From the NCBI GenBank assembly GCA_025992705.1, contig DAJPGJ010000001.1, forward strand, positions 399,264 to 463,263: a DNA stretch of 64,000 nucleotides. Reading direction: 5' to 3'. Both the position numbers and the translations under genes were made by a program. Positions 1 to 64,000 of the stretch are shown here, piece by piece; positions within the stretch are counted from its first letter, which is position 1; the number at the start of each line of letters is the position of its first letter. This DNA comes from Coriobacteriaceae bacterium. GTDB lineage: Bacteria > Actinomycetota > Coriobacteriia > Coriobacteriales > QAMH01. A model generated the notes under the pieces. That model was not told where the DNA came from and did not search any database. It worked only from the letters and a program-made list of their open reading frames with translations.

Positions 1-251
1 ACTGCCTCGCCAACATCCTCTATTACGGCACGGTTGAGGAGCTGTCGAAGAAGCTTGAGGAAAAGCCCAAGCAGATGCTCATCGTCCCGCAGTTCATGCC
101 GCGCGAGGCCAAGGGCGAGTTCGTCCATCAGGAGAACGCGACCGATGCGCACAAGGCAGCGGCCATGGAGGTCACCGGTACCGGCGCTTCGACCTTCGGT
201 GCCCACCGCGCAGACGCCAAGGTTGGCGAGTACGAGGAGGACGCCGTCTAG
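1..251 (+). CDS. 3' end of an unidentified protein-coding gene (5' part outside window)
   Basis: Frame 3 is open from the window edge to TAG 249-251 (...EELSKKLEEKPKQMLIVPQFMPREAKGEFVHQEN...EYEEDAV*). Hairpin 276-304 follows. Family not recognised. Confidence 0.5.
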   Translation, partial: CLANILYYGTVEELSKKLEEKPKQMLIVPQFMPREAKGEFVHQENATDAHKAAAMEVTGTGASTFGAHRADAKVGEYEEDAV

Positions 252-275
252 ACGACGATCCGAATCGCAACGGAC

Positions 276-304
276 TGGGACAAATGGACAGGTCATTTGT
301 CCCA
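276..304 (+). terminator. Palindromic hairpin TGGGACAAATG-N7-CATTTGTCCCA, putative terminator; the same element recurs at 28663-28691
   Basis: Perfect 11-bp inverted repeat with a 7-nt loop, 25 nt after the stop at 251. Only GTTT follows, so the U-tract is weak. Confidence 0.5.
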
Positions 305-398
305 GTTTACGGTTTCGAGGGGGCGCCCGAATCATCGGGTCGCCCCCTTGGGGGCTGCTGGGAAGACAAGAGTCGCCGGGGCGCTTTTGTCTGGTTTT

Positions 399-446
399 GG
401 CAATAAGGGGACAGACCCTCGGCTTCGGGAAGAAGGGGACAGACCC
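399..446 (+). repeat. Type A intergenic repeat, 2 direct copies
   Basis: GGCAATAAGGGGACAGACCC at 399-418 and GGGAAGAAGGGGACAGACCC at 427-446, read directly. Confidence 0.9.
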
Positions 447-469
447 TCGATTGTCTGGAAGGGGAGCAT

Positions 470-898
470 ATGGAAGAGAACCGAGTCGGCAAGGTTGCCT
501 ATATTCGCTATGAGGGGGGCATCCTCGGCGAGCGCCACGTCGACAAGCACCTGGATGAGCCGCTTGCCGTGCGCATTGGTGCGGGCCGCGTGGTCAAGGG
601 CATCGATGACGCCCTTCGCACGATGGAGGTCGGCGAGAGCGCCACTCTCATCATCCCTCCCGAAGAAGGCTATGGAGATGCCGACCCCAAGCAAATCAAG
701 TGGTATCCCCGCTCAATCATTCCGCATGGATACGAAATCAAGAAAGACACGATGATCATGTGGGAGAGCGCCGATGGACTGGCCAAACGTCCCGCCATGG
801 TGGTGGACGCGACCGAGGATACGGTGAAGATTGACATGAATCATCCCTACGCGGGCAAGACGCTCGAGTACTGGGTCGAGCTTGTCGACCTTCAATAG
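470..898 (+). CDS. FKBP-type peptidyl-prolyl cis-trans isomerase (SlyD/SlpA-like)
   Basis: 142-aa ORF with RBS GGAAGGGGAG upstream. Carries FKBP signatures (GRVVKGIDDALRTMEVGESATLIIPPEEGYG ... MNHPYAGKTLEYWVELVD). Confidence 0.85.
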   Translation: MEENRVGKVAYIRYEGGILGERHVDKHLDEPLAVRIGAGRVVKGIDDALRTMEVGESATLIIPPEEGYGDADPKQIKWYPRSIIPHGYEIKKDTMIMWESADGLAKRPAMVVDATEDTVKIDMNHPYAGKTLEYWVELVDLQ

Positions 899-910
899 GG
901 AGCGGATGCG

Positions 911-1213
911 ATGTGCTATCCATGCACGAACTGCGGGCGCTGCGGAAAGTTTGATCCCAGCAGCCCGCTGTACACACCCCCGCCAAGTATTCCCTGTCTG
1001 AAATGCGGCGGCACTATCGATGCGGCGACCGGCATTTGCGACAGCTGCGGTGATCAGGCCTTCGTGCCGACAGGCGGCATGATGGCGAGTGCCAACAGCC
1101 TGCGTCCCGACGCCGCTGGCAACAAGGGGACAGACCCTTCGTTGTCGAACGACGCCGTTGGCAACAAGGGGACAGACCCTTTCGAGGAGGGATCACCTCA
1201 TGAAACTATTTAA
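911..1213 (+). CDS. Small Cys-rich zinc-ribbon protein whose last ~30 codons are type A repeat sequence
   Basis: Sequence MCYPCTNCGRCGKF...CLKCGG...CDSCGD shows four CxxC pairs. RBS AGGGAG is upstream. The tail GNKGTDP...GNKGTDP is a translation of repeats 1118-1179, so the true stop and extent are uncertain. Paralogous to 12769-12987. Confidence 0.5.
   Translation: MCYPCTNCGRCGKFDPSSPLYTPPPSIPCLKCGGTIDAATGICDSCGDQAFVPTGGMMASANSLRPDAAGNKGTDPSLSNDAVGNKGTDPFEEGSPHETI
1118..1179 (+). repeat. Type A repeat, 2 identical direct copies 42 nt apart
   Basis: GGCAACAAGGGGACAGACCC at 1118-1137 and 1160-1179, just upstream of the RBS of the gene starting at 1200. Confidence 0.9.
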
Positions 1214-3533
1214 AGGTCAGGGCACGGCCGATCTTGGCAAGCCGTGGCGCTTCGAAGAAGACGGCCTCACCGTCACCCGCGGTTGCGCGTGGTCTCCTCC
1301 GGGATGTCACCCCGTCGGCTGCGGAATCAAGACCTACGTGAACTCAAACGGCGAGCTCGTGCGCATCGAAGGCGATGAGAACCATCCGGTTACGGGCGGT
1401 CGTCTCTGCGTCCGCTGCCTGACGATGCGCGATTACGTCTACAACCCAGACCGCGTCCTGTATCCCATGAAGCGCGCCCGCGAGGACCGCGGCAAGAACA
1501 AGTGGGAGCGCATCACCTGGGACGAGGCCTTCGACACGATTGCCGAGAAGGTCGCTTACTACAAGGAAAACTACGGGGCTGAGTCCATCCTCATGCAAGG
1601 CGGCACTGGCCGCGAGGGTGGCCCCATGCTTCCCGCGTATGCTCAAGCTGCACTCGGCACGCCGAACGCCTCGCAGCCCTTGAGCGGATACTCGTGTTAC
1701 ATTCCGCGCGTCGCGGGCACGACCTACGTCACTGGCGTGGCATATCCCGAGATGGACTACGCCGGTGGCCTGCCCGGCCGCTACGACGACCCGGCCTTCA
1801 CGCTGCCGGAGCTCATCGTGTTCTGGGGCAAGGATCCGCTGCCCACTAATGGCGACGGCCTCTTCGGCCACGCCGCCATCGACATGATGCGCCGCGGCTC
1901 CAAGCTCATGAGCATCGATCCGCGCGTCAACTGGGTCTCGACGAGAGCGGATTGGCACCTGCGCCTGCGCCCCGGCACCGACGCCGCCCTCGGCATGGCG
2001 ATGCTCAACGTCATCATCTCCGAGGACCTCTACGACCACGACTTCGTCGAGAAGTGGTGCTACGGCTTCGAGCAGCTCGCCGAGCGCGTCAAGGAGATGC
2101 CGGTCGAGAAGGCGGCGGAAATAACCGGCGTCGATGCTGGCCTCATCGCCGAGGCCGCCCGCGTCTACGCCGCGGCCAAGCCCGCGCAGATCGCCTGGGG
2201 CCTTGCCATCGACATGAAGTCCAACGGCATGCAGGCGGGCCATTGCATACTCGCCCTCGAGGCCATCACCGGAAATATCGACGTGCCCGGCGGCCAGCTC
2301 GTCGGCGACGTCAATGACGGCCTCGAGCTCGGCTTCGGCTGGAACGAGCTCGGCCCCGAGCTCCAGGGCAAGATTCTGGGCCTCAAACGCTATCCGGCGA
2401 TGGTGAGCTTCGTCCTCAACGCGCACTGCGACATGGTGCTCGACACGCTCGAGACGGGCGAGCCCTACCAGTTCAAGATGGCGGGCTTCGAGGATTGCAA
2501 CGGCCTGGCTGGCACGGATTGCGCCCAGCCCCAGCGCTGGCACGATGCGTACCAGAATCTCGAATGGTGCTTCGGCATCGACGTGTGGCTCACGCCGACG
2601 ATCCAGGCGACCTGCGAGCTGTTCCTCCCGCTATCCTCGACCGTCGAGCACGATAGCGTGGTCTACAGCCATTACGGCGCATCTCCCATCACGATGGGCG
2701 CCATCAACAAGTCCATCACGGTGGGCGAGGGCAAGGGCGATGCCGAGATCATGTACGAGATAGGTCGTCGCTGCATGCCCGTCAACTTCGGGCGCTTCAA
2801 GAACTTCTACGAGTTCCTCGAGTATTACCGCCTCAATGGCAAGACGACTTTCGAGGAGCTGCGCGAGGAGGTCGTGCACCAGAAGACCGAGACGCTCTCC
2901 TATCGCAAATACGAGACGGGCAAGCTGCGCCCCGACGGCATGCCCGGCTTCAACACGCCGACCGGGCGCGTCGAGCTCTATTCGACGATGTTCAGGCAGT
3001 TTGGGGTCGATCCGCTGCCCTTCTACGAGGAGCCGCAGCTTTCGCCGGTCTCCACGCCGGAGAAGATGGAGGAGTATCCCTTCGTGCTCACGACGGGCGC
3101 GCGCACGTATTGCTACTTCCATTCCGAGGGCAAGCAGATTCCGTACCTGCGTGAGATCAACCCCGATCCGCTCATCGAGATCAATCCCGAGGATGCGCTC
3201 AAGCTTGGAATCGCGGACGGCCAGTGGGTACGCGTGAGCAACCCCTTTGGCTCGTGCGTGCTCAAGGCCAAGGTCACTCAGACGGTGTATCCGGGTCTCG
3301 TCATGGCGCAGCACGGCTTCTGGTTCCCCGAGGAGGATGGCGAGGAGCCGCATCTCTACGACGTTTGGCGCTCCAACATCAATCTGCTCATGCCGCACTT
3401 TTACGTGGGGGAGCTGGGATTCGGTGCGCCGTATAAGTGCCTGATCTGCAAGGTCGAGCCTATCGAGGAAAGCTACGACACCGACATGCAGGCTATCTGG
3501 AATCGCTATAGCCAGCTTGTCGTGCCGGAATAG
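1200..3533 (+). CDS. Molybdopterin (bis-MGD) oxidoreductase catalytic subunit, DMSO-reductase superfamily, no signal peptide (paralog 1 of 4)
   Basis: 777 aa from ATG 1200 with RBS GAGGAGG. The track ORF starting at 1089 is an extension through repeats. N-terminal FeS Cys cluster CAWSPPGCHPVGCG...CVRC, with length and motifs typical of the family. No RRxF twin-arginine motif. Clear paralog of 3710-6001. Confidence 0.85.
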   Translation: MKLFKGQGTADLGKPWRFEEDGLTVTRGCAWSPPGCHPVGCGIKTYVNSNGELVRIEGDENHPVTGGRLCVRCLTMRDYVYNPDRVLYPMKRAREDRGKNKWERITWDEAFDTIAEKVAYYKENYGAESILMQGGTGREGGPMLPAYAQAALGTPNASQPLSGYSCYIPRVAGTTYVTGVAYPEMDYAGGLPGRYDDPAFTLPELIVFWGKDPLPTNGDGLFGHAAIDMMRRGSKLMSIDPRVNWVSTRADWHLRLRPGTDAALGMAMLNVIISEDLYDHDFVEKWCYGFEQLAERVKEMPVEKAAEITGVDAGLIAEAARVYAAAKPAQIAWGLAIDMKSNGMQAGHCILALEAITGNIDVPGGQLVGDVNDGLELGFGWNELGPELQGKILGLKRYPAMVSFVLNAHCDMVLDTLETGEPYQFKMAGFEDCNGLAGTDCAQPQRWHDAYQNLEWCFGIDVWLTPTIQATCELFLPLSSTVEHDSVVYSHYGASPITMGAINKSITVGEGKGDAEIMYEIGRRCMPVNFGRFKNFYEFLEYYRLNGKTTFEELREEVVHQKTETLSYRKYETGKLRPDGMPGFNTPTGRVELYSTMFRQFGVDPLPFYEEPQLSPVSTPEKMEEYPFVLTTGARTYCYFHSEGKQIPYLREINPDPLIEINPEDALKLGIADGQWVRVSNPFGSCVLKAKVTQTVYPGLVMAQHGFWFPEEDGEEPHLYDVWRSNINLLMPHFYVGELGFGAPYKCLICKVEPIEESYDTDMQAIWNRYSQLVVPE

Positions 3534-3568
3534 GGAGGGGGAATTACGAGGAAAGCATCTCACCTGGT

Positions 3569-3658
3569 GGCAATAAGGGGACAGACCCCCAAGTGCCGGG
3601 CATGGCAACAGGGGGACAGACCCTCTGCCATCGCAGGTGGGAAGAAGGGGACAGACCC
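3569..3658 (+). repeat. Type A repeat, 3 direct copies (spacing 35 nt)
   Basis: Copies at 3569-3588, 3604-3623 and 3639-3658 lie between the two molybdoenzyme genes. Confidence 0.9.
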
Positions 3659-3709
3659 CTACATGTCGACCCCTACATGTCAAAGAAACAGAGAGGAAGG
3701 GAAGGAAAC

Positions 3710-6001
3710 GTGACCACGACAGCAAAAATCGATAGCGGTATCGAAGACTTCAAAAACGACCTGGGCAAGCCCTGGCGTTACGAGGAGGACGGCTATACCG
3801 TCACGCGCGCCTGCGCCTGGTCGGCGCCGGGCTGCCATCCGGTTGGATGCGGCGTTAAGCTCTACGTGAACAAGGACGGCATCCTCGAAAAGGTCGAGGG
3901 CGACGAGAACCAGCCCATCACACAGGGGCGCCTCTGCATGCGCTGCCTGACCCTCACCGACTTCACCTATCATCCGGACCGCGTCATCTACCCGATGAAA
4001 CGCGCCAAGGAGGATCGCGGCAAGGACAAGTGGGAGCGCATCACCTGGGACGAGGCCTACGACATCATCGAGGAGAACATCCAGGGTCTCAAGGAGAAGT
4101 ACGGCCCCGAGTCCATCGTCGTCTTCGGTGGCACCGGTCGCGAGGGCGGCCCAATGTGCGGCCCTTACGGCGCGGCCATGATCGGTACGCCCAATGCCTG
4201 CTACACGCAGTCCGGTTACGCCTGCTACATCCCGCGCGTTGCCGCTGGCACCTATGTTGCTGGCGTGACCTACCCCGAGATGGACTACGCCGGCGGCTTG
4301 CCCGGACGCTATGACGATCCGATGTACAAGATTCCCGAGGTCACGATCACTTGGGGCAAGGAGCCGCTTCCCTCCAACGGCGACGGTTTCTTCGGCCACG
4401 CCGTCATCGACGTCATGAAGCGCGGCAGCAAGCTCATCTCGATCGATCCGCGCTCCAATTGGCTCTCCACGCGTGCGGTCTATCACCTGCAGCTGCGCCC
4501 TGGTACCGACACGGCTCTTGGCATGGCGATGCTCAACATCATCATCTCCGAGGACCTCTACGATCACGACTTCGTCGACAAATACTGCTACGGCTTCGAG
4601 CAGCTCGCCGAGCGCGTGAAGACCATGACTCCCGAGAAGGCGGCCGAGATCTGCGACCTCGACGTTGACGACATCTACGGTGCAACCCGCATGTACGCCT
4701 GCGCCGACAATGCCGCAATCCTGTGGGGACTTGCCACCGACCAGAAGGCCAACGGCACTCAGTCAGGTCACACGATCATCGCACTCGAGGCCATCACCGG
4801 CAATCTCGACATTCCCGGTGGCCAGCTGCTCGGTGATGTGAGCGACTCGCTCGGCGACCTCGGCTTCGGTTGGAAGGAGCTCGGTCCGGAGCTGCAGAAC
4901 AAGATCATCGGCCTGTACGAGTATCCCGCATATGTCGGCATGGTTCTCAACTCGCACGCCGACCTCACGCTCGAGGCCATGGAGACGGGCGAGCCCTACG
5001 AGATCCACGGCGGCTTCATCGCGTCGACCAACCTGCTTGCCGGCACCTGCGCCGCCCAGCCCAAGCGCTGGCATGACGCCATGGTCAAGCTCGACTTCGT
5101 CTTCGCGGCCGATTGCTGGATCACCCCGACCGTCCAGTGCTGTGCCGACGTCATCCTGCCGCTCGCGACCTACGCCGAGCGCCAGTCCATGGTCGGCACG
5201 CACTACGGCGCATCGCCCAACATGCTCGGTGCCGTCGTCGACGCCGTCAAGGTTGGCGAGACCAAGGGTGACCTTGAGATCCAGTACGAGCTTGGCTGCC
5301 GCCTCAACCCCGGCACCTACGAGCGATTCAAGGATTTCGAAGATTTCCGTGCCGAGTTCCGCCTCGGTAACCTCGGCATGAGCTACGAGGAACTGCGCGA
5401 GAAGGTCGTCGTCCAGCGCAACGTGAGCTACAAGAAGTACGAGACGGGCAAGCTGCGTCCCGACGGCAAGCCCGGCTTCAACACGCCGACCGGTCGCGTC
5501 GAGCTCTACTCGACCATGTACAAGCAGTTCAACGAGGATCCGCTGCCATACTACGAGGAGCCGCAGCGCTCTCCGGTGTCGACGCCCGAGCTCATGGAGG
5601 AGTATCCCTTCGTGCTCACGACCGGCGCCCGCACCTACGCGTACTTCCATTCCGAGGGAAAGCAGATTCCGCTGCTGCGCGAGATCAATCCCGATCCGCT
5701 GCTCGAGATCAATCCCAAGGATGCGGAGAAGCTCGGCATCATCGATGGCGAGTGGGTCAACGTCGAGAACGAGTTCGGCAAATGTGAGCTCAAGGCCAAG
5801 GTCACGCCCATCGTGAAGGAAGGCGTCGTGCATGCTCAGCATGGTTGGTGGTTCCCCGAAGAGGACAGAGAGGAGCCGCATCTGTTCGGCGTGTGGCGCT
5901 GCAATATCAACGAGCTCGTACCGCATAAGTTCGTGGGCAAGCTCGGTTTTGGCGCGCCGTTCAAGTGCCTGCTCTGCAAAGTCGAGAAGCTGAACAAATA
6001 G
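3710..6001 (+). CDS. Molybdopterin (bis-MGD) oxidoreductase catalytic subunit, no signal peptide (paralog 2 of 4)
   Basis: GTG 3710 is preceded by GAGAGGAAGGGAAGGA; the alternative start is ATG 3677. The track ORF from 3593 runs through repeats. Motif CAWSAPGCHPVGCG...CMRC is present, and the protein is collinear with paralog 1 over its full length. Confidence 0.85.
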   Translation: MTTTAKIDSGIEDFKNDLGKPWRYEEDGYTVTRACAWSAPGCHPVGCGVKLYVNKDGILEKVEGDENQPITQGRLCMRCLTLTDFTYHPDRVIYPMKRAKEDRGKDKWERITWDEAYDIIEENIQGLKEKYGPESIVVFGGTGREGGPMCGPYGAAMIGTPNACYTQSGYACYIPRVAAGTYVAGVTYPEMDYAGGLPGRYDDPMYKIPEVTITWGKEPLPSNGDGFFGHAVIDVMKRGSKLISIDPRSNWLSTRAVYHLQLRPGTDTALGMAMLNIIISEDLYDHDFVDKYCYGFEQLAERVKTMTPEKAAEICDLDVDDIYGATRMYACADNAAILWGLATDQKANGTQSGHTIIALEAITGNLDIPGGQLLGDVSDSLGDLGFGWKELGPELQNKIIGLYEYPAYVGMVLNSHADLTLEAMETGEPYEIHGGFIASTNLLAGTCAAQPKRWHDAMVKLDFVFAADCWITPTVQCCADVILPLATYAERQSMVGTHYGASPNMLGAVVDAVKVGETKGDLEIQYELGCRLNPGTYERFKDFEDFRAEFRLGNLGMSYEELREKVVVQRNVSYKKYETGKLRPDGKPGFNTPTGRVELYSTMYKQFNEDPLPYYEEPQRSPVSTPELMEEYPFVLTTGARTYAYFHSEGKQIPLLREINPDPLLEINPKDAEKLGIIDGEWVNVENEFGKCELKAKVTPIVKEGVVHAQHGWWFPEEDREEPHLFGVWRCNINELVPHKFVGKLGFGAPFKCLLCKVEKLNK

Positions 6002-6012
6002 GAGGGGAAACC

Positions 6013-6360
6013 ATGAGAAACGGACTGCTGATTGACTACGAGTTCTGCACGGGCTGCCAGTCCTGCGAGGTCGCGTGCCAGAAGGAGCATGGGTTCGAGG
6101 CTGGCACCTGGGGTATTCGCGTCCTTGACGAGGGCCCCTGGGAGGTCGATGCGAAGACCATGAACTGGAACAAGATTCCCACGCCCACGACGCTGTGCGA
6201 CCTGTGTGCCGAGCGCGTGCAGAAGGGCAAGCTCCCGAGTTGCGTGCATCACTGCCTTGCGGCTGTCATGAAGTTCGGCCCAATCGACGAGTTGGTGAAG
6301 GAGATGGACAAGAAACCCAATCAGGTCATGTTCGTCCCTGGACCGTATATCTGCAAATAG
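6013..6360 (+). CDS. Small 4Fe-4S ferredoxin-type electron-transfer subunit (8 Cys, 115 aa)
   Basis: ATG 6013 with RBS GGAGGGG at 6001-6007. Motifs CTGCQSCEVAC and CDLC...CVHHC are present. Homologous to the 112-aa proteins at 18360 and 21132. Confidence 0.85.
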   Translation: MRNGLLIDYEFCTGCQSCEVACQKEHGFEAGTWGIRVLDEGPWEVDAKTMNWNKIPTPTTLCDLCAERVQKGKLPSCVHHCLAAVMKFGPIDELVKEMDKKPNQVMFVPGPYICK

Positions 6361-6370
6361 CATCGTGCGT

Positions 6371-6395
6371 GGGGCCGGGTCTTGTACCCGGCCCC
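6371..6395 (+). terminator. GC-rich hairpin GGGGCCGGGT-cttgt-ACCCGGCCCC after the ferredoxin gene
   Basis: Perfect 10-bp stem 11 nt after stop 6360. No U-tract. Confidence 0.5.
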
Positions 6396-6412
6396 ATTGC
6401 ATCGCCGCAGGT

Positions 6413-6590
6413 GGCAACAAGGGGACAGACCCCCGGCGTTGTCATTTCGAGCGAAGCGAACGAAGTGAGCGTAGTCGAGAAATCTCGGTTTACGCTCCGC
6501 TAGCAGCGACGGGGAAGATTTCTCCACTCCGGCGCTTCGCGCCTCCGGTCGAAATGACAAAAGGAGCTACGGCAACAAGGGGACAGACCC
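6413..6590. repeat. Mosaic repeat block A - B - B(inverted) - A
   Basis: Type A at 6413-6432 and 6571-6590. Type B (TGTCATTTCGAGCG...GTCGAGAAATCT) at 6440-6485 and an inverted variant at 6516-6559. Confidence 0.9.
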
Positions 6591-6630
6591 CTATCAGCGC
6601 GAGGGATTTTATAGGAGAGCAACCGAAGGG

Positions 6631-8586
6631 ATGGATATGGCGTCTTTTAACGATTACGAGTACGTGTTTACGCCGCTCAGGGTAGGTAGGCAGGTGCTCA
6701 AGAACCGCATTATCTTTTCGCCCATGGTTTCTGATTACACGACCGCAAATGGCGAGCCGACGCAAGGTTACATTGACTTTGTCGAGGAGCAGGCCAAGAC
6801 GGGTGCGGCGCTCATTACGTTGGGGGCGACGCCGGTCAACTGGGACACTGCCCCCGATTATCCCGCCGAGCTGAACGTTACCGAGGATACGCGCATCAAT
6901 GGTCTGGTACTGCTGTCCGAGGTCGCGCATCGCCACGGGGCCAAAATCTCCGTCGAGCTCGTTCACGCCGGTCGCGGCGTGCACCCCGAACTCATCCAGA
7001 GCGAGTACGGACTTGCGCCCACGCCGCTGCCCATTCCGGGGCAGTACCCGTATCTCAAGGAGATGGAGTTCCGCGACATGGAGAACATCATCGCGGACTA
7101 TGTCGATTGCGCGGTGCGCCTCAAGAAGGCCCAGTTCGACGGCGTAAACATTCACGCCGCACATGGCAACCTGATTGCGGCGTTTCTTTCGCCGCTCACC
7201 AATCACCGAAACGACAACTTCGGCGGCAGTTTCGAGAACCGTTGCCGTTTCCCGTTGATGCTGCTCAAGGCCGTACGCGAAGCCGTCGGTGACGACTTCA
7301 TCCTTGACATGCGCATCAGCGGCGACGAGATGGTCGATGGCGGCATGGAGGTCGAAGAAGTCATCGAATTCCTCAAGCTCGCGCAGGAATACCTCGACAT
7401 GGTCAACATCTCGGCCGGCCTCATCGTCGATTGGCGTGCGCAGCTCTTCACGATGCCGCCCTACTACCAGCCGCATTGCCTCAATAGGGAGCTGTCGCGC
7501 AAGGTCAAGGAATGCAAGGAAATCACCATTCCCGTCTCCGTCGTCGGCTGCATCACCAATATCGACGAGGCCGAGGACATCATTGCGAGTGGGGCTGCCG
7601 ATGCGTGCTACATCGCGCGTGCCCTGCTGGCCGACACCGAGATTCTCAAGAAGTCGTATCGCGGCGAGCCCGAGACGGTGCGCCCCTGCCTGCGTTGCCA
7701 TTCGTGTGCGGCGGGCGGCGGCAACCACATGTCGTGTGCCATTAACCCGCAGCTTGGGCGCGGTTATCGTTACTGGGAGATTGTGCCGGCGGCCAAGAGC
7801 AAGAAGGTCGTCATCATCGGCGGCGGTCCGGCTGGCATGATGGCGGCGCAAACCGCGATCAGACGCGGTCACGAGGTCGTGCTGTTCGAGAAGTCCGCAT
7901 CGCTGGGCGGTGCGCTCAACGACATCAACAAGCTACCGTTCAAGAGCGATTTGCTGAAATATACGGAGTGGGACGTCAAGCAGACGATGGAATGTGGTGC
8001 TGACGTGCGTCTCAACACCGAGGCGACCCCCGAGCTCATCATGGCCGAGAAGCCCGATGCGCTCATCGTCGCGCTGGGCTCCGTGCCGGTCAACCCGCCC
8101 GTTCCTGGTCTCGACCGCGACAACGTGTATGGCGTGCGCGATGTCGATTCCGGACGCAAGAAGGTGAGCGGCAAAGTCGTCGTCTGCGGTGGTGGCGCGA
8201 GCGGCTGCGAGTCCGCGCTGGCGCTTGCCATGGAGGGCTGCGAGGTCACGCTCGTCGATCGTGTTCCGCTCGACAGGTTTGCCGCTGGCATGATTCACAT
8301 CACGCGCGGCATGTTGATGGCGCTGCTTGAGGAGTACAAGGTCCGCATTCTCGATGAGCGCAACGTCGAGGCCATCGACGATGATGGCGTGCACGTGCAG
8401 GACAGGAATTGGCGTCGCGAGGTCATTCCCGCTGATTACGTGGTCAACGCCATGGGTATACGCCCCGTCGCGCCCGACCAGTTCCGCGAGCTCATCCCCG
8501 AGACGTACGTTGTGGGTGACTGTGCGGATATTGGCACCATCAAAAAGGCGAACCACAGCGGCTTTGACGCAGCGCTCGAGGTGTAA
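6631..8586 (+). CDS. OYE-like FMN / FAD-NAD(P) two-domain oxidoreductase (2,4-dienoyl-CoA reductase / enoate reductase family)
   Basis: 651 aa. OYE motif HAAHGNLIAAFLSPLTNHRNDNFGGSFENRCRF, FeS motif CLRCHSCAAGGGNHMSCAINP, and Rossmann motif VVIIGGGPAGMMAA. Confidence 0.85.
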   Translation: MDMASFNDYEYVFTPLRVGRQVLKNRIIFSPMVSDYTTANGEPTQGYIDFVEEQAKTGAALITLGATPVNWDTAPDYPAELNVTEDTRINGLVLLSEVAHRHGAKISVELVHAGRGVHPELIQSEYGLAPTPLPIPGQYPYLKEMEFRDMENIIADYVDCAVRLKKAQFDGVNIHAAHGNLIAAFLSPLTNHRNDNFGGSFENRCRFPLMLLKAVREAVGDDFILDMRISGDEMVDGGMEVEEVIEFLKLAQEYLDMVNISAGLIVDWRAQLFTMPPYYQPHCLNRELSRKVKECKEITIPVSVVGCITNIDEAEDIIASGAADACYIARALLADTEILKKSYRGEPETVRPCLRCHSCAAGGGNHMSCAINPQLGRGYRYWEIVPAAKSKKVVIIGGGPAGMMAAQTAIRRGHEVVLFEKSASLGGALNDINKLPFKSDLLKYTEWDVKQTMECGADVRLNTEATPELIMAEKPDALIVALGSVPVNPPVPGLDRDNVYGVRDVDSGRKKVSGKVVVCGGGASGCESALALAMEGCEVTLVDRVPLDRFAAGMIHITRGMLMALLEEYKVRILDERNVEAIDDDGVHVQDRNWRREVIPADYVVNAMGIRPVAPDQFRELIPETYVVGDCADIGTIKKANHSGFDAALEV

Positions 8587-8596
8587 ACGCGCAGGT

Positions 8597-8753
8597 GGCA
8601 ATAAGGGGACAGACCCCCGTTTGTCAGGTGTGGCAAGCGGGGGACAGACCCTCCTGCATCATCGCAGATGGCAATAAGGGGACAGACCCTCCATTGTCAT
8701 TTCGAGCGCAGCGCAGCGAAGTCGAGAAATCTTGGCGATAAGGGGACAGACCC
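8597..8753 (+). repeat. Mosaic repeat block A - A - A - B - A
   Basis: Type A at 8597-8616, 8632-8651, 8670-8689 and 8734-8753. Type B at 8695-8732. Confidence 0.9.
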
Positions 8754-8768
8754 CGGAGAGGAACGATC

Positions 8769-9587
8769 ATGGACAAGATCATCATTGAACCTATCACCAG
8801 CATGAAGAACGCGTTTTCCGTCGCTGGCCAGAATGTCGTTATTACTGGCGGCAATCGCGGCCTGGGCCGCGGTATCGCGCAGGCGTTTGCCGAGTGCGGC
8901 GCCAACGTCGCGATTCTGTGCCGGAATGAGGCGTCTGGTAACGAGGCCGCCGAGCAGCTGCGCTTGCTCGGATCGCGCGCCATCGCCGTAAAGTGCGATG
9001 TGGGGGATTTCGATTCCGTGCTGAGGGCCAAAGAGGTCGTCGCTAGCGAGTTCGACCACATCGATACGCTCGTCAACAACGCGGGCATTGATGGCAAGCA
9101 CGGCGTCTTCGACGACGCGCGTCTCGAGGAGTTCAAGCGCGTCATGAACGTCAATCTCGATGGCGTCGCCGCCATGATCCAGGTCTTCGGACAGTGGATG
9201 ATGGACGAGGGCCGTGGCGGCGAGATCATCAACATCTCGTCGATTGGCGGCCAGGCCATCGGCGACCCGCGCTCTCATCCCATGCCTTCGTACAATGCCT
9301 CGAAGGCCGCCCTCGATCACCTCACGCGTCACCTGGCGATCGTCATGGGCGACTACGGTATCCGCGTCAACTCGATTGCGCCCGGTCCCACGCATTCCGA
9401 TCTCGATGCAGGCCTTCCGCCGTCGATTACGGAGTTCATCGACGTGACGATGCCGATGCATCGCTTTGGCGAACCGCTCGAGATTGGTGCGTTGGCGGTC
9501 TTCCTGTCATCGCCGGCTGCGGCGCAGATCACGGGCGTTGTCGCCAATCATGATGGCGGTACCATGTGCGTCGGCCTGACGTTCTAA
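8769..9587 (+). CDS. Short-chain dehydrogenase/reductase (SDR)
   Basis: 272 aa with RBS GGAGAGGA. Cofactor motif ITGGNRGLGRGIA and catalytic YNASK. Confidence 0.85.
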   Translation: MDKIIIEPITSMKNAFSVAGQNVVITGGNRGLGRGIAQAFAECGANVAILCRNEASGNEAAEQLRLLGSRAIAVKCDVGDFDSVLRAKEVVASEFDHIDTLVNNAGIDGKHGVFDDARLEEFKRVMNVNLDGVAAMIQVFGQWMMDEGRGGEIINISSIGGQAIGDPRSHPMPSYNASKAALDHLTRHLAIVMGDYGIRVNSIAPGPTHSDLDAGLPPSITEFIDVTMPMHRFGEPLEIGALAVFLSSPAAAQITGVVANHDGGTMCVGLTF

Positions 9588-9588
9588 T

Positions 9589-9749
9589 GGCAATAAGGGG
9601 ACAGACCCTCCCGCATCACCGCAGGTGGCGATAAGGGGACAGACCCCTGTTTGTCATGCGTGGCAACAAGGGGACAGACCCCTGTTTACGGACCCCTGTT
9701 TACGCCGCCCGCTTCCCGCCGCGCGTGTGAGTTGCAAGGGTCTGTCCCC
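9589..9749. repeat. Type A repeat, 3 direct copies plus 1 inverted core
   Basis: Direct copies at 9589-9608, 9627-9646 and 9662-9681. Inverted GGGTCTGTCCCC at 9738-9749. Also a 14-nt direct duplication GACCCCTGTTTACG at 9677-9704. Confidence 0.9.
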
Positions 9750-9784
9750 ATCGCGTCATCGTCGTAAAATCGAGGAGTACATAT

Positions 9785-11740
9785 ATGCCGAGTTTCAACA
9801 ATTTCCCTCACATCTTCACGCCGATTAAGATTCGCAATTTCGAGCTGAAGAATCGCCTGGTTTTCTCGCCGGTCGTCTCAGGTCATGCGGGTGTTGTCGA
9901 TGGTCAGGTTACCGAGGCGCTCGTGCAGTTTCTCGGCGCCCAGGCTCGCAGTGGCGTCGGCATGGTCACAATCGGCGCATCGCCCGTCGACCAAGGCCGT
10001 GCACGCGATTTCTTCGGAAGCCTTTCCGTTTGCAAGGACGAAGACATTCCCGGCCTGCATCGCCTCGTCGAGGAAGCACATCGCTATGGCGCAGCGATTT
10101 CGTGCGAGATCCTGCATGCGGGGCGCATCGCGCAACCCAACGCGCTCGCCGGACGCAAGGCATGGGTGCCGTGGCTCACGCCCGACATGGACCCCGAGCT
10201 GTTCGAGGAAGTTACCGAGGAGCAGATGGACGAGGTCATCGACCTCTTCTGCAAGGCGGCCGTGCGTCTGCGCGACGCGGGTTTCGACATGGTGCTCATC
10301 CACGGCGCGCATGGCAACTTCGTGAGTGCGTTCTTCTCGCCGCTCACCAATCAGCGTACCGACGAGTACGGCGGATCCTTCGAGAACCGCATGCGCTTCC
10401 CGCTCAAGCTCGTGAAGGCTGTGCGTGAGGCCGTGGGCGAGAACATGGCCATCGACTTCCGCATCAGTCAGAACGAATACGTCGAAGGCGGCACCACGCT
10501 CGAGGATGTCATCACCTTCCTCAAGGCGGCCGAGCCCTATATCGATGATGCGAATCTCTCGGGCGGCTGGATTTTCGACCCGGTCTACGTCAAGTACATG
10601 ATGCCGGGTTATCCGCAGGAGCTGTGCCTCAACATCCCGCGCACGGCCATCGTCCACGAGCAGCTCGATATTCCGGTCACCTGCGTCGGTAACATCCCCA
10701 ACATCGAGACCGCCGAGCAGATTCTTGCCGAGGGCAAGGCCGACATCGTCGCCTTCGCGCGCAATATCCTTGCCGATATGGACTTGGTGAACAAGGCGTA
10801 TCGTGGCGAGGAGGACACTATCCGCCCGTGCCTGCGCTGCATCGAGTGCGCCTCGCGGCCTGCCGTGGGCGGTGGCGTGCGCTGCTCGGTCAATCCGCAG
10901 CTTGGCCGCGAGCTTTACTATCGCGAGATACGGCCGGCACTTACCAAAAAGAAAGTGGTCGTCATCGGTGGTGGTCCGGCTGGCATGATGGCGACGCAAA
11001 CCGCCGTCAAACGCGGCCATGACGTCGTACTATTCGAGCGCGATGAAGAGTTGGGAGGCCGTCTCAAGGAAGCGTCGGTCCTCTTCTGCAAGGAGCCGTA
11101 CCACAAGCGCTATCTCGCCTGGGACAAGCGTGCAACGCTCGAGAGCGGCGCGGACATCCGGCTGGGTGTGGAAGCGACGCCGGAGCTCGTCATGGCGGAG
11201 AATCCTGACGAGGTCATCGTCGCCATTGGCGGCGAGCACATCTGCCCGCCCATCCCCGGCGCCAACGGAGACAATGTCATCACGGTGACCGAGGCCGACC
11301 TGGGTCTGGCGCCCATCGGCAAGCGCGTCGTGATCGTGGGTGGCGGCTTTTCCGCGCTCGAATGCGGTATCCAGCTCGCCTACGAAGGCCATGAGGTCAC
11401 GGCCATCGATGCGCTGCCCGAGGACAAGCTCTGGCGCGAGGTCATGAACGAGCTACGCAGCGGTCTCATCGAGCTGCGCGATCGTTACGGCGTGCAGCTC
11501 GTTGACGAGGCCATGGTGAAGGAGATTCGCGAGGGGTCCGTCGTGTATACACGTGGTGGCGAGGATTTCGAGATTCCCGCCGACACGGTTGTCATGGCAT
11601 GCGGCTTACGTCCGAACAAAGAGATCGTGCAACAGTTCGTGGAAATGATGCCGCAGGTCACGGTCGTGGGCGATGCGCGCAAGACGGGCAACATCTTCTC
11701 GGCGAACATGAGCGCCTTCGATGCGGCGGTAGAACTCTGA
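9785..11740 (+). CDS. OYE-like FMN / FAD-NAD(P) two-domain oxidoreductase, paralog of 6631-8586
   Basis: 651 aa. Motifs HGAHGNFVSAFFSPLTNQRTDEYGGSFENRMRF, CLRCIECASRPAVGGGVRCSVNP and VVVIGGGPAGMMAT. Confidence 0.85.
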   Translation: MPSFNNFPHIFTPIKIRNFELKNRLVFSPVVSGHAGVVDGQVTEALVQFLGAQARSGVGMVTIGASPVDQGRARDFFGSLSVCKDEDIPGLHRLVEEAHRYGAAISCEILHAGRIAQPNALAGRKAWVPWLTPDMDPELFEEVTEEQMDEVIDLFCKAAVRLRDAGFDMVLIHGAHGNFVSAFFSPLTNQRTDEYGGSFENRMRFPLKLVKAVREAVGENMAIDFRISQNEYVEGGTTLEDVITFLKAAEPYIDDANLSGGWIFDPVYVKYMMPGYPQELCLNIPRTAIVHEQLDIPVTCVGNIPNIETAEQILAEGKADIVAFARNILADMDLVNKAYRGEEDTIRPCLRCIECASRPAVGGGVRCSVNPQLGRELYYREIRPALTKKKVVVIGGGPAGMMATQTAVKRGHDVVLFERDEELGGRLKEASVLFCKEPYHKRYLAWDKRATLESGADIRLGVEATPELVMAENPDEVIVAIGGEHICPPIPGANGDNVITVTEADLGLAPIGKRVVIVGGGFSALECGIQLAYEGHEVTAIDALPEDKLWREVMNELRSGLIELRDRYGVQLVDEAMVKEIREGSVVYTRGGEDFEIPADTVVMACGLRPNKEIVQQFVEMMPQVTVVGDARKTGNIFSANMSAFDAAVEL

Positions 11741-11857
11741 CAAAAAGGGGACAGACCCCTAGTTGTCATTTCGAGCGCAGGCGCGAAGCGCCGGAGTCGA
11801 GAAATTCCGCTCAGCAAAAAGGGGACAGACCCCCACGGGAATGGCGGGGACAGGCCC
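11739..11857 (+). repeat. Mosaic repeat block A - B - A - degenerate A
   Basis: Core GGGGACAGACCC at 11747-11758 and 11821-11832, and GGGGACAGGCCC at 11846-11857. Type B at 11764-11806. The block begins inside the stop codon of the preceding gene. Confidence 0.9.
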
Positions 11858-12425
11858 TCAGGGTCGTCCCCGTGGCGCCCGCGCGCAAAAAGCGCTCACC
11901 TCTAGGGTCGGGTGATGTTCCGCGCGCAAAAACGGCGGGAGTCTAGGCAGGCGGCGTGGCAAATCCTAGAGAGGAGGCAGATACGCGCACCCGGCCCCCG
12001 CAAATCCTAGAGAAGCGCCAAAAACGCGCAGCGGGCGGGCATTCGCGTATGGGAAGATGGAAGACCTCATATTCCCATCTCGTATTTACACGCTGCGATA
12101 TTGCAATTTCACCTTTTCCGTCCCGGTTGAATACCATATGAATCGGAAGACGGATCCCAAGCAATTGGATATGCCCCCCAAACCCTCCTCGGATCCATAT
12201 TCCTTTCCCTCATTATCCGAGCGCCCTACCCCCCCCCTGGGCGCTCGGACCCAAACATTTCATTCACGCGCACACATTGAGTCCTCCCGCATTTGAAATG
12301 CCGGATCGTCTGCCAAGCCCTATTCCCGTTGGGAATGAAATACCCCCTGAAATGGCATTTTATGTATGCCTGGCATTCCATCTATACTCGCGCTGTTGGT
12401 CACGCACGCAACGGAGGAGAGGATT

Positions 12426-12677
12426 ATGCTTACTGTCGAATCTCACGAGTATGATGCCAGCACGGGTATCGATACCTACGTCTTTAGTCCGGGCAGCATG
12501 AAGGCCAAGGTCAAAGTCATCCAGGAGGATGGCGATCCTGAGGTTCTTCTTGGCGTTGACGGCATGGCGGTTCAGCAGGATGTTGTGGGTGAGCCCACGT
12601 GGACTGTCTGCGCTAACAAGGAGATTGTCAACATTGCCCTCGAGGAGTGGGAGAAGCGCAAGGCTGCCGAGAAATAG
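12426..12677 (+). CDS. Hypothetical small protein (83 aa)
   Basis: ATG 12426 is preceded by GGAGGAGAGG. The ORF lies in a lower-GC stretch and is followed by hairpin 12712-12745. No family recognised. Confidence 0.45.
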   Translation: MLTVESHEYDASTGIDTYVFSPGSMKAKVKVIQEDGDPEVLLGVDGMAVQQDVVGEPTWTVCANKEIVNIALEEWEKRKAAEK

Positions 12678-12711
12678 GCGTCAGCGACACCACGCATCAT
12701 AGGTTCAATGA

Positions 12712-12745
12712 GAGGGGAGGCACACTGCAAGGCGTGCCTCCCCTC
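12712..12745. terminator. Hairpin between convergent genes (GAGGGGAGGCAC-N10-GTGCCTCCCCTC)
   Basis: 12-bp perfect stem. A T-rich stretch (CTTGTGTTTG) follows on the + strand. Confidence 0.6.
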
Positions 12746-12768
12746 CTTGTGTTTGAGTGCTGGGTTTC

Positions 12769-12987
12769 CTAGTCTTGCAGCAAGGGATTGAACTCTCGTA
12801 CCTCGCCAGTCGTCTCGTCGATACGCCCCATCTTGCCGCGATGCATGTTGCTGGCATACGACGCGCCGCATGTTGGGCAGTTGCTGACGCCCGGTCGAAT
12901 CGGCTCACCACAAGCTGAGCACGTGAGCTCCATGCGCGTCGAAAGCATTCCGCACTTGTTGCATCTGCTGCATTGATAGCAGGGCAT
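12769..12987 (-). CDS. Small Cys-rich zinc-ribbon protein, paralog of 911-1213
   Basis: Sequence MPCYQCSRCNKCG...CSACGE...CPTCG. RBS GGGAGAAG precedes ATG 12987. The alternative start GTG 13008 overlaps the LysR stop. Confidence 0.55.
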   Translation of the reverse strand: MPCYQCSRCNKCGMLSTRMELTCSACGEPIRPGVSNCPTCGASYASNMHRGKMGRIDETTGEVREFNPLLQD

Positions 12988-13004
12988 CGCTTCTCCCTTT
13001 CCAA

Positions 13005-13931
13005 TCACGAACTCTCGGCAAGGGTATCCTTGCCAATAATCTCGATAGCTTCGGGAACGAGAGGGTTGCGGCTATTCTTCGAGAAGAAGACGGCAACCGG
13101 GAACGTTGCATCAGCATCGGATATGGGGATTTGCTGACAGAACGGAAGGATGCCAATGCCGACTCGCTTGATGAAGTTCTCTCCGAGGATGAGCACCTCA
13201 TCGGTGAGGCCTGCTGCCACGGTGATAAGGTCGGTGAGGCGCATCGAGTAGCAGCGTCTGATTTTTGGGGCAAAACCGTGGGCCCTACAGCGTTCTTCGA
13301 TAAAACGCCATGCTTCGGAAATATGGGATCCTTCAATCTTGATGAAAGTCTCATTTTTCAAATCATCAAGAGATATCGTTTCCTGACCCGCAAGCCTGTG
13401 ATCTTTGCTAACGACGGCAACCCACGAGAGCGTCCCTATGGGGACCGAATCGAGCATGTCATCCATGCTGCTGATTTCATAGGCATAATCAAATACGATA
13501 TCGACATCATCTTCTCGAAGGAGCTCAGACGGGAGCCTGTGCTTTGCCGGTCGCACTTCGAGGAAATTGCGTCCATGTCTTTCGCTCATGGCCACGAGCA
13601 TGTTGCTTAGTGTTTGCGAGACTAACTCCTCTTCAACGAAACCGCCCACTCTTAGTTGGGGTGGTGGAGTCGCTCGCAAGCTTTTGACCATGGCATAGAA
13701 GCCTTTTTGGCTTTCTATAATCTTGTACGCATAGGGCAACAGCTCAGTGCCGGCTCTCGTGAGGCGAAGGGCACTGCCCGATCTGTCGAAAAGCTCGATA
13801 TGAAGCTCGCGCTCGAACGAGCTGATATGTTTGCTCAAAGTGGGTTGTGACATGTTGAGCATGCGAGCCGTTTCCGTGAAATTCAGCCGCTTTGCCAACT
13901 CGGCGAACTCCTGAAGAATATCCGTGTCCAT
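13005..13931 (-). CDS. LysR-family transcriptional regulator
   Basis: 308 aa with an N-terminal wHTH (FAELAKRLNFTETARMLNMSQPTLSKHISSFERELHIELFDRSG). Divergent from the MFS gene at 14267. Confidence 0.9.
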   Translation of the reverse strand: MDTDILQEFAELAKRLNFTETARMLNMSQPTLSKHISSFERELHIELFDRSGSALRLTRAGTELLPYAYKIIESQKGFYAMVKSLRATPPPQLRVGGFVEEELVSQTLSNMLVAMSERHGRNFLEVRPAKHRLPSELLREDDVDIVFDYAYEISSMDDMLDSVPIGTLSWVAVVSKDHRLAGQETISLDDLKNETFIKIEGSHISEAWRFIEERCRAHGFAPKIRRCYSMRLTDLITVAAGLTDEVLILGENFIKRVGIGILPFCQQIPISDADATFPVAVFFSKNSRNPLVPEAIEIIGKDTLAESS

Positions 13932-14266
13932 GCCTTACCCCCCGGTAGCAACAGTCTGACGTGGTATTCAATTGCGATTCGGTGTAGGACGCCCCTGAAT
14001 CGTCCAAACAGAATCATGGAGAACGAAAGAGATGATAGGTCAGAATGAGACTATAAACGAAATAGCAAAAGTGCATATATTCAATTCCAATTATGGCATC
14101 GCCTATCAATTCTCTTGCACTTTCGGCATACCCCAGCTTTCGTTATTGAAACATCGCATTTTTAGTATGCATCGCCATGTTGTTATACCTAGCTCGGTGG
14201 TTTGGATTGAGGAGAATCGAATAGTGCCACCCACGGTGCTATTCACAATCTAGGGAGAGGTGAACT

Positions 14267-15529
14267 ATGACGGCTGCAACTGCTAACAAGGTCAATCAGC
14301 ATATTGGCAAGCTGATGGTGCCTATCATGGCGATTTATGCGCTCGGCGCTTCGCAGGGTGGTATTAACGCTGGCATTGCTACGATGGGTGCTGCATTTCC
14401 GGAGGCCGGCGCAAACATCGCCTGCGTGGTCTCAATCGTTGCCCTTGGAATGATTCCGGCGGGCGCCATCACAGGAATTGTTTCGGGTAGGTACATCAAG
14501 TACCGCACGTCCATCCTCGTCGCGATCGTTCTGTACTTGATTTCGGGTCTTCTTCCCGTTTTCATGGGAGATTCGATGGGCTTCACCGGCCTGCTTGTAT
14601 CGCGCTTCATTTTTGGCGTTGCGGTTGGCTGGTGCTATCCGCTTGCACAAGCTCTCGTCTTCAAGAGCGTTGACGATGAGCACCAGCGCGCAAAATGGCT
14701 CGGTATCGGCTGGGCTTTCGTGAATATCGGCTCGGCTCTGATGGAGCTTTTCGGAGGTTATCTGGCACTTGTCGGTTGGCAGATGTGCTTCTGGGTTTAT
14801 GCCATCGGCATCATCCCCTTCATCTTCGTTCTTCTTTTCCTGAAGGAGCCTGAGACTGACGCCCAGCAGGCTGCGGAACGCGCCGCCGCTCATGGCACGA
14901 CCGCAGGCAAGGCCCATATCCCCGCACTCGCGTTTGTCTACATGATCATGCTCACGCTCACGACCGGCTTCGCGATGCCGACGATTCTGTATTGCTCCTT
15001 CATCGTTCCCGATTCCGCTGTTGCGGGCATCACGCTTTCCGTCATGACGCTCGTTGGCGCGGTGTCCGGCTTCACCCTTGGTCCCGTGTATAAAGCCATC
15101 GGCAAGTGGACGCTTCCGGTTTCCGTCCTTGTGCTCGGCATCCTCTACTGCGTTGCCGCCGCCTTCTCGGCTGATTTCCAGATGATTCCTTATCTCATCG
15201 GCTTCCTTGCCGGTCACTGGGGCTTTGCAATCGTCATTCCGGCCACAGCGGATATGATCACCAACCTCACTCCGATCGGTGCTGCAACGCGCGCGATGGG
15301 CTGGAACACGGCTTTCCATCAGATTGGCTGCTTCATCGGCACGCCGGTTGGCGTCTTTGTCCTGGGTCTCGTAGGGAGCCAGAATCCCGTCGATTGCGTC
15401 ATGCCGTGCTCCATTGCAATTGTCGTGCTTGGCGTCATCTACTGCATCATTGCTGCCTTCACCAAGATGGAGAAATACGGCGAGAACTATGAGATTGAGG
15501 CTGAGGCGAAAGCAAATACCGAGGTCTAG
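14267..15529 (+). CDS. MFS transporter
   Basis: 420 aa, about 12 hydrophobic segments, RBS GGGAGAGG. Confidence 0.8.
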   Translation: MTAATANKVNQHIGKLMVPIMAIYALGASQGGINAGIATMGAAFPEAGANIACVVSIVALGMIPAGAITGIVSGRYIKYRTSILVAIVLYLISGLLPVFMGDSMGFTGLLVSRFIFGVAVGWCYPLAQALVFKSVDDEHQRAKWLGIGWAFVNIGSALMELFGGYLALVGWQMCFWVYAIGIIPFIFVLLFLKEPETDAQQAAERAAAHGTTAGKAHIPALAFVYMIMLTLTTGFAMPTILYCSFIVPDSAVAGITLSVMTLVGAVSGFTLGPVYKAIGKWTLPVSVLVLGILYCVAAAFSADFQMIPYLIGFLAGHWGFAIVIPATADMITNLTPIGAATRAMGWNTAFHQIGCFIGTPVGVFVLGLVGSQNPVDCVMPCSIAIVVLGVIYCIIAAFTKMEKYGENYEIEAEAKANTEV

Positions 15530-15589
15530 AGAACTCGTTCGAACACAGCCCGACATAAGCGGCTTTTATAAGCTAGCGAATTGCCAAGT

Positions 15590-15629
15590 GGACCCCCAGA
15601 CTTCATCAGGTCTGGGGGTCCGTTTTTTT
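15590..15629 (+). terminator. Rho-independent terminator
   Basis: GGACCCCCAGAC-N8-GTCTGGGGGTCC followed by T7 (15623-15629). Confidence 0.85.
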
Positions 15630-15658
15630 GAAAATCGGAGATCAGAATCAGAGAATCA

Positions 15659-15679
15659 GGGGTCTGTCCCCATCTTCCC
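15659..15679 (-). repeat. Type A repeat, single inverted copy
   Basis: The + strand reads GGGGTCTGTCCCCATCTTCCC, which is the reverse complement of GGGAAGATGGGGACAGACCCC. Confidence 0.85.
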
Positions 15680-15994
15680 ACCAGCGGCGATGAGGGCCTG
15701 TTCCCGCTTTTCATTCTTCTGCGGCATATGGCGATGCGACGGGCGAATGACCGCCACGTAAATCATCATTTTTAATATGCAATTCCCCCTTCATATACTC
15801 CATCTGTTTGACAGCTGAATGCGTCGTCAATCGTGCGTCCATGTGACACAAACCACCACCTTGTGCACGCATGTGCCGTAGGAGTCGCAGGGACTTGGCG
15901 ATCGAGCATGACATGCCACCCAAGAGGCATGTCGCGAATCGCGCATTCTGCAGTGTCGGAGTTGTTAGTTTGCACGAGAGTGAGAGGAGTGACG

Positions 15995-18370
15995 ATGTCG
16001 GAAAACTACTACGAGAGCCATAAGGGCGAGTGGCAGTGGCAGGATGGCGAATACACCGTGACCCGCACCACTACCTGGTCGGGCCCCGGCTGCCATGACG
16101 GCTGCGGCGTTCTCTACTACACCGACAAGAACGGAAAGCTGGTAAAGGTCGAGGGCGATCCCGACAATCCCTTCAACCAAGGCACGCTGTGCATGCGCTG
16201 CCTCGAGATGCCCGAGTACGTCAACAACCCCACGCGCCTCGGCCATCCGATGAAGCGTGTCGGCGAGCGCGGCGAGAACAAGTGGGAAGAGATCAGCTGG
16301 GACGAGGCCCTCGATATCATCGAGGAGAAGGTTCGTGCCATCTGGAAAGACTATGGCCCCGAGGCCATCGTCGCTCATGTCGGCACCGGTCGCAATAACA
16401 ACGATCACATTCCGTACATGACCTATTCGGCATTCGGCTCGCCCAACTTCTCGATGGGCTACCTTGCCGGTGACTCTTGCTTCTGCCCGCGTTCTGCCTC
16501 CATGGCGTCCATGAACGGCGATTTCTTTATTGCCGACATGTCTCAGCAGTTCGAGAGCCGCTATGACGAGGAGAACACCGAGTGGCGTTGCCCCGAGGTC
16601 ATCGTGAACTGGGGCTGCAATGCTGTCGTTTCCAACTCGGATAACTTCTTCGGCCATTGGATCGTCGACTGCATGCAGCGCGGTGCCAAGATGATCACCG
16701 TCGATCCGGCTCTCACCTGGCTCGCGGCGCGTTCCGAGGTTTGGCTCCGCGTGCGTCCCGGTACCGATGCCGCCCTGGCCATGGCCATGATCCACGTCAT
16801 CGCCAAGGAGAACCTCTACGATCACGACTTCGTCGAGAAGTGGTGCTACGGTTTTGATGAGCTCGTTGAGCGTTGCGAGGAGTGGACACCCGAAAAGGCC
16901 GCCGAGGTTTGCTGGGTCGAACCCGAGAAAATCGTTGCTGCTGCCCGCCTATATGCGCAGGCAAAGCCCGCCACCATCCAGTGGGGCCTCAAGGTCGATC
17001 AGACCACGAACGCCACCGCGACCGCAAACGCCATCAACGCCCTGTGGTCCATTACGGGCAACGTCGACATCCCTGGCGGCAACATCATCATCCGCAACGC
17101 CTACCAGCAGAACCTGTCCTACGGTTATAGCTATCGTGACCTCACCCCCGAGGTCCAGGCCAAGCGCCTCGGTTCCGAGTTCCCGCTCATGAGCCGCGCT
17201 GGCTATAGCTCCTCGGCCCATGCGGACTCCGTTCTCAAGACAATCGAGACCGCCGATCCGTATCCCATTCGCATGGTGTGGATGACCTCCACCAATCCCA
17301 TCGCCAACATGGGTGCCGATGCTCCGCGTCTGTATCGTGCTCTGCGTAGCGTCGATTTCGTTGTCGTGAACGACTTGTTCATGACGCCCACCGCGGTCGC
17401 ATTCGCCGATCTCGTCTTGCCTGCGGCCATGAGCCCCGAGCGCAATTCCCAGCGTTGCTGGTGGGTGCCTCATCGCACCATGGTCAAGGTCACGCAGCAC
17501 GAGGAATGCGTGGGCGATGATGAGCTGGCTCTGATGGTCGGCAAGCGTCTGCATCCGGAGAACTTCCCCTGGAAAGATGGTGTCGAGTGGATTGATCACA
17601 TCCTCCAGTACGAGACCGATGACAAGCTTCCGTACAAGACGCTCGAAGAGGGCAAGAAGCAGGTTTGGTCCTATCCGGACTTCGAGTACCGCAAGTACGA
17701 GAAGGGCCTTCTGCGCTTCGATGGCGGCCCCGGTTTCAACACCCCGACTGGGCGCATCGAGCTCTACAACACCAACATGATGCTGTGGGGTTACGACGCG
17801 TTGCCTGAGTTCAAGGAGCCCAGCTGCTCGCCGTACGAATCCCCCGAGCTCTACGAGAAGTACCCGTTCGTGCTCACGACAGGCGCCCGCTCCTATGAGT
17901 TCTTCCACTCCGAGCATCGCCAGGCCGGTACGACATCGCGTGAGATGCATCCGAATCCCATGTTCGAGATGAACCCCAAGGCCGCGAAGAATCTCGGAAT
18001 CGAGGAAGGCGATTGGTGCTGGCTCGAAAACCAGCGTGGCCGCTGCCGCCAGAAGCTGCGTTTCAACCCGTCGCTCGACGAGCGTGTGGTCCGCGCCGAG
18101 CACGGCTGGTGGTTCCCCGAGACCGAGGGCGCCGAGCCCAACCTGTTTGGCGTGTTCGACTCCAACATCAACAACCTGACGCCGCAGTGCGAGAACGGCG
18201 ACACGGGATTCGGTGCCCCGTATGCCAACCAGCTTTGCAAGGTCTACAAGTGCACCGAGGAGAACAGCAAGGTCATGCCGAGCTACCACGTGACGATGGA
18301 GGACGGCTACTCGAAGGACATCGACGAGTCCAACGGTGACGTGAAGGTGGGGAAAACTTATGAGCGCTAA
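15995..18370 (+). CDS. Molybdopterin (bis-MGD) oxidoreductase catalytic subunit, no signal peptide (paralog 3 of 4)
   Basis: 791 aa from ATG 15995 with RBS GAGAGGAG. FeS motif TWSGPGCHDGCG...CMRC. No RR motif. The stop overlaps the start of the ferredoxin gene. Confidence 0.85.
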   Translation: MSENYYESHKGEWQWQDGEYTVTRTTTWSGPGCHDGCGVLYYTDKNGKLVKVEGDPDNPFNQGTLCMRCLEMPEYVNNPTRLGHPMKRVGERGENKWEEISWDEALDIIEEKVRAIWKDYGPEAIVAHVGTGRNNNDHIPYMTYSAFGSPNFSMGYLAGDSCFCPRSASMASMNGDFFIADMSQQFESRYDEENTEWRCPEVIVNWGCNAVVSNSDNFFGHWIVDCMQRGAKMITVDPALTWLAARSEVWLRVRPGTDAALAMAMIHVIAKENLYDHDFVEKWCYGFDELVERCEEWTPEKAAEVCWVEPEKIVAAARLYAQAKPATIQWGLKVDQTTNATATANAINALWSITGNVDIPGGNIIIRNAYQQNLSYGYSYRDLTPEVQAKRLGSEFPLMSRAGYSSSAHADSVLKTIETADPYPIRMVWMTSTNPIANMGADAPRLYRALRSVDFVVVNDLFMTPTAVAFADLVLPAAMSPERNSQRCWWVPHRTMVKVTQHEECVGDDELALMVGKRLHPENFPWKDGVEWIDHILQYETDDKLPYKTLEEGKKQVWSYPDFEYRKYEKGLLRFDGGPGFNTPTGRIELYNTNMMLWGYDALPEFKEPSCSPYESPELYEKYPFVLTTGARSYEFFHSEHRQAGTTSREMHPNPMFEMNPKAAKNLGIEEGDWCWLENQRGRCRQKLRFNPSLDERVVRAEHGWWFPETEGAEPNLFGVFDSNINNLTPQCENGDTGFGAPYANQLCKVYKCTEENSKVMPSYHVTMEDGYSKDIDESNGDVKVGKTYER

Positions 18371-18698
18371 CGCATTGATGATCGACTACGAGTTCTGCAC
18401 CGGCTGCCACGCCTGCGAGGTCGCCTGCAAGAAGCACCTCGAGGTCGGCGAGGGCCAGTACGGCATCCACGTCCTGCAGGACGGCCCCAGGGAGCTTCCC
18501 GACGGGCGCTGGGAGTACAACTTCCTGCCCATGCCCACGTCGCTTTGCGACATGTGCGCGGGAAGGATCGCCGAGGGCAAGGACGCCGCCTGCGTGCACC
18601 ACTGCCCGGCGCACTGCATGTACTACGGCACGGCCGAGGAGATGGCGGCGCTGGCCGCCGGCAAGGCCAAGAGCGCGGTGTTCGTCCCCGTCGCCTAG
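18360..18698 (+). CDS. Small 4Fe-4S ferredoxin-type subunit (112 aa)
   Basis: Motifs CTGCHACEVAC and CDMC...CVHHC. 11-nt overlap with the upstream catalytic gene. The protein is identical to 21132-21470. Confidence 0.85.
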   Translation: MSANALMIDYEFCTGCHACEVACKKHLEVGEGQYGIHVLQDGPRELPDGRWEYNFLPMPTSLCDMCAGRIAEGKDAACVHHCPAHCMYYGTAEEMAALAAGKAKSAVFVPVA

Positions 18699-18712
18699 TC
18701 GGAACACGAGCT

Positions 18713-18734
18713 GGGGGCGTCTCGTGACGCCCCC
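18713..18734 (+). terminator. Intercistronic hairpin GGGGGCGTC-tcgt-GACGCCCCC
   Basis: Perfect 9-bp stem 15 nt after stop 18698. No U-tract, so it may act as an attenuator or processing site rather than a full terminator. Confidence 0.4.
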
Positions 18735-18772
18735 TCACTCTGTAGTAAAACGATTGAGAGGTTGAGACTTTC

Positions 18773-21142
18773 ATGGCAAGCAAATACTACGAAGAGCATA
18801 AGGATGACGTCACCTGGCAAGATGGCGAATACACCGTGACCCGCACCACGACCTGGTCGGGCCCCGGCTGCCACGACGGCTGCGGCGTCCTCTACTACAC
18901 CAAAAACGGAAAGCTCGAAAAGGTCGAGGGCGATCCGTATAACCCCTTCAACGGTGGCACCCTTTGCATGCGTTGTCTCGAGATGCCGGAGTTCGTCAAT
19001 CATCCCCAACGTGTCACCTCGCCCCTCAAGCGCGTGGGCGAGCGTGGCGAGAACAAGTGGGAAGAGATCTCCTATGACGAGGCATACGACATCATCGAGG
19101 AGAAGGTCCGCGAGATCTGGCGTGACTACGCCCCCGAATCCATTTCCTGCATGATGGGCACTGGCCGTAATGCTTGCTGGCAGGTTCCTTATCTCTGCTA
19201 TTCGGCATTCGGTTCGCCCAACTTCTGCCTTGGCTTCCTGTCTGGCGAATCCTGCTTCCAGCCTCGTTCCGCTGCGATGGCGTCCATGAACGGCGACTTC
19301 TTGATTGCTGACATGTCGCAGCAGTTCGAGAGCCGCTATGACGAGGAGAACACCGAGTGGCGCGTCCCCGAGGTCATCATGATTTGGGGCAACAATCCTG
19401 TCAGGTCGAACTCGGACAACTTCTACGGCGGCTGGGTCGTCGACTGCATGCAGCGCGGCTCCAAACTCATCACCATCGATCCTTCGCTCACCTGGCTCGC
19501 GTCACGTTCCGAGCATTGGCTGCGCCTACGCCCCGGTACCGATGGCGCGCTGGCTCTCGGCATGCTCCACGTCATCATCGAGGAGGACCTCTACGATCAC
19601 GACTTCGTCGAGAAGTGGACCTATGGATTCGACGAGCTGCGCGAGCGCTGCAAGGATTGGACGCCCAAGAAGGTTTCCGAGATTTGCTGGATTCCGGAAG
19701 AGGAGATCGTTGCGGCTGCCCGTATGTACGCGCAGGCAAAGCCCGCCACCATCCAGTGGGGTCTCCCGATTGATCAAGCGGTCTGGGGTATTCCGTCGGC
19801 CATGGCCATCAACGCCCTGTGGACCATCACGGGCAACGTCGACATCCCTGGCGGCAACATCATCATCCGCAACGCATTTGACCAGAACGTCTCCTACAAC
19901 TATGGCTTCAACAACCTTGCTCCCGAGGTCCAGGCAAAGCGCATCGGCGCCGAGTATCCCCTCATGGCCAAGGCGGGCTTCAGCTCCACGGCCCATTCCG
20001 ACTCCATTCTGAAGGCCATCGAAACCGGCGACCCGTACCCCATCAAGATGCTCTGGCTGCAGTCGACCAACCCCATCGCCAACATGGGCTCGGATGCTCC
20101 GCGTATCTACCGTGCGGTAAAGTCCCTCGACTTCGTAGTCGTGGTCGACATGTACATGACGCCTACCGCGGTCGCATTCGCCGACCTGTTCCTGCCGTGT
20201 GCCATGAGCTGCGAGCGTGATAGCCAGCGCGTGTGGTGGGTCCCGCTGCGCGGCATGAAGAAGGTCACGCAGTTTGGCGAGGTCAAGTCCGATGAGGACA
20301 TCATCATCGATTTGGGCAAGCGCTTGCACCCGGAGAACTTCCCGTTTGACAACGAGATCGAGTGGGCTGACAACATCCTCAAGAACGAGACGCCCGCCTA
20401 TGGTGGAGATTTCGACCAGCTCGTCAACCATGACGTGTGGAAGTATCCCGAGTTCCATTACCGCAAGTACGAGATTGGCGAGGGCCGCTACGACGGCCAG
20501 GTCGGTTTCAACACTCCGACAGGTCGTGTCGAGCTCTACAACACGACCATGATGCTGTGGGGCTACGATCCGCTGCCTGATTGGGAGGAGCCGACGAGCT
20601 CTCCGTACCGTACGCCGGAGCTCTTCGAGAAGTACCCGTTCGTGCTCACGACGGGCGCCCGCTCCTTCGAGTTCTTCCACTCCGAGAATCGTCAGCCCAA
20701 CACCACCTCGCGCGAGCTGCATCCCATGCCCAAGTTCGAGATGAGCAAGAATGCGGCCGAAAAGCTCGGTCTGGAAGATGGCGAGTGGTGCTGGCTCGAG
20801 AATCAGCATGGCCGCTGCCGCCAGATTCTGCGCATCAATCCGTCGCTCGACGACCGTGTGGTCCGCGCCGAGCACGGCTGGTGGTTCCCCGAGACCGAGG
20901 GCGCCGAGCCCAACCTGTTCGGCACCTTTGATTCCAACATCAACAACCTGATCCCGCAGTGCGATAACGGTGTCACCGGCTACGGAGCACCCTATAAGAA
21001 CCAGCTTTGCAAGGTCTACAAGTGCACCGAGGAGAACAGCAAGGTCATGCCTGGTTATCACGTGACGAGGGAAGATGGTTATTCCAAGGACATCGACGAG
21101 TCCAACGGTGACGTGAAAGTAGGTATGACGTATGAGCGCTAA
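18773..21142 (+). CDS. Molybdopterin (bis-MGD) oxidoreductase catalytic subunit, no signal peptide (paralog 4 of 4)
   Basis: 789 aa, collinear with 15995-18370 and identical at most positions by eye. Same FeS motif and the same overlap with its ferredoxin gene. Confidence 0.85.
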   Translation: MASKYYEEHKDDVTWQDGEYTVTRTTTWSGPGCHDGCGVLYYTKNGKLEKVEGDPYNPFNGGTLCMRCLEMPEFVNHPQRVTSPLKRVGERGENKWEEISYDEAYDIIEEKVREIWRDYAPESISCMMGTGRNACWQVPYLCYSAFGSPNFCLGFLSGESCFQPRSAAMASMNGDFLIADMSQQFESRYDEENTEWRVPEVIMIWGNNPVRSNSDNFYGGWVVDCMQRGSKLITIDPSLTWLASRSEHWLRLRPGTDGALALGMLHVIIEEDLYDHDFVEKWTYGFDELRERCKDWTPKKVSEICWIPEEEIVAAARMYAQAKPATIQWGLPIDQAVWGIPSAMAINALWTITGNVDIPGGNIIIRNAFDQNVSYNYGFNNLAPEVQAKRIGAEYPLMAKAGFSSTAHSDSILKAIETGDPYPIKMLWLQSTNPIANMGSDAPRIYRAVKSLDFVVVVDMYMTPTAVAFADLFLPCAMSCERDSQRVWWVPLRGMKKVTQFGEVKSDEDIIIDLGKRLHPENFPFDNEIEWADNILKNETPAYGGDFDQLVNHDVWKYPEFHYRKYEIGEGRYDGQVGFNTPTGRVELYNTTMMLWGYDPLPDWEEPTSSPYRTPELFEKYPFVLTTGARSFEFFHSENRQPNTTSRELHPMPKFEMSKNAAEKLGLEDGEWCWLENQHGRCRQILRINPSLDDRVVRAEHGWWFPETEGAEPNLFGTFDSNINNLIPQCDNGVTGYGAPYKNQLCKVYKCTEENSKVMPGYHVTREDGYSKDIDESNGDVKVGMTYER

Positions 21143-21470
21143 CGCATTGATGATCGACTACGAGTTCTGCACCGGCTGCCACGCCTGCGAGGTCGCCTGC
21201 AAGAAGCACCTCGAGGTCGGCGAGGGCCAGTACGGCATCCACGTCCTGCAGGACGGCCCCAGGGAGCTTCCCGACGGGCGCTGGGAGTACAACTTCCTGC
21301 CCATGCCCACGTCGCTTTGCGACATGTGCGCAGGGCGCATCGCCGAGGGCAAGGACGCCGCCTGCGTGCACCACTGCCCGGCGCACTGCATGTACTACGG
21401 CACGGCCGAGGAGATGGCGGCGCTGGCCGCCGGCAAGGCCAAGAGCGCGGTGTTCGTCCCCGTCGCCTAG
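21132..21470 (+). CDS. Small 4Fe-4S ferredoxin-type subunit (112 aa), duplicate of 18360-18698
   Basis: 335 of 339 nt are identical to the first copy by direct comparison. All 4 differences are synonymous. Confidence 0.85.
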   Translation: MSANALMIDYEFCTGCHACEVACKKHLEVGEGQYGIHVLQDGPRELPDGRWEYNFLPMPTSLCDMCAGRIAEGKDAACVHHCPAHCMYYGTAEEMAALAAGKAKSAVFVPVA

Positions 21471-21518
21471 CGTGTCGTAAGGCCTAGGGCGCTAGGCTCA
21501 TGGCCGGGGCTAGCAATC

Positions 21519-21567
21519 GGGGGACAGACCCTTTATTCCGTCGCCAGCGGGAAAAGGGGGACAGACC
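21519..21567 (+). repeat. Type A repeat cores, 2 copies (second degenerate)
   Basis: GGGGGACAGACCC at 21519-21531 and GGGGGACAGACC(t) at 21556-21567. Confidence 0.85.
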
Positions 21568-21580
21568 TTCGATTGCCTGA

Positions 21581-21621
21581 AGCAGGACCGTCTCGCTTGA
21601 TAGTGGCGGGGCGGTCCTGCT
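21581..21621 (+). terminator. Hairpin AGCAGGACCG-N21-CGGTCCTGCT at the operon end
   Basis: 10-bp stem with a large loop and no clear U-tract. Confidence 0.4.
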
Positions 21622-21667
21622 CCTTATTCAGCTAGACATGAACATCCGATTTGATGAGAGGCGGATT

Positions 21668-22900
21668 ATGAGCAATACCGCTGAACCGGCGGGAAAGGCC
21701 GGTCCATACCAAAACGTCTTCGTCGTCGCGATCGTGCTGTTCCTGGTGGCGACGGCGGTCACCATCATGCAGTACAAAATCCCGACGATCATGGTTCCCA
21801 TCATGGAGCAGTTTGCAATCGATGCAAACACGGCTGCATGGACCATGTCCATCTTCACGTTTACGGGCATAGTCCTTGCGTTGCCCGTGGGCATGCTTTC
21901 CAGGAAGTTTGGTCCCAAGAACCTGATCATCGCTGCGCTCATCCTGGATATCGTCGCCAGCGTGGCGGGGGCCTTCGTCAGCGACATCGCCCTGCTGCTC
22001 GTGACTCGCGCGCTCGAGGGAGCCGCCCTGGTCTGCGTCATCGCGTGTGGACCGGTCGTGTTGCAGCAGACGGTCGATCCGGCCCGCATGGGCATCGCCA
22101 CTGGCATCTGGATGCTTGGCGGCATGCTGGGTGCCACTTTCGGTGGCATCTTCACGCCGCTGCTGTACTACAACACGGGCTTTGCCGGCCTGTGGATTGG
22201 CTACGCGGTTTTCGCCGCCATCGCCCTGATTGCCTTCGTACTCGTCATCAAGATGCCTCCCGTTGACACGAGTGCGGCCGAACAGGTGGCGCTTGCCAAT
22301 GCGGACAAGACCTTCGGTGAACGCTTTAAAACGGAATATCGCGTCTTCTTCAAGCCGAACACCTGGCTGTTCTATCTGCCGCATGCCATTTTCCAGATTT
22401 TGCTCCTCGCCGTGCTTTCGTTTGCGCCTACTGCTTTGCAGCAGCAGGGGATGGATCCGGCGCTTTCCGGTCTGGTGAGCACCATTCCGATGCTTCTCGC
22501 CATCATCTCGTCGCTTGCGTTTGGTGCCATTTCTGACGCGATGCATCGCTGCAAGCCGCTCGTGATTATCGGTATCGTCTCCATGGCAATTTGCACGCCC
22601 ATCATGCTCAACGTCACAGGCCCCGTCTTCTGGGGAACGCTCGTGGTCATGGGCTTGCTCTCCATGGGCATGCCCACCGTTGTCATCGCGGCATATCCGC
22701 AGGTGCTGGGCGATCCCAAGCTCATGACCGTTGGCATGGGCGTTTTGCTGCTCGTGCAGAGCATCGGCCAGTTCCTGGGCTCCCTTGTTCCGGGCATGCT
22801 GTTGGGTCCCGACATTTCGAACTGGTTTGTCTGTGGTGCGGTTTTGTGTGTGCTGGGCCTTGTCGGCGGCCTTTCGGCAATCCTCTGCAAATTCAAGTAA
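21668..22900 (+). CDS. MFS transporter
   Basis: About 410 aa from ATG 21668 with RBS GAGAGG; the alternative start is 21638. Multiple TM segments. Confidence 0.8.
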   Translation: MSNTAEPAGKAGPYQNVFVVAIVLFLVATAVTIMQYKIPTIMVPIMEQFAIDANTAAWTMSIFTFTGIVLALPVGMLSRKFGPKNLIIAALILDIVASVAGAFVSDIALLLVTRALEGAALVCVIACGPVVLQQTVDPARMGIATGIWMLGGMLGATFGGIFTPLLYYNTGFAGLWIGYAVFAAIALIAFVLVIKMPPVDTSAAEQVALANADKTFGERFKTEYRVFFKPNTWLFYLPHAIFQILLLAVLSFAPTALQQQGMDPALSGLVSTIPMLLAIISSLAFGAISDAMHRCKPLVIIGIVSMAICTPIMLNVTGPVFWGTLVVMGLLSMGMPTVVIAAYPQVLGDPKLMTVGMGVLLLVQSIGQFLGSLVPGMLLGPDISNWFVCGAVLCVLGLVGGLSAILCKFK

Positions 22901-22908
22901 CCGCAGGT

Positions 22909-22928
22909 GGGAAGAAGGGGACAGACCC
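22909..22928 (+). repeat. Type A repeat, 1 copy
   Basis: CCGCAGGTGGGAAGAAGGGGACAGACCC, located between two MFS genes. Confidence 0.9.
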
Positions 22929-22972
22929 CTGATTGCCGATGAGTCCATGTCGGGGAGGAGCGTTATAGCGCG

Positions 22973-24358
22973 ATGGGTGGCGTGAACCGCGGCGACCGGA
23001 CGATGCTCGCCGTTCTCATTGGCATGGGCTTCGTCGCCGCATTCAATGAGAACACGGTCAACGTCGCTCTCGTCTACATCCAGGCGGAGTTCGATGTCTC
23101 GAGCGTCGCATCGCAGTGGCTGGTGACGGGCTACATGATCGTCTCCGCGATAACGAGCGCGATCTGTGCGTTCCTGCAGCATCGCTTTCCCCTGCGCCGC
23201 ATCGTCTTTGCCGCTGGGATTGTCTTCGTGGCAACTTCGTTCGCGGCGATGCTGGCGCCGGGCTATCCGCTTCTCCTGACCTTTCGGTTGCTGCAAGCGA
23301 TCGGCACGGGGCTCTTCGTTCCCATCATGGTGACGACAATACTGAAGGTGACGCCACGCGAGCAGATGGGGACGGTGCTCTCGGTCGGAAACATGTGCCT
23401 GACGCTCGGCCCGGCGCTCGGACCGGTCGTGACAGGCGCCATGATCTCGCTTTTGGGCTGGCGCACCGTCTTTCTCCCCGGCGCCATCGTCATGGCGCTC
23501 TTGCTGGTGGCAGCGGTGTTCTTCGTATCCAACGTGCACGAGACAGCTGCGAGCAGGCTCGACGCGCCCTCGGTTTTCCTCGCATCGGTTGGGCTCACTT
23601 TCTTCATGTACGGGCTTACCCAGATATGCTCGGACATCGTCATGAGCGCCTGCACCCTCGCGATAGGCATCGTGTTCCTGGGAGTCTTCGCACGCAGACA
23701 GCATCGCATCCCCGACCCGTTTCTTAATCTATCCCCGTTTACCAATCCTGCGTATGTACTTGCTTGCCTAATGCTTGGGATTGCAATGATGACTTCGTTT
23801 TCCACGACGGTTCTGCTGCCGCAATACCTGCAGGAGGGCCTTGACGTGTCGGCGCTGGTGACCGGGACGCTCATCTTGCTGCCCGTCATGTGCAACGTCG
23901 CGTTCAGCGTTCTGGGAGGGCGCCTGTTCGACACCCATGGCGAGACGCCGTTGTTGCCATTGGGATATCTTCTCATGGCAATTGGGATGCTCGTGATGTG
24001 CTTGGCAGGACGAGGGCTTTCGCTGGTATTCGTGATCACGGGTGCCTGCGTCACATTCGTTGCCTTGGGACTCGTCTACACCGCGACGCAGGCGGCGGGA
24101 CTCAAGCGCTTGTCCCAGGCCGAGCACGCACACGGCGTCTCGATCATGAACGTTCTGGTGATGGTGGCCGGCGCTCTGGGAACCTCGCTATATGGTGGGG
24201 TTGCCCAGGCGGGCACGGGCGGAGCGATTGCACGTGGGATTTCGGAAGGCGCGGCCCAGGGAGCCGGTTTTGGCGATGCGATGATCCTCGGCACCGCGCT
24301 TGCGGCTGGTGCTCTCGTCCTCGCCCTCATCCTCGGCAAGAAGCGCGCTGGGAATTAG
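22973..24358 (+). CDS. MFS transporter (drug:H+ antiporter-like, about 14 TM segments)
   Basis: 461 aa. The N-terminal stretch MLAVLIGMGFVAAFNENTVNVALVYIQAEF...QWLVTGYM is typical of EmrB/DHA2-type MFS proteins. Confidence 0.8.
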   Translation: MGGVNRGDRTMLAVLIGMGFVAAFNENTVNVALVYIQAEFDVSSVASQWLVTGYMIVSAITSAICAFLQHRFPLRRIVFAAGIVFVATSFAAMLAPGYPLLLTFRLLQAIGTGLFVPIMVTTILKVTPREQMGTVLSVGNMCLTLGPALGPVVTGAMISLLGWRTVFLPGAIVMALLLVAAVFFVSNVHETAASRLDAPSVFLASVGLTFFMYGLTQICSDIVMSACTLAIGIVFLGVFARRQHRIPDPFLNLSPFTNPAYVLACLMLGIAMMTSFSTTVLLPQYLQEGLDVSALVTGTLILLPVMCNVAFSVLGGRLFDTHGETPLLPLGYLLMAIGMLVMCLAGRGLSLVFVITGACVTFVALGLVYTATQAAGLKRLSQAEHAHGVSIMNVLVMVAGALGTSLYGGVAQAGTGGAIARGISEGAAQGAGFGDAMILGTALAAGALVLALILGKKRAGN

Positions 24359-24404
24359 GGGACAGACCCTTCCTTGTCGCCGGTGGCAACAAGGGGACAG
24401 ACCC
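24358..24404 (+). repeat. Type A repeat, 2 copies (the first overlaps the stop codon)
   Basis: Core at 24358-24369 and a full unit at 24385-24404. Confidence 0.9.
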
Positions 24405-24610
24405 TCTTTGGTGGACCTTTTTGGCATGTGGAGACACGGCGATGATTACGAAAACGAATGCCCTCTCGCAAATCGGCATGGGACATTCGGCGCTGCATTC
24501 CTCATTTGGAGACCCTTGCAAGCGGATACTGAATTGGAATTATCTCCATTCTGCATAAATCTCCTATGCTTTTCCCAATGTTGGTCGAAAGACTTAGAGA
24601 GGGAGGGAAA

Positions 24611-25582
24611 ATGAAGAAAAACATTTTCGCTTTAGCGGCCGCCATTGGTCTGACGATTGCTCTTGGAGCAAGTCTGGTTGGATGTGGTGGATCATCGGGT
24701 GGAAGCAACGCTGCATCTGATGCCAGTGCACCCATCAAAGCGGACGCTAAGTGGGAAAAGGTTGCGACCGTTCCCGACACGGCCATTATCGAGGGCATGA
24801 ACTTTCGTGATGGTGAGCTCTGGTTCATCGACGTCGGCACGTCGCGTATCTTCAAGCTCGTAGGCGATGAGGTGCAGACCGTATACGCTGATCCCGAGAA
24901 AAAGGCCATGCCCAATGGTGCCAAGTTCATCGACGAAAACACGCTTCTCATCACCGACCGTGCGCAAGGACTTTGCACCTATGACGTGAACACCGGTGAG
25001 TACACGGTGAAGGTCTCTGGTGTTGACGGCCAGAACTTCCTCGGTCTGAATGACATCGTGCTTGATGGCCAGGGCGGTGCCTACTTCACTGATCCGGGTC
25101 AGTCCGACTACCTCAATCCTGAGGGCAGTGTCTACTATGTGAATTACGGCGATGGCAGTTACAAGGTCGAGAAGTATGCCGGCAACTTTGCGTATCCCAA
25201 CGGCATCACCATCTCGCCCGATGGAAAGTTCCTGTACGTGGCGGAGTTCAACACCAACTCCATCGTGCTCGTGCCTTCCAAGACCTACACCGATAAGAAG
25301 GACACGCCCTACGTCTTTGCTCGCCTGAACGGTGGCCATGGTCCTGATGGCGTTCTCACCGATGAGGCTGGCAACGTTTACGCCGCCCACCTCAATGCCG
25401 GTGAGATGGTCGCGGTTTCGCCCAACGGTTTCGAGATTGGTGCCTGGAAGCTTCCCGAAGGCGCTACTGACCTCGTCAGCAATTTGTGCATCGGCCCGGA
25501 TGGCTACATGTACATGACCGAGTTTGGCAGCGGTACGATCTGGAAGATCCCCACCAGCGCAAAGCCGAATCCTCTGGCGTAA
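24611..25582 (+). CDS. Lipoprotein of the SMP-30/gluconolactonase/LRE-like beta-propeller family
   Basis: ATG 24611 with RBS GAGGGAGGGA. Signal peptide plus lipobox LVGC. The motif YPNGITISPDGKFLYVAEFNTNSI and repeated blade-like segments are present. Confidence 0.65.
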   Translation: MKKNIFALAAAIGLTIALGASLVGCGGSSGGSNAASDASAPIKADAKWEKVATVPDTAIIEGMNFRDGELWFIDVGTSRIFKLVGDEVQTVYADPEKKAMPNGAKFIDENTLLITDRAQGLCTYDVNTGEYTVKVSGVDGQNFLGLNDIVLDGQGGAYFTDPGQSDYLNPEGSVYYVNYGDGSYKVEKYAGNFAYPNGITISPDGKFLYVAEFNTNSIVLVPSKTYTDKKDTPYVFARLNGGHGPDGVLTDEAGNVYAAHLNAGEMVAVSPNGFEIGAWKLPEGATDLVSNLCIGPDGYMYMTEFGSGTIWKIPTSAKPNPLA

Positions 25583-25606
25583 TTCATATAACAGAAAGGC
25601 TTTCGA

Positions 25607-25637
25607 GAGGGTGCTGCGCGTGCGGCACCCTCCTTTT
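25607..25637 (+). terminator. Rho-independent terminator
   Basis: GAGGGTGC...GCACCCTC stem followed by CTTTTTC. Confidence 0.65.
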
Positions 25638-25646
25638 TCATGATAT

Positions 25647-25666
25647 GGCAATAAGGGGACAGACCC
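25647..25666 (+). repeat. Type A repeat, 1 copy
   Basis: GGCAATAAGGGGACAGACCC. Confidence 0.9.
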
Positions 25667-25729
25667 CCGATTGACGGAAAGAAGCGAATCCGCCAGCGTT
25701 CCTTCGCAGGCTTCGAAGGAATACTCGGT

Positions 25730-26527
25730 CTAAAATCCCCGTTGAGAGGCATCGATGATCAGGGAAGCTCCGCTGGTATAGGAAGACTCATCTGACAGCA
25801 GATACAACGCCCCATAGGCCATCTCGAGAGCCGTAGCGGCGCGACCCGCTGGAAGCCGCTCGACGATGGCGTCAAAGCCCGCAGTTCCCGGCCCGGTGAG
25901 CACCATTTCGGTTTCCACGAGCCCAGGGCACAAGTTGTTAATGCGGATGCCCTTGCCGATGAACTCCTTGGCGATGCAGTGGGTCATATGGTTGACGCCA
26001 GCCTTCACGAAGCAGTACAGCGCGCCACCAGGTACATCATTGTCAATGGCGGCGAGGGAGGTGCAATTGCAAATCGCGCCTCCGCCCTGGCGTTCCATCT
26101 GGGGGATGACGAGTTGCATCATGCGCAGGTAGGAGTAGCCGTCCAAGTCGGTGAACCTGTCCCAATCCTCCCGTGTGAGTTCCAGCGTCGGCTTCGATAT
26201 GAGGCAGCCGGCGTTGTTGAGCAGGCCGTCGATAGAGCCAAAGGCCTTGAGGGTGCCGTCAACGATGGCCTGGCGATCGGCTTCCTTCGTGATGTCGGCG
26301 TTTACGAAAACGGCTTGCCCGCCGTCGCGCCTGATGCGGTCCACCACGGCTGCACCCGCGTCTTTGCGACGGCCGACCACCGTCACCTTTGCCCCTTCCC
26401 AAGCAAAGAGGATGGCGCACGCCTTTCCTATGCCCGAAGTGGACCCCGTGACAATCACGACCTTGTCCTTCAATCGTCCTGAAGCGGGTCGAAGGTCGGT
26501 CACATCCGGTTCTTTTCGCACGTCCAT
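25730..26527 (-). CDS. Short-chain dehydrogenase/reductase (SDR)
   Basis: 265 aa with cofactor motif VTGSTSGIGKA and classical SDR layout. Confidence 0.85.
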   Translation of the reverse strand: MDVRKEPDVTDLRPASGRLKDKVVIVTGSTSGIGKACAILFAWEGAKVTVVGRRKDAGAAVVDRIRRDGGQAVFVNADITKEADRQAIVDGTLKAFGSIDGLLNNAGCLISKPTLELTREDWDRFTDLDGYSYLRMMQLVIPQMERQGGGAICNCTSLAAIDNDVPGGALYCFVKAGVNHMTHCIAKEFIGKGIRINNLCPGLVETEMVLTGPGTAGFDAIVERLPAGRAATALEMAYGALYLLSDESSYTSGASLIIDASQRGF

Positions 26528-26623
26528 GAAATGTCCTCCTCAGGAATCCGGTGGTGAATTGATTCACGTCGATTCTAAGGTCCTGAACTGGCATTTCCCT
26601 CATTCGACTCTGGAATGGGAACC

Positions 26624-26636
26624 GGGGGACAGACCC
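26624..26636 (+). repeat. Type A repeat core, 1 copy
   Basis: GGGGGACAGACCC, located upstream of the - strand SDR gene. Confidence 0.85.
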
Positions 26637-27150
26637 CCGATTGCGACCCTCGATTGTCGGAATACATCCTGCAGCTTTGGCACAACGTTTCCGTTGGCAT
26701 TTCGCTCACAATCGAACGGGCTCGCATCTATGTCGCCTCAGCCGTGATATAGTTGTACTAGCATCTCGCGCTTGGCGCGAGGGCAGCCAAGCGCGCGGGG
26801 ATGTCCCCGCGCATTTTGTTTATCAGGAGGGTGGGAGTGTCGGGTACTCTTCAAGCTCTTTGGTGGCCGCCGTTCCTTCAAGGCCAATCACCTCAAGCAG
26901 ATGCGTAAGAAGCTGCACCATTAATTGACATTTCCAACCTAATCACCTGTCCTTTGTGTCACTCCGGGGACACCTTTCTCAATGCCGCATATGAACTCTC
27001 TATTCCTTTTCGCGAATAAAGCGCTATACTCTGCTCACGCCATGATTTGCCCGAAGGCCGTCGTGCAGCGGCCTAGGGAACACCCATTGGTTGCACCGGG
27101 TGCATCGAGGTGGCGCACGATGCATCGCCTCTCGCAAAGGAGCGTGCAAC

Positions 27151-27657
27151 ATGGGCACCGTCAAAGCCGTTTGCACCAGCACCGTCAAGGGCATTCAAAA
27201 ATCCGAGCAGCAGCATATCGACCTCATTCCCGATTGGGGCATCGAGGATGATGCCCATGCCGGCCCATGGCATCGTCAGGTGAGCCTTCTCGGCTACGAG
27301 CGCATCGAGGCTTTCAAGAGGCTCGGCGCCGATGTAGAGAACGGTTCGTTTGGCGAGAACATCATCGTCGAGGGCTTCGACCTTAAATCGCTTCCCGTCG
27401 GCACGCGTTTTGTCGTGGGCGACGCGGTGCTGGAACTCACGCAGGTCGGCAAGCAGTGTCACAAGCACTGCGCGATCTACCACAAGATGGGGGACTGCAT
27501 CATGCCGCGTGAAGGCGTATTCTGCAAGGTGATTAAAGGGGGACGCGTCTGTGCGGGCGACGCCTTCGACATCATTGGCGAGGTACCCGCTGCCTCTTCG
27601 TACGACCCCTACGATATCCACGCATCGCGCCTCGAGACCTCATCGGCGGTCGCCTAA
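27151..27657 (+). CDS. MOSC domain-containing protein
   Basis: 168 aa from ATG 27151 with RBS AAGGAG. Sequence [43 protein letters not shown] is MOSC-like. Confidence 0.7.
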
Positions 27658-27713
27658 TTGGTACTAGAATGCACGTATGCATAACGGAAATCACGAAAAG
27701 GGAGGAATATCCC

Positions 27714-28649
27714 ATGCGCATACACAAGAACGTCTTTGAGCTCATTGGCAACACGCCGCTTGTCGAGCTGACGAATTACGAGAACAATCACGGCCTGGGC
27801 GCCAGGCTCATCGGCAAGGTCGAGTACTTCGAGCCTGCCGGCTCGATCAAGGACCGCATCGCGAAGGCCATGATCGACGAGGCCGAGGCAAACGGCCTGT
27901 TCGATGCCGACACGGTCATCATTGAGCCTACGAGCGGCAACACCGGCATTGGCCTTGCCGCCATCGCTGCCGCTCGAGGCAACCGCATCATCATCACGAT
28001 GCCCGATACCATGTCTGTCGAGCGGCGCAATCTCATGCGCGCCTATGGTGCAGAGCTTGTGCTCACGCCTGGCGCAGACGGCATGAAGGGCGCCATCGCA
28101 AAGGCCGAGGAGCTTGCCGCGGAAATCCCGAACTCGTTCATTCCCTCCCAGTTCACCAACCCGGCCAACCCGGCGATTCACTATCGTACGACGGGCCCCG
28201 AGATCTGGGAGGCTACGGACGGCAAGGTTGACATTCTGGTTGCCGGTGTTGGGACGGGTGGCACGATCAGCGGCACGGGCGCGTATCTGAAGGAGCAGAA
28301 CCCGGACGTGCGGGTCGTTGCCGTGGAGCCGGCGGACTCGCCCGTACTCTCGGAAGGCCGAAGCGGATCGCACGGCATACAGGGCATCGGCGCCGGTTTC
28401 GTGCCCGAGACGCTCGACACGGACGTCTACGATGAGGTCATCACAATCACCAACGAGGAGGCCTTCGAGGCGGGTCGTGAGCTTGCTGCTCATGATGGTC
28501 TGCTCGTTGGCATCTCGTCCGGTGCCGCCGTTGCCGCTGCAACGAAGCTCGCCCAACGCCCCGAGAACGCCGGCAAGAACATCGTGGTGATTCTGCCCGA
28601 CACCGGCGAGCGCTACCTCAGCTCCGCCATGTTCGACTTTGGGGAGTAA
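27714..28649 (+). CDS. cysK: Cysteine synthase A (O-acetylserine sulfhydrylase)
   Basis: 311 aa with RBS AGGGAGGAA. Contains the PLP-lysine motif [10 protein letters not shown], and the sequence reads as CysK throughout. Confidence 0.9.
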
Positions 28650-28662
28650 ATATCGTCAGCAG

Positions 28663-28691
28663 TGGGACAAATGACTTGTCCATTTGTCCCA
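28663..28691 (+). terminator. Palindromic hairpin TGGGACAAATG-N7-CATTTGTCCCA (second copy)
   Basis: Same 11-bp stem as 276-304. The loop ACTTGTC is close to the reverse complement of the first loop. Confidence 0.5.
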
Positions 28692-28741
28692 TGCGATAGC
28701 GTCTATAATGGCGTCCGAAAATCTCTGAGACGGAGGGCGTC

Positions 28742-29947
28742 GTGCGCTTGCGATACCGATTGATGCAGCTGCTGCGCAGGCACTGGATGCTTGGCACCGC
28801 GGCGTTTGTCGCCCTCGTTTCCATGTTCTTCGTGCCGCCTGACGGGGCGTATCTCGGCTACTTTGACTGGAAGACCATCGGATGCCTGTTCTGCGTGCTG
28901 GCTGTTGCGAGCGCGTTGCGAAACGCAGGTGTCTTCGACTGGGCCGCCCGCGCCGCCATCGCGCGCTTCGGAAGTCCGCGCAAGCTGGCGATGACGCTCG
29001 TGCTCGTCACGGCCGCGTTTTCGATGGCGTTTACCAACGACGTCGCGCTCGTCATCATGCTGCCGCTCTCGGTGGCCGCTCTTGTCGAGTCCGGCCAACC
29101 ACGGCTCGTGCCCGCCGTCTTCGCGTTGCAGGCGCTCGCGGCGAACCTCTGCGGCATGGTGACGCCGTTCGGAAATCCCCAGAACATCTATCTTTACTCC
29201 TACTTCCACGTTGAGCTGGGCGAATTCCTCATGACGATGGCCATGCCGTTTCTCCTGTCCGTCGTGGGTGTCGTCTTCGCGACTTGGTTCATGACGGGAC
29301 GTGGCATTGTCGAAGACGACAGCGTTTCGATGCAGCCGCAACAGGGCACGTCAGACGAGGACGTCATGGCCCCCGCGGCTTCAGCCGCGATGCTCGACCG
29401 ACGACGCCTCATAGTCTACGTGCCGCTCTTCGTCATCGCGCTACTCGCGGTCTTTCGCGTAATCCCCTTTGGCATTGCCGTCATCATCGTAATCGTGGCG
29501 CTTCTCATTCTCGATCGTGATGCGTTGCTTAAGGTCGACTATCCGCTGCTCGCTACGTTCCTCTGTTTCTTCGTCTTTGCAGGGAACATGGCGCGCATCC
29601 CGGTGCTGGAGGAAGCGCTTCAGCCGCTCATGGGACAGTGGGGCTTGCTCACCTCCGCTTTGACCAGCCAGGTCATCAGCAACGTGCCCGCCGCGGTGCT
29701 GCTCTCGCACTTTGCCGACGCGTGGCAACCGCTGCTCATCGGCGTGAATATCGGGGGAGCGGGCACCTTTGTGGGATCGCTCGCGAGCCTCATCGCGATT
29801 CGCCACTTTGCCATCGCGCGCACGATGGTCCCGCGCCTACGTGAGCCGGATGCGCCGGACACGGCGTCCTTCCTTCGTCTCTTCGGCATCGTGAACGGCG
29901 CGTTCTTCATCGCGCTGCTTATCATCTGCCAGCTTGCGCTAGCATAA
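28742..29947 (+). CDS. Anion permease (ArsB/NhaD-type transporter)
   Basis: 401 aa polytopic membrane protein. GTG start at 28742; alternative start ATG 28763. Confidence 0.65.
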   Translation: MRLRYRLMQLLRRHWMLGTAAFVALVSMFFVPPDGAYLGYFDWKTIGCLFCVLAVASALRNAGVFDWAARAAIARFGSPRKLAMTLVLVTAAFSMAFTNDVALVIMLPLSVAALVESGQPRLVPAVFALQALAANLCGMVTPFGNPQNIYLYSYFHVELGEFLMTMAMPFLLSVVGVVFATWFMTGRGIVEDDSVSMQPQQGTSDEDVMAPAASAAMLDRRRLIVYVPLFVIALLAVFRVIPFGIAVIIVIVALLILDRDALLKVDYPLLATFLCFFVFAGNMARIPVLEEALQPLMGQWGLLTSALTSQVISNVPAAVLLSHFADAWQPLLIGVNIGGAGTFVGSLASLIAIRHFAIARTMVPRLREPDAPDTASFLRLFGIVNGAFFIALLIICQLALA

Positions 29948-29958
29948 TACGGCAAGCT

Positions 29959-30012
29959 GGCAACAGGGGGACAGACCCCCGAACCCAAAGCTGACAATAG
30001 GGGGACAGACCC
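29959..30012 (+). repeat. Type A repeat, 2 copies
   Basis: GGCAACAGGGGGACAGACCC at 29959-29978 and GACAATAGGGGGACAGACCC at 29993-30012. Confidence 0.9.
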
Positions 30013-30024
30013 CCGAACCCCTGA

Positions 30025-30042
30025 CCCCCGCCCCCCCCCCCC
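30025..30042 (+). repeat. Homopolymeric tract C5-G-C12
   Basis: Counted directly: C at 30025-30029, G at 30030, C at 30031-30042. The tract lies 157 nt upstream of the ABC substrate-binding gene. Confidence 0.95.
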
Positions 30043-30198
30043 TCCTTGCGCACGCACGATACTGCACCAAACCGATTACCGACATTCATCTACCATTAGC
30101 ATTAATCCAATAGAGACATTTTGCACTTAACTATTTGCATGCGTCCAATAGATGCTATAGTCTCCGCGCTCAGTCACGATTCACGAAAGGGAGACCAC

Positions 30199-31305
30199 AT
30201 GAAAATAAGCAAGAAGATTGGAGTGTTGGTAGCCGCTCTTGCCATGAGCGCCCTGCTGACCGTGTCTCTCGTTGGTTGCGGTGGCTCAGGCCAAGGCAGC
30301 AACAACGATTTCATGGAAAAGGGCGATGGCGAGCATCTGGTATGCGCCGTCACCGGCAAGCTCATCAAGATTGCTCCGGCCATTCTCGCCGATCAGCTTG
30401 GCTACTTCGAGGAGGAGGGCTGCGACGTCGAGTTCCAGACCGTCGCACTCGCCGATGCCATGGCCTCGATGTCCGTCAACAAGCTCGACATCGACCTCTT
30501 CGGCATTGTCCCGGCATGCTCCTATGTGTCGCAGGGTATTCCCATCTACGTCTTCGGCGGCACCATTCTCGATGGTTCGGAGTTCATTTCCACCACCGGT
30601 TTCAATCGCGACCTCAAGACTGCCGAGGACTTCCGCGGTCTCAAGATTGCCTGCCAGCGCGAGGAGAGCGGCCAGATCTACCTGAAGGCCTATCTCCAAG
30701 ACAACGGCCTTGAGCTGGGCAAGGACGTCGAGTTCGAGTACGTCGATAATCCCACCACGGCTCTCGAGGGTCTGCGTTCGGGTCAGTGCGACCTGTTCAT
30801 CGCCAACAATGCCATGGGCTACACCTATTCAACCTCCATGGATGACATCAAGGTCGCTGGTGCACCTGCGGACGTGACGGGCGATTATCCGTGCTGCCGC
30901 CAGAACTGCTCCGACGACGCCTATCACAACAAGTTCCAGTCCCTCGTTGACTTCGAGGTCGCCCTCATTCGCGGCTATGACTATTACCTCAACAACAAGG
31001 AAGACGTCATCAAGCGCATGGTCGATTACTCCGCCCAGACCCCCGAGTACGTCGAGGCGGCCCTCTACGGCACCGATTCCTATCGCAACATGATGGACCT
31101 CACGCCCGATCCCCATACCAACGAGATTGTGGACTATTACAAGGCCATGCTCTCCATCGGCGAGATCGAGGGCGACGAGAACGCGATGGATCAGTACGCC
31201 ACGAGTGAGGTCTACAAGCGCGCTCTCGATCGTCTGGTTTCGCAGTATCCCGACAACCAGACCTATCAGAAGCTTGCCGCCGACTTTGCCATCTACAACA
31301 GCTAA
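30199..31305 (+). CDS. ABC transporter substrate-binding lipoprotein (NMT1/THI5-like, nitrate/sulfonate/taurine class)
   Basis: ATG 30199 with RBS AAGGGAG. Signal peptide plus lipobox LVGC. The sequence LADQLGYFEEEGCDVEF is typical of this SBP class. Confidence 0.7.
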   Translation: MKISKKIGVLVAALAMSALLTVSLVGCGGSGQGSNNDFMEKGDGEHLVCAVTGKLIKIAPAILADQLGYFEEEGCDVEFQTVALADAMASMSVNKLDIDLFGIVPACSYVSQGIPIYVFGGTILDGSEFISTTGFNRDLKTAEDFRGLKIACQREESGQIYLKAYLQDNGLELGKDVEFEYVDNPTTALEGLRSGQCDLFIANNAMGYTYSTSMDDIKVAGAPADVTGDYPCCRQNCSDDAYHNKFQSLVDFEVALIRGYDYYLNNKEDVIKRMVDYSAQTPEYVEAALYGTDSYRNMMDLTPDPHTNEIVDYYKAMLSIGEIEGDENAMDQYATSEVYKRALDRLVSQYPDNQTYQKLAADFAIYNS

Positions 31306-31402
31306 GTCCCTTTCGGCTGTCAGCGTTGCCCCCAGGGCGGTCCTGTTTGCGCAGGGCCGTCCTTCCCCATATGTAAGACGAGAGACAAGAAAACGGAGGG
31401 TG

Positions 31403-32287
31403 ATGATGAGCTCGCTCGACATGATTGACGTGTCCTATGCCTACCCCGACGAGGTGGACAAGTTCAAGACACGCAAGCACCGCCATGTGACCGTAGAGGA
31501 TATTCCCGATGAGGACCTCGTGCTCAAGCACCTGAATCTGCACGTTGCGGACGGCGAGTTCCTGTGCCTGGTCGGGCATTCGGGGTGCGGCAAGTCCACC
31601 ACCCTTCGCATTCTTGCCGGCCTGCAAAAGCCGTTGGGAGGAAGGATTCTCATTGGCGACGAACCGCTCGATGGTCCCGGCATGAACCGTTCGGTGGTCT
31701 TCCAGAACTATGCGATCTTTCCCTGGATGAAGGCGAAGCAAAACGTCGAGTTCGGCATTCATCAGGCATCGCTCGAGCTACACCGCAGTTTGAGCAAGGA
31801 GCGCATCTCCGAAATTGCCGACGAATACCTGGCCAAGGTCAACATGAGCAAGGCCGCCGACTTGTACCCCTATCAGCTTTCCGGCGGCATGCAGCAACGC
31901 GTGGCCATTGCCCGCGCGCTTGCAATGGACACCGAGATGCTCCTGTTCGACGAGCCCTTCGGTGCGCTTGACATCAAGACGCGCCGCGAGCTGCAAGGTC
32001 TCATGGAGGGCCTGTGGATGTCGGACGAGTCGCGCAAGACGGCCATCTTCGTTACCCACGACGTCGAGGAGGCGCTGCTTTTGGCCGATCGCATCGTGTT
32101 CATGAGTGGCGGCCGCTTCATCGACGAGTTTACGCTCGACATTCCGCGTCCGCGTGATCCCGAGGCCTTCTTCGAGACCGATGTCTACAAGGAACGTCGT
32201 GCGTACCTTATGGAGCTGTTCTACGCGGCCGAGGAGACGAAGCTCGATCAGGCCGACCGCGAACGCGTATACGAGGAGGTGATGTAG
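31403..32287 (+). CDS. ABC transporter ATP-binding protein
   Basis: Walker A GHSGCGKST, signature LSGGMQQRVAIARAL, Walker B LLFDEP. The track ORF from 31127 is an overlong extension. Confidence 0.9.
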   Translation: MMSSLDMIDVSYAYPDEVDKFKTRKHRHVTVEDIPDEDLVLKHLNLHVADGEFLCLVGHSGCGKSTTLRILAGLQKPLGGRILIGDEPLDGPGMNRSVVFQNYAIFPWMKAKQNVEFGIHQASLELHRSLSKERISEIADEYLAKVNMSKAADLYPYQLSGGMQQRVAIARALAMDTEMLLFDEPFGALDIKTRRELQGLMEGLWMSDESRKTAIFVTHDVEEALLLADRIVFMSGGRFIDEFTLDIPRPRDPEAFFETDVYKERRAYLMELFYAAEETKLDQADRERVYEEVM

Positions 32288-33214
32288 ATGCCGCGCAAGA
32301 TCAAAACGCACCTGGTCATCTCACATGTGCTCCTGCTTGCGCTGCTGGGCATCATTTTCCTCATGCCCAATACGCGCACCAATGTCGCACCCGTAACAGG
32401 CGAAATCATCGCCATCTGCTGCATCGAGCTCTTCTATCTGCTCGCCCTGGCTCTAGGACGGCGCAAGGATCCCATGCCAGAGGGCTCATCCGACATCATC
32501 CTGATCGTCTGGGTGATTTTCATCGCCTGGGAACTTGTTGGCCCCAAGCTGGGCATTGCCCATAACGTGCTCATTCCTTCGCCGGAAAACGTCTTCAACG
32601 TCTTCGTCGAATACAGCGGCGAGCTTGCGATGAACGTGGTCTCCTCGTTGCAACTGCTGCTCACGGGCTACATCCTGGGGACGATTCTCGGCATCATCCT
32701 CGGCATCATCTGCGGATGGATTCCGCGCCTGCGTGCGATTTTCTATCCGATTGCCAACGTGTTTGCGCCCATCCCGTCGGTCGTGTTCACGCCGTTCCTC
32801 GTCATCATCATGCCCACCTACCGCTGGGCGGCCATCATGGTCATCCTCATTGGCGTGTTCTGGCCGCAGTTCCTGTCCATGATCCTGCGTGTCGGGTCGC
32901 TGCCGCCGGCAATCGTGGATAACACGCGCGTGCTCATGGTCAATACGCCGACCATGATCAGCAAGGTCATCATTCCCTATATCATCCCGGACATCCTCAA
33001 GGGCCTGCGTGTGTCGCTCACCACGGGTTTTCTGATGCTCATGTACGCCGAGAGCTTTGGCGCCAAGTCTGGCATCGGATACTGGATATCCAATGCCAAC
33101 GTGTTCGCGAACTACGCGAACATCTACGCGGGCATCATCACCTGCGGCATGACAGTCACGGTGCTCAACTACTTCTCCGGCTGGCTGCAGAAGAGGTTCA
33201 CCACATGGCGTTAG
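32288..33214 (+). CDS. ABC transporter permease
   Basis: 308 aa. The start abuts the upstream stop. Multiple TM segments with an EAA-like loop. Confidence 0.85.
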   Translation: MPRKIKTHLVISHVLLLALLGIIFLMPNTRTNVAPVTGEIIAICCIELFYLLALALGRRKDPMPEGSSDIILIVWVIFIAWELVGPKLGIAHNVLIPSPENVFNVFVEYSGELAMNVVSSLQLLLTGYILGTILGIILGIICGWIPRLRAIFYPIANVFAPIPSVVFTPFLVIIMPTYRWAAIMVILIGVFWPQFLSMILRVGSLPPAIVDNTRVLMVNTPTMISKVIIPYIIPDILKGLRVSLTTGFLMLMYAESFGAKSGIGYWISNANVFANYANIYAGIITCGMTVTVLNYFSGWLQKRFTTWR

Positions 33215-33223
33215 GGGAGTGGT

Positions 33224-33410
33224 GGCAATAAGGGGACAGACCCCCAATCGCCGCAGGTGGCAATAAGGGGACAGACCCCCGATTACCGCAGGTGGTGATA
33301 AGGGGACAGACCCCCGATTACCGCAGGTGGTGATAAGGGGACAGACCCCCCACTGTCATTTCGAGCGAGCGGAGCGAGTCGAGAAATCTTGGAAATAAGG
33401 GGACAGACCC
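33224..33410 (+). repeat. Four tandem 35-bp type A units, then B, then A
   Basis: Type A at 33224, 33259, 33294 and 33329 (exact 35-nt period). Type B at 33354-33389 and type A at 33391-33410. Confidence 0.95.
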
Positions 33411-33461
33411 TTTACGGCGAATGCCGATACAGGTTGCAAATCAAAAAGCGAAAGGATTGAA

Positions 33462-34583
33462 ATGAACAACGAGGTCAAGGAACTCATCGACAAGGTGTAT
33501 GACGAGGGCGTGCGTGGCGCGTCCCAGCCGCGTGAGGTGATCATCAGATTGCTGGAGCTCGACCCGAGTTCCGAAGAGGTTTCCTATCTGAAGGAGAAGG
33601 CCGCCGAGCTGGCGCACATCGCCACGGGCAACAGCGCCTCTATCTCGGGTGCCATCGGCGTGGACCTGTGCAGCTGCGACATGAACTGCAAGTTCTGCGC
33701 GTTCGGGACCGAGTGGGGGCTTGTCGAGGAGGACGTGATCTACTCCAAGGAGGAGATCATTGAGCTCGTGCGCGCCTATGTTGAGGCTGGTGTCACCACC
33801 ATCACCCTGCGTTCGACCGAGTTCTACGACATGAACGTGCTGTCCGAGTGGCTCGCCGACATTCGCGAGGCGGTGCCGGGCAGCTATCTCATCAACCTTA
33901 ACGTGGGCGAGATGAGCCCGGCCATGGCCGAGGCGGCCTACCAGGCCGGTGCCACGAGCGCCTATCACGTGATCCGCATGCGCGAAGGCATCGACACCCC
34001 CTTTGACGTCGACCTGCGCTGGAAGACCGTCGACGCCATCAGCAATTCGCCGCTCCGATGGCTCACCTGCGTCGAGCCCCTGGGTGTCGAGCACACCAAC
34101 GAGGAGATTGCGGATCGCATTCTGGAGAATCTGGCTCATCGCCCCTATGCGATGAGCGTCATGGCTCGCGTCAACGTGCCCGGTACGCCCTTCGAGGGCA
34201 TGGATGAAATCAGCGAGGAGCGCATGTTGCACTTGCTGGCGACGCTGCGTCTAGTGGTGGGCACCAAGGTGCGCAGTTGCGGCATGCACCCGGCCATTCC
34301 GGCGGCTCTCTACGCCGGAGGCAGCAACTTCACCGTCGAGCGAGGGGCCAATCCTCGAGACACCACCTTCAACGAGGACGTCTGGCGGGGCTTTACCGTG
34401 GAGGAGGCCAAGGCGCTTATCGAGGAAGCCGGTTTCGTCTGCCGTCCCGAAAACCCCGATCCGCGTTTCCCCATCGACGGCAAGCAATGGTGGAAGGTGG
34501 GTGACCCTGCCGACTACATCATGCCCGATCCCGTCGAGAACGCCGGCGCTGGTTGCTGCTGCGGCCCCCGCAAGAAAAAGTAG
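33462..34583 (+). CDS. Radical SAM protein (BioB/HydE/MqnC-like core)
   Basis: 373 aa with the CxxxCxxC motif CDMNCKFCAF. Subfamily cannot be assigned by eye. Confidence 0.65.
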   Translation: MNNEVKELIDKVYDEGVRGASQPREVIIRLLELDPSSEEVSYLKEKAAELAHIATGNSASISGAIGVDLCSCDMNCKFCAFGTEWGLVEEDVIYSKEEIIELVRAYVEAGVTTITLRSTEFYDMNVLSEWLADIREAVPGSYLINLNVGEMSPAMAEAAYQAGATSAYHVIRMREGIDTPFDVDLRWKTVDAISNSPLRWLTCVEPLGVEHTNEEIADRILENLAHRPYAMSVMARVNVPGTPFEGMDEISEERMLHLLATLRLVVGTKVRSCGMHPAIPAALYAGGSNFTVERGANPRDTTFNEDVWRGFTVEEAKALIEEAGFVCRPENPDPRFPIDGKQWWKVGDPADYIMPDPVENAGAGCCCGPRKKK

Positions 34584-34588
34584 CAGCT

Positions 34589-34706
34589 GGCAACAAGGGG
34601 ACAGACCCTCGTGGCAACAAGGGGACAGACCCCGCAATTGTCATTTCGAGCGAGCGAAGCGAGTCGAGAAATCTGGTAACAAGGGGACAGACCCCTGTCT
34701 GTCCCC
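34589..34706. repeat. Mosaic repeat block A - A - B - A with a terminal self-hairpin
   Basis: Type A at 34589-34608, 34613-34632 and 34675-34694. Type B at 34639-34674. GGGGACAGAC-ccct-GTCTGTCCCC at 34683-34706. Confidence 0.9.
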
Positions 34707-34776
34707 AATTTCCCTCCATTCCCCCAAAGCCGCTACAATAGGGCGCATCAATACACCGCGCGAAAGGAATCATGGA

Positions 34777-36120
34777 ATGATCGAGCGCTACACGCTGCCC
34801 GAGATGGGCCACATCTGGTCTCTCGAGAACAAGTTCGACGTTTGGAAGGAGATCGAGGTCCTCGCTTGTGAAGCGCAGGCCGAGCTGGGGCAGTGCGGCA
34901 TCACCGCCGAGGAGGCCGCGTGGATTCGCGCGCATGCCGATTTCACCGTGCCCGAGATCGACGAGATCGAGAAGGTCACCAACCACGATGTCATCGCCTT
35001 CACGACCGTCATGGCGAACTACATCGATGCCGACGTGCCCGAGGGCGAGCCCAAACCAAGTCGCTGGGTGCACTACGGCATGACGAGCTCCGACCTTGGC
35101 GACACCGCCCTGAGCTACCAGGTCACGCAGGCCCTCGACATCATCATCGCCGACGTGAAGCGCCTGGGCGAGACCTGCAAGCGCCGCGCGTTCGAGTTCG
35201 AGGATGCCATCTGCGTGGGCCGTACCCACGGCATCCATGCCGAGCCCATGACCTTCGGCATGAAGTTCGGCAGCTGGGCCTGGGCGCTCAAGCGCGCCGA
35301 GACGCGCCTGCAGCAGGCGCGCGAGGTTGCCGCCACCGGAGCCATCAGCGGTGCGGTTGGCACCTACTCCAATATCGACCCCTTCGTCGAGCAGTTCGTT
35401 TGCGAGAAGCTTGGCCTCACGCCCGACCCGCTTTCTACGCAGGTCATCGCACGTGACCGTCATGCGCAGGTTATGTCTGCGCTTGCCGTTACGGCCTCCA
35501 CGCTCGAGTCCATCGCCATGCAGATTCGCCTGCTCCAGCAGTCCGACGTCATCGAGGCCGAGGAGCCCTTCACCAAGGGACAGAAGGGTTCGAGCGCGAT
35601 GCCCCACAAGCGCAATCCCATCACGGCCGAGCGCGTTTGCGGTCTGGCTCGTGTGGTCAAGGCGAATGCGCAAGTCGCATTTGACGATGTGGCGCTTTGG
35701 TACGAGCGCGACATCTCGCACTCCGGTGCCGAGCGCGTCGTCCTGGCAGATAGCTTCACCGCACTCGACTACATGTTCTCGAAGATGCAGTGGATGCTCG
35801 ACGACCTCAACGTCTACGTGAATAAGAGCCTGCACAACCTGTGGCGCACGCGCGGTCTCATCTTCAGCTCGAAGGTCATCCTCGCGCTCGTCGATACGGG
35901 CATGATCCGCGAGGACGCGTACGTCATCGTGCAGCGCAACGCCATGAAGGTGTGGGACGACATCCAGCAGGCCATCGACGGGCCCACCTTCCGCGAGAAC
36001 CTCGAGGCTGATCCGGATTGTCCGCTCACGGAAGCGCAGCTCGACGCCATCTTCGACCCGGAAAGCTTCCTGGGTCACAAGGCCGTCATCTTCGACAAGC
36101 TCAAGAGCCTGGAGTTTTAG
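34777..36120 (+). CDS. purB: Adenylosuccinate lyase
   Basis: 447 aa from ATG 34777. The N-terminus MIERYTLPEMGHIWSLENKFDVWKEIEV is PurB-like, and the sequence SSAMPHKRNP is present. The track ORF from 34501 runs through repeats. Confidence 0.9.
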   Translation: MIERYTLPEMGHIWSLENKFDVWKEIEVLACEAQAELGQCGITAEEAAWIRAHADFTVPEIDEIEKVTNHDVIAFTTVMANYIDADVPEGEPKPSRWVHYGMTSSDLGDTALSYQVTQALDIIIADVKRLGETCKRRAFEFEDAICVGRTHGIHAEPMTFGMKFGSWAWALKRAETRLQQAREVAATGAISGAVGTYSNIDPFVEQFVCEKLGLTPDPLSTQVIARDRHAQVMSALAVTASTLESIAMQIRLLQQSDVIEAEEPFTKGQKGSSAMPHKRNPITAERVCGLARVVKANAQVAFDDVALWYERDISHSGAERVVLADSFTALDYMFSKMQWMLDDLNVYVNKSLHNLWRTRGLIFSSKVILALVDTGMIREDAYVIVQRNAMKVWDDIQQAIDGPTFRENLEADPDCPLTEAQLDAIFDPESFLGHKAVIFDKLKSLEF

Positions 36121-36128
36121 GAGCACTC

Positions 36129-36410
36129 ATGGAAAATCAAGCGCAGGAGCCGGAGTTTCTGTATCGCACGCATGGCACGTGTTCGCGTGCCATCAAGTTC
36201 GATCTCGACGATGAGGCGCGCGTGAAAAACGTCGAGTTTATCGGCGGGTGCAACGGCAACGCCAAGGGCATCGCTTCCCTCATCGAGGGCATGCCGGCGG
36301 ATTGGGTCATCGAGCGTTGCGCGGGGACGCAGTGCGGCGGCAAGGCAACGTCCTGTCCCGATCAACTCTCCCGTGCCCTCACCTGGGCCATCGAGCAACG
36401 GCAGGCGTAG
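36129..36410 (+). CDS. TSCPD-domain small protein (TIGR03905-like, 4-Cys)
   Basis: 93 aa. Sequence GTCSRAIKFDL...FIGGCNGNAKGI...CGGKATSCPDQLS. Confidence 0.7.
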   Translation: MENQAQEPEFLYRTHGTCSRAIKFDLDDEARVKNVEFIGGCNGNAKGIASLIEGMPADWVIERCAGTQCGGKATSCPDQLSRALTWAIEQRQA

Positions 36411-37742
36411 ATGAGCCACGACGGGGACGCGTTCGCAAACAAGAATCCGCAGCTGTCACGACGTGCTTTCTTGCGTCTGGGTGGCGGCGCGCTTGCCTGC
36501 GCGACGGTACTCGGCGCGCCCGCGTTGCTCACGGGTTGCGGGGGCAACTCGGATAGCGGCACGCCAAGCACGCTCGACGTGTCGACCAACGACGTCGTCA
36601 CGCTCGATGCCTTTGCCGAAATCGAGGACACGACGGGATACTTCGAGATCAAGGATCTTGCGCAGTACCCCAAGGGGACGATGCTCTATGCATCCGAGGA
36701 CGTGACGGCGGCGGCGCTGCTTACGGGCGAGACGGCCTCGCCTCTGTCGACCTGCTCGCTCGTCAACCTGGGTACCGGTGCCATGACGCCGGCGCTTGAT
36801 CGCGCCGTCAATCATGACATGGGCTACAGCATCTTTGCCGTGCGCGCATCCAAAGAGCTGCTCGTCTGGGTCGAAAGCAACTACCTCACCTCGGATTGGA
36901 TGGTGTACTGTGCCACGATCTCCGATGGCAGGTTAACTGGTCAGCCCGTCAAGCTCGACGAGGGCAATGTCGAATTCGACACGCCTGAGATAGCCGTCAT
37001 CGGCACAGCGGCGTACTGGATCGTGCAGCCTGCCGAGGGCGGTCCGCGCACGACGGAGAACTCGTACCTGCGCGTTGCCACGGGCGGCTCGCGTTCGTCG
37101 GACATGATTACTTCGGAAGGCCGATTCAACGGCGGACTCTCCGTAAGCGGGCAAGTGCTTACGGCCATGCCGAGGGCCAAGGCGTCGAGCGGCGTGTACT
37201 ACGAGCTCACGGCGATTGCCGCAGGCTCGGGGTCGGTGGTTGCGTCTCAGGTGATGCCGCACTCGTTCCGCCCGTCAAACGCCATCTACATGAACAACGC
37301 CTTCGCGTTCACGATTCCCGCGTCCTACGATTACGGCGGAGGTATCGCAAACGTCGGTACGTATTACCCGATAGCGGGGAATACGTGGCTGCGCCTGGCG
37401 CGACAGTCACTCACGCCGCCGGGCATCTGCAATGGCTGGCTGTTCGCGAAGTCGAGTTCGCGCACGGTGTTCATCGATACGCAAGAGCAGAAGTACTTCG
37501 TCGTCAACGCGCCTGATGGCTGTACGGATTACGGCGACTATTCGGTATGCACGGGCGAGGTTTCTCGCGTCTACAATTACGCGACCGTCAACAAGTACGA
37601 GGGCACCGAAAGGGCGACGCAGGTCGTCTTGCGCTCGATTACGCCCATCCCTGCTGGTCAAAAGCCTGTTCCGCCTGCTCTGGATCCAACTGATCCCACG
37701 ACACAGCCAAGCACGACCCCCACGGAACCCACCGAACGATAG
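36411..37742 (+). CDS. Twin-arginine-signal lipoprotein, function unknown
   Basis: 443 aa. SRRAFLRLGGGALA followed by lipobox LTGC. The start abuts the upstream stop. Confidence 0.7.
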   Translation: MSHDGDAFANKNPQLSRRAFLRLGGGALACATVLGAPALLTGCGGNSDSGTPSTLDVSTNDVVTLDAFAEIEDTTGYFEIKDLAQYPKGTMLYASEDVTAAALLTGETASPLSTCSLVNLGTGAMTPALDRAVNHDMGYSIFAVRASKELLVWVESNYLTSDWMVYCATISDGRLTGQPVKLDEGNVEFDTPEIAVIGTAAYWIVQPAEGGPRTTENSYLRVATGGSRSSDMITSEGRFNGGLSVSGQVLTAMPRAKASSGVYYELTAIAAGSGSVVASQVMPHSFRPSNAIYMNNAFAFTIPASYDYGGGIANVGTYYPIAGNTWLRLARQSLTPPGICNGWLFAKSSSRTVFIDTQEQKYFVVNAPDGCTDYGDYSVCTGEVSRVYNYATVNKYEGTERATQVVLRSITPIPAGQKPVPPALDPTDPTTQPSTTPTEPTER

Positions 37743-37749
37743 GCCTGGT

Positions 37750-37896
37750 GGCAACAAGGGGACAGACCCTTGCATGTCGTGCGCGGCAATATGGGGACAG
37801 ACCCTTATCTGTCATCTCGACTGATGCGATGAGGGGTCTGTCCCCTTGTCGCTAACAGCCCTCGCGCGGAAATGAAGGGTCTGTCCCCTTATTGTC
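37750..37896. repeat. Type A repeats, 2 forward plus 2 inverted (convergent)
   Basis: Forward copies at 37750-37769 and 37785-37804. Inverted copies at 37833-37852 and 37877-37896. Confidence 0.9.
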
Positions 37897-37966
37897 ACCA
37901 GCGCTGACGCAGGCGGTGCGCAATGGTACACTGCGTAGATGGAAGAAAACCGAAAGGAGCCTCATC

Positions 37967-38698
37967 GTGGACACCGGTTCTGAAGCCCGTCGCATCTTGC
38001 TCGTCGAGGACGAGAAAGCCATTCGCGACGCCGTTGCTGCCTATCTTGAACGTGCCGGTTACTGGGTGACGCCGGCTGCAGATGGCCAGGAGGCCGTCGA
38101 TGCGTTCTCCCTGCATCAGTTCGACCTCGTCATCCTGGACCTCATGCTTCCCAAGCTTCCGGGCGAGAAGGTCTGCCGCATCATCCGCGACACATCTGAC
38201 GTCCCCATCATCATGCTCACCGCCAAGGGCGAGGTCGAGGACCGCATCGTCGGTCTCGAGCTTGGCGCAGACGACTACCTCATCAAGCCCTTCTCGCCGC
38301 GCGAGCTCGTTGCGCGCGTCCGCGCCCTGCTGCGCCGCGCCCACATCGACTCCGAGCCGCAGCGCGAGGTGCTCGACTTCGGTGGCCTGACCATCGATCT
38401 CAACGGTCACAAGGTTCTTGTCAACGACGAGGAGATCGACCTCACCGCCAGTGAGTTCAAGCTGCTCACGACGCTGTCACGTTATCCGGGCCGCGTCTAC
38501 TCGCGCATGGAGCTCGTCGAGAAGGTGCTCGGCTACGATTTCGAGGGCTACGAGCGCACCATCGACAGCCACGTGAAGAACCTCCGCGCCAAGATCGGCG
38601 ATGATCCGCGCAATCCGCGTTGGATTTACACCGTGCACGGCGTCGGCTATCGCTTCGAGGTGCCCCGAGACGGCGAATCGGCTGGTCAAGAGGCCTAG
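37967..38698 (+). CDS. OmpR-family response regulator
   Basis: GTG 37967 after AAAGGAG. Receiver domain (ILLVEDE...DLVILDLMLP) and a winged-helix C-terminus (VHGVGYRF). Confidence 0.9.
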   Translation: MDTGSEARRILLVEDEKAIRDAVAAYLERAGYWVTPAADGQEAVDAFSLHQFDLVILDLMLPKLPGEKVCRIIRDTSDVPIIMLTAKGEVEDRIVGLELGADDYLIKPFSPRELVARVRALLRRAHIDSEPQREVLDFGGLTIDLNGHKVLVNDEEIDLTASEFKLLTTLSRYPGRVYSRMELVEKVLGYDFEGYERTIDSHVKNLRAKIGDDPRNPRWIYTVHGVGYRFEVPRDGESAGQEA

Positions 38699-38704
38699 AC
38701 GTCC

Positions 38705-40066
38705 ATGAAGAACAAGCGCAAGACCCGCGAGAGGAAGCCTCTCTCGTTTGCAATCTACGTCATGGGGGCGTTTTTGCTCACGGCGGCCATGACGGTGCTC
38801 ATCACGGCTGCCGCCATCGCGATCGTCTGGAACGTCGGTTACGCCGGCGCGCCAAGTGACGAGGAAATCTTCGCCGCCGTGCTCATCTCCGGGGCCATCG
38901 CCCTCGTGCTCTCCATCATTCTCGGCCTCTACTTCGCCATCGGCATCGCGCGTCCCGTCGGCCGCATCGCAGATACCGCCTCGGCAATCAAGGAAGGCAA
39001 CCTCTCCGCCCGTACGGGGCTTGGCGGCGATGATCAGCTCGGTCAGCTCGGCCAGCGCTTCGACGAGATGGCAGACGCCATCGAGCGCGACCGCGACCTC
39101 GAGCGTCAGCTCATCGGCGACGTAGCCCATGAGCTGCGTACGCCGCTCATGGCCATCCAGGCCACGGTCGAAGCCATCCAGGATGGCGTCTTCGAAGCAG
39201 ATGAGGAGCATCTCAACACCATCTCGTTCGAGACGCGTCGTCTGGGTCGTCTGGTCGAGGCGCTTCTGCACCTCAACCGTCTCGAGAACGGCACGGCTGA
39301 GGTCAAGCGCAATCTCGTCAATCTCAGCAGCGTGGTGAATGGCCTTTCGACGACGCATGAAGCGCTTCTCGAAAGCTCCGGCATCATGTTCTTCACCGAT
39401 GTCGATCCCAACGTCATGATTATCGGCGATCAGGACCTCATCTCACAAGCCGTCGCCAATCTGCTTTCCAATGCCGTGCGCTACACGCCCGAGAACGGCA
39501 TGGTCAGTCTCGAGCTTACGCGTGATAACGGGTACGCCAAGATTTCCGTGCGTGATACGGGCGTTGGCATTTCCCAAGAGGACATGAAGAAGGTCTTCTC
39601 GCGCTTCTGGCGTGCCGACGTCGCACGTCAAAGCGTCGATGGCGGCTTGGGTATTGGCCTCGCGCTTGTCAAGGAAGTCGTCGACCAGCACTTCGGCGAC
39701 GTCTCCGTTTCCTCCACGCTCGGCGAGGGCAGTACCTTCGTGATGCGCATTCCGCTGGCGCCCGAAGACCATGCCAAACCCATGCCGTCGACGCGCAGGA
39801 ACACTTCGCGCAGGCGTCAGGAGCGTGCCGCGCGCAAGGAGCAGGAGAAGCTCCGCAAGATTGAGGAACGCCAGGTCAAAGCACGTCGTAAGGCGCGCGA
39901 GGCAGGTGCCGGCTTGAGCGCGACGCAAGAGCTCAAGCTCTTTGGGCTGCGCGTGCCGTTACCCGCCACAAGGCAGCAAGAAGTACGGCAACAAGAAGCC
40001 CGGCAACAAGAAGTCCGGCAACAAGAAGTACACACGAGAAACAAGGAAGATGATATCCATGAGTGA
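38705..40066 (+). CDS. Sensor histidine kinase (TM-HAMP-HisKA-HATPase) with a basic repeat-containing C-terminal tail
   Basis: H-box [10 protein letters not shown]-box LLSNAVRYT and G-box GGLGIGLA are present. About 95 extra K/R/E/Q-rich residues include RQQEV repeats. Confidence 0.85.
39971..40030 (+). repeat. Four tandem 15-nt repeats (CGGCAACAAGAAGYM)
   Basis: Units at 39971, 39986, 40001 and 40016. They lie inside the kinase tail, just upstream of the purC RBS. Confidence 0.9.
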
Positions 40067-40940
40067 AATGGCAATGCGTCCTGATTCGCAGGGCAAGGTC
40101 CGCGATCTGTACGACCTGGGCGACAAGCTCCTCATCGTCGCAACCGACCGCATCTCGGCGTTCGACTACATCCTCAAAGACGAGATTCCCTACAAAGGCG
40201 AGGTTCTCACGCGCCTTTCGCTCTTCTGGTTCGACTTGCTCGCGGACATCATTCCCAACCATCTGATTTCCGCGGACGTGGCCGATCTGCCCGAGAAATT
40301 CAAGCCATATGCCGAGTGGCTGAACGGCCGTTTCATGCTCGTGCGCAAGGCCGAGATGTTCCCCGTCGAGTGCATCGTGCGTGGCTACCTTGCTGGCAGC
40401 GGTCTCAAGGAGTACCGCAAGCAGGGTACCGTTTGCGGCATCGAGCTACCCGAGGGCCTCATCGAGGCAAGCAAGCTGCCCGAGCCCATCTACACGCCGT
40501 CAACTAAGGCCGAGATTGGCGATCATGACGAGAACGTGAGCTATGAGCGCACGGTCGAGATGCTTGGCGAGAAGGATGCGAGCGCTCTGCGCGACGCATC
40601 GCTTGCCGTCTACAAGAAGGCAGCTGATTACGCTGCCCAGCATGGCATCATCATCGCCGATACCAAGTTCGAATTCGGCACGATCGATGGCACGCTCACC
40701 CTGGCCGATGAGGTGCTCACACCGGATTCCTCGCGCTTCTGGCCGCAGGATGCCTATGAGCCGGGCAAGAGCCAGGCAAGCTTCGACAAGCAGTTCGTGC
40801 GTGATTGGCTCGATGCCAATTGGGACCGCACGGGCGAGCCGCCGCAATTGCCGGCCGACATCATCGAGGCGACCTCGAACAAGTACATCCAGGCCTACGA
40901 GCTCATCACGGGCGAGCGTTTCGTTCCCGCGAATCTGTAA
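40059..40940 (+). CDS. purC: Phosphoribosylaminoimidazole-succinocarboxamide (SAICAR) synthase
   Basis: ATG 40059 with RBS AAGGAAG. Sequence [25 protein letters not shown]. The gene overlaps the kinase stop by 8 nt. Confidence 0.9.
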
Positions 40941-41018
40941 CATGCGCTCCACGCGCATGCGCCGCCCGTTGTATCATAGGCATTTACACACTACAGGCAT
41001 TCGAAAGGCGATTGACGA

Positions 41019-41675
41019 ATGACGCAGCGTAATTTCCAAAACGCACGCAATCAGGGCGATGGTCCCAAGGGCAAGTCGAGGAAATCGGCAAGCTCCGCGA
41101 AGCTCAAGTCCAAGGCCGGTGCGTCGGTATACGCCCCGTCCAAGGAGGCCAAGGCCAAACGCGCAAAGCAGGAAGCCAAGGCAAGGAAGAACCAACCGGT
41201 CGAGACAAAGGCGAATGACCCAGTCGAGCAACAGCGCCGTCGCGAGCGCGCCATGGTCTCGATGATGCGCGACTTGCCCGAGTACAAGTTCTGGCGTCGC
41301 ATCTGGTGGATTGCCATGGGCGCTGCCTTCGTTGTCATCATCCTCACCTGGCTCCCCAACATGCTCATCAGCAGCGGCGTGCTGGGCGAGGACTTCCAGG
41401 AGACCGCAAGCTGGATTTCCACCATTGGCTTCATCTTCGCGATCGCCGCACTCGTCATTGCGTTCTACATCGACCTGCGCAAGATTCGCAAGATTCAGAA
41501 GGCGCAGGAGGCAAAGGCCCGCAACCTCACCAAGGCCGAGCGCCGCGAACTCGATGATGCCATCGCCGCATCCATCGAGCGTGACCAGCAGCGACGTGCG
41601 GAGCGCAAGAGCAAGATGCCTTGGGGCAAGAAGAAGCCGCAGGAATCCGCCGAAGATAGTCCGAGCGACCAGTAA
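41019..41675 (+). CDS. Hypothetical membrane protein with a basic N-terminus
   Basis: 218 aa with two predicted TM segments and K/R-rich termini. Confidence 0.55.
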   Translation: MTQRNFQNARNQGDGPKGKSRKSASSAKLKSKAGASVYAPSKEAKAKRAKQEAKARKNQPVETKANDPVEQQRRRERAMVSMMRDLPEYKFWRRIWWIAMGAAFVVIILTWLPNMLISSGVLGEDFQETASWISTIGFIFAIAALVIAFYIDLRKIRKIQKAQEAKARNLTKAERRELDDAIAASIERDQQRRAERKSKMPWGKKKPQESAEDSPSDQ

Positions 41676-41687
41676 ACAGGAGACGCG

Positions 41688-43130
41688 ATGCTGCTCACCG
41701 CGAAATACGTCATTCCCATTACCTCCCCATACATCGAGGACGGTGCCGTTCTCGTGCGTGATGACAAGATTCTTGACCTGGGGCCTGCGTCCCAGCTCAA
41801 GGACAAGTACTCCATGGAGGAGGTTCGCGATTTCGGGCTCTCCGCCCTCATGCCCGGCTTCGTCGACTTGCATACGCACCTTGGCTACACGGCGCTGCGC
41901 GGCATGTTCGGCGATCTGCCCTATGCCGACTGGAAGCGTCACGTGCTGCATACCGAGCCCTTCTTCACCGAGGAGGACTGGATTGACTCGGCGCGTGTCG
42001 GTGCGCTCGAAGCCGTCGCCAGCGGTATCACGACGATAGCGGACATCTCCGCATCGGGTGTCACGCGCATCCCCGCCCAGGAGATGGGCCTGCGCGCCCG
42101 TGTGTACTACGAGGTGCTGACCACGCAGAAAGAGCACGTCGAGAGCGTCGTGCATGAGGGTCTCGAGAAGATCGAGCGCTGGAAGGACGAGTGCGGAAGC
42201 GACCTGCTCGACTTCGGTCTTGCCCCCGGCCCCGTGTATGGTTGCCATCCGAGCGTCTTCCAGGCTATCGCCGATGTCGCGATTGAAAAGAACATCCCCG
42301 TTGCCATGCACCTTGCGGGAAGCCAGGAGGAGGCGGACTTCATCCGTTACGGCTCCTCGCCGTTTGGTGTCCATGTGAGCGAGCATGAGCAGGGCAAGCT
42401 CGCTGCCGCGTATCCGCCCTGGCTACCGGCGGGTACCTCGCCGGTGAGCTACGTGAGCAACTGGGGCATCCTCGACGTGCCCGGTATCCTTGCGATTCAC
42501 TGCGTCCATGTCGATGATCGCGATATCGGCATCCTTCGCGACAAGCAGGTGCGCATCGGCTATTGTCCGCGCATCAATGCCAAGCTTGGCATGGGGTCGA
42601 TGCCGCTCGAGAAGTTTTGGGCCGCAGGCCTTACCATCGGCTTGGGTACGGATTCTCCGGCTGCCGTCGACACGACCGACATGATCGACGAGATGCGCAT
42701 CGGTCTCATGATCACCCGCGCGACGAGTTCCGAGCGCTTCGTGCAGGCATCTGCCAAGAACGCCCTGCGCATGGCGACCATCGGCTCGGCGGAAGCCCTG
42801 GGCATCGACGACAAGGTCGGTTCGCTCGAGGCAGGCAAGCAGGCCGACATCATCGCCATCGACTTGCACAACTCGCATCAGAATCCCACGACCGATCCGG
42901 AGAGCGCCGTCATCTACACGGCCAACCAGGACAACGTCAAGATGACCATGGTCGCCGGCCGTGTCCTCTACGACAACTTCGTCCATGTGTCGGGTTGCGA
43001 TCGCGATGCGATTATCGATCGAGCGCGCGCCTTGCGCGTGCGTATCCGCGAGGAAGTCAGCGACGATGCGCTGCGCAGGTCGCTCATCGAGCACGCGCCG
43101 CAAGACAAACAGGACCGCTACAACAGATAG
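41688..43130 (+). CDS. Amidohydrolase-family protein (nucleoside/nucleobase deaminase-like)
   Basis: 480 aa with the metal motif GFVDLHTHL near the N-terminus and amidohydrolase layout. Confidence 0.7.
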   Translation: MLLTAKYVIPITSPYIEDGAVLVRDDKILDLGPASQLKDKYSMEEVRDFGLSALMPGFVDLHTHLGYTALRGMFGDLPYADWKRHVLHTEPFFTEEDWIDSARVGALEAVASGITTIADISASGVTRIPAQEMGLRARVYYEVLTTQKEHVESVVHEGLEKIERWKDECGSDLLDFGLAPGPVYGCHPSVFQAIADVAIEKNIPVAMHLAGSQEEADFIRYGSSPFGVHVSEHEQGKLAAAYPPWLPAGTSPVSYVSNWGILDVPGILAIHCVHVDDRDIGILRDKQVRIGYCPRINAKLGMGSMPLEKFWAAGLTIGLGTDSPAAVDTTDMIDEMRIGLMITRATSSERFVQASAKNALRMATIGSAEALGIDDKVGSLEAGKQADIIAIDLHNSHQNPTTDPESAVIYTANQDNVKMTMVAGRVLYDNFVHVSGCDRDAIIDRARALRVRIREEVSDDALRRSLIEHAPQDKQDRYNR

Positions 43131-43137
43131 GGTCGTC

Positions 43138-43323
43138 ATGTCGAACAAGAACAAGTCGTATCAGAAGAACAAGCAGCAAAAACTCGAGCAGGAGCTGGCA
43201 GCCCAGTACCGTCGCGAGCAACACGACCGGCGCATGCGCCTGCTCAAGACCATCGGCATTACCATTCTCTCGGTGTTGCTGATTATCTCGTTCTGCTTCC
43301 CCGCGTTCACGATGCTGTTCTAG
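43138..43323 (+). CDS. Small membrane-anchored protein (61 aa)
   Basis: The ATG lies 8 nt after the upstream stop. Charged N-terminus plus one C-terminal TM segment. Confidence 0.4.
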   Translation: MSNKNKSYQKNKQQKLEQELAAQYRREQHDRRMRLLKTIGITILSVLLIISFCFPAFTMLF

Positions 43324-43357
43324 TAGTGTCGGGTAAGGGGGGCAGGAAGCTGACTTG

Positions 43358-43633
43358 CTAATTCTGCTGTCTGTCTCTGTAGTGACCGCCGCACTGGATA
43401 ATCTCGATCTTGCCATTGTGTATCCGGTACACGATACGATTGGCTTTATCGATTCGTCTGCTCCACCAACCGGACAAATCGCCTTTCAGGGGTTCGGGCT
43501 TCCCAATGCCCTCATATCCGTTTCGATCAATATCGCGTAAGAGCGTGTTGATGCGTTTGAGGGTCTTTTTATCTTGTTCTTGCCAATAAAGGTAGTCTTC
43601 CCAGGCATCATCGTCCCAGGACTTATTCATCAT
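43358..43633 (-). CDS. yoeB: YoeB/Txe-family toxin
   Basis: 91 aa. Sequence W..DAWEDYLYWQEQDKKTLKRINTLLRDI...GIGKPEPLKGDLSGWWSRRID..NRIVY is YoeB-like. The gene overlaps the antitoxin gene. Confidence 0.85.
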   Translation of the reverse strand: MMNKSWDDDAWEDYLYWQEQDKKTLKRINTLLRDIDRNGYEGIGKPEPLKGDLSGWWSRRIDKANRIVYRIHNGKIEIIQCGGHYRDRQQN

Positions 43634-43895
43634 CTGGCTCCATCAGCTCATGAACTTTGCCGTGGCCCTTTTCCATGCGCTCCTTTGCTTTTAGCAGCCT
43701 CTCTTGGTTTGCGCTGCTGTAAAAAGGATCCATGTTATAGGAGACGATTTCAAACGGCAGACGATGTTCGCGTAGGACTGCCTTGGCGAACAAGTTGATT
43801 GCAGTTGATGTGTTCATGCCGACATCTGAGCAAAACATCTCAAGTCCTTTCTTAACATCCTCATCCATGCGCACGCTCAGTGTTGTCATTGTCAT
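43623..43895 (-). CDS. RelB/DinJ-type antitoxin
   Basis: About 90 aa from ATG 43895. LSVRMDEDVKKGLEMFCSDVGMNTSTAINLFAKAVLREHRLPFE matches the DinJ ribbon-helix-helix fold. Confidence 0.8.
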   Translation of the reverse strand: MTMTTLSVRMDEDVKKGLEMFCSDVGMNTSTAINLFAKAVLREHRLPFEIVSYNMDPFYSSANQERLLKAKERMEKGHGKVHELMEPDDE

Positions 43896-43910
43896 TAGAA
43901 TCACACTCCA

Positions 43911-43927
43911 TTCATACAATGTATGAA
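43911..43927 (-). promoter_or_regulatory. Perfect palindrome TTCATACA-A-TGTATGAA, candidate antitoxin operator
   Basis: 8-bp inverted repeat 16 nt upstream of the antitoxin start, in an AT-rich promoter-like stretch. Confidence 0.5.
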
Positions 43928-43959
43928 CAGAATAATATAATTGAAGGTAATTTTCTATA

Positions 43960-44310
43960 TCATGTAATCTGAGCATTGATGAATCCTTTGGAAAACGATA
44001 CCAGGAGCCTCTGTTCTGCCTCCACCCATGCTTCGTCTCGATGTGGCCGCTCCAGCACGAACGCCGCCCTGCGGCATGAGAGCAGACGACCCGGCCTTAC
44101 GTTGCGCTCGGAGCGCAGCACGATACCGTTCCGGTCAGCGAAGGCGATGTCGAGGGCGTAGCGCATGCCGATGGTGTGCACGCTCTTGCAGAGCACGAGC
44201 ACGAGCACGCGACCGCCGTCACCCCATTCCGCACGCGTGCCAAGCAACCCGCGCGCCCGGGCGATCATGCTGGTGGCGATAACGACGCGCATGTTGTCCA
44301 GGCTTGTCAT
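43960..44310 (-). CDS. DUF192-family protein (last gene of the Tad operon)
   Basis: 116 aa from ATG 44310, with an ATGA overlap onto the upstream stop. Sequences ARARGLLG...SVHTIGMRYALDIAFADRNGIVL...AAFVLERP are present. Confidence 0.65.
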   Translation of the reverse strand: MTSLDNMRVVIATSMIARARGLLGTRAEWGDGGRVLVLVLCKSVHTIGMRYALDIAFADRNGIVLRSERNVRPGRLLSCRRAAFVLERPHRDEAWVEAEQRLLVSFSKGFINAQIT

Positions 44311-44741
44311 AGGAGCTCCCCAGGCGTGTAAGGGTCGACGGCGATGTTGCACTCGTGTTCGAGCAACGCCGGAGCGCCTGCGATGGAGAGCGGCCACGGC
44401 GCGAATCGAAACGTGCAGCGATAGACCGACATGCTTGCCAACGCCACCCCGGCATCTTCGTAGCTCACCTCTATCGAGGAACCTTCTTTGGCAAAATCGC
44501 TTTCGAGGGCAGCGCGTATTGCCGCGGTACGCGCACCGAGCTCGTATCCATCCATAGGGGCGCTTGCTGCTTGGGCAAGAACGCGTTGGGGAGCGATGTG
44601 ATCGAAGCGTGCGCACTCGCCTGCGAAGACAAGCATATCGACGGCGATGACCAGCACGATGAGGATGACGGGCATGACAACGGCAAGCTCGACCGCCATC
44701 TGCCCATGTTCGCGACCTCTGCCTTCGCGTGTCTGAAGCAT
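44307..44741 (-). CDS. TadE-like pilus assembly protein
   Basis: 144 aa with the N-terminal motif GQMAVELAVVMPVILIVL. Confidence 0.7.
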   Translation of the reverse strand: MLQTREGRGREHGQMAVELAVVMPVILIVLVIAVDMLVFAGECARFDHIAPQRVLAQAASAPMDGYELGARTAAIRAALESDFAKEGSSIEVSYEDAGVALASMSVYRCTFRFAPWPLSIAGAPALLEHECNIAVDPYTPGELL

Positions 44742-44745
44742 GTCG

Positions 44746-46842
44746 TCAACCTCCCAGTGTTCCAAGGAAGCTGCCAACTGCCTCCCTGACTCGTGCATCG
44801 ATATCGTTGGGAACGGGCAGATATAGCTTGCCATCGCTGGTGCCGAGGCCTATGTCGGCAAGCGGAATCTCTGCAAGCTCGAGCCCGTACTCGTCTAGAA
44901 GTCCCGCGACTTCGGGGACGGCCTTGATGTCGTTGACGAGGGCGTTCATGTCGCCCGTGCTAACCGCTCCGTATATTTGCGCCATGTCCTTCATGCGTGC
45001 GAGAACCTGCGCAGCGCTACTCGATTCTCGTTCGAGTATGCGGGCCGTATTAACAAGCACTGGTTTGTACGTATCGAGGTCCGCCGGCTCGAGGCTTGCC
45101 GAGCTGAGCGCATTCTCAAAGGCCGAAACCGCACTATCCGAAAGCGTGGTGCCAATGAGGGGTATAGCCCCGAGGACCTTGCGAAAGCCGCCCTTGATTC
45201 CCTCCGTCGTGTTCGAATACGCCAGCAGCATGCTTGACCACGCCCCAAAGATTAGCTTGGCCGACCCGGAGACGAGACATTCCTGGGGGATGAGACCCTC
45301 GGCGACGCCAGAGATGACACTGCCTTGGTCGCTTGCCGCATCGGGGGCAAGTGTTGCGCCAGAGATTGCGATGCGTGCGGGCAATTCCGACTCGTTGCTA
45401 ACGAAGGGGATGGCGCTTGCTTGCACAGATGGCGCAAGCACTACGCAGATGCAGCCGTATCGTCCGGGTGGCTGGGGGTCGTATCGTTTGGCTGCGAGGG
45501 AATCGAGCGCTTCCGAAAGCCGCTCGCCAATTGACTCCTTCGCCTCATCAAGCGCCTGCTTTGCCTCTGCGCCATCGGAAAGCGCCTGGGCGTAGTCGCG
45601 CGAAGCTTCCACGAACTCCCGATAGTGATATTCAAACCCGTTGTTTATGGAAGTCGAGGCGCTTGGGACGCGTCCCAAGGTGGTTGCAGAGAACTTGCAT
45701 GTCGGGCAGCGTTCGACAGCGCCCGTATCGATTGCGCTCACCGCGGCCTGTCCCGAGCGAGTTCCCTCGACGCAGGTTGGGCATCTGGCGTATCCGTGCA
45801 AATAGCGCTTGTCGCCATTGACGGAGACGGGATAGATCGCACTCGTGTAGAGAACGGTTCCCCTGATCTGCTCCGTGTTCCTGGCGAGCTGTACGAGATG
45901 CGGTATCTCAGCTCCGTTTTCTCCGACCTCGATGTATCCTCGTCCCACTTCGTACTGGGCATAGGCGTAAAACTGCTTGCGGGCAACCGATTCGGCAATT
46001 GCCTCGGGTGAACCCGACGCGGCTTGTCCCGGTTCGGCAGCATAACGTGCGACGTAGTATGCCTTTGCTCGCTCAAGTCCCACCGAAAAAGTCCAGCGGT
46101 CAGGTGATGAGATGTAGGGGTTGCGCGCCTCCGAAATGTTCGAGAGCTTTCCAGCACGCTCGTACATGCTCATGCCGCTATTGCCGCAATCGGCTCGCCA
46201 CGCGCGCTCCTTGGCGGCATCTTCACGTTCTTGGGCCTCCTTCTGTCGCAAGCTCGCCTCTTGAATCGCGGGTTCTTTCGATTCAATCTCGGCTGCAGCC
46301 TCCTTGACCTTCTCGTTATCCGGGATTGAGACATCGATCCCTTGCGTGGGAGACGTGATGGCGATGCCTGCGTAGGGAATGCCACTTGCGTCTGCGTTGG
46401 CTTGCACGACCTGGGCGGCACGTACGGCACAGACGGCGGGAAGTGCCTTTTGCGCCGCGTCTAGCCCCTTGGCTGCCGTCTCGGCAAACTTGTCTCGGGC
46501 TTGAAGCACCTTCGAGCCCGTGTTTGCGATTTCAGCTGCAGCGCCCTGGCCACCGGGGATGAATGCGGCGACAGCCGAGACGGCATAGACCGTGAGGCCA
46601 AGCAGCGAAAGCGAGAGGGCGGTGGCATCGACAACCTGGGCGGCGGTCACAAACTCGGCAACCACGTTGTCTGCCGCAAGAGCCCCCGCATCGGCGACGT
46701 ATTGTATTTGCCCTGACTGCGCACCGACACTTATGCCTCTCGCGCAGGTAAACACCAAGGCACAGACAACGAGGAGCGCGATGGCAGCGGCGGGCGTGGT
46801 AAATCCACCCTCTCTACGCGTGAAGGACGGATGCTTGCTCAT
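44746..46842 (-). CDS. Large membrane-anchored protein of the Tad locus (698 aa), function unknown
   Basis: ATG 46842 forms an ATGA overlap with the upstream stop. One N-terminal TM segment and an internal CPTC...CPTC zinc-ribbon-like pair. Confidence 0.75.
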   Translation of the reverse strand: MSKHPSFTRREGGFTTPAAAIALLVVCALVFTCARGISVGAQSGQIQYVADAGALAADNVVAEFVTAAQVVDATALSLSLLGLTVYAVSAVAAFIPGGQGAAAEIANTGSKVLQARDKFAETAAKGLDAAQKALPAVCAVRAAQVVQANADASGIPYAGIAITSPTQGIDVSIPDNEKVKEAAAEIESKEPAIQEASLRQKEAQEREDAAKERAWRADCGNSGMSMYERAGKLSNISEARNPYISSPDRWTFSVGLERAKAYYVARYAAEPGQAASGSPEAIAESVARKQFYAYAQYEVGRGYIEVGENGAEIPHLVQLARNTEQIRGTVLYTSAIYPVSVNGDKRYLHGYARCPTCVEGTRSGQAAVSAIDTGAVERCPTCKFSATTLGRVPSASTSINNGFEYHYREFVEASRDYAQALSDGAEAKQALDEAKESIGERLSEALDSLAAKRYDPQPPGRYGCICVVLAPSVQASAIPFVSNESELPARIAISGATLAPDAASDQGSVISGVAEGLIPQECLVSGSAKLIFGAWSSMLLAYSNTTEGIKGGFRKVLGAIPLIGTTLSDSAVSAFENALSSASLEPADLDTYKPVLVNTARILERESSSAAQVLARMKDMAQIYGAVSTGDMNALVNDIKAVPEVAGLLDEYGLELAEIPLADIGLGTSDGKLYLPVPNDIDARVREAVGSFLGTLGG

Positions 46843-47312
46843 TCCCATTTTCCGATCCAATCCGAAGGGTCGTACCCCTGCTCGCTAACCCAATTGGGGG
46901 TGGGCGAGCAGGAAAGCTCCACGTGCTGAATGACGGCACCGTTCTCGTCGACAGCGTTTGTGAGCCCAGCGAGGATTCCAAAGAGCGGAAGCGGCTGCAC
47001 ATGGTTCTCGATGCTGGTCTGCGCCGTTCCATCATCCGAGCATGACCAGGCGATGTTCCAGGTCTCATCGGCGTGGAAGATCGGGACTTTTGGTATCGCC
47101 TCAAGTCGATGCTCGATATAGGCGCGCGTGCTTGCGTCATCGCCCGAACTCGTTGCGACGAGGCGGCAGGCTTCCGCGGCCGCAGTGTTCATGATGCAGC
47201 GGTTGTAGAGCAAGATGGCTGGCTGCAGCAGCAGGCCGAACACCACGAAGAGTACGGGCAACAACACGGCCGCCTCGACGGTCGACTGTCCCGATTCAGA
47301 ACAAGAGCGCAT
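46839..47312 (-). CDS. tadE: TadE/TadG-like pilus assembly protein
   Basis: 157 aa with the motif GQSTVEAAVLLPVLFVVFG. Confidence 0.75.
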   Translation of the reverse strand: MRSCSESGQSTVEAAVLLPVLFVVFGLLLQPAILLYNRCIMNTAAAEACRLVATSSGDDASTRAYIEHRLEAIPKVPIFHADETWNIAWSCSDDGTAQTSIENHVQPLPLFGILAGLTNAVDENGAVIQHVELSCSPTPNWVSEQGYDPSDWIGKWE

Positions 47313-47496
47313 CGAAAACCCCTTCTACGCATCCAAGCGCATGCGAAGCGCTTGCCTGAATGAGAGAGCTCAAGCCGCCTGTCGCGATGAAGCGCCAGAG
47401 GGTTGCGAGTGCACCCATGAGCGCAATGAACGTAAGCCCGACGATGAGGTATTCGACCGATGCCTGCCCGCTCTCATGCAATCGTTTGCGCATCAC
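47296..47496 (-). CDS. Second Flp-like pilin / pseudopilin (66 aa)
   Basis: SGQASVEYLIVGLTFIALMG carries the G-x4-EY prepilin motif. 4-nt overlap with the flp stop. Confidence 0.6.
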   Translation of the reverse strand: MMRKRLHESGQASVEYLIVGLTFIALMGALATLWRFIATGGLSSLIQASASHALGCVEGVFDALLF

Positions 47497-47699
47497 AGAC
47501 CGTTGATTCCACTCGAGATTGCATCCCAGAGCTCGCCAATGCGGTCACGAAACGCCGCGATTGCAATCATGGCGATGACGGCAAGCACGCCGACAAGAAT
47601 TGCGTACTCGGTTGTGCCTTGGCCTTTCTCAGGCAACGTCTTGATTCTTGCCGTTGCCTTGATATAGGCGCCTAATGCACGGTTTTTGATCTTTTGCAT
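47493..47699 (-). CDS. flp: Flp-family type IVb pilin
   Basis: 68 aa with RBS AAGGAG. Motif GQGTTEYAILVGVLAVIAMIAIAAF. Confidence 0.85.
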   Translation of the reverse strand: MQKIKNRALGAYIKATARIKTLPEKGQGTTEYAILVGVLAVIAMIAIAAFRDRIGELWDAISSGINGL

Positions 47700-47719
47700 G
47701 ATGTTCTCCTTGCTCTCTT

Positions 47720-48463
47720 CTAGAAACCTGTCTGGACAAATTGGAGAAGCACCGGCCCCATGACCAAGATGAGCATGGCGGGCAGAATGCATATTCCCGT
47801 TGGAATGAGAAGCTTGACTGGCGCCTTTGCAATCTGGCGTTCGATGGCGGCACGTCTTTGCTGTCGAACGTCGGCGGAGAAGCGCCCCAGCATGTCGGCG
47901 AGTGGGGAACCGTGGTGGATGGCCTGCAGGGACGTCTCGGAGAAGCGTTTGAGTGCTTTCGAGTCGATGCGGGACGAGAGCGCGGCCAGGGCCTCCTTGC
48001 GCGAAGCCAATCCGCTCTTCCATTCGAGTTGTGTCTCGCGCATGTGATAAGCGAGCGCGTTATCGAATTTGGCGCAGTACAAGTCGAGCGCCGCATCGAA
48101 GGACAGGCCGGCACGCACGCCCATGGCGACAATGTCTGCCATCACGTCGACCTGCTCGTCGCAGGCGCTGCGTAGCTCGCGTGCCCGTCGTGCGTCGAGC
48201 ATGGTAGGCGCGCGACGCGAGAGCACATAGGCGAGGACGATGCAGGGCACGAGCAACCCGAGAGATGTGGCGTAGGAGATGACGATGCCTGCGCCGCAAA
48301 ACACCAGAAAGCTCAGGGTGGGATCACGCAGAATGTCTTCGATGCTCACGGCTCGCTGTGGTTGTGCCACGAGCTTGATACGCGTCCAGGCAAGCCGCAC
48401 GCAGAGGCATGCGCACGCGCAGGCGAGCAGGCATGCAGAGAGTCGAAGCAGGACGGCAAGCAT
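47720..48463 (-). CDS. tadC: TadC-like type II secretion system F-family membrane protein
   Basis: 247 aa with T2SSF-type layout; the gene abuts tadB. Confidence 0.8.
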   Translation of the reverse strand: MLAVLLRLSACLLACACACLCVRLAWTRIKLVAQPQRAVSIEDILRDPTLSFLVFCGAGIVISYATSLGLLVPCIVLAYVLSRRAPTMLDARRARELRSACDEQVDVMADIVAMGVRAGLSFDAALDLYCAKFDNALAYHMRETQLEWKSGLASRKEALAALSSRIDSKALKRFSETSLQAIHHGSPLADMLGRFSADVRQQRRAAIERQIAKAPVKLLIPTGICILPAMLILVMGPVLLQFVQTGF

Positions 48464-49237
48464 CTATACCATCTCCTCGAGATCGACCGTGAAGTCGATG
48501 GCAAGCGCACGTCGCACGAGGAGTATGCCTGTCGCCTCGAGCAACATCGCAAGCGCGAAAAGGCATATGCCAAGCGGGGATGCGAGAAATCCCGTCAGAT
48601 ATCCAGGCGAGAAGACCGAGAGAATGCCGAGCAGCGCAAAGGGCATGAGGGCGACGATGCGGCTCGATAGACGTCCCTGTGCGGTCTTGGTGCGCAGATC
48701 TTCCTTGAGTTCTGCGGCTTGCTGGAGCAACGCCGAGACGTTTTGGAGTATGGTCGTGAGGCTGCCGCCGGACTGATGCTGAATCTCCATGGCGACGGCC
48801 AGGTACGCGAACTCCGAACCGCCTGTTCGGCCACGCAGCTTCTCGAGCGCCTCGTCGAAGCCCTGGCCAGATTCGAGATCCCAGACCGTGCGCTTGAGTT
48901 CGCCGGCGAGGGGCTCGTCGCAGTTGTCCGCCGCGTAGCGCAGCGCCATGACGAGCGATGACCCTGAGTCGAGCGCGATGCAGAGCAGGCGCAGAAGCTC
49001 GGGCATGCCCTTCTGCAACTCTTCGGCACGCTTCTTTTCACGGGCTTTTCCCAGGATGGGAGCCAGCAGTTTGGTCGAGGCGATGCGGCTTTTGGCACCC
49101 TCGAGCACGAGCCGCCTGTCAACGTGCGCGAGCGGCAGGGTACGCCGCAGATGCGCGAGCAAAGGCACGGCTTTCCGGACGCAAAGGAAAGCTGCGATCA
49201 TGCTTGCGATCAGCAGCATCGCACTGATTGCACCCAT
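48464..49237 (-). CDS. tadB: TadB-like type II secretion system F-family membrane protein
   Basis: About 257 aa from ATG 49237. The track ORF starting at 49363 is probably too long. Confidence 0.75.
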   Translation of the reverse strand: MGAISAMLLIASMIAAFLCVRKAVPLLAHLRRTLPLAHVDRRLVLEGAKSRIASTKLLAPILGKAREKKRAEELQKGMPELLRLLCIALDSGSSLVMALRYAADNCDEPLAGELKRTVWDLESGQGFDEALEKLRGRTGGSEFAYLAVAMEIQHQSGGSLTTILQNVSALLQQAAELKEDLRTKTAQGRLSSRIVALMPFALLGILSVFSPGYLTGFLASPLGICLFALAMLLEATGILLVRRALAIDFTVDLEEMV

Positions 49238-50541
49238 TGCGCCACCTCCTCTTCGCCCGCAACATCCATGAAGGGAAGCTCCTCGATCCATGCAGGCAAA
49301 TCGCTCCATTCGTAGCGCTGCATGCGTCGGTCCCAGTGCACGACTGGCGTGAAGCGTTGGCATTTGCGTGCAGATCCGGTGTCTCTGCCGCGCATGGCAA
49401 TTTGCGTGATGCGGCGCTTGCCGCCCGAGAGACGGTCCTGTTGCACGATGAGGTCGAGTGCCGATGCGACCTGCTCCTCGATGATTTCGACGGGGAGGTC
49501 CATGCCATAGCGAACCATCATCACGAGGCGCGGGATGACCTCGGCGGGCGAGTTGGCATGCAGGGTCGTGAGCGATCCGTCATGCCCCGTATTCATGGCC
49601 TGCAGCATGTCAAGCGCTTCGGCACCGCGACACTCGCCAACGATGATGCGGTCAGGGCGCATGCGCAGCGCATTGGTGACGAGGTCGCGTATGGTGACCA
49701 TGCCACGGCCTTCAGCGTTGGCAAGCCGCGCTTCGAGCCGGACGACGTGTGGGTGCTGGTCGAACCTGAGCTCGGCGCTATCTTCGATCGTGATGACGCG
49801 CTCCTCGTAGGGGATGAGGCGCGAAAGTGCGTTGAGCAGCGTTGTTTTGCCGCCGCCCGTGCCGCCCGAGACAGCGATGTTCTTGCGCGCGCGTATGGCC
49901 CAGGCAAGCAGCTGCGCCATCTCTGGCGTAAGCGCATCCAGCCCGACAAGCTCGTCAAGCGTGAAGGAGCGCTTGCGGAACTTGCGTATGGTAAGCGTGC
50001 TTCCGCTCATCGAGAGGGGAGGGATGACGACGTTGACGCGGTGCCCTTCTGGAAGGCGGGCGTTCACGAGAGGGCACTGCTCGTCGACGCGCCTGCCGAG
50101 TGGCGAGACGATACGGTCGATGACGAGACGCAGCTGCTCTTCGGAATCGTAGCGCTCGCTGCTCTTGCATACGATGCCGTCGCGTTCGAAGAAGACGGAG
50201 TGAGGCCCGTTGACCATGATCTCGGTAATCGAGTCGTCTTTGAGCATCTTCTCGATGGGACCCAGGCCGAGCACCATGTCGAGCGTGCGCTCGATGAGGA
50301 CGGCACGATCGATGTCGCTCATGGGTGCGAAATCATGCGCGCTCAGAATCTGCTCGATGCAGACGGCGAGCTCCTGTCGCGCATGCTCGCGTCCCTGGTT
50401 CAGAAGCTGCGCGATGCGTTCGCTCGGGACTTCGCGGTACAGCAACTCGCGTAGGTGCGCGTGAATCTTCTCGGAGACTGCGCCCAGCGCCTCGTCTGCC
50501 GCAGTTTGCGGACTTTGCCGTATGTAATCGCCGAGTTTCAT
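49210..50541 (-). CDS. tadA: CpaF/TadA-family secretion ATPase
   Basis: 443 aa. Walker [17 protein letters not shown] and Asp/His boxes ([21 protein letters not shown]). Confidence 0.9.
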
Positions 50542-51329
50542 GCGAAGAATCGCCTCGTCTTCCTGCGCTCGGTGGGCGAGAACTCGACGCCAATGCGGGG
50601 GAGGAGCCTGGCGAGAAGCTGTTCGACATCGGGCACGGGCGCCGCTGCGTCTTCGATGAGCTCCTCGATGCGCTTCATGCCAACGAATGCTTCGACCGAT
50701 GCCTTGCCGTCCGCGAGCCTGAAGAGCTCATCGCAGCCGAGCGAGCCTTCGATGCGGTCTATCTCGCTGCGGGGGATTCCCGAGGCACGGTTGAAGACGT
50801 GCGCGATGCGCGCGAGGGGGATGCCGAGACGCTGGCAGAGCTCGAGTGCCTTGATGGCGCCGTATGCCGATGCCCTGCGCTGGTCCATGACGAGCAGCAC
50901 AAGCTCGGAATTGCACAGGAGCTCGCCCGTGAGCCCCGACCAGAATTGCCCGGTATCGGCGATGATGAGATCATAGTTTGCCCGGGCGTTTTCGACGACG
51001 CGGGCCACCGCATCCGATACCTCCTCGGCGACCTCGGGCAAGACGGGTGCTTTGAAAAGGTCGAGTTGTGCCGAGATGGGGACGGGAATGCAACCTTCGC
51101 CCTGCGCGAGCGAGGAGAGCTTGACATCGAGGCCGAGCCAGAAGCCCATGTCGCCGAATTGCAGGTCACCCTCGACGATGGCGGTCTTGATGCCATGTGC
51201 CGCTGTTAGGTGGCCGATGATGAGCGCAATTGTGCTCTTGCCAACGCCGCCGCTTGCCGATACGAGCGTGATGAGCGGAGCACGTCGCGTGCCCTGCGCG
51301 GAATATGTGCTGGATACCATGTCTCTCAT
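50538..51329 (-). CDS. tadZ: TadZ/CpaE-like ParA/MinD-type ATPase
   Basis: 263 aa with the deviant Walker A SASGGVGKST. ATGA overlap with tadA. Confidence 0.75.
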   Translation of the reverse strand: MRDMVSSTYSAQGTRRAPLITLVSASGGVGKSTIALIIGHLTAAHGIKTAIVEGDLQFGDMGFWLGLDVKLSSLAQGEGCIPVPISAQLDLFKAPVLPEVAEEVSDAVARVVENARANYDLIIADTGQFWSGLTGELLCNSELVLLVMDQRRASAYGAIKALELCQRLGIPLARIAHVFNRASGIPRSEIDRIEGSLGCDELFRLADGKASVEAFVGMKRIEELIEDAAAPVPDVEQLLARLLPRIGVEFSPTERRKTRRFFA

Positions 51330-51330
51330 G

Positions 51331-51990
51331 TCAGTCCCCCTGGTTTGCCGCGCTGTTGCCAGGTAGGACGAAGTGGATGGTTCCCTTCGAGGCTGCTGCG
51401 ATGAGGTCGCTCACGCTCGAGGGTTTGACGGCAAGTGTGACCCAGGAGATTTGCTTCTCTTTGCTGTCTTCGAGCGTGCTCGTTTCAAGGACGAGGATAT
51501 GCTCGCCGAGCATCGTGATCTCTCCTGACGAGGCTTCAACGTAGACGTCCACAACCGAACCGGCGCGTATCGCACCACCTACTGCGAGCACGTCATCGGA
51601 TGCGACGCTTGCAGCTGCCAGGCCGTCTGGCACGGTGATGCGCGATGAGCCATCACCGACACGCTCGAGCAGCACGGGCTCGTTCACGCGAATCTCCGTC
51701 TGCGCGACGAGGCCCTGAAGCTCCTCGTAGCTCTGTGCCGCTTGCCCCTGGGGCAGAAAATCGACCAGCCATTCCTGCACGCTCGTGTTGGACTCGTCGA
51801 TGGTGCCGCCGATGGGAATCGTCTTGTTCGCCACGAGGACTTCGGCGCGCTCCCCGCCGTAGCTGCGAATCGCCGACGCACGTGCCATGGACGCCTCGGA
51901 CTGAATCGTTGCCGTATAGGCAAATACGCAGAGTGCGGCGATAATGCCACATGCTCCTGCGATGAGCGCCTGTTTTCGTTGCTTGGTCAT
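51331..51990 (-). CDS. cpaB: CpaB/RcpC-like Flp pilus assembly protein
   Basis: 219 aa from ATG 51990 with RBS GGAGGAGAG. One N-terminal TM segment followed by a SAF-like region. Confidence 0.7.
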   Translation of the reverse strand: MTKQRKQALIAGACGIIAALCVFAYTATIQSEASMARASAIRSYGGERAEVLVANKTIPIGGTIDESNTSVQEWLVDFLPQGQAAQSYEELQGLVAQTEIRVNEPVLLERVGDGSSRITVPDGLAAASVASDDVLAVGGAIRAGSVVDVYVEASSGEITMLGEHILVLETSTLEDSKEKQISWVTLAVKPSSVSDLIAAASKGTIHFVLPGNSAANQGD

Positions 51991-52144
51991 CTCTCCTCCG
52001 AAGCCTTCGGTTTTGGAGACATGACTATGCGACGGATGGCACCGAGCCAACCACCCCGACAATCTGTACGTTTTCGGACTAAATCAGGAGCAATCCCGGA
52101 CTGATTCCAGAGCAACTTCCGAAACCCCGAGGTAGCGGACGCCC

Positions 52145-52211
52145 TGCCATTTCGAGCGGGCGGATGCCCCCTCTGTCATTTCGAGCGGGGCGAAGCGGAG
52201 TCGAGAAATCT
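52145..52211 (+). repeat. Type B repeat, 1 partial plus 1 full copy
   Basis: TGCCATTTCGAGCGGG at 52145-52160 and TGTCATTTCGAGCGGGGCGAAGCGGAGTCGAGAAATCT at 52174-52211. Confidence 0.9.
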
Positions 52212-52218
52212 CCTCGCT

Positions 52219-52884
52219 CTATAGATGTCTGATGATGTTACGGAACTCTTCCTCGGCATCGCTCTTGGTTGCGGCGATGATGGTCTCGCCCGGATACAGC
52301 ACCGTATCGCCCGTGATCATCACGAACTCGTCATCGCGAATGACGGCGATGAGCTGCGTATCGTGCGAGAAGGGGATGTCGGCCACGCGCACGCCGCCCT
52401 TGTGGCGCATCTTGGCGGGCAGCTTCGTCTCGACCATCACGATGTCACCCTCGCGCAGCGAGAACACCATGCGCATATCGCCGACGATGGCCTCCTCCTC
52501 GACCATGCGCGCAATGAGCTCGGTCGACGAAACGGGCTCGATGCCCACCTCGTGGAAGATACGGCCGTTCTTGGGGTTGTTGACGTTCGCGATGCAGCGC
52601 GGCACGTTGAACGCGGTCATGGCGATCTCGCAAGCCACGAGATTCGTCTCGTCATGGCCCATGAGCGCGACGAAGAGGTCGGCGTCATCGACACCGGCGT
52701 CGAGCTGCACGGCAGAATCGGTGCCGTCGCCTTCGATGATGAGCACCTCGGGCGGCAGGGTGTCGGCAAGGTGATCGATGGTTTCGCGGTCTTCTTCGAT
52801 GAGGGTGATGCGGTGGTTTTGCTCAAGCATCATCGAGATGAGGTACTCTGCCGTGGTTGACCCACCGCTAATGACGATGAACAT
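52219..52884 (-). CDS. TrkA-family potassium uptake protein (NAD-binding)
   Basis: 221 aa from ATG 52884 (MFIVISGGSTTAEYL...). Confidence 0.8.
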   Translation of the reverse strand: MFIVISGGSTTAEYLISMMLEQNHRITLIEEDRETIDHLADTLPPEVLIIEGDGTDSAVQLDAGVDDADLFVALMGHDETNLVACEIAMTAFNVPRCIANVNNPKNGRIFHEVGIEPVSSTELIARMVEEEAIVGDMRMVFSLREGDIVMVETKLPAKMRHKGGVRVADIPFSHDTQLIAVIRDDEFVMITGDTVLYPGETIIAATKSDAEEEFRNIIRHL

Positions 52885-52888
52885 GCGA

Positions 52889-53533
52889 TCAGCTCCTGAT
52901 AAAGCGCGAAAGACGGCCGAAGTCCTCGCGGGCGACGCAAACGATGGCCACGTCGCCATCATGCAGAATCGTATCCTGCGAGGGGAGGATGGTTTCGTCG
53001 TCATGCTCGACGGCGACGACGCGCGCATCGTAGTCCTTCTCGAGCTCGCTGCATGACATGGTGGTGTCATCTTCGAGGTTGAAGGCAAAGCGTGCTAGCT
53101 CGTAACTGCCGAAGGTGTCGATGTGATGGCCATGGCCCGACTGGATTTTCGAGAAGATCTCCTCGGCTACGAGCGTTGTTCCGCAGGCGAAGTCAATGCC
53201 AAGCTGCGCATAGGTCTTCTCGCGACGCGCCTCGTAGAGACGCGTGATGACATGCGGGACCTCATAGATGCGTCGTGCAACCTCCGCGATCATGAGATTG
53301 GCATTATCGTTGCTCGTGACGGCGGCAATGACGTCAGCTTCGTCGATGCCGGCGTCCATGAGGGCGCTCTCGTCGAAGCCGATACCGCGCACGATGCGGC
53401 CGTTGAAGTCGCGTCCGAGGTTCTTGAACGCATCGGCGGCGCGGTCTATGACCGAGACGTTATGCCCGTCTTCGGAAAGCAGCGTCGCCAAATGGCTTCC
53501 CACGCGGCCGCAGCCCACGACGATAATGTTCAT
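52889..53533 (-). CDS. TrkA-family potassium uptake protein (NAD-binding)
   Basis: 214 aa with the Rossmann motif MNIIVVGCGRVGSHLA. Confidence 0.85.
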   Translation of the reverse strand: MNIIVVGCGRVGSHLATLLSEDGHNVSVIDRAADAFKNLGRDFNGRIVRGIGFDESALMDAGIDEADVIAAVTSNDNANLMIAEVARRIYEVPHVITRLYEARREKTYAQLGIDFACGTTLVAEEIFSKIQSGHGHHIDTFGSYELARFAFNLEDDTTMSCSELEKDYDARVVAVEHDDETILPSQDTILHDGDVAIVCVAREDFGRLSRFIRS

Positions 53534-53549
53534 GACGCGCTCCTTCGTT

Positions 53550-54821
53550 CTACTGCGCGGCTATCACGTCACAGCCCATGTACGGACGCAGTGCCTCGGG
53601 AACCGTGATGGTGCCATCGGCGTTCTGGTAGTTCTCGATGATGGCGGCCATCGTGCGCCCGACGGCAAGGCCGCTGCCGTTGAGCGTGTGTGCGAAGTGC
53701 TTCTTGCCGTTCTCGTCGGTGAACTTGATATTGGCGCGACGTGCCTGGAAGTCTCCGCAATTGCTGCAGCTCGAAATCTCCTTGTAGGCGCCGTAGCTCG
53801 GCAACCACACCTCGAGGTCGTAGGTCTGGCGGGCCGAGAAACCGAGGTCGCCCGTGCACAGGCTGATGACGCGATAGGGAAGGCCCAGCTCCTGCAGGAT
53901 CTTCTCCGCGCAGGAGGTCATGTTCTCGAGCTCGGCGTCGGATTCGTCCGGCTTGGCGAAGCGTACCATCTCGACCTTGTCGAACTGGTGCACGCGAATG
54001 ATGCCGCGCGTGTCGCGACCGGCGCTGCCCGCCTCCTCGCGGAAGCATGGCGTGTATGCGCAGTAGCGGATGGGCAGTTCCGCGCCGTCGAGCACCTCGT
54101 TGGCATGCAGGTTGGTGAGCATGACCTCGGCCGTGGGGATGAGGTAGAGCCCCTCGGTCGTCTTGAAGAGGTCTTCCTCGAACTTGGGCAACTGGCCCGT
54201 GCCGGTGAGGGTCTCCTTGTTCGCGAGCGCGGGAACCCACCACTCGGTCGACCCCCACTTGATGTGCTCGTTGAGCATGAAGTTGATGAGCGAGCGCTCG
54301 AGGCGGGCACCGGCACCATGCAGTGCGTAGAAGCGCGCGTGGGCGAGCTTCACGCCACGCTCGAAGTCGATGATGCCGAGCTCAGGGCCGAGGTCCCAAT
54401 GCGCCTTGGCCTCGAAGTCGAACTCGCGCGGCGTGCCCCAGCGGCGTACCTCGGGATTATCGTCCTCGTCATCGCCGATGGGCGTGTTGGGGCCGGGAAT
54501 GTTGGGAATGGAATAGGTGAGGCCGTTGAGCTCTTCCTCGATAGCCACGAGGGCGCCATCAAGATTGTTGATCTCGTCACCGACGTCGCGCATGCGAATC
54601 TTGGCGTTTTCGGCCTCTTCGGCGTTGCCCTCCTTGAGCATGACGCCAATCTGCTTGGAGACGGTGTTGCGCTCGGCTTTGAGGGACTCGACCTTCTGGA
54701 TGATTTCGCGGCGTTCTTCATCGAGGCGACGGAACTCGTCGTAATCCCATTTTGCATGGCGATTCTTCAGAGCCTCTTCGATGGCGTCGGGGTTCTCGCG
54801 AATGAAGCGAATGTCGAGCAT
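53550..54821 (-). CDS. serS: Seryl-tRNA synthetase
   Basis: 423 aa. SerS-type N-terminus [11 protein letters not shown] and class II core motifs. Confidence 0.9.
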
Positions 54822-54936
54822 TGTTCCTCCTGTGCGTGCGCGCGTTGTGCCGTTCGAAATGTGTTGCGAGCAAGTATACCTCTCACGGCGCGTTTTGCGG
54901 TACCATGCGACCCGTGACTTTTAGCTGGGAGAGAGC

Positions 54937-55134
54937 ATGTTCGACGAATACTTCGCATACTTTGGTTTGACGGGGGGCGTTCTCCTCATCATTGGCGTTG
55001 GCCTGCTCCTCTTTCTGCTGATTGCCATCATTCTCGAGCGTCGAACCAAGTTGCTCTTCCCCGAGCGGCATAAGCCCGCGTCAAAGTCAGATGACGATTT
55101 TCTGTCCTTTGACGATGACGAGGACGAAGACTAA
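54937..55134 (+). CDS. Small membrane protein with an acidic tail (65 aa)
   Basis: One TM segment and a C-terminal DDDFLSFDDDEDED. Confidence 0.4.
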   Translation: MFDEYFAYFGLTGGVLLIIGVGLLLFLLIAIILERRTKLLFPERHKPASKSDDDFLSFDDDEDED

Positions 55135-55191
55135 GTCTACGGGTACACTTAGCCCGATTCGTACGTGACGATCCAAGCAAGGGAGCACGAC

Positions 55192-55599
55192 ATGATTAAA
55201 AAACGCCTTATCGCATGCTTTATCGCGGCGATCATGTCCTGTACCTGCCTGTTCGCGTTTGCGGCATGCGGGTCGTCAGATGCCAACGAGCTCGTGGGCG
55301 AGTGGAAGATCAAGGACACAGAGGTCACGGTCGTCTTCTCGGGGGATAAGTTCAAGCTTGTCGGCAACACCTTTGACTACACGATCGACCCTGGTTCCAA
55401 GACCATCACCTACAAGTCGGGCGATGCGACAGGCGAGGCAAAGTATAGCTTCGGCAACAACGGTCAGCAGCTCACGCTCGACGAGAGCGATGGCGCGGGT
55501 GGTACGAAGACCACCGTGTTCGATAAGGTTTCGAACAATGGCGATGCCGAGCCATCGGCCAATGGCGCGGTGGCCGAGGGTGACGCTGCTGTCGAGTAG
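55192..55599 (+). CDS. Lipoprotein, function unknown
   Basis: ATG 55192 with RBS AAGGGAG. Signal peptide plus lipobox FAACG. Confidence 0.6.
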   Translation: MIKKRLIACFIAAIMSCTCLFAFAACGSSDANELVGEWKIKDTEVTVVFSGDKFKLVGNTFDYTIDPGSKTITYKSGDATGEAKYSFGNNGQQLTLDESDGAGGTKTTVFDKVSNNGDAEPSANGAVAEGDAAVE

Positions 55600-55795
55600 G
55601 CAGCCACTTTACATGTATTTTACGCATCTCCATTGCCATCAAGCGCTACAATGTTCCAACGCTTGCGAGTGCGTCGCATGGGCTTGGGCGGCATCATGTC
55701 CCGAACCTGGTCAGGTCCGGGAGGAAGCAGCCATAAGGGGCCTCTGGTGGGCGCCCAAGTCCATACGGCGCACTTGTTGTGTGAGTTAGGGAGCA

Positions 55796-56647
55796 ATGGA
55801 AGTAATACAGTTTTTCATCGACCTACTACGTGATCCGCGTGGATTCATCGCGCAGTGGATCATCGAACTGGGTCCCGTGTGGGTCTACACACCGTTGTTC
55901 CTCATCATCTTCGTCGAGACGGGCCTGGTCGTCACGCCGTTTCTGCCGGGCGACTCGCTGCTCTTCTGCGCGGGCATTTTCGCGGCCGATGGTGGCGGCC
56001 TCAACATCTTCGTGCTCATCATTCTCATGACGATTGCCGCCATCCTGGGCAACACCTCCAACTACTGGATTGGCCGCAAGGTGGGTCAGGCTATCGTGGC
56101 AAGTGGTCGCGTCAAGGCGCTCACGCCCGAGCGCATCGAAAAGACGCAGGCCATGCTCGACAAGTATGGTTCGATTGCCGTATTCCTTACGCGCTTTTTC
56201 CCGATCATCCGCACTTTTGCGCCGTTTCTGGCAGGCATGGGCGAGATGCACTTCGGGCGTTTCACGCTGTTCAACGTACTCGGCGGTGTCACCTGGGTGT
56301 GCCTGTTCACGCTGCTGGGCTACTTCTTCGGCGGCGTGCCCTTTGTCCAGGACCATTTCGAGCTTGTCATCATTGGCATCGTGGTCATCTCGTTTATCCC
56401 CACCGTTGCCGGCCTCATCAAGGCCAAGATGAGCAGAAAAAGCGCCAGCAGGAAGAGGCGGACGCCGAGTAGACTGCTGCTGGGACGCTATCGAGACAGA
56501 TGTACCTGTCCAATGTGTCTCATATTTGTCCTGCTTTGGCAAGAATCCCGAGCTATGGCACCTCCCATGTGCCACATCTCCCTGAACTTGCCGCATCTGC
56601 CAAAACCGCCGACCTCTGGCACATCCGACGTGCCAAAGCTCGCATAA
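55796..56647 (+). CDS. DedA-family membrane protein (the 3' end is probably mis-framed)
   Basis: The FVETGLVVTPFLPGDSLLF motif is present. After the A5 run at 56437-56441 the tail becomes an implausible Cys/Pro-rich sequence. With one extra A the protein would end ...KKRQQEEADAE* at 56472. Confidence 0.75.
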   Translation: MEVIQFFIDLLRDPRGFIAQWIIELGPVWVYTPLFLIIFVETGLVVTPFLPGDSLLFCAGIFAADGGGLNIFVLIILMTIAAILGNTSNYWIGRKVGQAIVASGRVKALTPERIEKTQAMLDKYGSIAVFLTRFFPIIRTFAPFLAGMGEMHFGRFTLFNVLGGVTWVCLFTLLGYFFGGVPFVQDHFELVIIGIVVISFIPTVAGLIKAKMSRKSASRKRRTPSRLLLGRYRDRCTCPMCLIFVLLWQESRAMAPPMCHISLNLPHLPKPPTSGTSDVPKLA

Positions 56648-56789
56648 CTTGACGCGCCGGCGGAAAAAGGCGCGCAGCGGGATGCCGTCTCGCCTCCCAC
56701 CCGCGTTTCGACAAGGTGACAGAATGCTAAACTGAGGCGCCGTGGGGTTAGAATCTCCGCAAGCTTATCGTTGAACGAAGGCAGGATTC

Positions 56790-58620
56790 ATGGCTCTTTC
56801 GCTGTATCGCAAGTATCGTCCCGAGGTGTTCGCCGATGTCGTCGGCCAGGAACATGTCGAGAAGACGCTCATCAACGCCATCTCGGAGGGCGCAGTTGCC
56901 CATGCGTACCTGTTCTGCGGACCGCGCGGAACGGGCAAGACCACGTCGGCGCGTCTGCTTGCCAAGGCGCTCTTGTGCGAGTCGGCCCAAAACGGTCAGC
57001 CTGATGGCGCATGCCCGCAATGCCTCGAGATCGCGCAGGGTACGCATCCCGACGTCTTCGAGCTCGATGCCGCAAGTCGCACGGGTGTCGACAACGTGCG
57101 CGAGGAAATCATCGGGCGTGTGGGGTTTGCTCCTACGCGCGGTCGCTTCAAGGTCTACATCATCGACGAGGTGCACATGCTGTCGACGGCGGCGTTCAAC
57201 GCGCTGCTCAAGACGCTCGAAGAGCCGCCCGAGCACGTCGTCTTCGTGCTGTGCACGACCGATCCGCATAAGGTCCCCGAGACTATCCAGTCCCGTTGCC
57301 AGCGTTTCGACTTCCGCCGCTTCTCCGTCGAGGAGATCGTGGGTTATCTCGAGCGTATTAGCAAGGGCGAGGGCTTCGAATACGAGCCCGAAGCACTTGA
57401 GTTCATCGCTGCAAAATCTGCCGGTGGCATGCGCGATGCCACGACGGCGCTTGAGCAAGTCGGTGTCTATACCGAGGGCAAGATCACGCTCGACGAAGCG
57501 ACGCGCATGTTCGGCCAGATCGACATTGCAGCGCTTTTCGAGATTGCGGGATACATCGTGCGACGCGACACACCGTCGTGCTTCGTCTGGATTAACGACC
57601 TCGTGGGCCGCGGCGTCGACCTCGCGCAGTTTGCGCGCGACCTTGCTTCGCACCTGCGCAACCTCTATGTGACGGCTATTACCGGCGGCGAGAACGGTAT
57701 TGTTGCCTGCACGGCTGCTCAGCTCGAGCGCTATCGCCAGCAGGCAGTCGAGTTCGGCGGTTGTCGACCGCCTCGCGCGTGCGCTCGATATCTGCGGCGC
57801 GCTCGTCGCAGAGCTACGCAACTCCGCCGATGCGCGCCTGAGCGTCGAGATTGCGATGACGCGCCTTACGCGTCCTGATAGCGAGCTTACGCTCGAGGCG
57901 CTTGCCGAACGCACTCGAGGCTCTCGAGCTCAGGCCCATCGATGGCGGCAGCACCTGTCATTTCGAACGCAGCCGAGAAATCCCAGCCAGCGCCTACTGC
58001 GGGTAGTAGCGTGGGAGATTTCTCCACTCCGTCGCCTTACGGCGACTCCGGTCGAAATGACAATGAGGCGATGCCCTACGGCGACTCCGGTCGAAATGAC
58101 AGCCTTGCGGACGAAGCGTCCCCCTCTGTCATTTCGAGAGCGAAGTGAGCGACAGCGAGCGCAGTCGAGAAATCTCCCCTGCGGCCGACATGTCACCCGA
58201 ACGCCTACTTGCCGCCTTGCTTTCCGTGGTCAAGCGCGAAGACGCGGCCACGGGCGCGTTGCTTTCGGTGCGTTTCGCTATCCACGGAGGATGGGCAGTA
58301 CCAGCTACTCTTCCCTACGGGCTCTGACTTCCAGATGCGGCATCGTGAACGGCCCCGATGCCAAGGCCATCATCAACAAGGCCTTTGCCGAGGTGCTTGG
58401 CCATGAGGTGCACTTCAGCTGCCAGATCGGGTCGTTCTCGGGCTTATCTGCCCAACCGGCGCCGCTGACGAGCGAGCCTCCCGTGAGCATTGCCGATGAT
58501 GTCCCGCCGATAGACGATGGATATTTCGAAAGTCTGGTGGCTGAGCAGCAGGCAACTCCTGTCGATGAGATGCCAGCCGATTTTGCCGACGCCCTCTCCG
58601 CATTCGGAGCAGGGTGTTAA
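56790..58620 (+). pseudogene. dnaX: DNA polymerase III gamma/tau subunit, reading frame interrupted at least 4 times
   Basis: The N-terminal 320 aa are intact (GPRGTGKTTSARLLAKAL). The conserved segments that follow are spread over all three frames, with shifts near 57759, between 57.9 and 58.18 kb, at 58286 and at 58356. Confidence 0.8.
57956..58175. repeat. Type B repeats inside dnaX (4 copies, mixed orientation)
   Basis: Copies at 57956-57983 (+), 58016-58062 (-), 58074-58101 (- partial) and 58127-58175 (+). Confidence 0.9.
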
Positions 58621-58657
58621 AGTACAAGAGATAAACGACGAGGAATAAGGAGCCACA

Positions 58658-58978
58658 ATGGCTAAAGGAATGAACCCGCAGGCGATGCTCAAGCAGGCTC
58701 AGAAGATGCAGGCCAAGATCCAGGCCGTGCAGAGGAGGCTGCACGCGAGACGGTCGAGGCAACGGCTGGCGGTGGCATGGTCACTGCGACCGTGTATGGC
58801 GACCTGCGTATCAAGAGCATCGAGATCGACCCTGAGGCGCTCGACCCGGAGGACGTCGAGATGCTGCAGGACATGATCGTTGCCGCTGTCAACGAGGGCA
58901 TCGCCGATGCTCAGGGCGATGGTCGAGGAGCGCATGAGCGCCGTCACGGGCGGTATGAACATCCCCGGGCTTTTCTAG
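58658..58978 (+). pseudogene. ybaB: YbaB/EbfC nucleoid-associated protein, two frameshifts
   Basis: MAKGMNPQAMLKQAQKMQAKIQAVQ lies in one frame. EEAARETVEATAGGGMVTATVYGDLRIKSIEIDPE...EGIADAQ lies in another. AMVEERMSAVTGGMNIPGLF* returns to the first frame. The shifts are near 58732 (-1) and 58915 (+1). Confidence 0.8.
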
Positions 58979-58984
58979 CCGCAC

Positions 58985-59584
58985 ATGAAGAAGGAAGCTT
59001 CCATTCAACATGCGCTCGAGGAGATCGAGCGCATGCCGGGCATTGGCCCCAAGTCCGCGCAGCGCATACTCAACTGGCTCTTGACTAGCGATGATGAGGG
59101 TTGCGCTTGGCATTGCCGAGGCTATCGTCGACGTCAAGAAGGCCATTCATCTTTGCCCGCGTTGCCATAACTTCGCCGAGGGCGAGCTCTGCGCGATTTG
59201 CTCGGACCCGCAGCGCGAGGCTGCGACCATCTGCGTCGTTGCCGAGCCGCGCGACGTCGAGGCCATCGAGCGTACGGGAATCTATCAGGGCCTTTATCAC
59301 GTGCTTGGCGGCGTCATCAATCCCATGGAAGGCTCGATGCCCGAGGACTTGCACATTGCCGACCTTATGGCGCGCTTGGGCTCCCGAGGCTGTCGAGGAA
59401 GTGCTCGTCGCCACGAACCCCGATGTCGAGGGGCGAGACTACGGCGAGCTACCTGGCCCGCATCATCAAGCCGCTGGGCATTCGCGTGACGCGCTTGGCA
59501 AGCGGCCTTCCCGTGGGTGGGGAGCTCGAATATGCCGATGAGGTCACGCTCGGCCCGCGCCATCGAATCCGCCGCGAGCTGTAG
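58985..59584 (+). pseudogene. recR: Recombination protein RecR, three +1 frameshifts
   Basis: The HhH N-terminus (MPGIGPKSAQRIL), the Cys4 zinc finger plus Toprim region (CPRCHNF..CAICSD) and the C-terminus ([13 protein letters not shown]) lie in successive frames. The shifts are at the G-run near 59099, the C-run near 59385 and the G-run near 59431. Confidence 0.8.
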
Positions 59585-59701
59585 GCTCGCCCACATGTCA
59601 CGTTCCCGTTACCGGCACTGCATCATGCTGGAGTATAATAGCCGCTTACATTGCAAATCCCTGCGCAGCACGCATGCGCATGCTAAGCGAAAGAGCAACA
59701 C

Positions 59702-61118
59702 GTGTCAGATTCAAAGGAATCCGAGGTCTTTCAGCACTTCGGCGCCTATAGCGGTTTATGACCAAAGCTACTATAGCCACTTCAACGTCAAGCGCGGTCT
59801 GCGCAATGCCGATGGCACGGGTGTCGTGGCTGGCATCACGTCGATATCCAACGTGCATGGCTATCTCACGGACGAGGGCGTGCGCGTGCCCGATGAGGGA
59901 CGTCTGACCCTGCGCGGTTATGACATCGAGGACCTTGTCGATGCCGCTGCCACCGAGGGCCGCTCGGGTTATGAGGAGCTCGCGTATCTCCTGATAGCGG
60001 GCGATCTGCCCAAGCGTGCCGAGCTCGAGCGCTTCAATGCCGCCATCGACGGCTATCGCAATTTGCCGGATGGTTTCGTCAACAACCTCATCATGAACTA
60101 CCCCTCCGAGAACGTCATGAACATGATGGCGCGCAGCGTGCTCATGCTCTACGCCGCCGATGGCGCAGACGAGATCGATGCCATCAACAAGCGCCACGAG
60201 ATCGAGGTTGCCGTTCAGCTCCTGAGCCGTCTGCCGCGCATCGCTGCCCTGTCCTACCTGGCGAGTCGCCAACGCACCGTTCCCGGCAGCCCCATGTACA
60301 TCAATCCGCCCAAGCCGGGCCTTTCGACTGCAGAGACCTTTCTCTACATGCTGCGTCACGACATGCAGTACACGGCCGAGGAAGCGCGCATGCTCGACAT
60401 CATGCTCATGCTGCATGCCGAGCACGGCGGCGGCAATAACTCGACCTTCACCACGCGCGTACTCACTTCGAGCGGCACCGATGCGTACTCGGCATACGCC
60501 GGTGGCATCTGCTCGCTCAAAGGACCGCGTCATGGCGGTGCAAACATCAAGGTCAGCGAGCAACGCCGTGATCTCATGGAGCAGGTGCGTGACATCAGCG
60601 ACGAGGGCCAGATTGCCGATTACCTGCGGCGCGTCCTCAAGAAGGAAGCCTTCGACAATAGCGGCCTCGTCTATGGCATGGGCCATGCTGTCTATACGTT
60701 GAGCGATCCGCGTGCGGTCATCTGCAAGAAGTACGCGCGCGATCTCGCGGCTGGCACGGAGTACCAGCAGGAGTTCGAGCTCATCGAGACCATCGAGCGT
60801 CTCACCCCCGAGCTCTTCGAGGAAGCGCGCGGCTCGCGCAAGGCGATTTGCGCCAACATCGACATGTACTCGGGCCTCGTGTACACGATGCTCGGCATTC
60901 CCGAGGAGCTGTACACGCCACTGTTCGCCACGGCCCGCATGGCTGGCTGGGCAGCGCACCGTTTCGAGGAAATCGTCGAGGGCAAGCGCATCATTCGCCC
61001 CGCGTACAAGGCAATCAACAGCACGCGTTCGTACATTTCCATGGACGAGCGCGAGCAGGCAGTGCAAGAAGAAGTCGTCGAAGAGATCGATCAGGTGCAG
61101 ACGTTCTACAACGACTAG
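59702..61118 (+). CDS. Citrate synthase (the N-terminal 17 codons are in a different frame)
   Basis: The citrate synthase core includes LMLHAEHGGGNNSTF. GTG 59702 gives VSDSKESEVFQHFGAYS, then one extra G near 59753 shifts into the long frame (VYDQSYYSHFNVKRGL...). Confidence 0.8.
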
Positions 61119-61154
61119 GCAGACAAGCAACGAGAAGCGAAAGGGCGTGCTCGT

Positions 61155-61793
61155 ATGGCAGAGGAACTGAAGATTGGTACGGCAGAGGAGCGCGAGGAGC
61201 TGGCCGAGCAGGCGCTTACCGACGAGAGTCTTGTCGATGCGCTCGCGCAGGAGATAGCCGGTTCAAGCAGGATTCGTCGTCAGAAGGCCGCCTCGACCGT
61301 CGCGCTCATCGCCGACAAGGACGCAAGCGTTCTGCTTCCCTATGCCGATGACATCGCCAGTGGCCTGACCAAGCCCGAAGCACAGACGCGCTGGGAAGTT
61401 CTGCATGCGCTTGACCAGATGGGCAAGGCCGGCCAGCGCTATGACGAGGACGTGCTCGTTGCGGCGGAGGACTCGCTGTATGACGAGACGAACGGCTTCG
61501 TGCGCGAGGCCGCGTTCCACTTCTTCTGCGGCTACGGCAGCGCGTCGGTCGACAATTCCGAAGAGGTCTGGACGCAGATCGACGAGGCCATCCAGTGCTA
61601 TCACGGCAACCCCGAGTTCACCGACATGCTCATGCAGCTCGTCGCCTTTGCCGAGGGCAACATCTCGCTTGCCACGAGCTCCGCGCTCGCCCAGCGCATG
61701 AAGTTCGATTCCGAGAACGCATCGGGCACGCTGCGCATGCGCTCGGAGCAGATCGTCGCCGCTCACAAGAAGCGTCTCGAGAACGAGAAGTAG
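61155..61793 (+). CDS. Hypothetical protein (alpha-helical, HEAT-like by eye)
   Basis: 212-aa ORF with coding-like composition. No family recognised. Confidence 0.55.
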   Translation: MAEELKIGTAEEREELAEQALTDESLVDALAQEIAGSSRIRRQKAASTVALIADKDASVLLPYADDIASGLTKPEAQTRWEVLHALDQMGKAGQRYDEDVLVAAEDSLYDETNGFVREAAFHFFCGYGSASVDNSEEVWTQIDEAIQCYHGNPEFTDMLMQLVAFAEGNISLATSSALAQRMKFDSENASGTLRMRSEQIVAAHKKRLENEK

Positions 61794-61804
61794 CTCGCGA
61801 CCTT

Positions 61805-62275
61805 CTATCGCTTGTGTACGGGATGCAGGCTGAGCACCTCTGCCAATCTGCTGGCATAATACCGCGTGCCATTTGACGTGCCGCACTCCTCGCCGATGTT
61901 GAGGAGCAGAAGCTCTATGACCTCGCTGCGATTCCTGAAGAGCATGGGATACTTGCGCACAAGCAAATCGAGAAAGCCCACCGCGTCCACGTCAAGGGTG
62001 ACGTGTATGTAGCGCGAGGCCATGAGCCGAGGGTTCCTGATCTGGTCGATAACCCTGTCCGCTCGCAGCCGCACCAAACCGATGACGAAGCTATCATCGG
62101 GTTCTGCCACGTAGATGTGCTCGGATAGAAAGATAATGGTCTCGACAAGCTGGCTTACGCTCGCGAAAGTCAACGTATCGTTCTTGAGCAGTGGTAACAC
62201 AGAAGCGTAGATGTCCTCGCTTACGGCGGCCCGGATCGTCTCCTTGGGTTTCTCTCGTTGCGGTCTACCAGTCAT
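61805..62275 (-). CDS. Hypothetical protein
   Basis: 156-aa ORF in a lower-GC stretch, convergent with the upstream gene. Confidence 0.5.
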   Translation of the reverse strand: MTGRPQREKPKETIRAAVSEDIYASVLPLLKNDTLTFASVSQLVETIIFLSEHIYVAEPDDSFVIGLVRLRADRVIDQIRNPRLMASRYIHVTLDVDAVGFLDLLVRKYPMLFRNRSEVIELLLLNIGEECGTSNGTRYYASRLAEVLSLHPVHKR

Positions 62276-62365
62276 CTACATTCCTGTCTCATAGTGGCAT
62301 CACACGGTTATGCGCAGAGCGGATTATAAGGCAAGGAGGCGTACAACGGGCAGGTTTGCGTCATC

Positions 62366-63013
62366 ATGAGGGGGATGGGGCAGATGGAGAAGAGGCGCAC
62401 ATCGAACGACGTGGTCGTTCTGACGACACACGAGCGGAGCGGATACTTCACGGCAGTGCTTGGGGATGATGTTGACCTGCGCTTTAACCCGCACCAGGAA
62501 GGCGCACTCGAAGACGTGCTCCACAACACGATTGTGGCAGGTGGCACGCTTGCGATCATCGACGAAGCGCACTTCATAGATGCCGATGACATGGCCGTCG
62601 GGCTCGAGAGATTCTTTCAGGAGGAACCCCATCCGGAGCGGCTCAGGCTTATCGTCGTCTGCACGCACCGCCAGGCAGGTGATCCGTTCCTTGCCTTTCT
62701 TGTTCTGTATTGCGGAATCCACAACATCATTTACGGAAAAACCGGCGTTGACGTCAGCATTGAGCTGAGCAGGCTCATCGAGCGCGACAACACGCGCGCC
62801 GATGTATTGCATCTTGCCGAATCGGGCCGCTGGCAGACGGCGAAGCGCGCTGGCCTGCAGCTGGACCTTGGCGACGATGCGTCCAGCGAGCTGATCGAAC
62901 GTGATGTGCCGGAGAAGGACCCATTCAAGAAGATAAGCCGCGACGTGCTCATCGATGTCAAGGGCGCCCGGCTTTTGAACTTGCATATCGAAATCAGCGC
63001 TGTCGTGGAGTAG
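62366..63013 (+). CDS. Hypothetical protein (alternating beta/alpha pattern)
   Basis: 215-aa ORF. The alternative start ATG 62384 lies after GAGGGGG. Preferred over the antisense ORF 62324-63118 on composition. Confidence 0.45.
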   Translation: MRGMGQMEKRRTSNDVVVLTTHERSGYFTAVLGDDVDLRFNPHQEGALEDVLHNTIVAGGTLAIIDEAHFIDADDMAVGLERFFQEEPHPERLRLIVVCTHRQAGDPFLAFLVLYCGIHNIIYGKTGVDVSIELSRLIERDNTRADVLHLAESGRWQTAKRAGLQLDLGDDASSELIERDVPEKDPFKKISRDVLIDVKGARLLNLHIEISAVVE

Positions 63014-63130
63014 GGACGGCCGATCGAAATCATGGTTTGAGAAAAGCCATATCTTGTCGAGATGATTTTGTAGAGACGTGACAACGAGGGCGGGTACCCT
63101 GCTTCCTCGCAAGAGCAATAGCGAGGAGTA

Positions 63131-63391
63131 ATGATGAGCATCGAGGTTCCGCCTGCGCCTTCACACGAAAGCGCCCAAGCCGTCATGGCACGCCTCTCCC
63201 GGTTTTCGCATGAAGAGGCTCCCGAGGGGCAAAGCGAGCGTACGTCGCGTCAGCCGCGCATGTTGCTTGCCGTGTCATGCCTGCTGTCAAGCTGCGGAAT
63301 ACTGCTGCTTATCTGTGCAATCGCGGTCATCTGCGTGCCCGATTCGGCGCTGTCGCGCACCATCACCCTCGTATGCGAAGCACTGTTCTGA
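63131..63391 (+). CDS. Small membrane protein (86 aa)
   Basis: One clear TM segment (LLAVSCLLSSCGILLLICAIAVICV). Confidence 0.35.
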   Translation: MMSIEVPPAPSHESAQAVMARLSRFSHEEAPEGQSERTSRQPRMLLAVSCLLSSCGILLLICAIAVICVPDSALSRTITLVCEALF

Positions 63392-63404
63392 GGGGGAATG
63401 CGCT

Positions 63405-64000
63405 ATGGCCGAGGAGCTTACGTTTGATTTCGAGACATCCGAAGAGGCAGGGGAGGATCTCTCGCTCGATTATCCGGCAGAATTGCAGGCCTCGACGCTT
63501 CTGGGGACGCACGTCAAACGCGATGCCCTCATTTCGGCGATGCTGCAAGACCGCAATGCGCTGCGCCTCATCATGGCGCCGCACGGCTTCGGGAAGACGG
63601 AGCTTGCGCGCGAGTATGCGCAGCGCCTCTTCCCTGACACCTCCGTTACCTGGATTGATGCCGCAAGCCCTGATTTTTTGCTCGCGCTCGACAGAGACGA
63701 GAACATGATCGTGAGGCAAGGCGATGTCTGCGCAAGCCTCGTCATTCTCGATAACATACCCTGGCTACACGAAGAACGCGCCCATGCCCTCTCTCGGCAC
63801 GTTGATGCGGCTCTCTACGCGGGCATCGAGGTCATCGCAACGACGCTGCCCTCTTGCGATGTTCTGAGCGCCCTGCAGGCCGATTGCTTTTCCATACACG
63901 CGGTCGAACTGCTTGCAACCGAGCAAGAGTGCGCTCCGCGGCAGGTGACCGAGCAGGATGGCGGCAGTCGCGCATTCGGCAAGAAGCGTTGGATCGATGC
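63405..64000 (+). CDS. N-terminal NTPase-like part of a putative MalT/LuxR-type regulator (3' end outside window)
   Basis: ATG 63405 after GAGGGGGA, open to the window edge. P-loop-like APHGFGKTELAREYA is present. Assignment is tentative. Confidence 0.4.
   Translation, partial: MAEELTFDFETSEEAGEDLSLDYPAELQASTLLGTHVKRDALISAMLQDRNALRLIMAPHGFGKTELAREYAQRLFPDTSVTWIDAASPDFLLALDRDENMIVRQGDVCASLVILDNIPWLHEERAHALSRHVDAALYAGIEVIATTLPSCDVLSALQADCFSIHAVELLATEQECAPRQVTEQDGGSRAFGKKRWID

Follow-up and report, generated by a model that had tools for sequence, protein, structure and literature searches.

Dense head-to-tail arrays of REP-type hairpin repeats in gut Coriobacteriia, probably maintained by a domesticated RAYT transposase

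Introduction

RAYT-like genes flanked by repeats that share the motif GGGGWSAS have been described under the name TIRYT (Di Nocera, De Gregorio and Rocco 2013, PMC3733652), the repeats forming genome-wide, 'moderately abundant' families that occur in dimers and clusters in Proteobacteria and Acidobacteria, and inverted pairs prevail in the REP/REPIN families (PMC3733652). REP elements are short DNA units with hairpin potential, of which a single-copy, 'domesticated' transposase (RAYT, REP-associated tyrosine transposase) maintains hundreds. Descriptions of REP/RAYT systems are almost confined to Proteobacteria, with a few other phyla besides, and Actinomycetota are not among the hosts listed in the surveys consulted. 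The family analyzed here belongs to Coriobacteriia and was found in a 64-kb stretch of the genome of an uncultured gut species, a Coriobacteriaceae bacterium (the window; positions are counted from its first nucleotide). We consider it likely that its units are REP-type non-autonomous elements kept by a single-copy, domesticated HUH/Y1 transposase of the RAYT/TIRYT type, encoded elsewhere in the chromosome.

As in TIRYT/TIRtron systems, the cores GGGGACAG and GGGGTCAG fit GGGGWSAS and adjoin a RAYT-like gene, which is flanked by repeats at a roughly fixed distance; the likeness is one of repeat motif and neighbouring gene. The present family differs in its density of about one unit per kb, its head-to-tail arrays, the location of units solely 5' of the gene and its coriobacterial host. 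The first-pass annotation of the window knew of no described element with this sequence, a statement that stands for the exact sequence but not for the core, which matches the GGGGWSAS of the TIRYT repeats (PMC3733652).

The REP/BIME elements of E. coli are likewise short extragenic imperfect palindromes of strain-variable copy number with a single-copy HUH/Tyr enzyme, whereas the units described here carry no GTAG tag and lie in direct arrays, BIMEs being alternating in orientation. REPIN-RAYT systems, i.e., those of Pseudomonas fluorescens SBW25 and of Neisseria (dRS3/NIME), share with the present one a transposase that is single-copy, vertically inherited and syntenic, as well as repeats that different species retain at corresponding loci, their ends being conserved and their spacers variable, while the mosaic arrays adjoining variable genes resemble those of dRS3/NIME in particular. 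However, the replicating unit of a REPIN is an inverted doublet of ~100 bp, and this identity was rejected since such doublets do not predominate: neighbouring units within 150 nt form approximately 190 direct pairs versus 13 inverted ones (12 '+-' and one '-+'). This head-to-tail predominance is atypical for REP/REPIN families and counts against a REP/RAYT reading.

MIRUs and the pneumococcal BOX elements are intercistronic, co-oriented with their operons, arranged in direct tandem or modular arrays and variable in copy number between strains, and by this description the present family resembles them. MIRUs are 46-100 bp long and carry small overlapping ORFs, and no transposase is known for them. 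In-frame genic copies, found here in an MFS gene (in a loop), in a giant adhesin gene and in the tail of ORF 911-1213, recall the Rickettsia palindromic elements, although the latter are 100-150 bp long, CGTC-tagged and have no dedicated transposase known. Finally, IS200/IS605 elements (IS608, ISDra2) employ the same catalytic fold, but each element encodes its transposase itself, is present in multiple copies and is cleaved at tetra- or pentanucleotides beside subterminal hairpins rather than in the loop.

Abundance, placement and orientation of the units

A search of the 64-kb window at up to one mismatch returned 40 exact GGGGACAGACCC cores and two with a single mismatch, i.e., 42 compared to an expectation of 0.26 and a maximum of three in dinucleotide-shuffled sequence. 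All 42 fall within 407-37888, with 37 on the plus and five on the minus strand, and an additional 9-mer core at 34697(-), perfectly palindromic with the one at 34684(+), brings the total to 43. Between 37.9 and 64 kb no core was found, even at up to two mismatches. The occupied gaps number 17, each with one to five copies, and when gaps of at least 50 nt are considered, 17 of 22 are occupied in the first part versus none of the 10 in the repeat-free part (Fisher p = 4.7e-5, a test resting on crude gene calls). These figures bear out the initial estimates, made by eye, of about 43 copies in 17 intergenic gaps, some 37 of them on the plus strand and none in 37897-64000. The term intergenic is appropriate for most units, yet not for those at 1126 and 1168, which are coding in ORF 911-1213, while the association with an accessory half of the window holds only locally, as in sister genomes units adjoin core genes such as tig and moeA.

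Decayed cores are scarce in the window, where approximately four recognisable degenerate copies were found versus 40 perfect ones. When related loci are considered along with the window, directly repeated units show spacing modes of 35 and 38 nt and a main range of 22-62 nt, and the clade sequence analyzed, consisting of fragments rather than whole genomes, contains 340 cores in 306 kb, nearly all of them outside genes. Between co-directional genes, 124 of 139 units point the same way as the genes (p = 1.6e-22). The arrays span the distance from the stop codon to the next ribosome binding site (RBS), and the last unit often abuts the RBS within apparent operons. The genes beside the units are functionally unrelated, and include those for reductases and transporters as well as tig, moeA and purB.

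Structure and folding of the units

In 28 of the 42 copies an outer stem of 4 bp or more makes the unit an imperfect hairpin of ~33 nt, TGGCAAY-AA-GGGG-ACAGA-CCCC-nn-RTTGYC, and the inner GGGG/CCCY stem is present in 37 of 42, selected units folding at -13.5 to -18.5 kcal/mol. The unit length of ~20 nt proposed at first is consequently too short for most units, and the objection that their length and weak palindromy set them apart from classical REPs is not supported in view of the ~33-nt hairpins and a cognate RAYT in the clade. The position matrix, TGGCAAYAAG-GGGACAGAC-CCY, does not contain the tetranucleotide GTAG, the tag of Group 2 RAYT-type REPs, for which reason membership of that class was rejected.

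The core is constant even between species that share only 75-90% identity in their coding DNA. The arms vary by lineage without losing their complementarity (TGGCAAY/RTTGYC in the window, CACGAT/ATCGTG in both L037 and L038), and own-arm combinations score 4.25 versus 4.11 +/- 0.04 for swapped arms, a weak but significant difference that was reached in none of 500 permutations. Adjacent units of an array often carry unlike linkers. It had been correctly noted that the units lack both U-tracts and unique spacers; a CRISPR array was rejected, the spacers of 10-26 nt recurring between loci, arrays comprising five units at most and the scans of window ORFs revealing no cas domains. At the variable core end C and T occur at ~50:50. 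The G-U pair in copies ending in CCCT is indeed kept, but does not serve as the hint at an RNA-level role for which it had been taken, given this even ratio and the similar folding of the two strands (mean z of -1.44 for sense and -1.30 for antisense). The C/T alternation indicates only that the top strand is the structured one, be it as mRNA or as the single-stranded DNA substrate of a Y1 enzyme.

The above features bear on the possibility that the units are cis-acting RNA or DNA signals kept by selection on expression, acting in mRNA protection or processing, or as regulator or roadblock sites as in stoperators. Their co-orientation with genes, the occupation of the space between stop codon and RBS, a core that is invariant where coding DNA has diverged, and the sense-strand G-U pair preserved by the C/T alternation all agree with this explanation. 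It is nonetheless improbable: copy number per gap shifts freely among near-identical strains, the flanked genes are functionally unrelated, copies are found in frame in the MFS and giant adhesin genes and in antisense upstream of RAYT, sense and antisense fold equally well, and the association with RAYT recurs in unrelated taxa. Furthermore, positions 1-38000 contain no match to an Rfam family at E values up to 1, SRP RNA, elsewhere in the window, being the only match at the gathering threshold. Of the roles initially suggested, that of a non-autonomous mobile element is upheld by the RAYT in the clade, while the RNA- and DNA-signal options are not favoured by the evidence. The units may exert a secondary RNA effect, and putative effects on mRNA, e.g., as protective intercistronic hairpins, are likely by-products.

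That the hairpins act as intrinsic transcription terminators or attenuators is extremely improbable. They do present GC-rich stems after stop codons, but in a lenient terminator scan only two of the 37 sense units score as positive, terminator-like sites are not more frequent than in shuffled sequence, and inside apparent operons the final unit is often found directly against the following RBS. Moreover, canonical terminators, each with a hairpin and a U-tract, are located at 15598-15630 and 25607-25640, and both are followed by units, i.e., by a single inverted unit at 15660 with a decayed copy at 15694 (15660..15705, minus strand) and by a single unit at 25647..25666 (plus strand), respectively.

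Arrays along the window and their variation between strains

A second small repeat, the B element, is present in the half of the window free of hairpin units (A units) as well as within several arrays. Its full-length form at 6441-6560 is bounded by terminal inverted repeats GTCATTTCGA/TCGAAATGAC and folds as DNA at -34.9 kcal/mol (z -4.7). The presence/absence comparison between strains that the first-pass annotation had proposed was carried out, and demonstrated that whole units are gained and lost in orthologous gaps of strains whose flanking genes are 95-98% identical.

The first array, 399..446 (+; cores 407 and 435), lies just upstream of the start of an FKBP gene (470), and the orthologous gap contains four, three and two units in L018, L015 and L014, respectively. 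The units with cores 1126 and 1168 (1118..1179, +) are located inside the 3' end of ORF 911-1213, where they encode GNKGTDP twice as the C-terminal tail, directly 5' of the RBS of a Mo-oxidoreductase gene (start 1200); L015 has one unit at this site. At 3569..3681 (+), three units (3577, 3612 and 3647) lead into an exact tandem duplication of 14 nt, GACCCCTACATGTC x2 at 3654-3681, which starts at core position +7; GACCCCTACATGTC is single-copy in L005, L010 and L023, each of which has a short B element instead. The group at 6413..6590 (+) is a composite of a unit at 6421, the full-length B element and a unit at 6579, where L010 and L023 possess two A units alone. Four units (8605, 8640, 8678 and 8742) make up 8597..8753 (+), with a short B element at 8696-8732 before the last, which abuts the RBS of an SDR gene. 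The mixed-strand array at 9589..9749 comprises three plus units (9597, 9635 and 9670) and one inverted unit at 9738 (-), together with an exact 14-nt duplication, GACCCCTGTTTACG x2 at 9677-9704; matching modules of 35 and 38 nt, with their order exchanged, are present in gap 8597-8753. Overall, four pairs of similar 35-38-nt modules were found in different gaps, versus none in shuffled sequence.

Further along, the two units at 21512..21568 (+; 21520 and 21557, the latter with one mismatch) correspond to four in L021, and a pair at 24358 and 24393 occupies 24350..24404 (+). The array at 33224..33410 (+) contains five units (33232, 33267, 33302, 33337 and 33399) with a period of 35, the fifth being preceded by a short B element (33355-33390), compared to four units in L012 and three in L017. 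At 34589..34706 (mixed strands), three plus units (34597, 34621 and 34683) and a short B element (34640-34675) are accompanied by the overlapping inverted core 34697, which gives rise to a 10-bp perfect hairpin; L017 retains only one plus unit and a decayed inverted unit at this site. The last occurrence in the window is a nested inverted group at 37750..37888 of two plus (37758 and 37793) and two minus units (37834 and 37877), the composition of which differs in L001, L012 and L017.

Exact tandem duplications of 10-20 nt provide a further pattern, as 328 kb of sequence contained 24, of which 10 begin at core offset +7 (p ~2e-24) and three more are mirror images of this start. The ten are independent and exact, 12-15 nt in length, show no terminal microhomology and all begin at precisely the same position, GGGGACA^GACCC.

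These data also address the alternative that the arrays are plain minisatellites, i.e., MIRU-like VNTRs shaped by slippage and unequal recombination only, with a coincidental Y1 gene. The direct tandems with periods of 35 and 38 nt conform to such a scenario, as does the fact that some strain differences equal the loss of one repeat period, e.g., in gap 1080-1205; mycobacteria, which contain MIRUs, belong to Actinomycetota, the phylum of the present host. However, the same 13-nt core is found in over 17 distinct gaps per 38 kb and in genomes with a GC content of 0.36-0.78, neighbouring units often have different linkers, and the 12-15-nt duplications share an exact start without end microhomology. 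Since RAYT is, in addition, adjacent to the units in eight lineages and enriched among metagenome loci selected on the repeat (see below), this alternative is decidedly improbable.

Gene-block junctions at arrays

In all four sets examined, the junctions of gene presence/absence between relatives sit at arrays. The array at 11739..11857 (+), in which two units (11747 and 11821) surround a short B element and are followed by the decayed core 11846, GGGGACAGGCCC, forms the left junction of a 15-kb block missing from L006; its right junction is 26617..26656 (+), which contains one unit (26625) together with an imperfect duplication, 13 nt long, of half a unit. A single unit at 22909..22928 (+) lies immediately 3' of the stop codon of an MFS gene, and the next gene (22973-24358) is missing in L021, which has a five-unit array at that junction. 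Similarly, 29959..30012 (+; units 29967 and 30001, three units in L009) is a junction of a 4.8-kb block, encompassing an ABC transporter and a radical SAM gene, that is missing from L001. Short-read assemblies also break at arrays, with 16 of the 48 contig ends no more than 150 nt away from a core.

The bracketing of nearly every gene between 0 and 38 kb by same-orientation units, the presence or absence among relatives of one-gene and multi-gene blocks with junctions at arrays, and a core that is a short inverted repeat (GGGG-N5-CCCC) could together suggest recombination sites of a gene-cassette system, integron-like or otherwise site-specific, with a dedicated recombinase. This is very improbable, as no integrase or recombinase domain was detected in the 40 window ORFs scanned, the genes are large members of operons with their own RBS, units also adjoin core genes in conserved synteny, and deletion between direct repeats explains the junctions passively. 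An integron cassette array was likewise rejected on the basis of the absence of a recombinase from these ORFs and of the several units per gap (up to five), rather than one site per cassette.

A single-copy RAYT in sister lineages

The first-pass annotation had recommended a search for a RAYT/IS200-like transposase, and such a gene, encoding a 265-aa RAYT in single copy, was identified in one syntenic slot in eight of eight sister lineages examined. The ORF of L013 matches Pfam Y1_Tnp and barely reaches the cutoff of the NCBIfam REP_Tyr_transpos equivalog (80.2 bits, cutoff 80; E = 1.4e-22). Among the orthologues, the motifs H60xH62 (HUH) and R118-Y119..N123-P124 (Tyr) are invariant. The best PDB fold match of the AF2 model (pLDDT 83.8) is 4ER8, E. 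coli TnpA-REP bound to a REP hairpin (E = 3.5e-8, TM 0.76), a match ~1000-fold better than those to IS608 and IS200, and the HUH and Tyr motifs of the two enzymes align. RAYT differs from TnpA-REP in its 265-aa length with an extra C-terminal helical domain, and in sequence the similarity is weak (E = 0.026).

The gene order is constant (a 217-aa gene, RAYT, moeA, ..., tig), with the orthologues on one to nine contigs each. In every lineage, two to four units that are inverted relative to everything neighbouring them lie ~180-250 nt upstream of RAYT, while the 94-nt RAYT-moeA gap contains none, this flanking on the 5' side only being a point against a REP/RAYT reading. The RAYT gene was not found in the 64-kb window; based on its presence in the eight sister lineages and on conserved synteny that reaches to ~5 kb from the slot (L026), we infer that the window's own genome carries it. 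Since RAYT occupies a fixed place in all eight lineages, the system is of a known kind in a new host group, its novelty being the gut Coriobacteriia as hosts and the head-to-tail array architecture.

Core sequence and enzyme lineage

In L038 and L039, whose RAYT is 50% identical, 17 GGGGTCAGACCC cores are present in 17.8 kb and GGGGACAGACCC is absent. L040, with a RAYT of 51% identity, retains the A core, GGGGACAGACC, indicating that core and enzyme do not correspond in a simple manner. Beyond the clade, paired GGGGWCAGACCC cores (GGGG[A/T]CAGACCC) were detected at no fewer than 120 metagenome loci with a GC content of 0.36-0.78. Seven of 120 short loci (520 kb in total), chosen on the repeat alone, encode a RAYT homologue beside the cores (E = 1e-18 to 1e-47), with cores upstream, downstream or on both sides of the gene. 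The occurrence of a GGGG[A/T]CAGACCCC core beside the same enzyme family at GC contents of 36-78% suggests one widespread enzyme-hairpin specificity.

A putative mechanism

Under the preferred REP/RAYT reading, RAYT would copy, keep intact and rearrange units that cannot move alone. The enzyme is predicted to bind the hairpin in single-stranded DNA and to cut and rejoin it, and arrays would grow and shrink through this reaction, possibly with slippage or recombination between cores. Based on the ten +7 duplications and the three mirror-image cases, the strand break is proposed to occur in the middle of the ACAGA loop, GGGGACA^GACCC. In the broader metagenome set, only two of 16 core-proximal duplications begin at +7, which argues against this site. 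Known Y1 transposases cut beside the hairpin and not in the loop, so the proposed nick would depart from precedent.

A nick-to-nick module, GACCCC-linker-TGGCAAYAAGGGGACA, may then be excised and inserted into another core, a transfer that would explain the direct arrays, the mixed linkers and the invariant core. Both this single-stranded excision and insertion and the proposed strand asymmetry are modelled on the 'peel and paste' of IS200/IS605. It is conceivable, though rather unlikely, that RAYT cuts the loop and inserts modules into other cores in this manner, that the same reaction moves gene blocks, and that the arrays are sites of transposase-driven exchange of reductase and transporter genes.

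Significance

The family is very dense in uncultured human-gut Coriobacteriia, where it is interspersed with the genes for molybdopterin and flavin reductases that typify the group. Its arrays mark the junctions of gene gain and loss between relatives and, as their unit number varies between strains, could be used as typing markers. The recurrent duplications at one core nucleotide provide a concrete and testable prediction of a cleavage site for the processing of REPs by RAYT. Were the gene-exchange proposal to be true, the arrays would serve the metabolic diversity of gut Coriobacteriia by way of their reductase and transporter genes.

Distribution and structure of the A units

The 12-mer GGGGACAGACCC, the core of the repeat termed the A unit, occurs in the window as 40 exact and two one-mismatch copies against an expectation of 0.26, bearing out the intergenic family of about 43 copies described by the first-pass annotation. 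These copies are confined to positions 407-37888, with 37 on the + and 5 on the - strand, while an extra inverted copy at 34697 pairs with its neighbour as a perfect 10-bp hairpin. As had been claimed, 17 gaps hold between one and five units each, and the second part of the window is indeed free of this unit, no core being present past 37888 even when two mismatches are allowed. Among gaps of at least 50 nt, units occupy 17 of 22 in the first part and none of 10 in the second (p = 4.7e-5), a test that rests on crude gene calls. Decayed cores are scarce across the window (approximately four degenerate versus 40 perfect). The first 38 kb encodes molybdopterin oxidoreductases, enoate reductases, SDRs, MFS transporters and a LysR regulator, and the remainder a two-component system, purC, a Tad pilus, TrkA, citrate synthase and the bacterial small SRP RNA (55675-55770; RF00169, 66.6 bits); the latter was the sole Rfam match at the gathering threshold, and the 1-38 kb region returned none at E up to 1.

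The unit itself was found to be longer and more structured than the weakly structured element of about 20 nt originally proposed. A position matrix built from 339 units of the window and its relatives reads T-G-G-C-A-A-Y-A-A-G-GGGACAGAC-C-C-(C/T), followed by RTTGYC at a variable offset. When all 42 window units were folded, unselected, 37 formed the inner GGGG/CCCY stem and 28 an outer stem of 4 bp or more, yielding an imperfect hairpin of ~33 nt, with mean fold z-scores of -1.44 for the sense and -1.30 for the antisense strand. Within the clade, covariation of the outer stem is real, if weak: complementarity is slightly higher for own than for swapped arms, a difference reached by 0 of 500 permutations, and six or more of the seven possible Watson-Crick pairs of the outer stem are present in just 9% of units. 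Between lineages the arms co-vary, with TGGCAAY...RTTGYC here versus CACGAT-GGGG-NCAGA-CCCC-ATCGTG in more distant relatives. Units are arrayed head-to-tail with spacing modes of 35 and 38 nt; the minority of neighbours that are inverted are nearly all convergent (+ then -).

Several sequences adjoining or resembling the units were also noted. A small Zn-ribbon-like ORF (911-1213) reads through the units at 1126 and 1168 to give a C-terminal tail ending in ...GNKGTDPSLSNDAVGNKGTDPFEEGSPHETI, and its counterpart in a one-unit sister strain has a predicted shorter tail. Directly 3' of the array at 29959-30012 lies a long C-rich, homopolymer-like tract (30020-30045; cccccgcccccccccccc), which is shorter and interrupted in the related contig L009 and could be a slippage-prone or assembly weak spot. 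Where the histidine-kinase and purC ORFs meet (39972-40031), a 15-nt unit, GGCAACAAGAAGTAC, is repeated four times in tandem; it starts with GGCAACAAG, resembling the A unit's left arm, and lacks the core.

A second small repeat, the B element, is present in full form at 6441-6560 (~120 nt, with terminal inverted repeats GTCATTTCGAG/CTCGAAATGAC) and as short left-end copies between A units at 8696-8732, 11765-11806, 33355-33390 and 34640-34675. It is not part of the A unit and also forms clusters devoid of A units in the 'repeat-free' half, near 52.1 and 58.0 kb (52146-52215 and 57955-58180). This independent MITE-like repeat has a DNA fold of -34.9 kcal/mol (z -4.7) and shows presence/absence variation between strains.

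Comparison with related genomes

Exact matching of the repeat 20-mer against a single genome for each species located it in 27 stretches, 25 of which belong to five species of uncultured gut Coriobacteriia known from metagenome-assembled genomes (MAGs); two of the five share 95-98% identity with the window. The strain polymorphism suggested by the first-pass annotation as a check was observed, as unit number varies in orthologous gaps between near-identical flanking genes: the gap at 340-470 holds 2, 4, 3 and 2 units in four genomes, and that at 33200-33470 holds 5, 4 and 3, with the core unchanged and the linkers variable. Furthermore, all four gene-content differences examined join at arrays: L006 lacks a 15-kb block (11.85-26.6 kb), L001 a 4.8-kb block and L021 two single genes. 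Whole modules of 35-38 nt are shared between different gaps (four close pairs versus none in shuffles), and the two modules in the gap on one side of an SDR gene recur, with their order exchanged, in the gap on its other side. Where the flanking genes are co-directional, 124 units are co-oriented with them and 15 opposed; GC skew over the 64 kb is too weak to tell a replication-strand from a transcription-strand bias.

Variation of other kinds accompanies this region. Relative to L018, L014 and L015, the segment 427-3488 shows mosaic divergence, its upstream part being 95-97% identical and the first Mo-oxidoreductase gene just 82-84% over its 3' two-thirds, and these three loci carry an additional, array-bounded block of ~1.8 kb past that gene. 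Two adjacent paralogous modules (15833-18698 and 18773-21470), each comprising a Mo-oxidoreductase gene and a 112-aa ORF with a GC3 of 0.96, have the hairpin CCTCGCCGACCTCGAGG in common and resemble the products of a tandem gene duplication, with 79% identity between one of them and the L021 copy of the other. Of note, 16 of 48 contig ends in the MAG and Logan assemblies (L001-L043) have a core no more than 150 nt away; short-read assembly of this clade seems to be interrupted at the arrays.

The anatomy of the arrays also bears on alternative identities. The CRISPR, integron, stoperator and DNA-uptake-sequence readings were rejected in view of short, non-unique spacers, variable copy number, extragenic confinement and the absence of cas and integrase domains from the 40 window ORFs scanned. 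An intrinsic terminator was likewise rejected, as promoter and terminator scans revealed no enrichment at units and the window contains genuine U-tract terminators, with units beyond them. BLAST of one array against plasmids gave no match.

A REP-associated transposase in sister lineages

The search for a RAYT/IS200-like transposase proposed in the first-pass annotation was successful in sister lineages, where the gene occupies a fixed slot, while none is present within the 64-kb window. Contig L013 encodes a 265-aa protein matching Pfam Y1_Tnp and the NCBIfam equivalog 'REP-associated tyrosine transposase' (RAYT; 80.2 bits, cutoff 80), whose HUH and Tyr motifs can be aligned with those of E. 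coli TnpA-REP and show no variation among 61 homologues. The best structural match of its AlphaFold model (pLDDT 83.8) is 4ER8, TnpA-REP bound to a REP hairpin (E = 3.5e-8, TM 0.76), the transposases of IS608, ISDra2 and IS200 matching about a thousand-fold more weakly. Orthologues of 260-265 aa share 47-99% identity, each being found on one to nine contigs, and in all lineages examined the order is constant: giant surface protein, 217-aa gene, RAYT, moeA, ..., tig. In every lineage with upstream sequence, two to four units lie 180-250 nt upstream of the RAYT start, and in lineages with the GGGGACAGACCC core these run opposite to the gene and to every other unit nearby. The contigs closest to the MAG of the window's species (L028, L041 and L013) share just 89-92% identity with it. 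That MAG retains the neighbouring synteny (L026), from which we infer that the window's species carries the RAYT gene.

Cores and A-unit-like sequences also occur within coding regions of the relatives. In an otherwise well-conserved MFS transporter, the central cytoplasmic loop contains two to four inverted cores in frame, reading GLSP or GSVP and varying in number between species (L031:17409-17450, L035:17269-17315, L028:8491-8546 and L037:11835-11940; same gene at L026:5000-5055), in the manner of an RPE-like coding insertion. A giant (>6,500 aa) surface-protein ORF contains A-unit-like sequences, e.g., GGTGGCAATCAGGGGACAGACCCC, in two reading frames, GTDP and GQTL (L031:1141, 1387, 2035, 3504, 3834, 4209, 4935, 7639 and 7672, with equivalent positions in L035 and L037).

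Tandem duplications and a proposed break site

A core-blind scan of 328 kb of clade sequence for exact tandem duplications with a period of 10-20 nt returned 24, of which 15 lie within 40 nt of a core. Ten of the 24 begin at one identical nucleotide, GGGGACA^[GACCCY+8-9 nt], the bracketed segment being present twice (chance probability ~2e-24), and since their tails differ they represent independent events; two of the ten, at 3654 and 9677 in the window, are single-copy in other strains. Three further duplications are mirror images ending at GGGGAC^, and no microhomology was found at the ends of the ten. In diverse metagenome loci the signal is weak, with 2 of 16 duplications starting at +7. 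This footprint suggests that strand breaks recur within the ACAGA loop, each of which would be followed by displacement synthesis of 12-15 nt and rejoining of the displaced 5' end, a step that an HUH enzyme covalently bound to that end could perform. To our knowledge, known Y1 transposases cut beside hairpins.

Relationship to known REP/RAYT systems

The core differs among some relatives: a lineage with a 50%-identical RAYT has 17 GGGGTCAGACCC cores in 17.8 kb and zero of GGGGACAGACCC, while another with a similarly distant RAYT retains the A core. Scanning metagenomes for two GGGGWCAGACCC cores 10-32 nt apart identified at least 120 loci with a GC content of 0.36 to 0.78, where our own estimate of chance matches is ~0.6, and among the loci listed the palindromic arms differ from locus to locus. 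An HMM of the RAYT catalytic domain, run against six-frame ORFs of the listed loci, detected homologues in 7 of 120 (E = 1e-18 to 1e-47), all adjoining cores, which is far above the rate of a single-copy gene in 520 kb of random fragments.

TIRYT (RAYT-like) genes have been reported to be flanked by repeats with a common GGGGWSAS, some of which form genome-wide families, and tagged REPs are recorded in the same survey from eight phyla, Actinobacteria not among them (PMC3733652). The A units are head-to-tail, whereas head-to-tail dimers were absent or rare in that survey (PMC3733652), and highly abundant repeats have been linked only to RAYT groups 2 and 3 (PMC5581495). Full-text literature searches for the core sequences returned just unrelated eukaryotic and viral primer matches, and none of the papers listed combined the REP phrase with Eggerthella or Coriobacteriia terms.

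The A units are thus probably a family of non-autonomous elements of the REP type, whose maintenance depends on a domesticated Y1 transposase. The family probably belongs to the GGGGWSAS/TIRYT-like branch of REP/RAYT systems, its core fitting that motif. This type of system is already known; the novelty lies in the host phylum, the very high local density and the gene-co-oriented, head-to-tail arrays. Both the break site proposed here and the possible connection with turnover of gene blocks deserve testing.

Follow-up and report, generated by a model that had tools for sequence, protein, structure and literature searches.

Four intact genes for the catalytic subunits of bis-MGD molybdoenzymes, designated A1, A2, B1 and B2, lie in the window, the whole 64,000-nucleotide stretch of Coriobacteriaceae DNA that was analysed (Table 1). 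Their products of 774–791 aa form two paralog pairs, since protein identity is 67% between A1 and A2 and 72.5% between B1 and B2, against 43–45% between A and B proteins. This agrees with a sequence-only reading made earlier, which had described four genes of about 780–790 aa in two pairs; that reading placed the start of A2 at an alternative GTG at 3710. Each protein contains the Molybdop_Fe4S4, Molybdopterin and Molydop_binding domains above the Pfam gathering threshold. The N-terminal FeS motif W-S-x-P-G-C-H-x(1,2)-G-C-G ... L-C-x-R-C, which had been singled out as unusual, was present in four proteins out of four and is unlike the canonical CX2CX3C...C pattern found in acetylene hydratase and in the Eggerthella-type enzymes. 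The metal-ligand motif is S-G-x-[SA]-C-[YF]-x-P-R (GYSCYIPR, GYACYIPR, GDSCFCPR and GESCFQPR across the four). When the Mo-ligand position was aligned, as the sequence-only reading had proposed, the Cys of all four fell at the position of Cys141 of acetylene hydratase (YMCIGN) (HMMER and MAFFT, at the level of the alignment). The N-termini are hydrophilic, and no twin-arginine motif of the RR-x-F-L type was found in the four genes or in their in-frame extensions to the preceding stop codon, so that the proposed lack of such a leader holds for upstream starts as well. By homology, the catalytic subunits are bis-MGD molybdoenzymes with an N-terminal [4Fe-4S] site and a Cys at the metal-ligand position.

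Table 1. Features of the A and B gene groups and their neighbours (positions counted from the first base of the window).
Feature	Position	Strand	Basis or remark
FKBP-type peptidyl-prolyl isomerase, SlyD/FkpB-like, accessory	470..898	+	Pfam FKBP_C, E 1e-14
Small Cys-rich protein, four CxxC motifs	911..1213	+	Translation
A1, predicted Gordonibacter-type catechol dehydroxylase catalytic subunit	1200..3533	+	777 aa; = DBY20_07510
A2, A1 paralog	3677..6001	+	774 aa; = DBY20_07505
A1-A2 ferredoxin-like subunit, two predicted [4Fe-4S] sites	6013..6360	+	115 aa; Pfam Fer4_11, Fer4_2, Fer4
ER1, Fe-S flavoenzyme C=C reductase (OYE FMN domain, Cys motif, FAD/NAD domain)	6631..8586	+	Pfam Oxidored_FMN, Pyr_redox_2
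Short-chain dehydrogenase/reductase (SDR)	8769..9587	+	Pfam adh_short_C2, E 2e-58
ER2, second Fe-S flavoenzyme C=C reductase	9785..11740	+	46% identical to ER1
Conserved small ORF upstream of LysR	12366..12677	+	63% identity, same position in Gordonibacter Eldh locus
LysR-type regulator, divergent from B operon	13005..13931	-	Pfam HTH_1, LysR_substrate
MFS transporter, presumed substrate importer	14267..15529	+	Pfam MFS_1
B1, (+)-Eldh1 ortholog, putative (+)-dihydroxyenterolactone dehydroxylase 1	15995..18370	+	791 aa
B1 small 2x[4Fe-4S] subunit	18360..18698	+	112 aa
B2, (+)-Eldh2 ortholog	18773..21142	+	789 aa
B2 small 2x[4Fe-4S] subunit	21132..21470	+	Same protein as the B1 subunit
MFS transporter	21638..22900	+	Pfam MFS_1; 52% identical to MFS downstream of Eldh2 in L078
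Second MFS transporter	22973..24358	+	Pfam MFS_1
SMP-30/gluconolactonase/LRE-like (SGL) protein, lipoprotein-type N-terminus	24566..25582	+	Pfam SGL, E 3e-33

Homology further predicts that each catalytic subunit pairs with a ferredoxin-like subunit of 112–115 aa carrying two [4Fe-4S] sites. A single such gene serves the A1-A2 pair; its product has a partial DmsB-like match and shares 47% identity with the B-type FeS proteins. The two B-type copies are 100% identical as proteins and 97–100% identical as DNA, compared with about 75% for most of the catalytic genes, and are apparently kept identical by gene conversion.

The other neighbours were those that the sequence-only reading had listed: next to the three small 4Fe-4S genes stand two OYE/FAD Fe-S flavoenzymes, an SDR, a LysR regulator and MFS transporters. 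For the FKBP-type product, the NCBIfam models FkpB and SlyD gave sub-threshold matches, and no Pfam family was matched by the Cys-rich protein. By tblastn, the two genes stay together next to the Mo genes of loci from Gordonibacter, Raoultibacter and Adlercreutzia; only the first ~55–67 aa of the Cys-rich ORF are conserved, after FKBP in many loci, and its remainder crosses two intergenic repeat copies (1124 and 1166). The best PDB matches of ER1 are 2-naphthoyl-CoA reductase and 2,4-dienoyl-CoA reductase, and the BaiCD and BilR-long models give it about half of their cut-off scores. No NCBIfam model was reached at cut-off by the SDR, and the small ORF upstream of lysR had no Pfam match.

The gene cluster extends beyond the 5' edge of the window, whose first bases encode the C-terminal end of another FeS subunit. 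Same-species contigs that overlap this end carry a TorD/NarJ-like chaperone gene 3.1 kb before the first base of the window, together with two more dehydroxylase genes; in related contigs, the LuxR regulator and MFS genes for the A part also lie upstream of the window. Among the major ORFs scanned in the first ~54.8 kb of the window, no NrfD/DmsC-type anchor, cytochrome or TorD gene was found. The earlier picture of a cluster of four with no anchor, cytochrome or TorD nearby therefore stands for the scanned ORFs, but "four" and "no TorD nearby" are valid for the window only, because the upstream contigs add dehydroxylases and a TorD-like chaperone.

Gordonibacter-type catechol dehydroxylases were described by the Balskus laboratory in 2020–2025, with Dodh, (-)-Eddh/Cldh, Gp Hcdh, Gs Vadh and Eadh1-3 as members (PMC7028382, PMC11585353, PMC11887054, PMC12771579). 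The members of this known family are cytoplasmic two-subunit enzymes of gut bacteria that take hydroxyl groups off dietary polyphenols. The family is marked by the lack of a Tat signal, by a smaller size, by pairing with a small 4Fe-4S protein and by MFS genes nearby (PMC7028382, PMC12771579), and its closest solved relative is acetylene hydratase (PMC7028382). The top PDB match in our analysis was likewise the acetylene hydratase of Pelobacter acetylenicus (2e7z; E 2e-85 and 8e-80). In a neighbour-joining tree (389 N-terminal columns, 100 bootstraps, several references being truncated sequences), A1, A2, B1 and B2 nest among Dodh, Gp Hcdh, Gs Vadh, Eldh1 and Eldh2, and acetylene hydratase and the Eggerthella-type enzymes fall outside this group. 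The sizes of the catalytic subunits lie within the ~745–810 aa of the family, a small 4Fe-4S protein is encoded next to them, and regulator and transporter genes are present (LysR; three MFS genes). On these grounds, all four are predicted to be cytoplasmic Gordonibacter-type catechol dehydroxylases, a known enzyme class and not a new one. The sequence-only reading had pointed to cytoplasmic bis-MGD enzymes of the catechol dehydroxylase type with a small FeS subunit, which the tree, the acetylene hydratase match and the absence of a Tat leader support; its suggestion of aromatic or polyphenolic substrates entering through MFS carriers gains from the nesting among characterised Gordonibacter-type enzymes and from the MFS neighbours.

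The B part can be placed more precisely. (+)-Eldh1 (GPA_25810) and (+)-Eldh2 (GPA_25800) are the (+)-dihydroxyenterolactone dehydroxylases of Gordonibacter pamelaeae DSM 19378 (Dong et al., JACS 2025, PMC11887054). B1 is 82.4% identical over 789 aa to our Eldh1 reference P0123 (Gordonibacter C1877_01900 / GPA_25810 type), and B2 is 76.4% identical over 771 aa to the Eldh2 reference P0138 (G. pamelaeae C1877_01910 / GPA_25800 type), compared with 70.5% for the cross pairs B1-Eldh2 and B2-Eldh1. Both references were tied to the GPA genes through the published qPCR primers, translating to PIRMVW/KSVDFV and NKWESV/NNCWQI, and through their mutual identity of 74.1%, the published value being 74%. 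The authors of the Eldh study counted as homologues proteins with >75% identity and >85% coverage; both B1 and B2 exceed these values, B2 only narrowly as regards identity. Orthology is one-to-one, B1 with Eldh1 and B2 with Eldh2, each in 100/100 bootstraps. Moreover, the order LysR (minus strand), MFS, Mo, FeS, Mo, FeS, MFS, SGL is common to the window and two Gordonibacter loci (L078 and L079), and the small ORF before lysR is also part of it. Along this order, the first MFS protein is 63% identical to the one upstream of Eldh1 (L078, L079), the LysR proteins are 44% identical (L078), and SGL, the last syntenic gene, has 53% identity at the same position in L078. The MFS gene at 22973 has no counterpart in the Gordonibacter locus and only a distant match elsewhere. 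Taken as a whole, B1 and B2 with the LysR, two FeS, MFS and SGL genes are the predicted counterpart of the G. pamelaeae (+)-Eldh1/(+)-Eldh2 locus. The sequence-only reading held that the sequence indicates no substrate; for B1 and B2 this must be revised, as (+)-dihydroxyenterolactone can be inferred from the orthology.

The A part belongs to a different subclade. A1 is 82–83% identical, and A2 68–69%, to the C1877_07290 / C1878_02695 / DBY20_07545 ortholog group, with which they form one clade (100% bootstrap). This uncharacterised group is SSN cluster 8 of Bae et al. 2024, and A1 and A2 themselves were already in the 2025 supplementary table as DBY20_07510 and DBY20_07505. The identity of A1 and A2 to characterised Gordonibacter-type members is 45–54%, the nearest being Gs Vadh (53–54%) and Gp Hcdh (49–50%), both values taken over the N-terminal ~360 aa of truncated references. 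Identity speaks against iso-function with either, as it lies below the required range (at least 72% by SSN; at least 80% for Vadh). The species of the window keeps its own copy of the C1877_07290 group ~8 kb upstream of A1 (L002:1954-4290), which makes A1 and A2 extra paralogs specific to this lineage. We regard them as recent paralogs of a widely conserved, uncharacterised dehydroxylase, which probably act on a catechol scaffold other than that of B1 and B2. A distant MAG (L022) retains the order A2-FeS-SDR-ER2: there, an 84% ER2 ortholog follows A2-FeS-SDR, and the SDR has the same position between A2-FeS and ER2. ER1, ER2 and the SDR may pre-process the substrate of A1 and A2, a proposal based on adjacency in two lineages only.

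Could the four enzymes be something other than dehydroxylases? Non-redox hydratases resembling acetylene hydratase, or hydroxytransferases of the pyrogallol type, would account for the best solved match and for a weak match to pyrogallol hydroxytransferase. However, the latter reaches E 4e-14 only, the FS0 motif differs from that of acetylene hydratase with an invariant His at the position of the catalytic Asp13, and proven dehydroxylases are far closer relatives. In addition, the presence of a dedicated ferredoxin partner with two clusters points to redox turnover. We consider such activities very improbable. Respiratory reductases of inorganic compounds or S/N-oxides, or formate dehydrogenases, are more improbable still: apart from an unspecific resemblance to the Fdh-alpha, PhsA and DmsA models, the best NCBIfam equivalog scores were 231–263 bits, against cut-offs of 666–778 (Fdh-alpha, PhsA, DmsA, TorA, NapA etc.). 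Close orthology to such enzymes had been named in advance as the finding that would overturn a dehydroxylase assignment, and the best score (263 versus 666 bits) is far from it. Moreover, the metal ligand is a Cys in a dehydroxylase-type motif, the Tat leader is lacking, and the scanned ORFs include neither membrane anchor nor cytochrome.

Within the dehydroxylases, B1 and B2 could act on another lignan or polyphenol, or on the opposite enantiomer, the synteny reflecting common ancestry rather than substrate. This agrees with the modest identities of B2 (76.4% only) and LysR (44% only), with the extra MFS gene, and with published shifts of selectivity among fairly close homologs: in this enzyme family, paralogs that are 74% identical differ in site-selectivity, and enantioselectivity varies among enzymes (PMC11887054). 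An identity of 76–82% is therefore no guarantee that the substrate isomer is the same. Nevertheless, the fully supported one-to-one orthology, the conservation of the entire locus down to the SGL lactonase-like gene, and identities above both published iso-functional thresholds, 72% (SSN) and 75% (BLAST), make a different substrate unlikely. For A1 and A2, a role as phenolic-acid dehydroxylases like Gp Hcdh or Gs Vadh, acting on hydrocaffeic or dihydroxyphenylvaleric acid and unrelated to the adjacent ER and SDR genes, seems somewhat less likely again. Among characterised enzymes, Gs Vadh and Gp Hcdh are the nearest relatives, the WSPPGCHPVGCG motif form is shared with Gs Vadh, and hydrocaffeic acid is plentiful in the gut. 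But an identity of 49–54% is well under 72–80%, and the A2-FeS-SDR-ER2 order conserved in the distant MAG also speaks against this role. Furthermore, Gordonibacter retains a separate ortholog of the subclade, C1877_07290, besides Gp Hcdh (C1877_07565), which implies distinct functions for the two.

The region is best explained as belonging to an island for polyphenol catabolism, carried by an uncultured Coriobacteriia species of the human gut. We propose, with a probability of about 0.8, a Gordonibacter-type catechol dehydroxylase island in which the B part is the counterpart of Eldh1/2 and the A part serves another catechol scaffold. By analogy with characterised relatives, catechols would be imported by the MFS transporters, reduced Mo(IV) would strip the catechol para-hydroxyl as water, and two electrons would then return via the FeS chain from some cytoplasmic donor. 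Most likely, B1 and B2 would each remove one of the two para-hydroxyls of (+)-dihydroxyenterolactone, yielding (+)-enterolactone. A1 and A2 would use their common FeS subunit on the other scaffold, perhaps after its processing by ER1/ER2 and the SDR.

The Eggerthella-type enzymes (Dadh, El Hcdh and Cadh) share the reaction class and the superfamily, but they are proteins of 960–1190 aa, exported by Tat and built from three subunits, one of them a membrane anchor and another an FeS subunit with four clusters; in Tat signal, size (~1000–1200 aa for that type), anchor (none among the scanned ORFs) and FeS subunit the four differ from them, and this identity was ruled out. Acetylene hydratase has the same fold family and a Cys at the metal-ligand position. 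It is, however, a stand-alone enzyme without FeS subunit, with a canonical CX2CX3C...C site and a catalytic Asp13, whereas in the window enzymes the first canonical Cys is absent, a further Cys comes after the fourth (C-x-R-C, a relocated fourth Cys), His occupies the Asp13 position and a ferredoxin partner is encoded; the site motif, the Asp13 position and the dedicated FeS genes led us to rule it out as well. With the Gordonibacter-type enzymes the four have in common a length of 745–810 aa, the lack of a Tat signal, the small 4Fe-4S partner, the MFS and LuxR/LysR genes, and the FS0 and Cys-ligand motifs. A1 and A2 differ from the other members by their single shared FeS gene and by adjoining Fe-S flavoenzyme reductases and an SDR. 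The B part is distinguished from the Gordonibacter Eldh locus by its uncultured, non-Gordonibacter Coriobacteriia host, and its inducer or transport specificity may differ because of the divergent LysR and the extra MFS gene. Both loci nonetheless show a similar divergence within the paralog pair (72.5% for B1/B2, 74% for Eldh1/Eldh2 in Gordonibacter), and in both, the two FeS genes encode one and the same protein.

We then asked to which family the four large catalytic subunits belong. They form two paralog pairs, A1/A2 (67% identical) and B1/B2 (72.5%), with 43-45% identity between A and B, and all carry the three Pfam domains typical of bis-MGD enzymes. Their best solved relative is acetylene hydratase (E 2e-85 for A1, 8e-80 for B1); other bis-MGD enzymes are far behind, pyrogallol hydroxytransferase reaching only 4e-14. 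Having acetylene hydratase as nearest solved relative is a signature of catechol dehydroxylases (PMC7028382). Orthology to a respiratory reductase or a formate dehydrogenase, which the sequence-only reading had named as evidence against this family, was not found: scores against the NCBIfam equivalogs (formate dehydrogenase; DMSO, TMAO, thiosulfate, nitrate, arsenate and tetrathionate reductases) stayed far under the cut-offs, none coming near. The Gordonibacter-type subgroup has been described (PMC7028382 and later papers) as devoid of a Tat signal, smaller than the Eggerthella enzymes and likely soluble, with a small 4Fe-4S partner, MFS neighbours and LuxR- or LysR-type regulation. All the sequence-level features defining this subgroup are present here, so that the earlier idea of catechol-dehydroxylase-type enzymes holds at that level; the reported lack of a twin-arginine leader extends to the reading frames prolonged upstream to the preceding stop. 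These genes belong to an uncultured Coriobacteriia species of the human gut, also represented by the MAGs MGYG-HGUT-02074 and HGM04055.

The unusual N-terminal motif already noticed in these proteins proved real and diagnostic when aligned with reference sequences, its conserved form being W-[ST]-x-P-G-C-H-x(1,2)-G-C-G ... L-C-x-R-C. Compared with the canonical CX2CX3C, the first cysteine is absent and a new one lies two residues past the fourth ligand, whereas the canonical pattern is intact in acetylene hydratase and in the Eggerthella-type enzymes. Directly after the first motif cysteine, an invariant histidine takes the place of the catalytic Asp13 of acetylene hydratase; at the Mo-ligand position, the cysteine matches the tungsten ligand Cys141 of that enzyme. 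The reference alignment also revealed that Gp Hcdh (C1877_07565 / C1878_03015), which is biochemically characterised, has lost all four cysteines of the motif (WSPPGSHPVGYG ... GRVNAMNL) and retains the invariant histidine and the cysteine metal ligand. At least one active enzyme of the family can thus do without the N-terminal cluster.

Features of the window, in order
Feature	Position	Strand	Remarks
FKBP-type isomerase	470-898	+	
Small Cys-rich ORF	911-1213	+	conserved part to ~1110
A1	1200-3533	+	777 aa
A2	3677-6001	+	774 aa
Ferredoxin-like gene (FeS)	6013-6360	+	115 aa; single one for A1 and A2
ER1, Fe-S flavoenzyme	6631-8586	+	
SDR	8769-9587	+	
ER2, second Fe-S flavoenzyme	9785-11740	+	
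Small conserved ORF	12366-12677		103 aa; no Pfam match; in lower-GC spacer
LysR gene	13005-13931	-	divergent; in lower-GC spacer
MFS gene	14267-15529		
B1	15995-18370		791 aa
FeS gene of B1	18360-18698		
B2	18773-21142		789 aa
FeS gene of B2	21132-21470		
Two MFS genes			between FeS gene of B2 and SGL
SGL (SMP-30/gluconolactonase-like)	24566-25582		
Intergenic repeat, example copies	1124, 1166, 3575, 3645, 6419, 6577, 8603-8740, 9595-9668, 33230-33397		

A GC dip (~53% at 12000-16000 versus ~60-62% in the flanks) marks the point where the A/ER block meets the LysR-MFS-B block, which is consistent with two blocks joined from separate sources. An ORF scan of the 26-54 kb region found mostly housekeeping genes (purine synthesis, ABC transporter, Tad pilus, SerRS), and no further dehydroxylase-type catalytic, TorD or LuxR genes were found in the rest of the window as scanned. 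A REP-like repeat with the core AAGGGGACAGACCC is scattered between 405 and 37890, in 37 copies at no more than one mismatch (chance expectation 0.04), of which 33 are on the + strand. Those examined are sited in gaps between + strand genes. The repeat is often arranged in tandem with a 35-bp period, and it folds into nested hairpins (z -4.4); it also lengthens ORFs spuriously, adding the peptides GNKGTDP and ATRGQTL.

The B pair could be compared with enzymes of established function. Indeed, the RT-qPCR primers published for GPA_25810 ((+)-Eldh1) encode PIRMVW and KSVDFV, both found in the Gordonibacter-type protein P0123, and those for GPA_25800 ((+)-Eldh2) into NKWESV and NNCWQI, both found in P0138. 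These proteins correspond to G. pamelaeae C1877_01900 and C1877_01910, whose first ~400 residues are listed in the supplement of Dong et al.; P0123 and P0138 are 74.1% identical, in agreement with the published 74% for Eldh1 versus Eldh2. B1 shares 82.4% identity with Eldh1 over its full length, and B2 shares 76.4% with Eldh2, as against 70.5% in the cross-comparisons, and a neighbour-joining tree paired B1 with Eldh1 and B2 with Eldh2 (bootstraps 100/100). The duplication is therefore older than the split of the two hosts. Moreover, two Gordonibacter-type metagenome contigs encoding P0123 (L078 and L079) display the gene order of the B block: small ORF, LysR (-), MFS, Eldh1, FeS, Eldh2, FeS, MFS, SGL, with identities of 63% for the small ORF, 44% for LysR, 63% and 52% for MFS and 53% for SGL. 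In the Gordonibacter Eldh locus, the small ORF has a 79-aa counterpart, likewise upstream of LysR. (+)-Eldh1 and (+)-Eldh2 each remove one para-hydroxyl from (S,S)-dihydroxyenterolactone, jointly yielding (+)-enterolactone (PMC11887054). Because of the orthology, the shared locus and this known reaction, we propose that B1 and B2 play the roles of (+)-Eldh1 and (+)-Eldh2, with a probability of about 65% that the exact substrate is the same.

Two other aspects of this locus deserve mention. The SGL protein, an arylesterase-like beta-propeller with a lipoprotein-type N-terminus (…LVGCGG), ends the Eldh-like locus in both lineages; being lactonase-like and encoded next to dehydroxylases that form enterolactone, it may serve to open or close the lactone ring. 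In addition, gene conversion is seen between the B1 and B2 units (18014-18698 versus 20790-21470): their DNA identity is ~75% over most of the catalytic genes, rises to 85-90% in the last ~350 bp and reaches 97-100% in the FeS genes, which encode the same protein. In L079, too, the FeS proteins that flank Eldh1 and Eldh2 are identical to each other. Concerted evolution of the FeS subunits thus seems to operate in both lineages.

The A pair leads to a less defined group. A1 and A2 are nearly letter-for-letter DBY20_07510 and DBY20_07505 of a "Coriobacteriia bacterium" (supplementary sequence table of Dong et al. 2025), and have hence already been recorded as predicted but uncharacterised members. 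A1 shares 82-83% identity with a conserved protein of 776-779 aa found in Gordonibacter (C1877_07290, C1878_02695), Ellagibacter, Raoultibacter and Adlercreutzia. Since the window species has its own upstream ortholog of that protein (DBY20_07545), A1 is an extra paralog; A2 is a more divergent one (67-69%). Sequences of this type belong to SSN cluster 8 of Bae et al. 2024, where no function was assigned, and a literature search found no paper mentioning the locus tags of the A-type genes. The nearest characterised enzymes, Gs Vadh (53-54%) and Gp Hcdh (49-50%), both act on phenolic acids and are, judging from these identities, too distant for substrate transfer.

Several identities with characterised dehydroxylases were weighed. 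The conserved 776-779 aa relative of A1 was considered as Gp Hcdh, having a species distribution like that published for Unk-9, but sequence tags rule this out: the proteomics peptide, qPCR primers and CRISPR spacer of Gp Hcdh have no match in the loci of this relative, and Gp Hcdh is instead C1877_07565, a different sequence without the cysteines of the N-terminal [4Fe-4S] site. In the Gs 28C locus (L018), the adjacent dehydroxylase genes are accompanied by LuxR and MFS genes, as Eadh1 and Eadh2 might be; however, no decarboxylase was found among the ORFs scanned, and Eadh1 and Eadh2 have been published as C1878_RS16305 and RS11985, against tags 0268x-0269x there, so that this assignment is not supported. 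Nor is the third dehydroxylase gene of L018 Gs Vadh, since the Vadh primers have no match in that locus; this gene is C1878_02655, and Vadh is C1878_02750, just outside L018 as examined. Finally, A1 and A2 themselves, adjacent with no FeS gene between, might have been the Eldh pair, which an identity of ~47% rules out.

The neighbours of the A genes offer other clues. ER1 and ER2 belong to the 2,4-dienoyl-CoA reductase / BaiCD / BilR / daidzein-reductase family, far under any equivalog cut-off. The order A2-FeS-SDR-ER2 is found again in a water-buffalo MAG at 84-86% identity, and this recurrence hints at, without proving, a functional link. One could imagine, although we consider it rather unlikely, that A1, A2, their shared ferredoxin, ER1, ER2 and SDR constitute an undescribed multi-step pathway, in which an unsaturated catechol polyphenol would be reduced at the ring or side chain, then dehydroxylated by the paralog pair at two positions or as two stereoisomers. 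The scaffold could be of the flavone, isoflavone or hydroxycinnamate type. If true, this pathway would give the substrate of the widespread orphan dehydroxylases of SSN cluster 8.

The cluster extends beyond the 5' edge, where positions 1-89 are the 3' end of another FeS-subunit gene. In same-species contigs, matching the 5' end at 95-97% DNA identity, as in the closely related MAG locus L002 (1-10000), two more dehydroxylase genes lie upstream; thus the count of four is right for the window, and the cluster holds at least six dehydroxylase-type genes. L002 reads MFS, catalytic gene (779 aa), FeS, TorD, catalytic gene (788 aa) and FeS, followed by FKBP, Cys-rich ORF, A1, A2, FeS, ER1, SDR and ER2; a LuxR regulator lies still further upstream in other related contigs. 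Similarly, the reported lack of a nearby TorD-like gene applies only within the window, since a TorD/NarJ-like gene (Pfam PF02613 and NCBIfam TorD model; L036:2043-2744, L021:2608-3309) occurs 3.1 kb upstream in same-species contigs. A tblastn search of L005 and L018, the equivalent loci of Gordonibacter, gave no match to it. The Cys-rich protein encoded after FKBP (~55-67 aa) contains four CxxC motifs (MCYPCTNCGRCGK...CLKCGG...CDSCG) and matched no Pfam family; the FKBP/Cys-rich pair also adjoins dehydroxylase genes in Gordonibacter, Raoultibacter, Adlercreutzia and several MAGs. Conserved adjacency makes the TorD-like chaperone, FKBP and the Cys-rich protein candidate maturation factors.

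By homology, each system comprises a bis-MGD catalytic subunit with a cysteine metal ligand and an N-terminal [4Fe-4S] site, and a two-cluster ferredoxin partner, in the cytoplasm, with MFS genes alongside. Following the characterised family, for which methyl viologen with dithionite is the in vitro electron source, a catechol would be imported, its para-hydroxyl reductively removed at the Mo centre and released as water, with electrons arriving via the FeS chain, and the product exported. A ligand-sensing regulator would induce expression; for the B genes this would be LysR, and for the A part probably the LuxR encoded upstream.

Catechol dehydroxylases determine which bioactive polyphenol metabolites (enterolignans, urolithins, phenolic acids) the host receives, and 121 of the 126 sequence clusters in the 2024 survey of Bae et al. 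had no known function. The enterolactone-forming Eldh1/Eldh2 locus, known mainly from Gordonibacter, is also present in intact form in an uncultured gut lineage of Coriobacteriia with a small genome, which bears on who makes (+)-enterolactone in people. As for the orphan subclade of A1, A2 and the 776-779 aa group, its fixed neighbours (Fe-S flavoenzyme reductases, SDR, TorD-like chaperone, FKBP/Cys-rich pair) are leads to the substrate and to accessory genes for heterologous expression. Altogether, the enzyme class, the architecture and the function of the B pair are all published, and the current picture of the family is unchanged.
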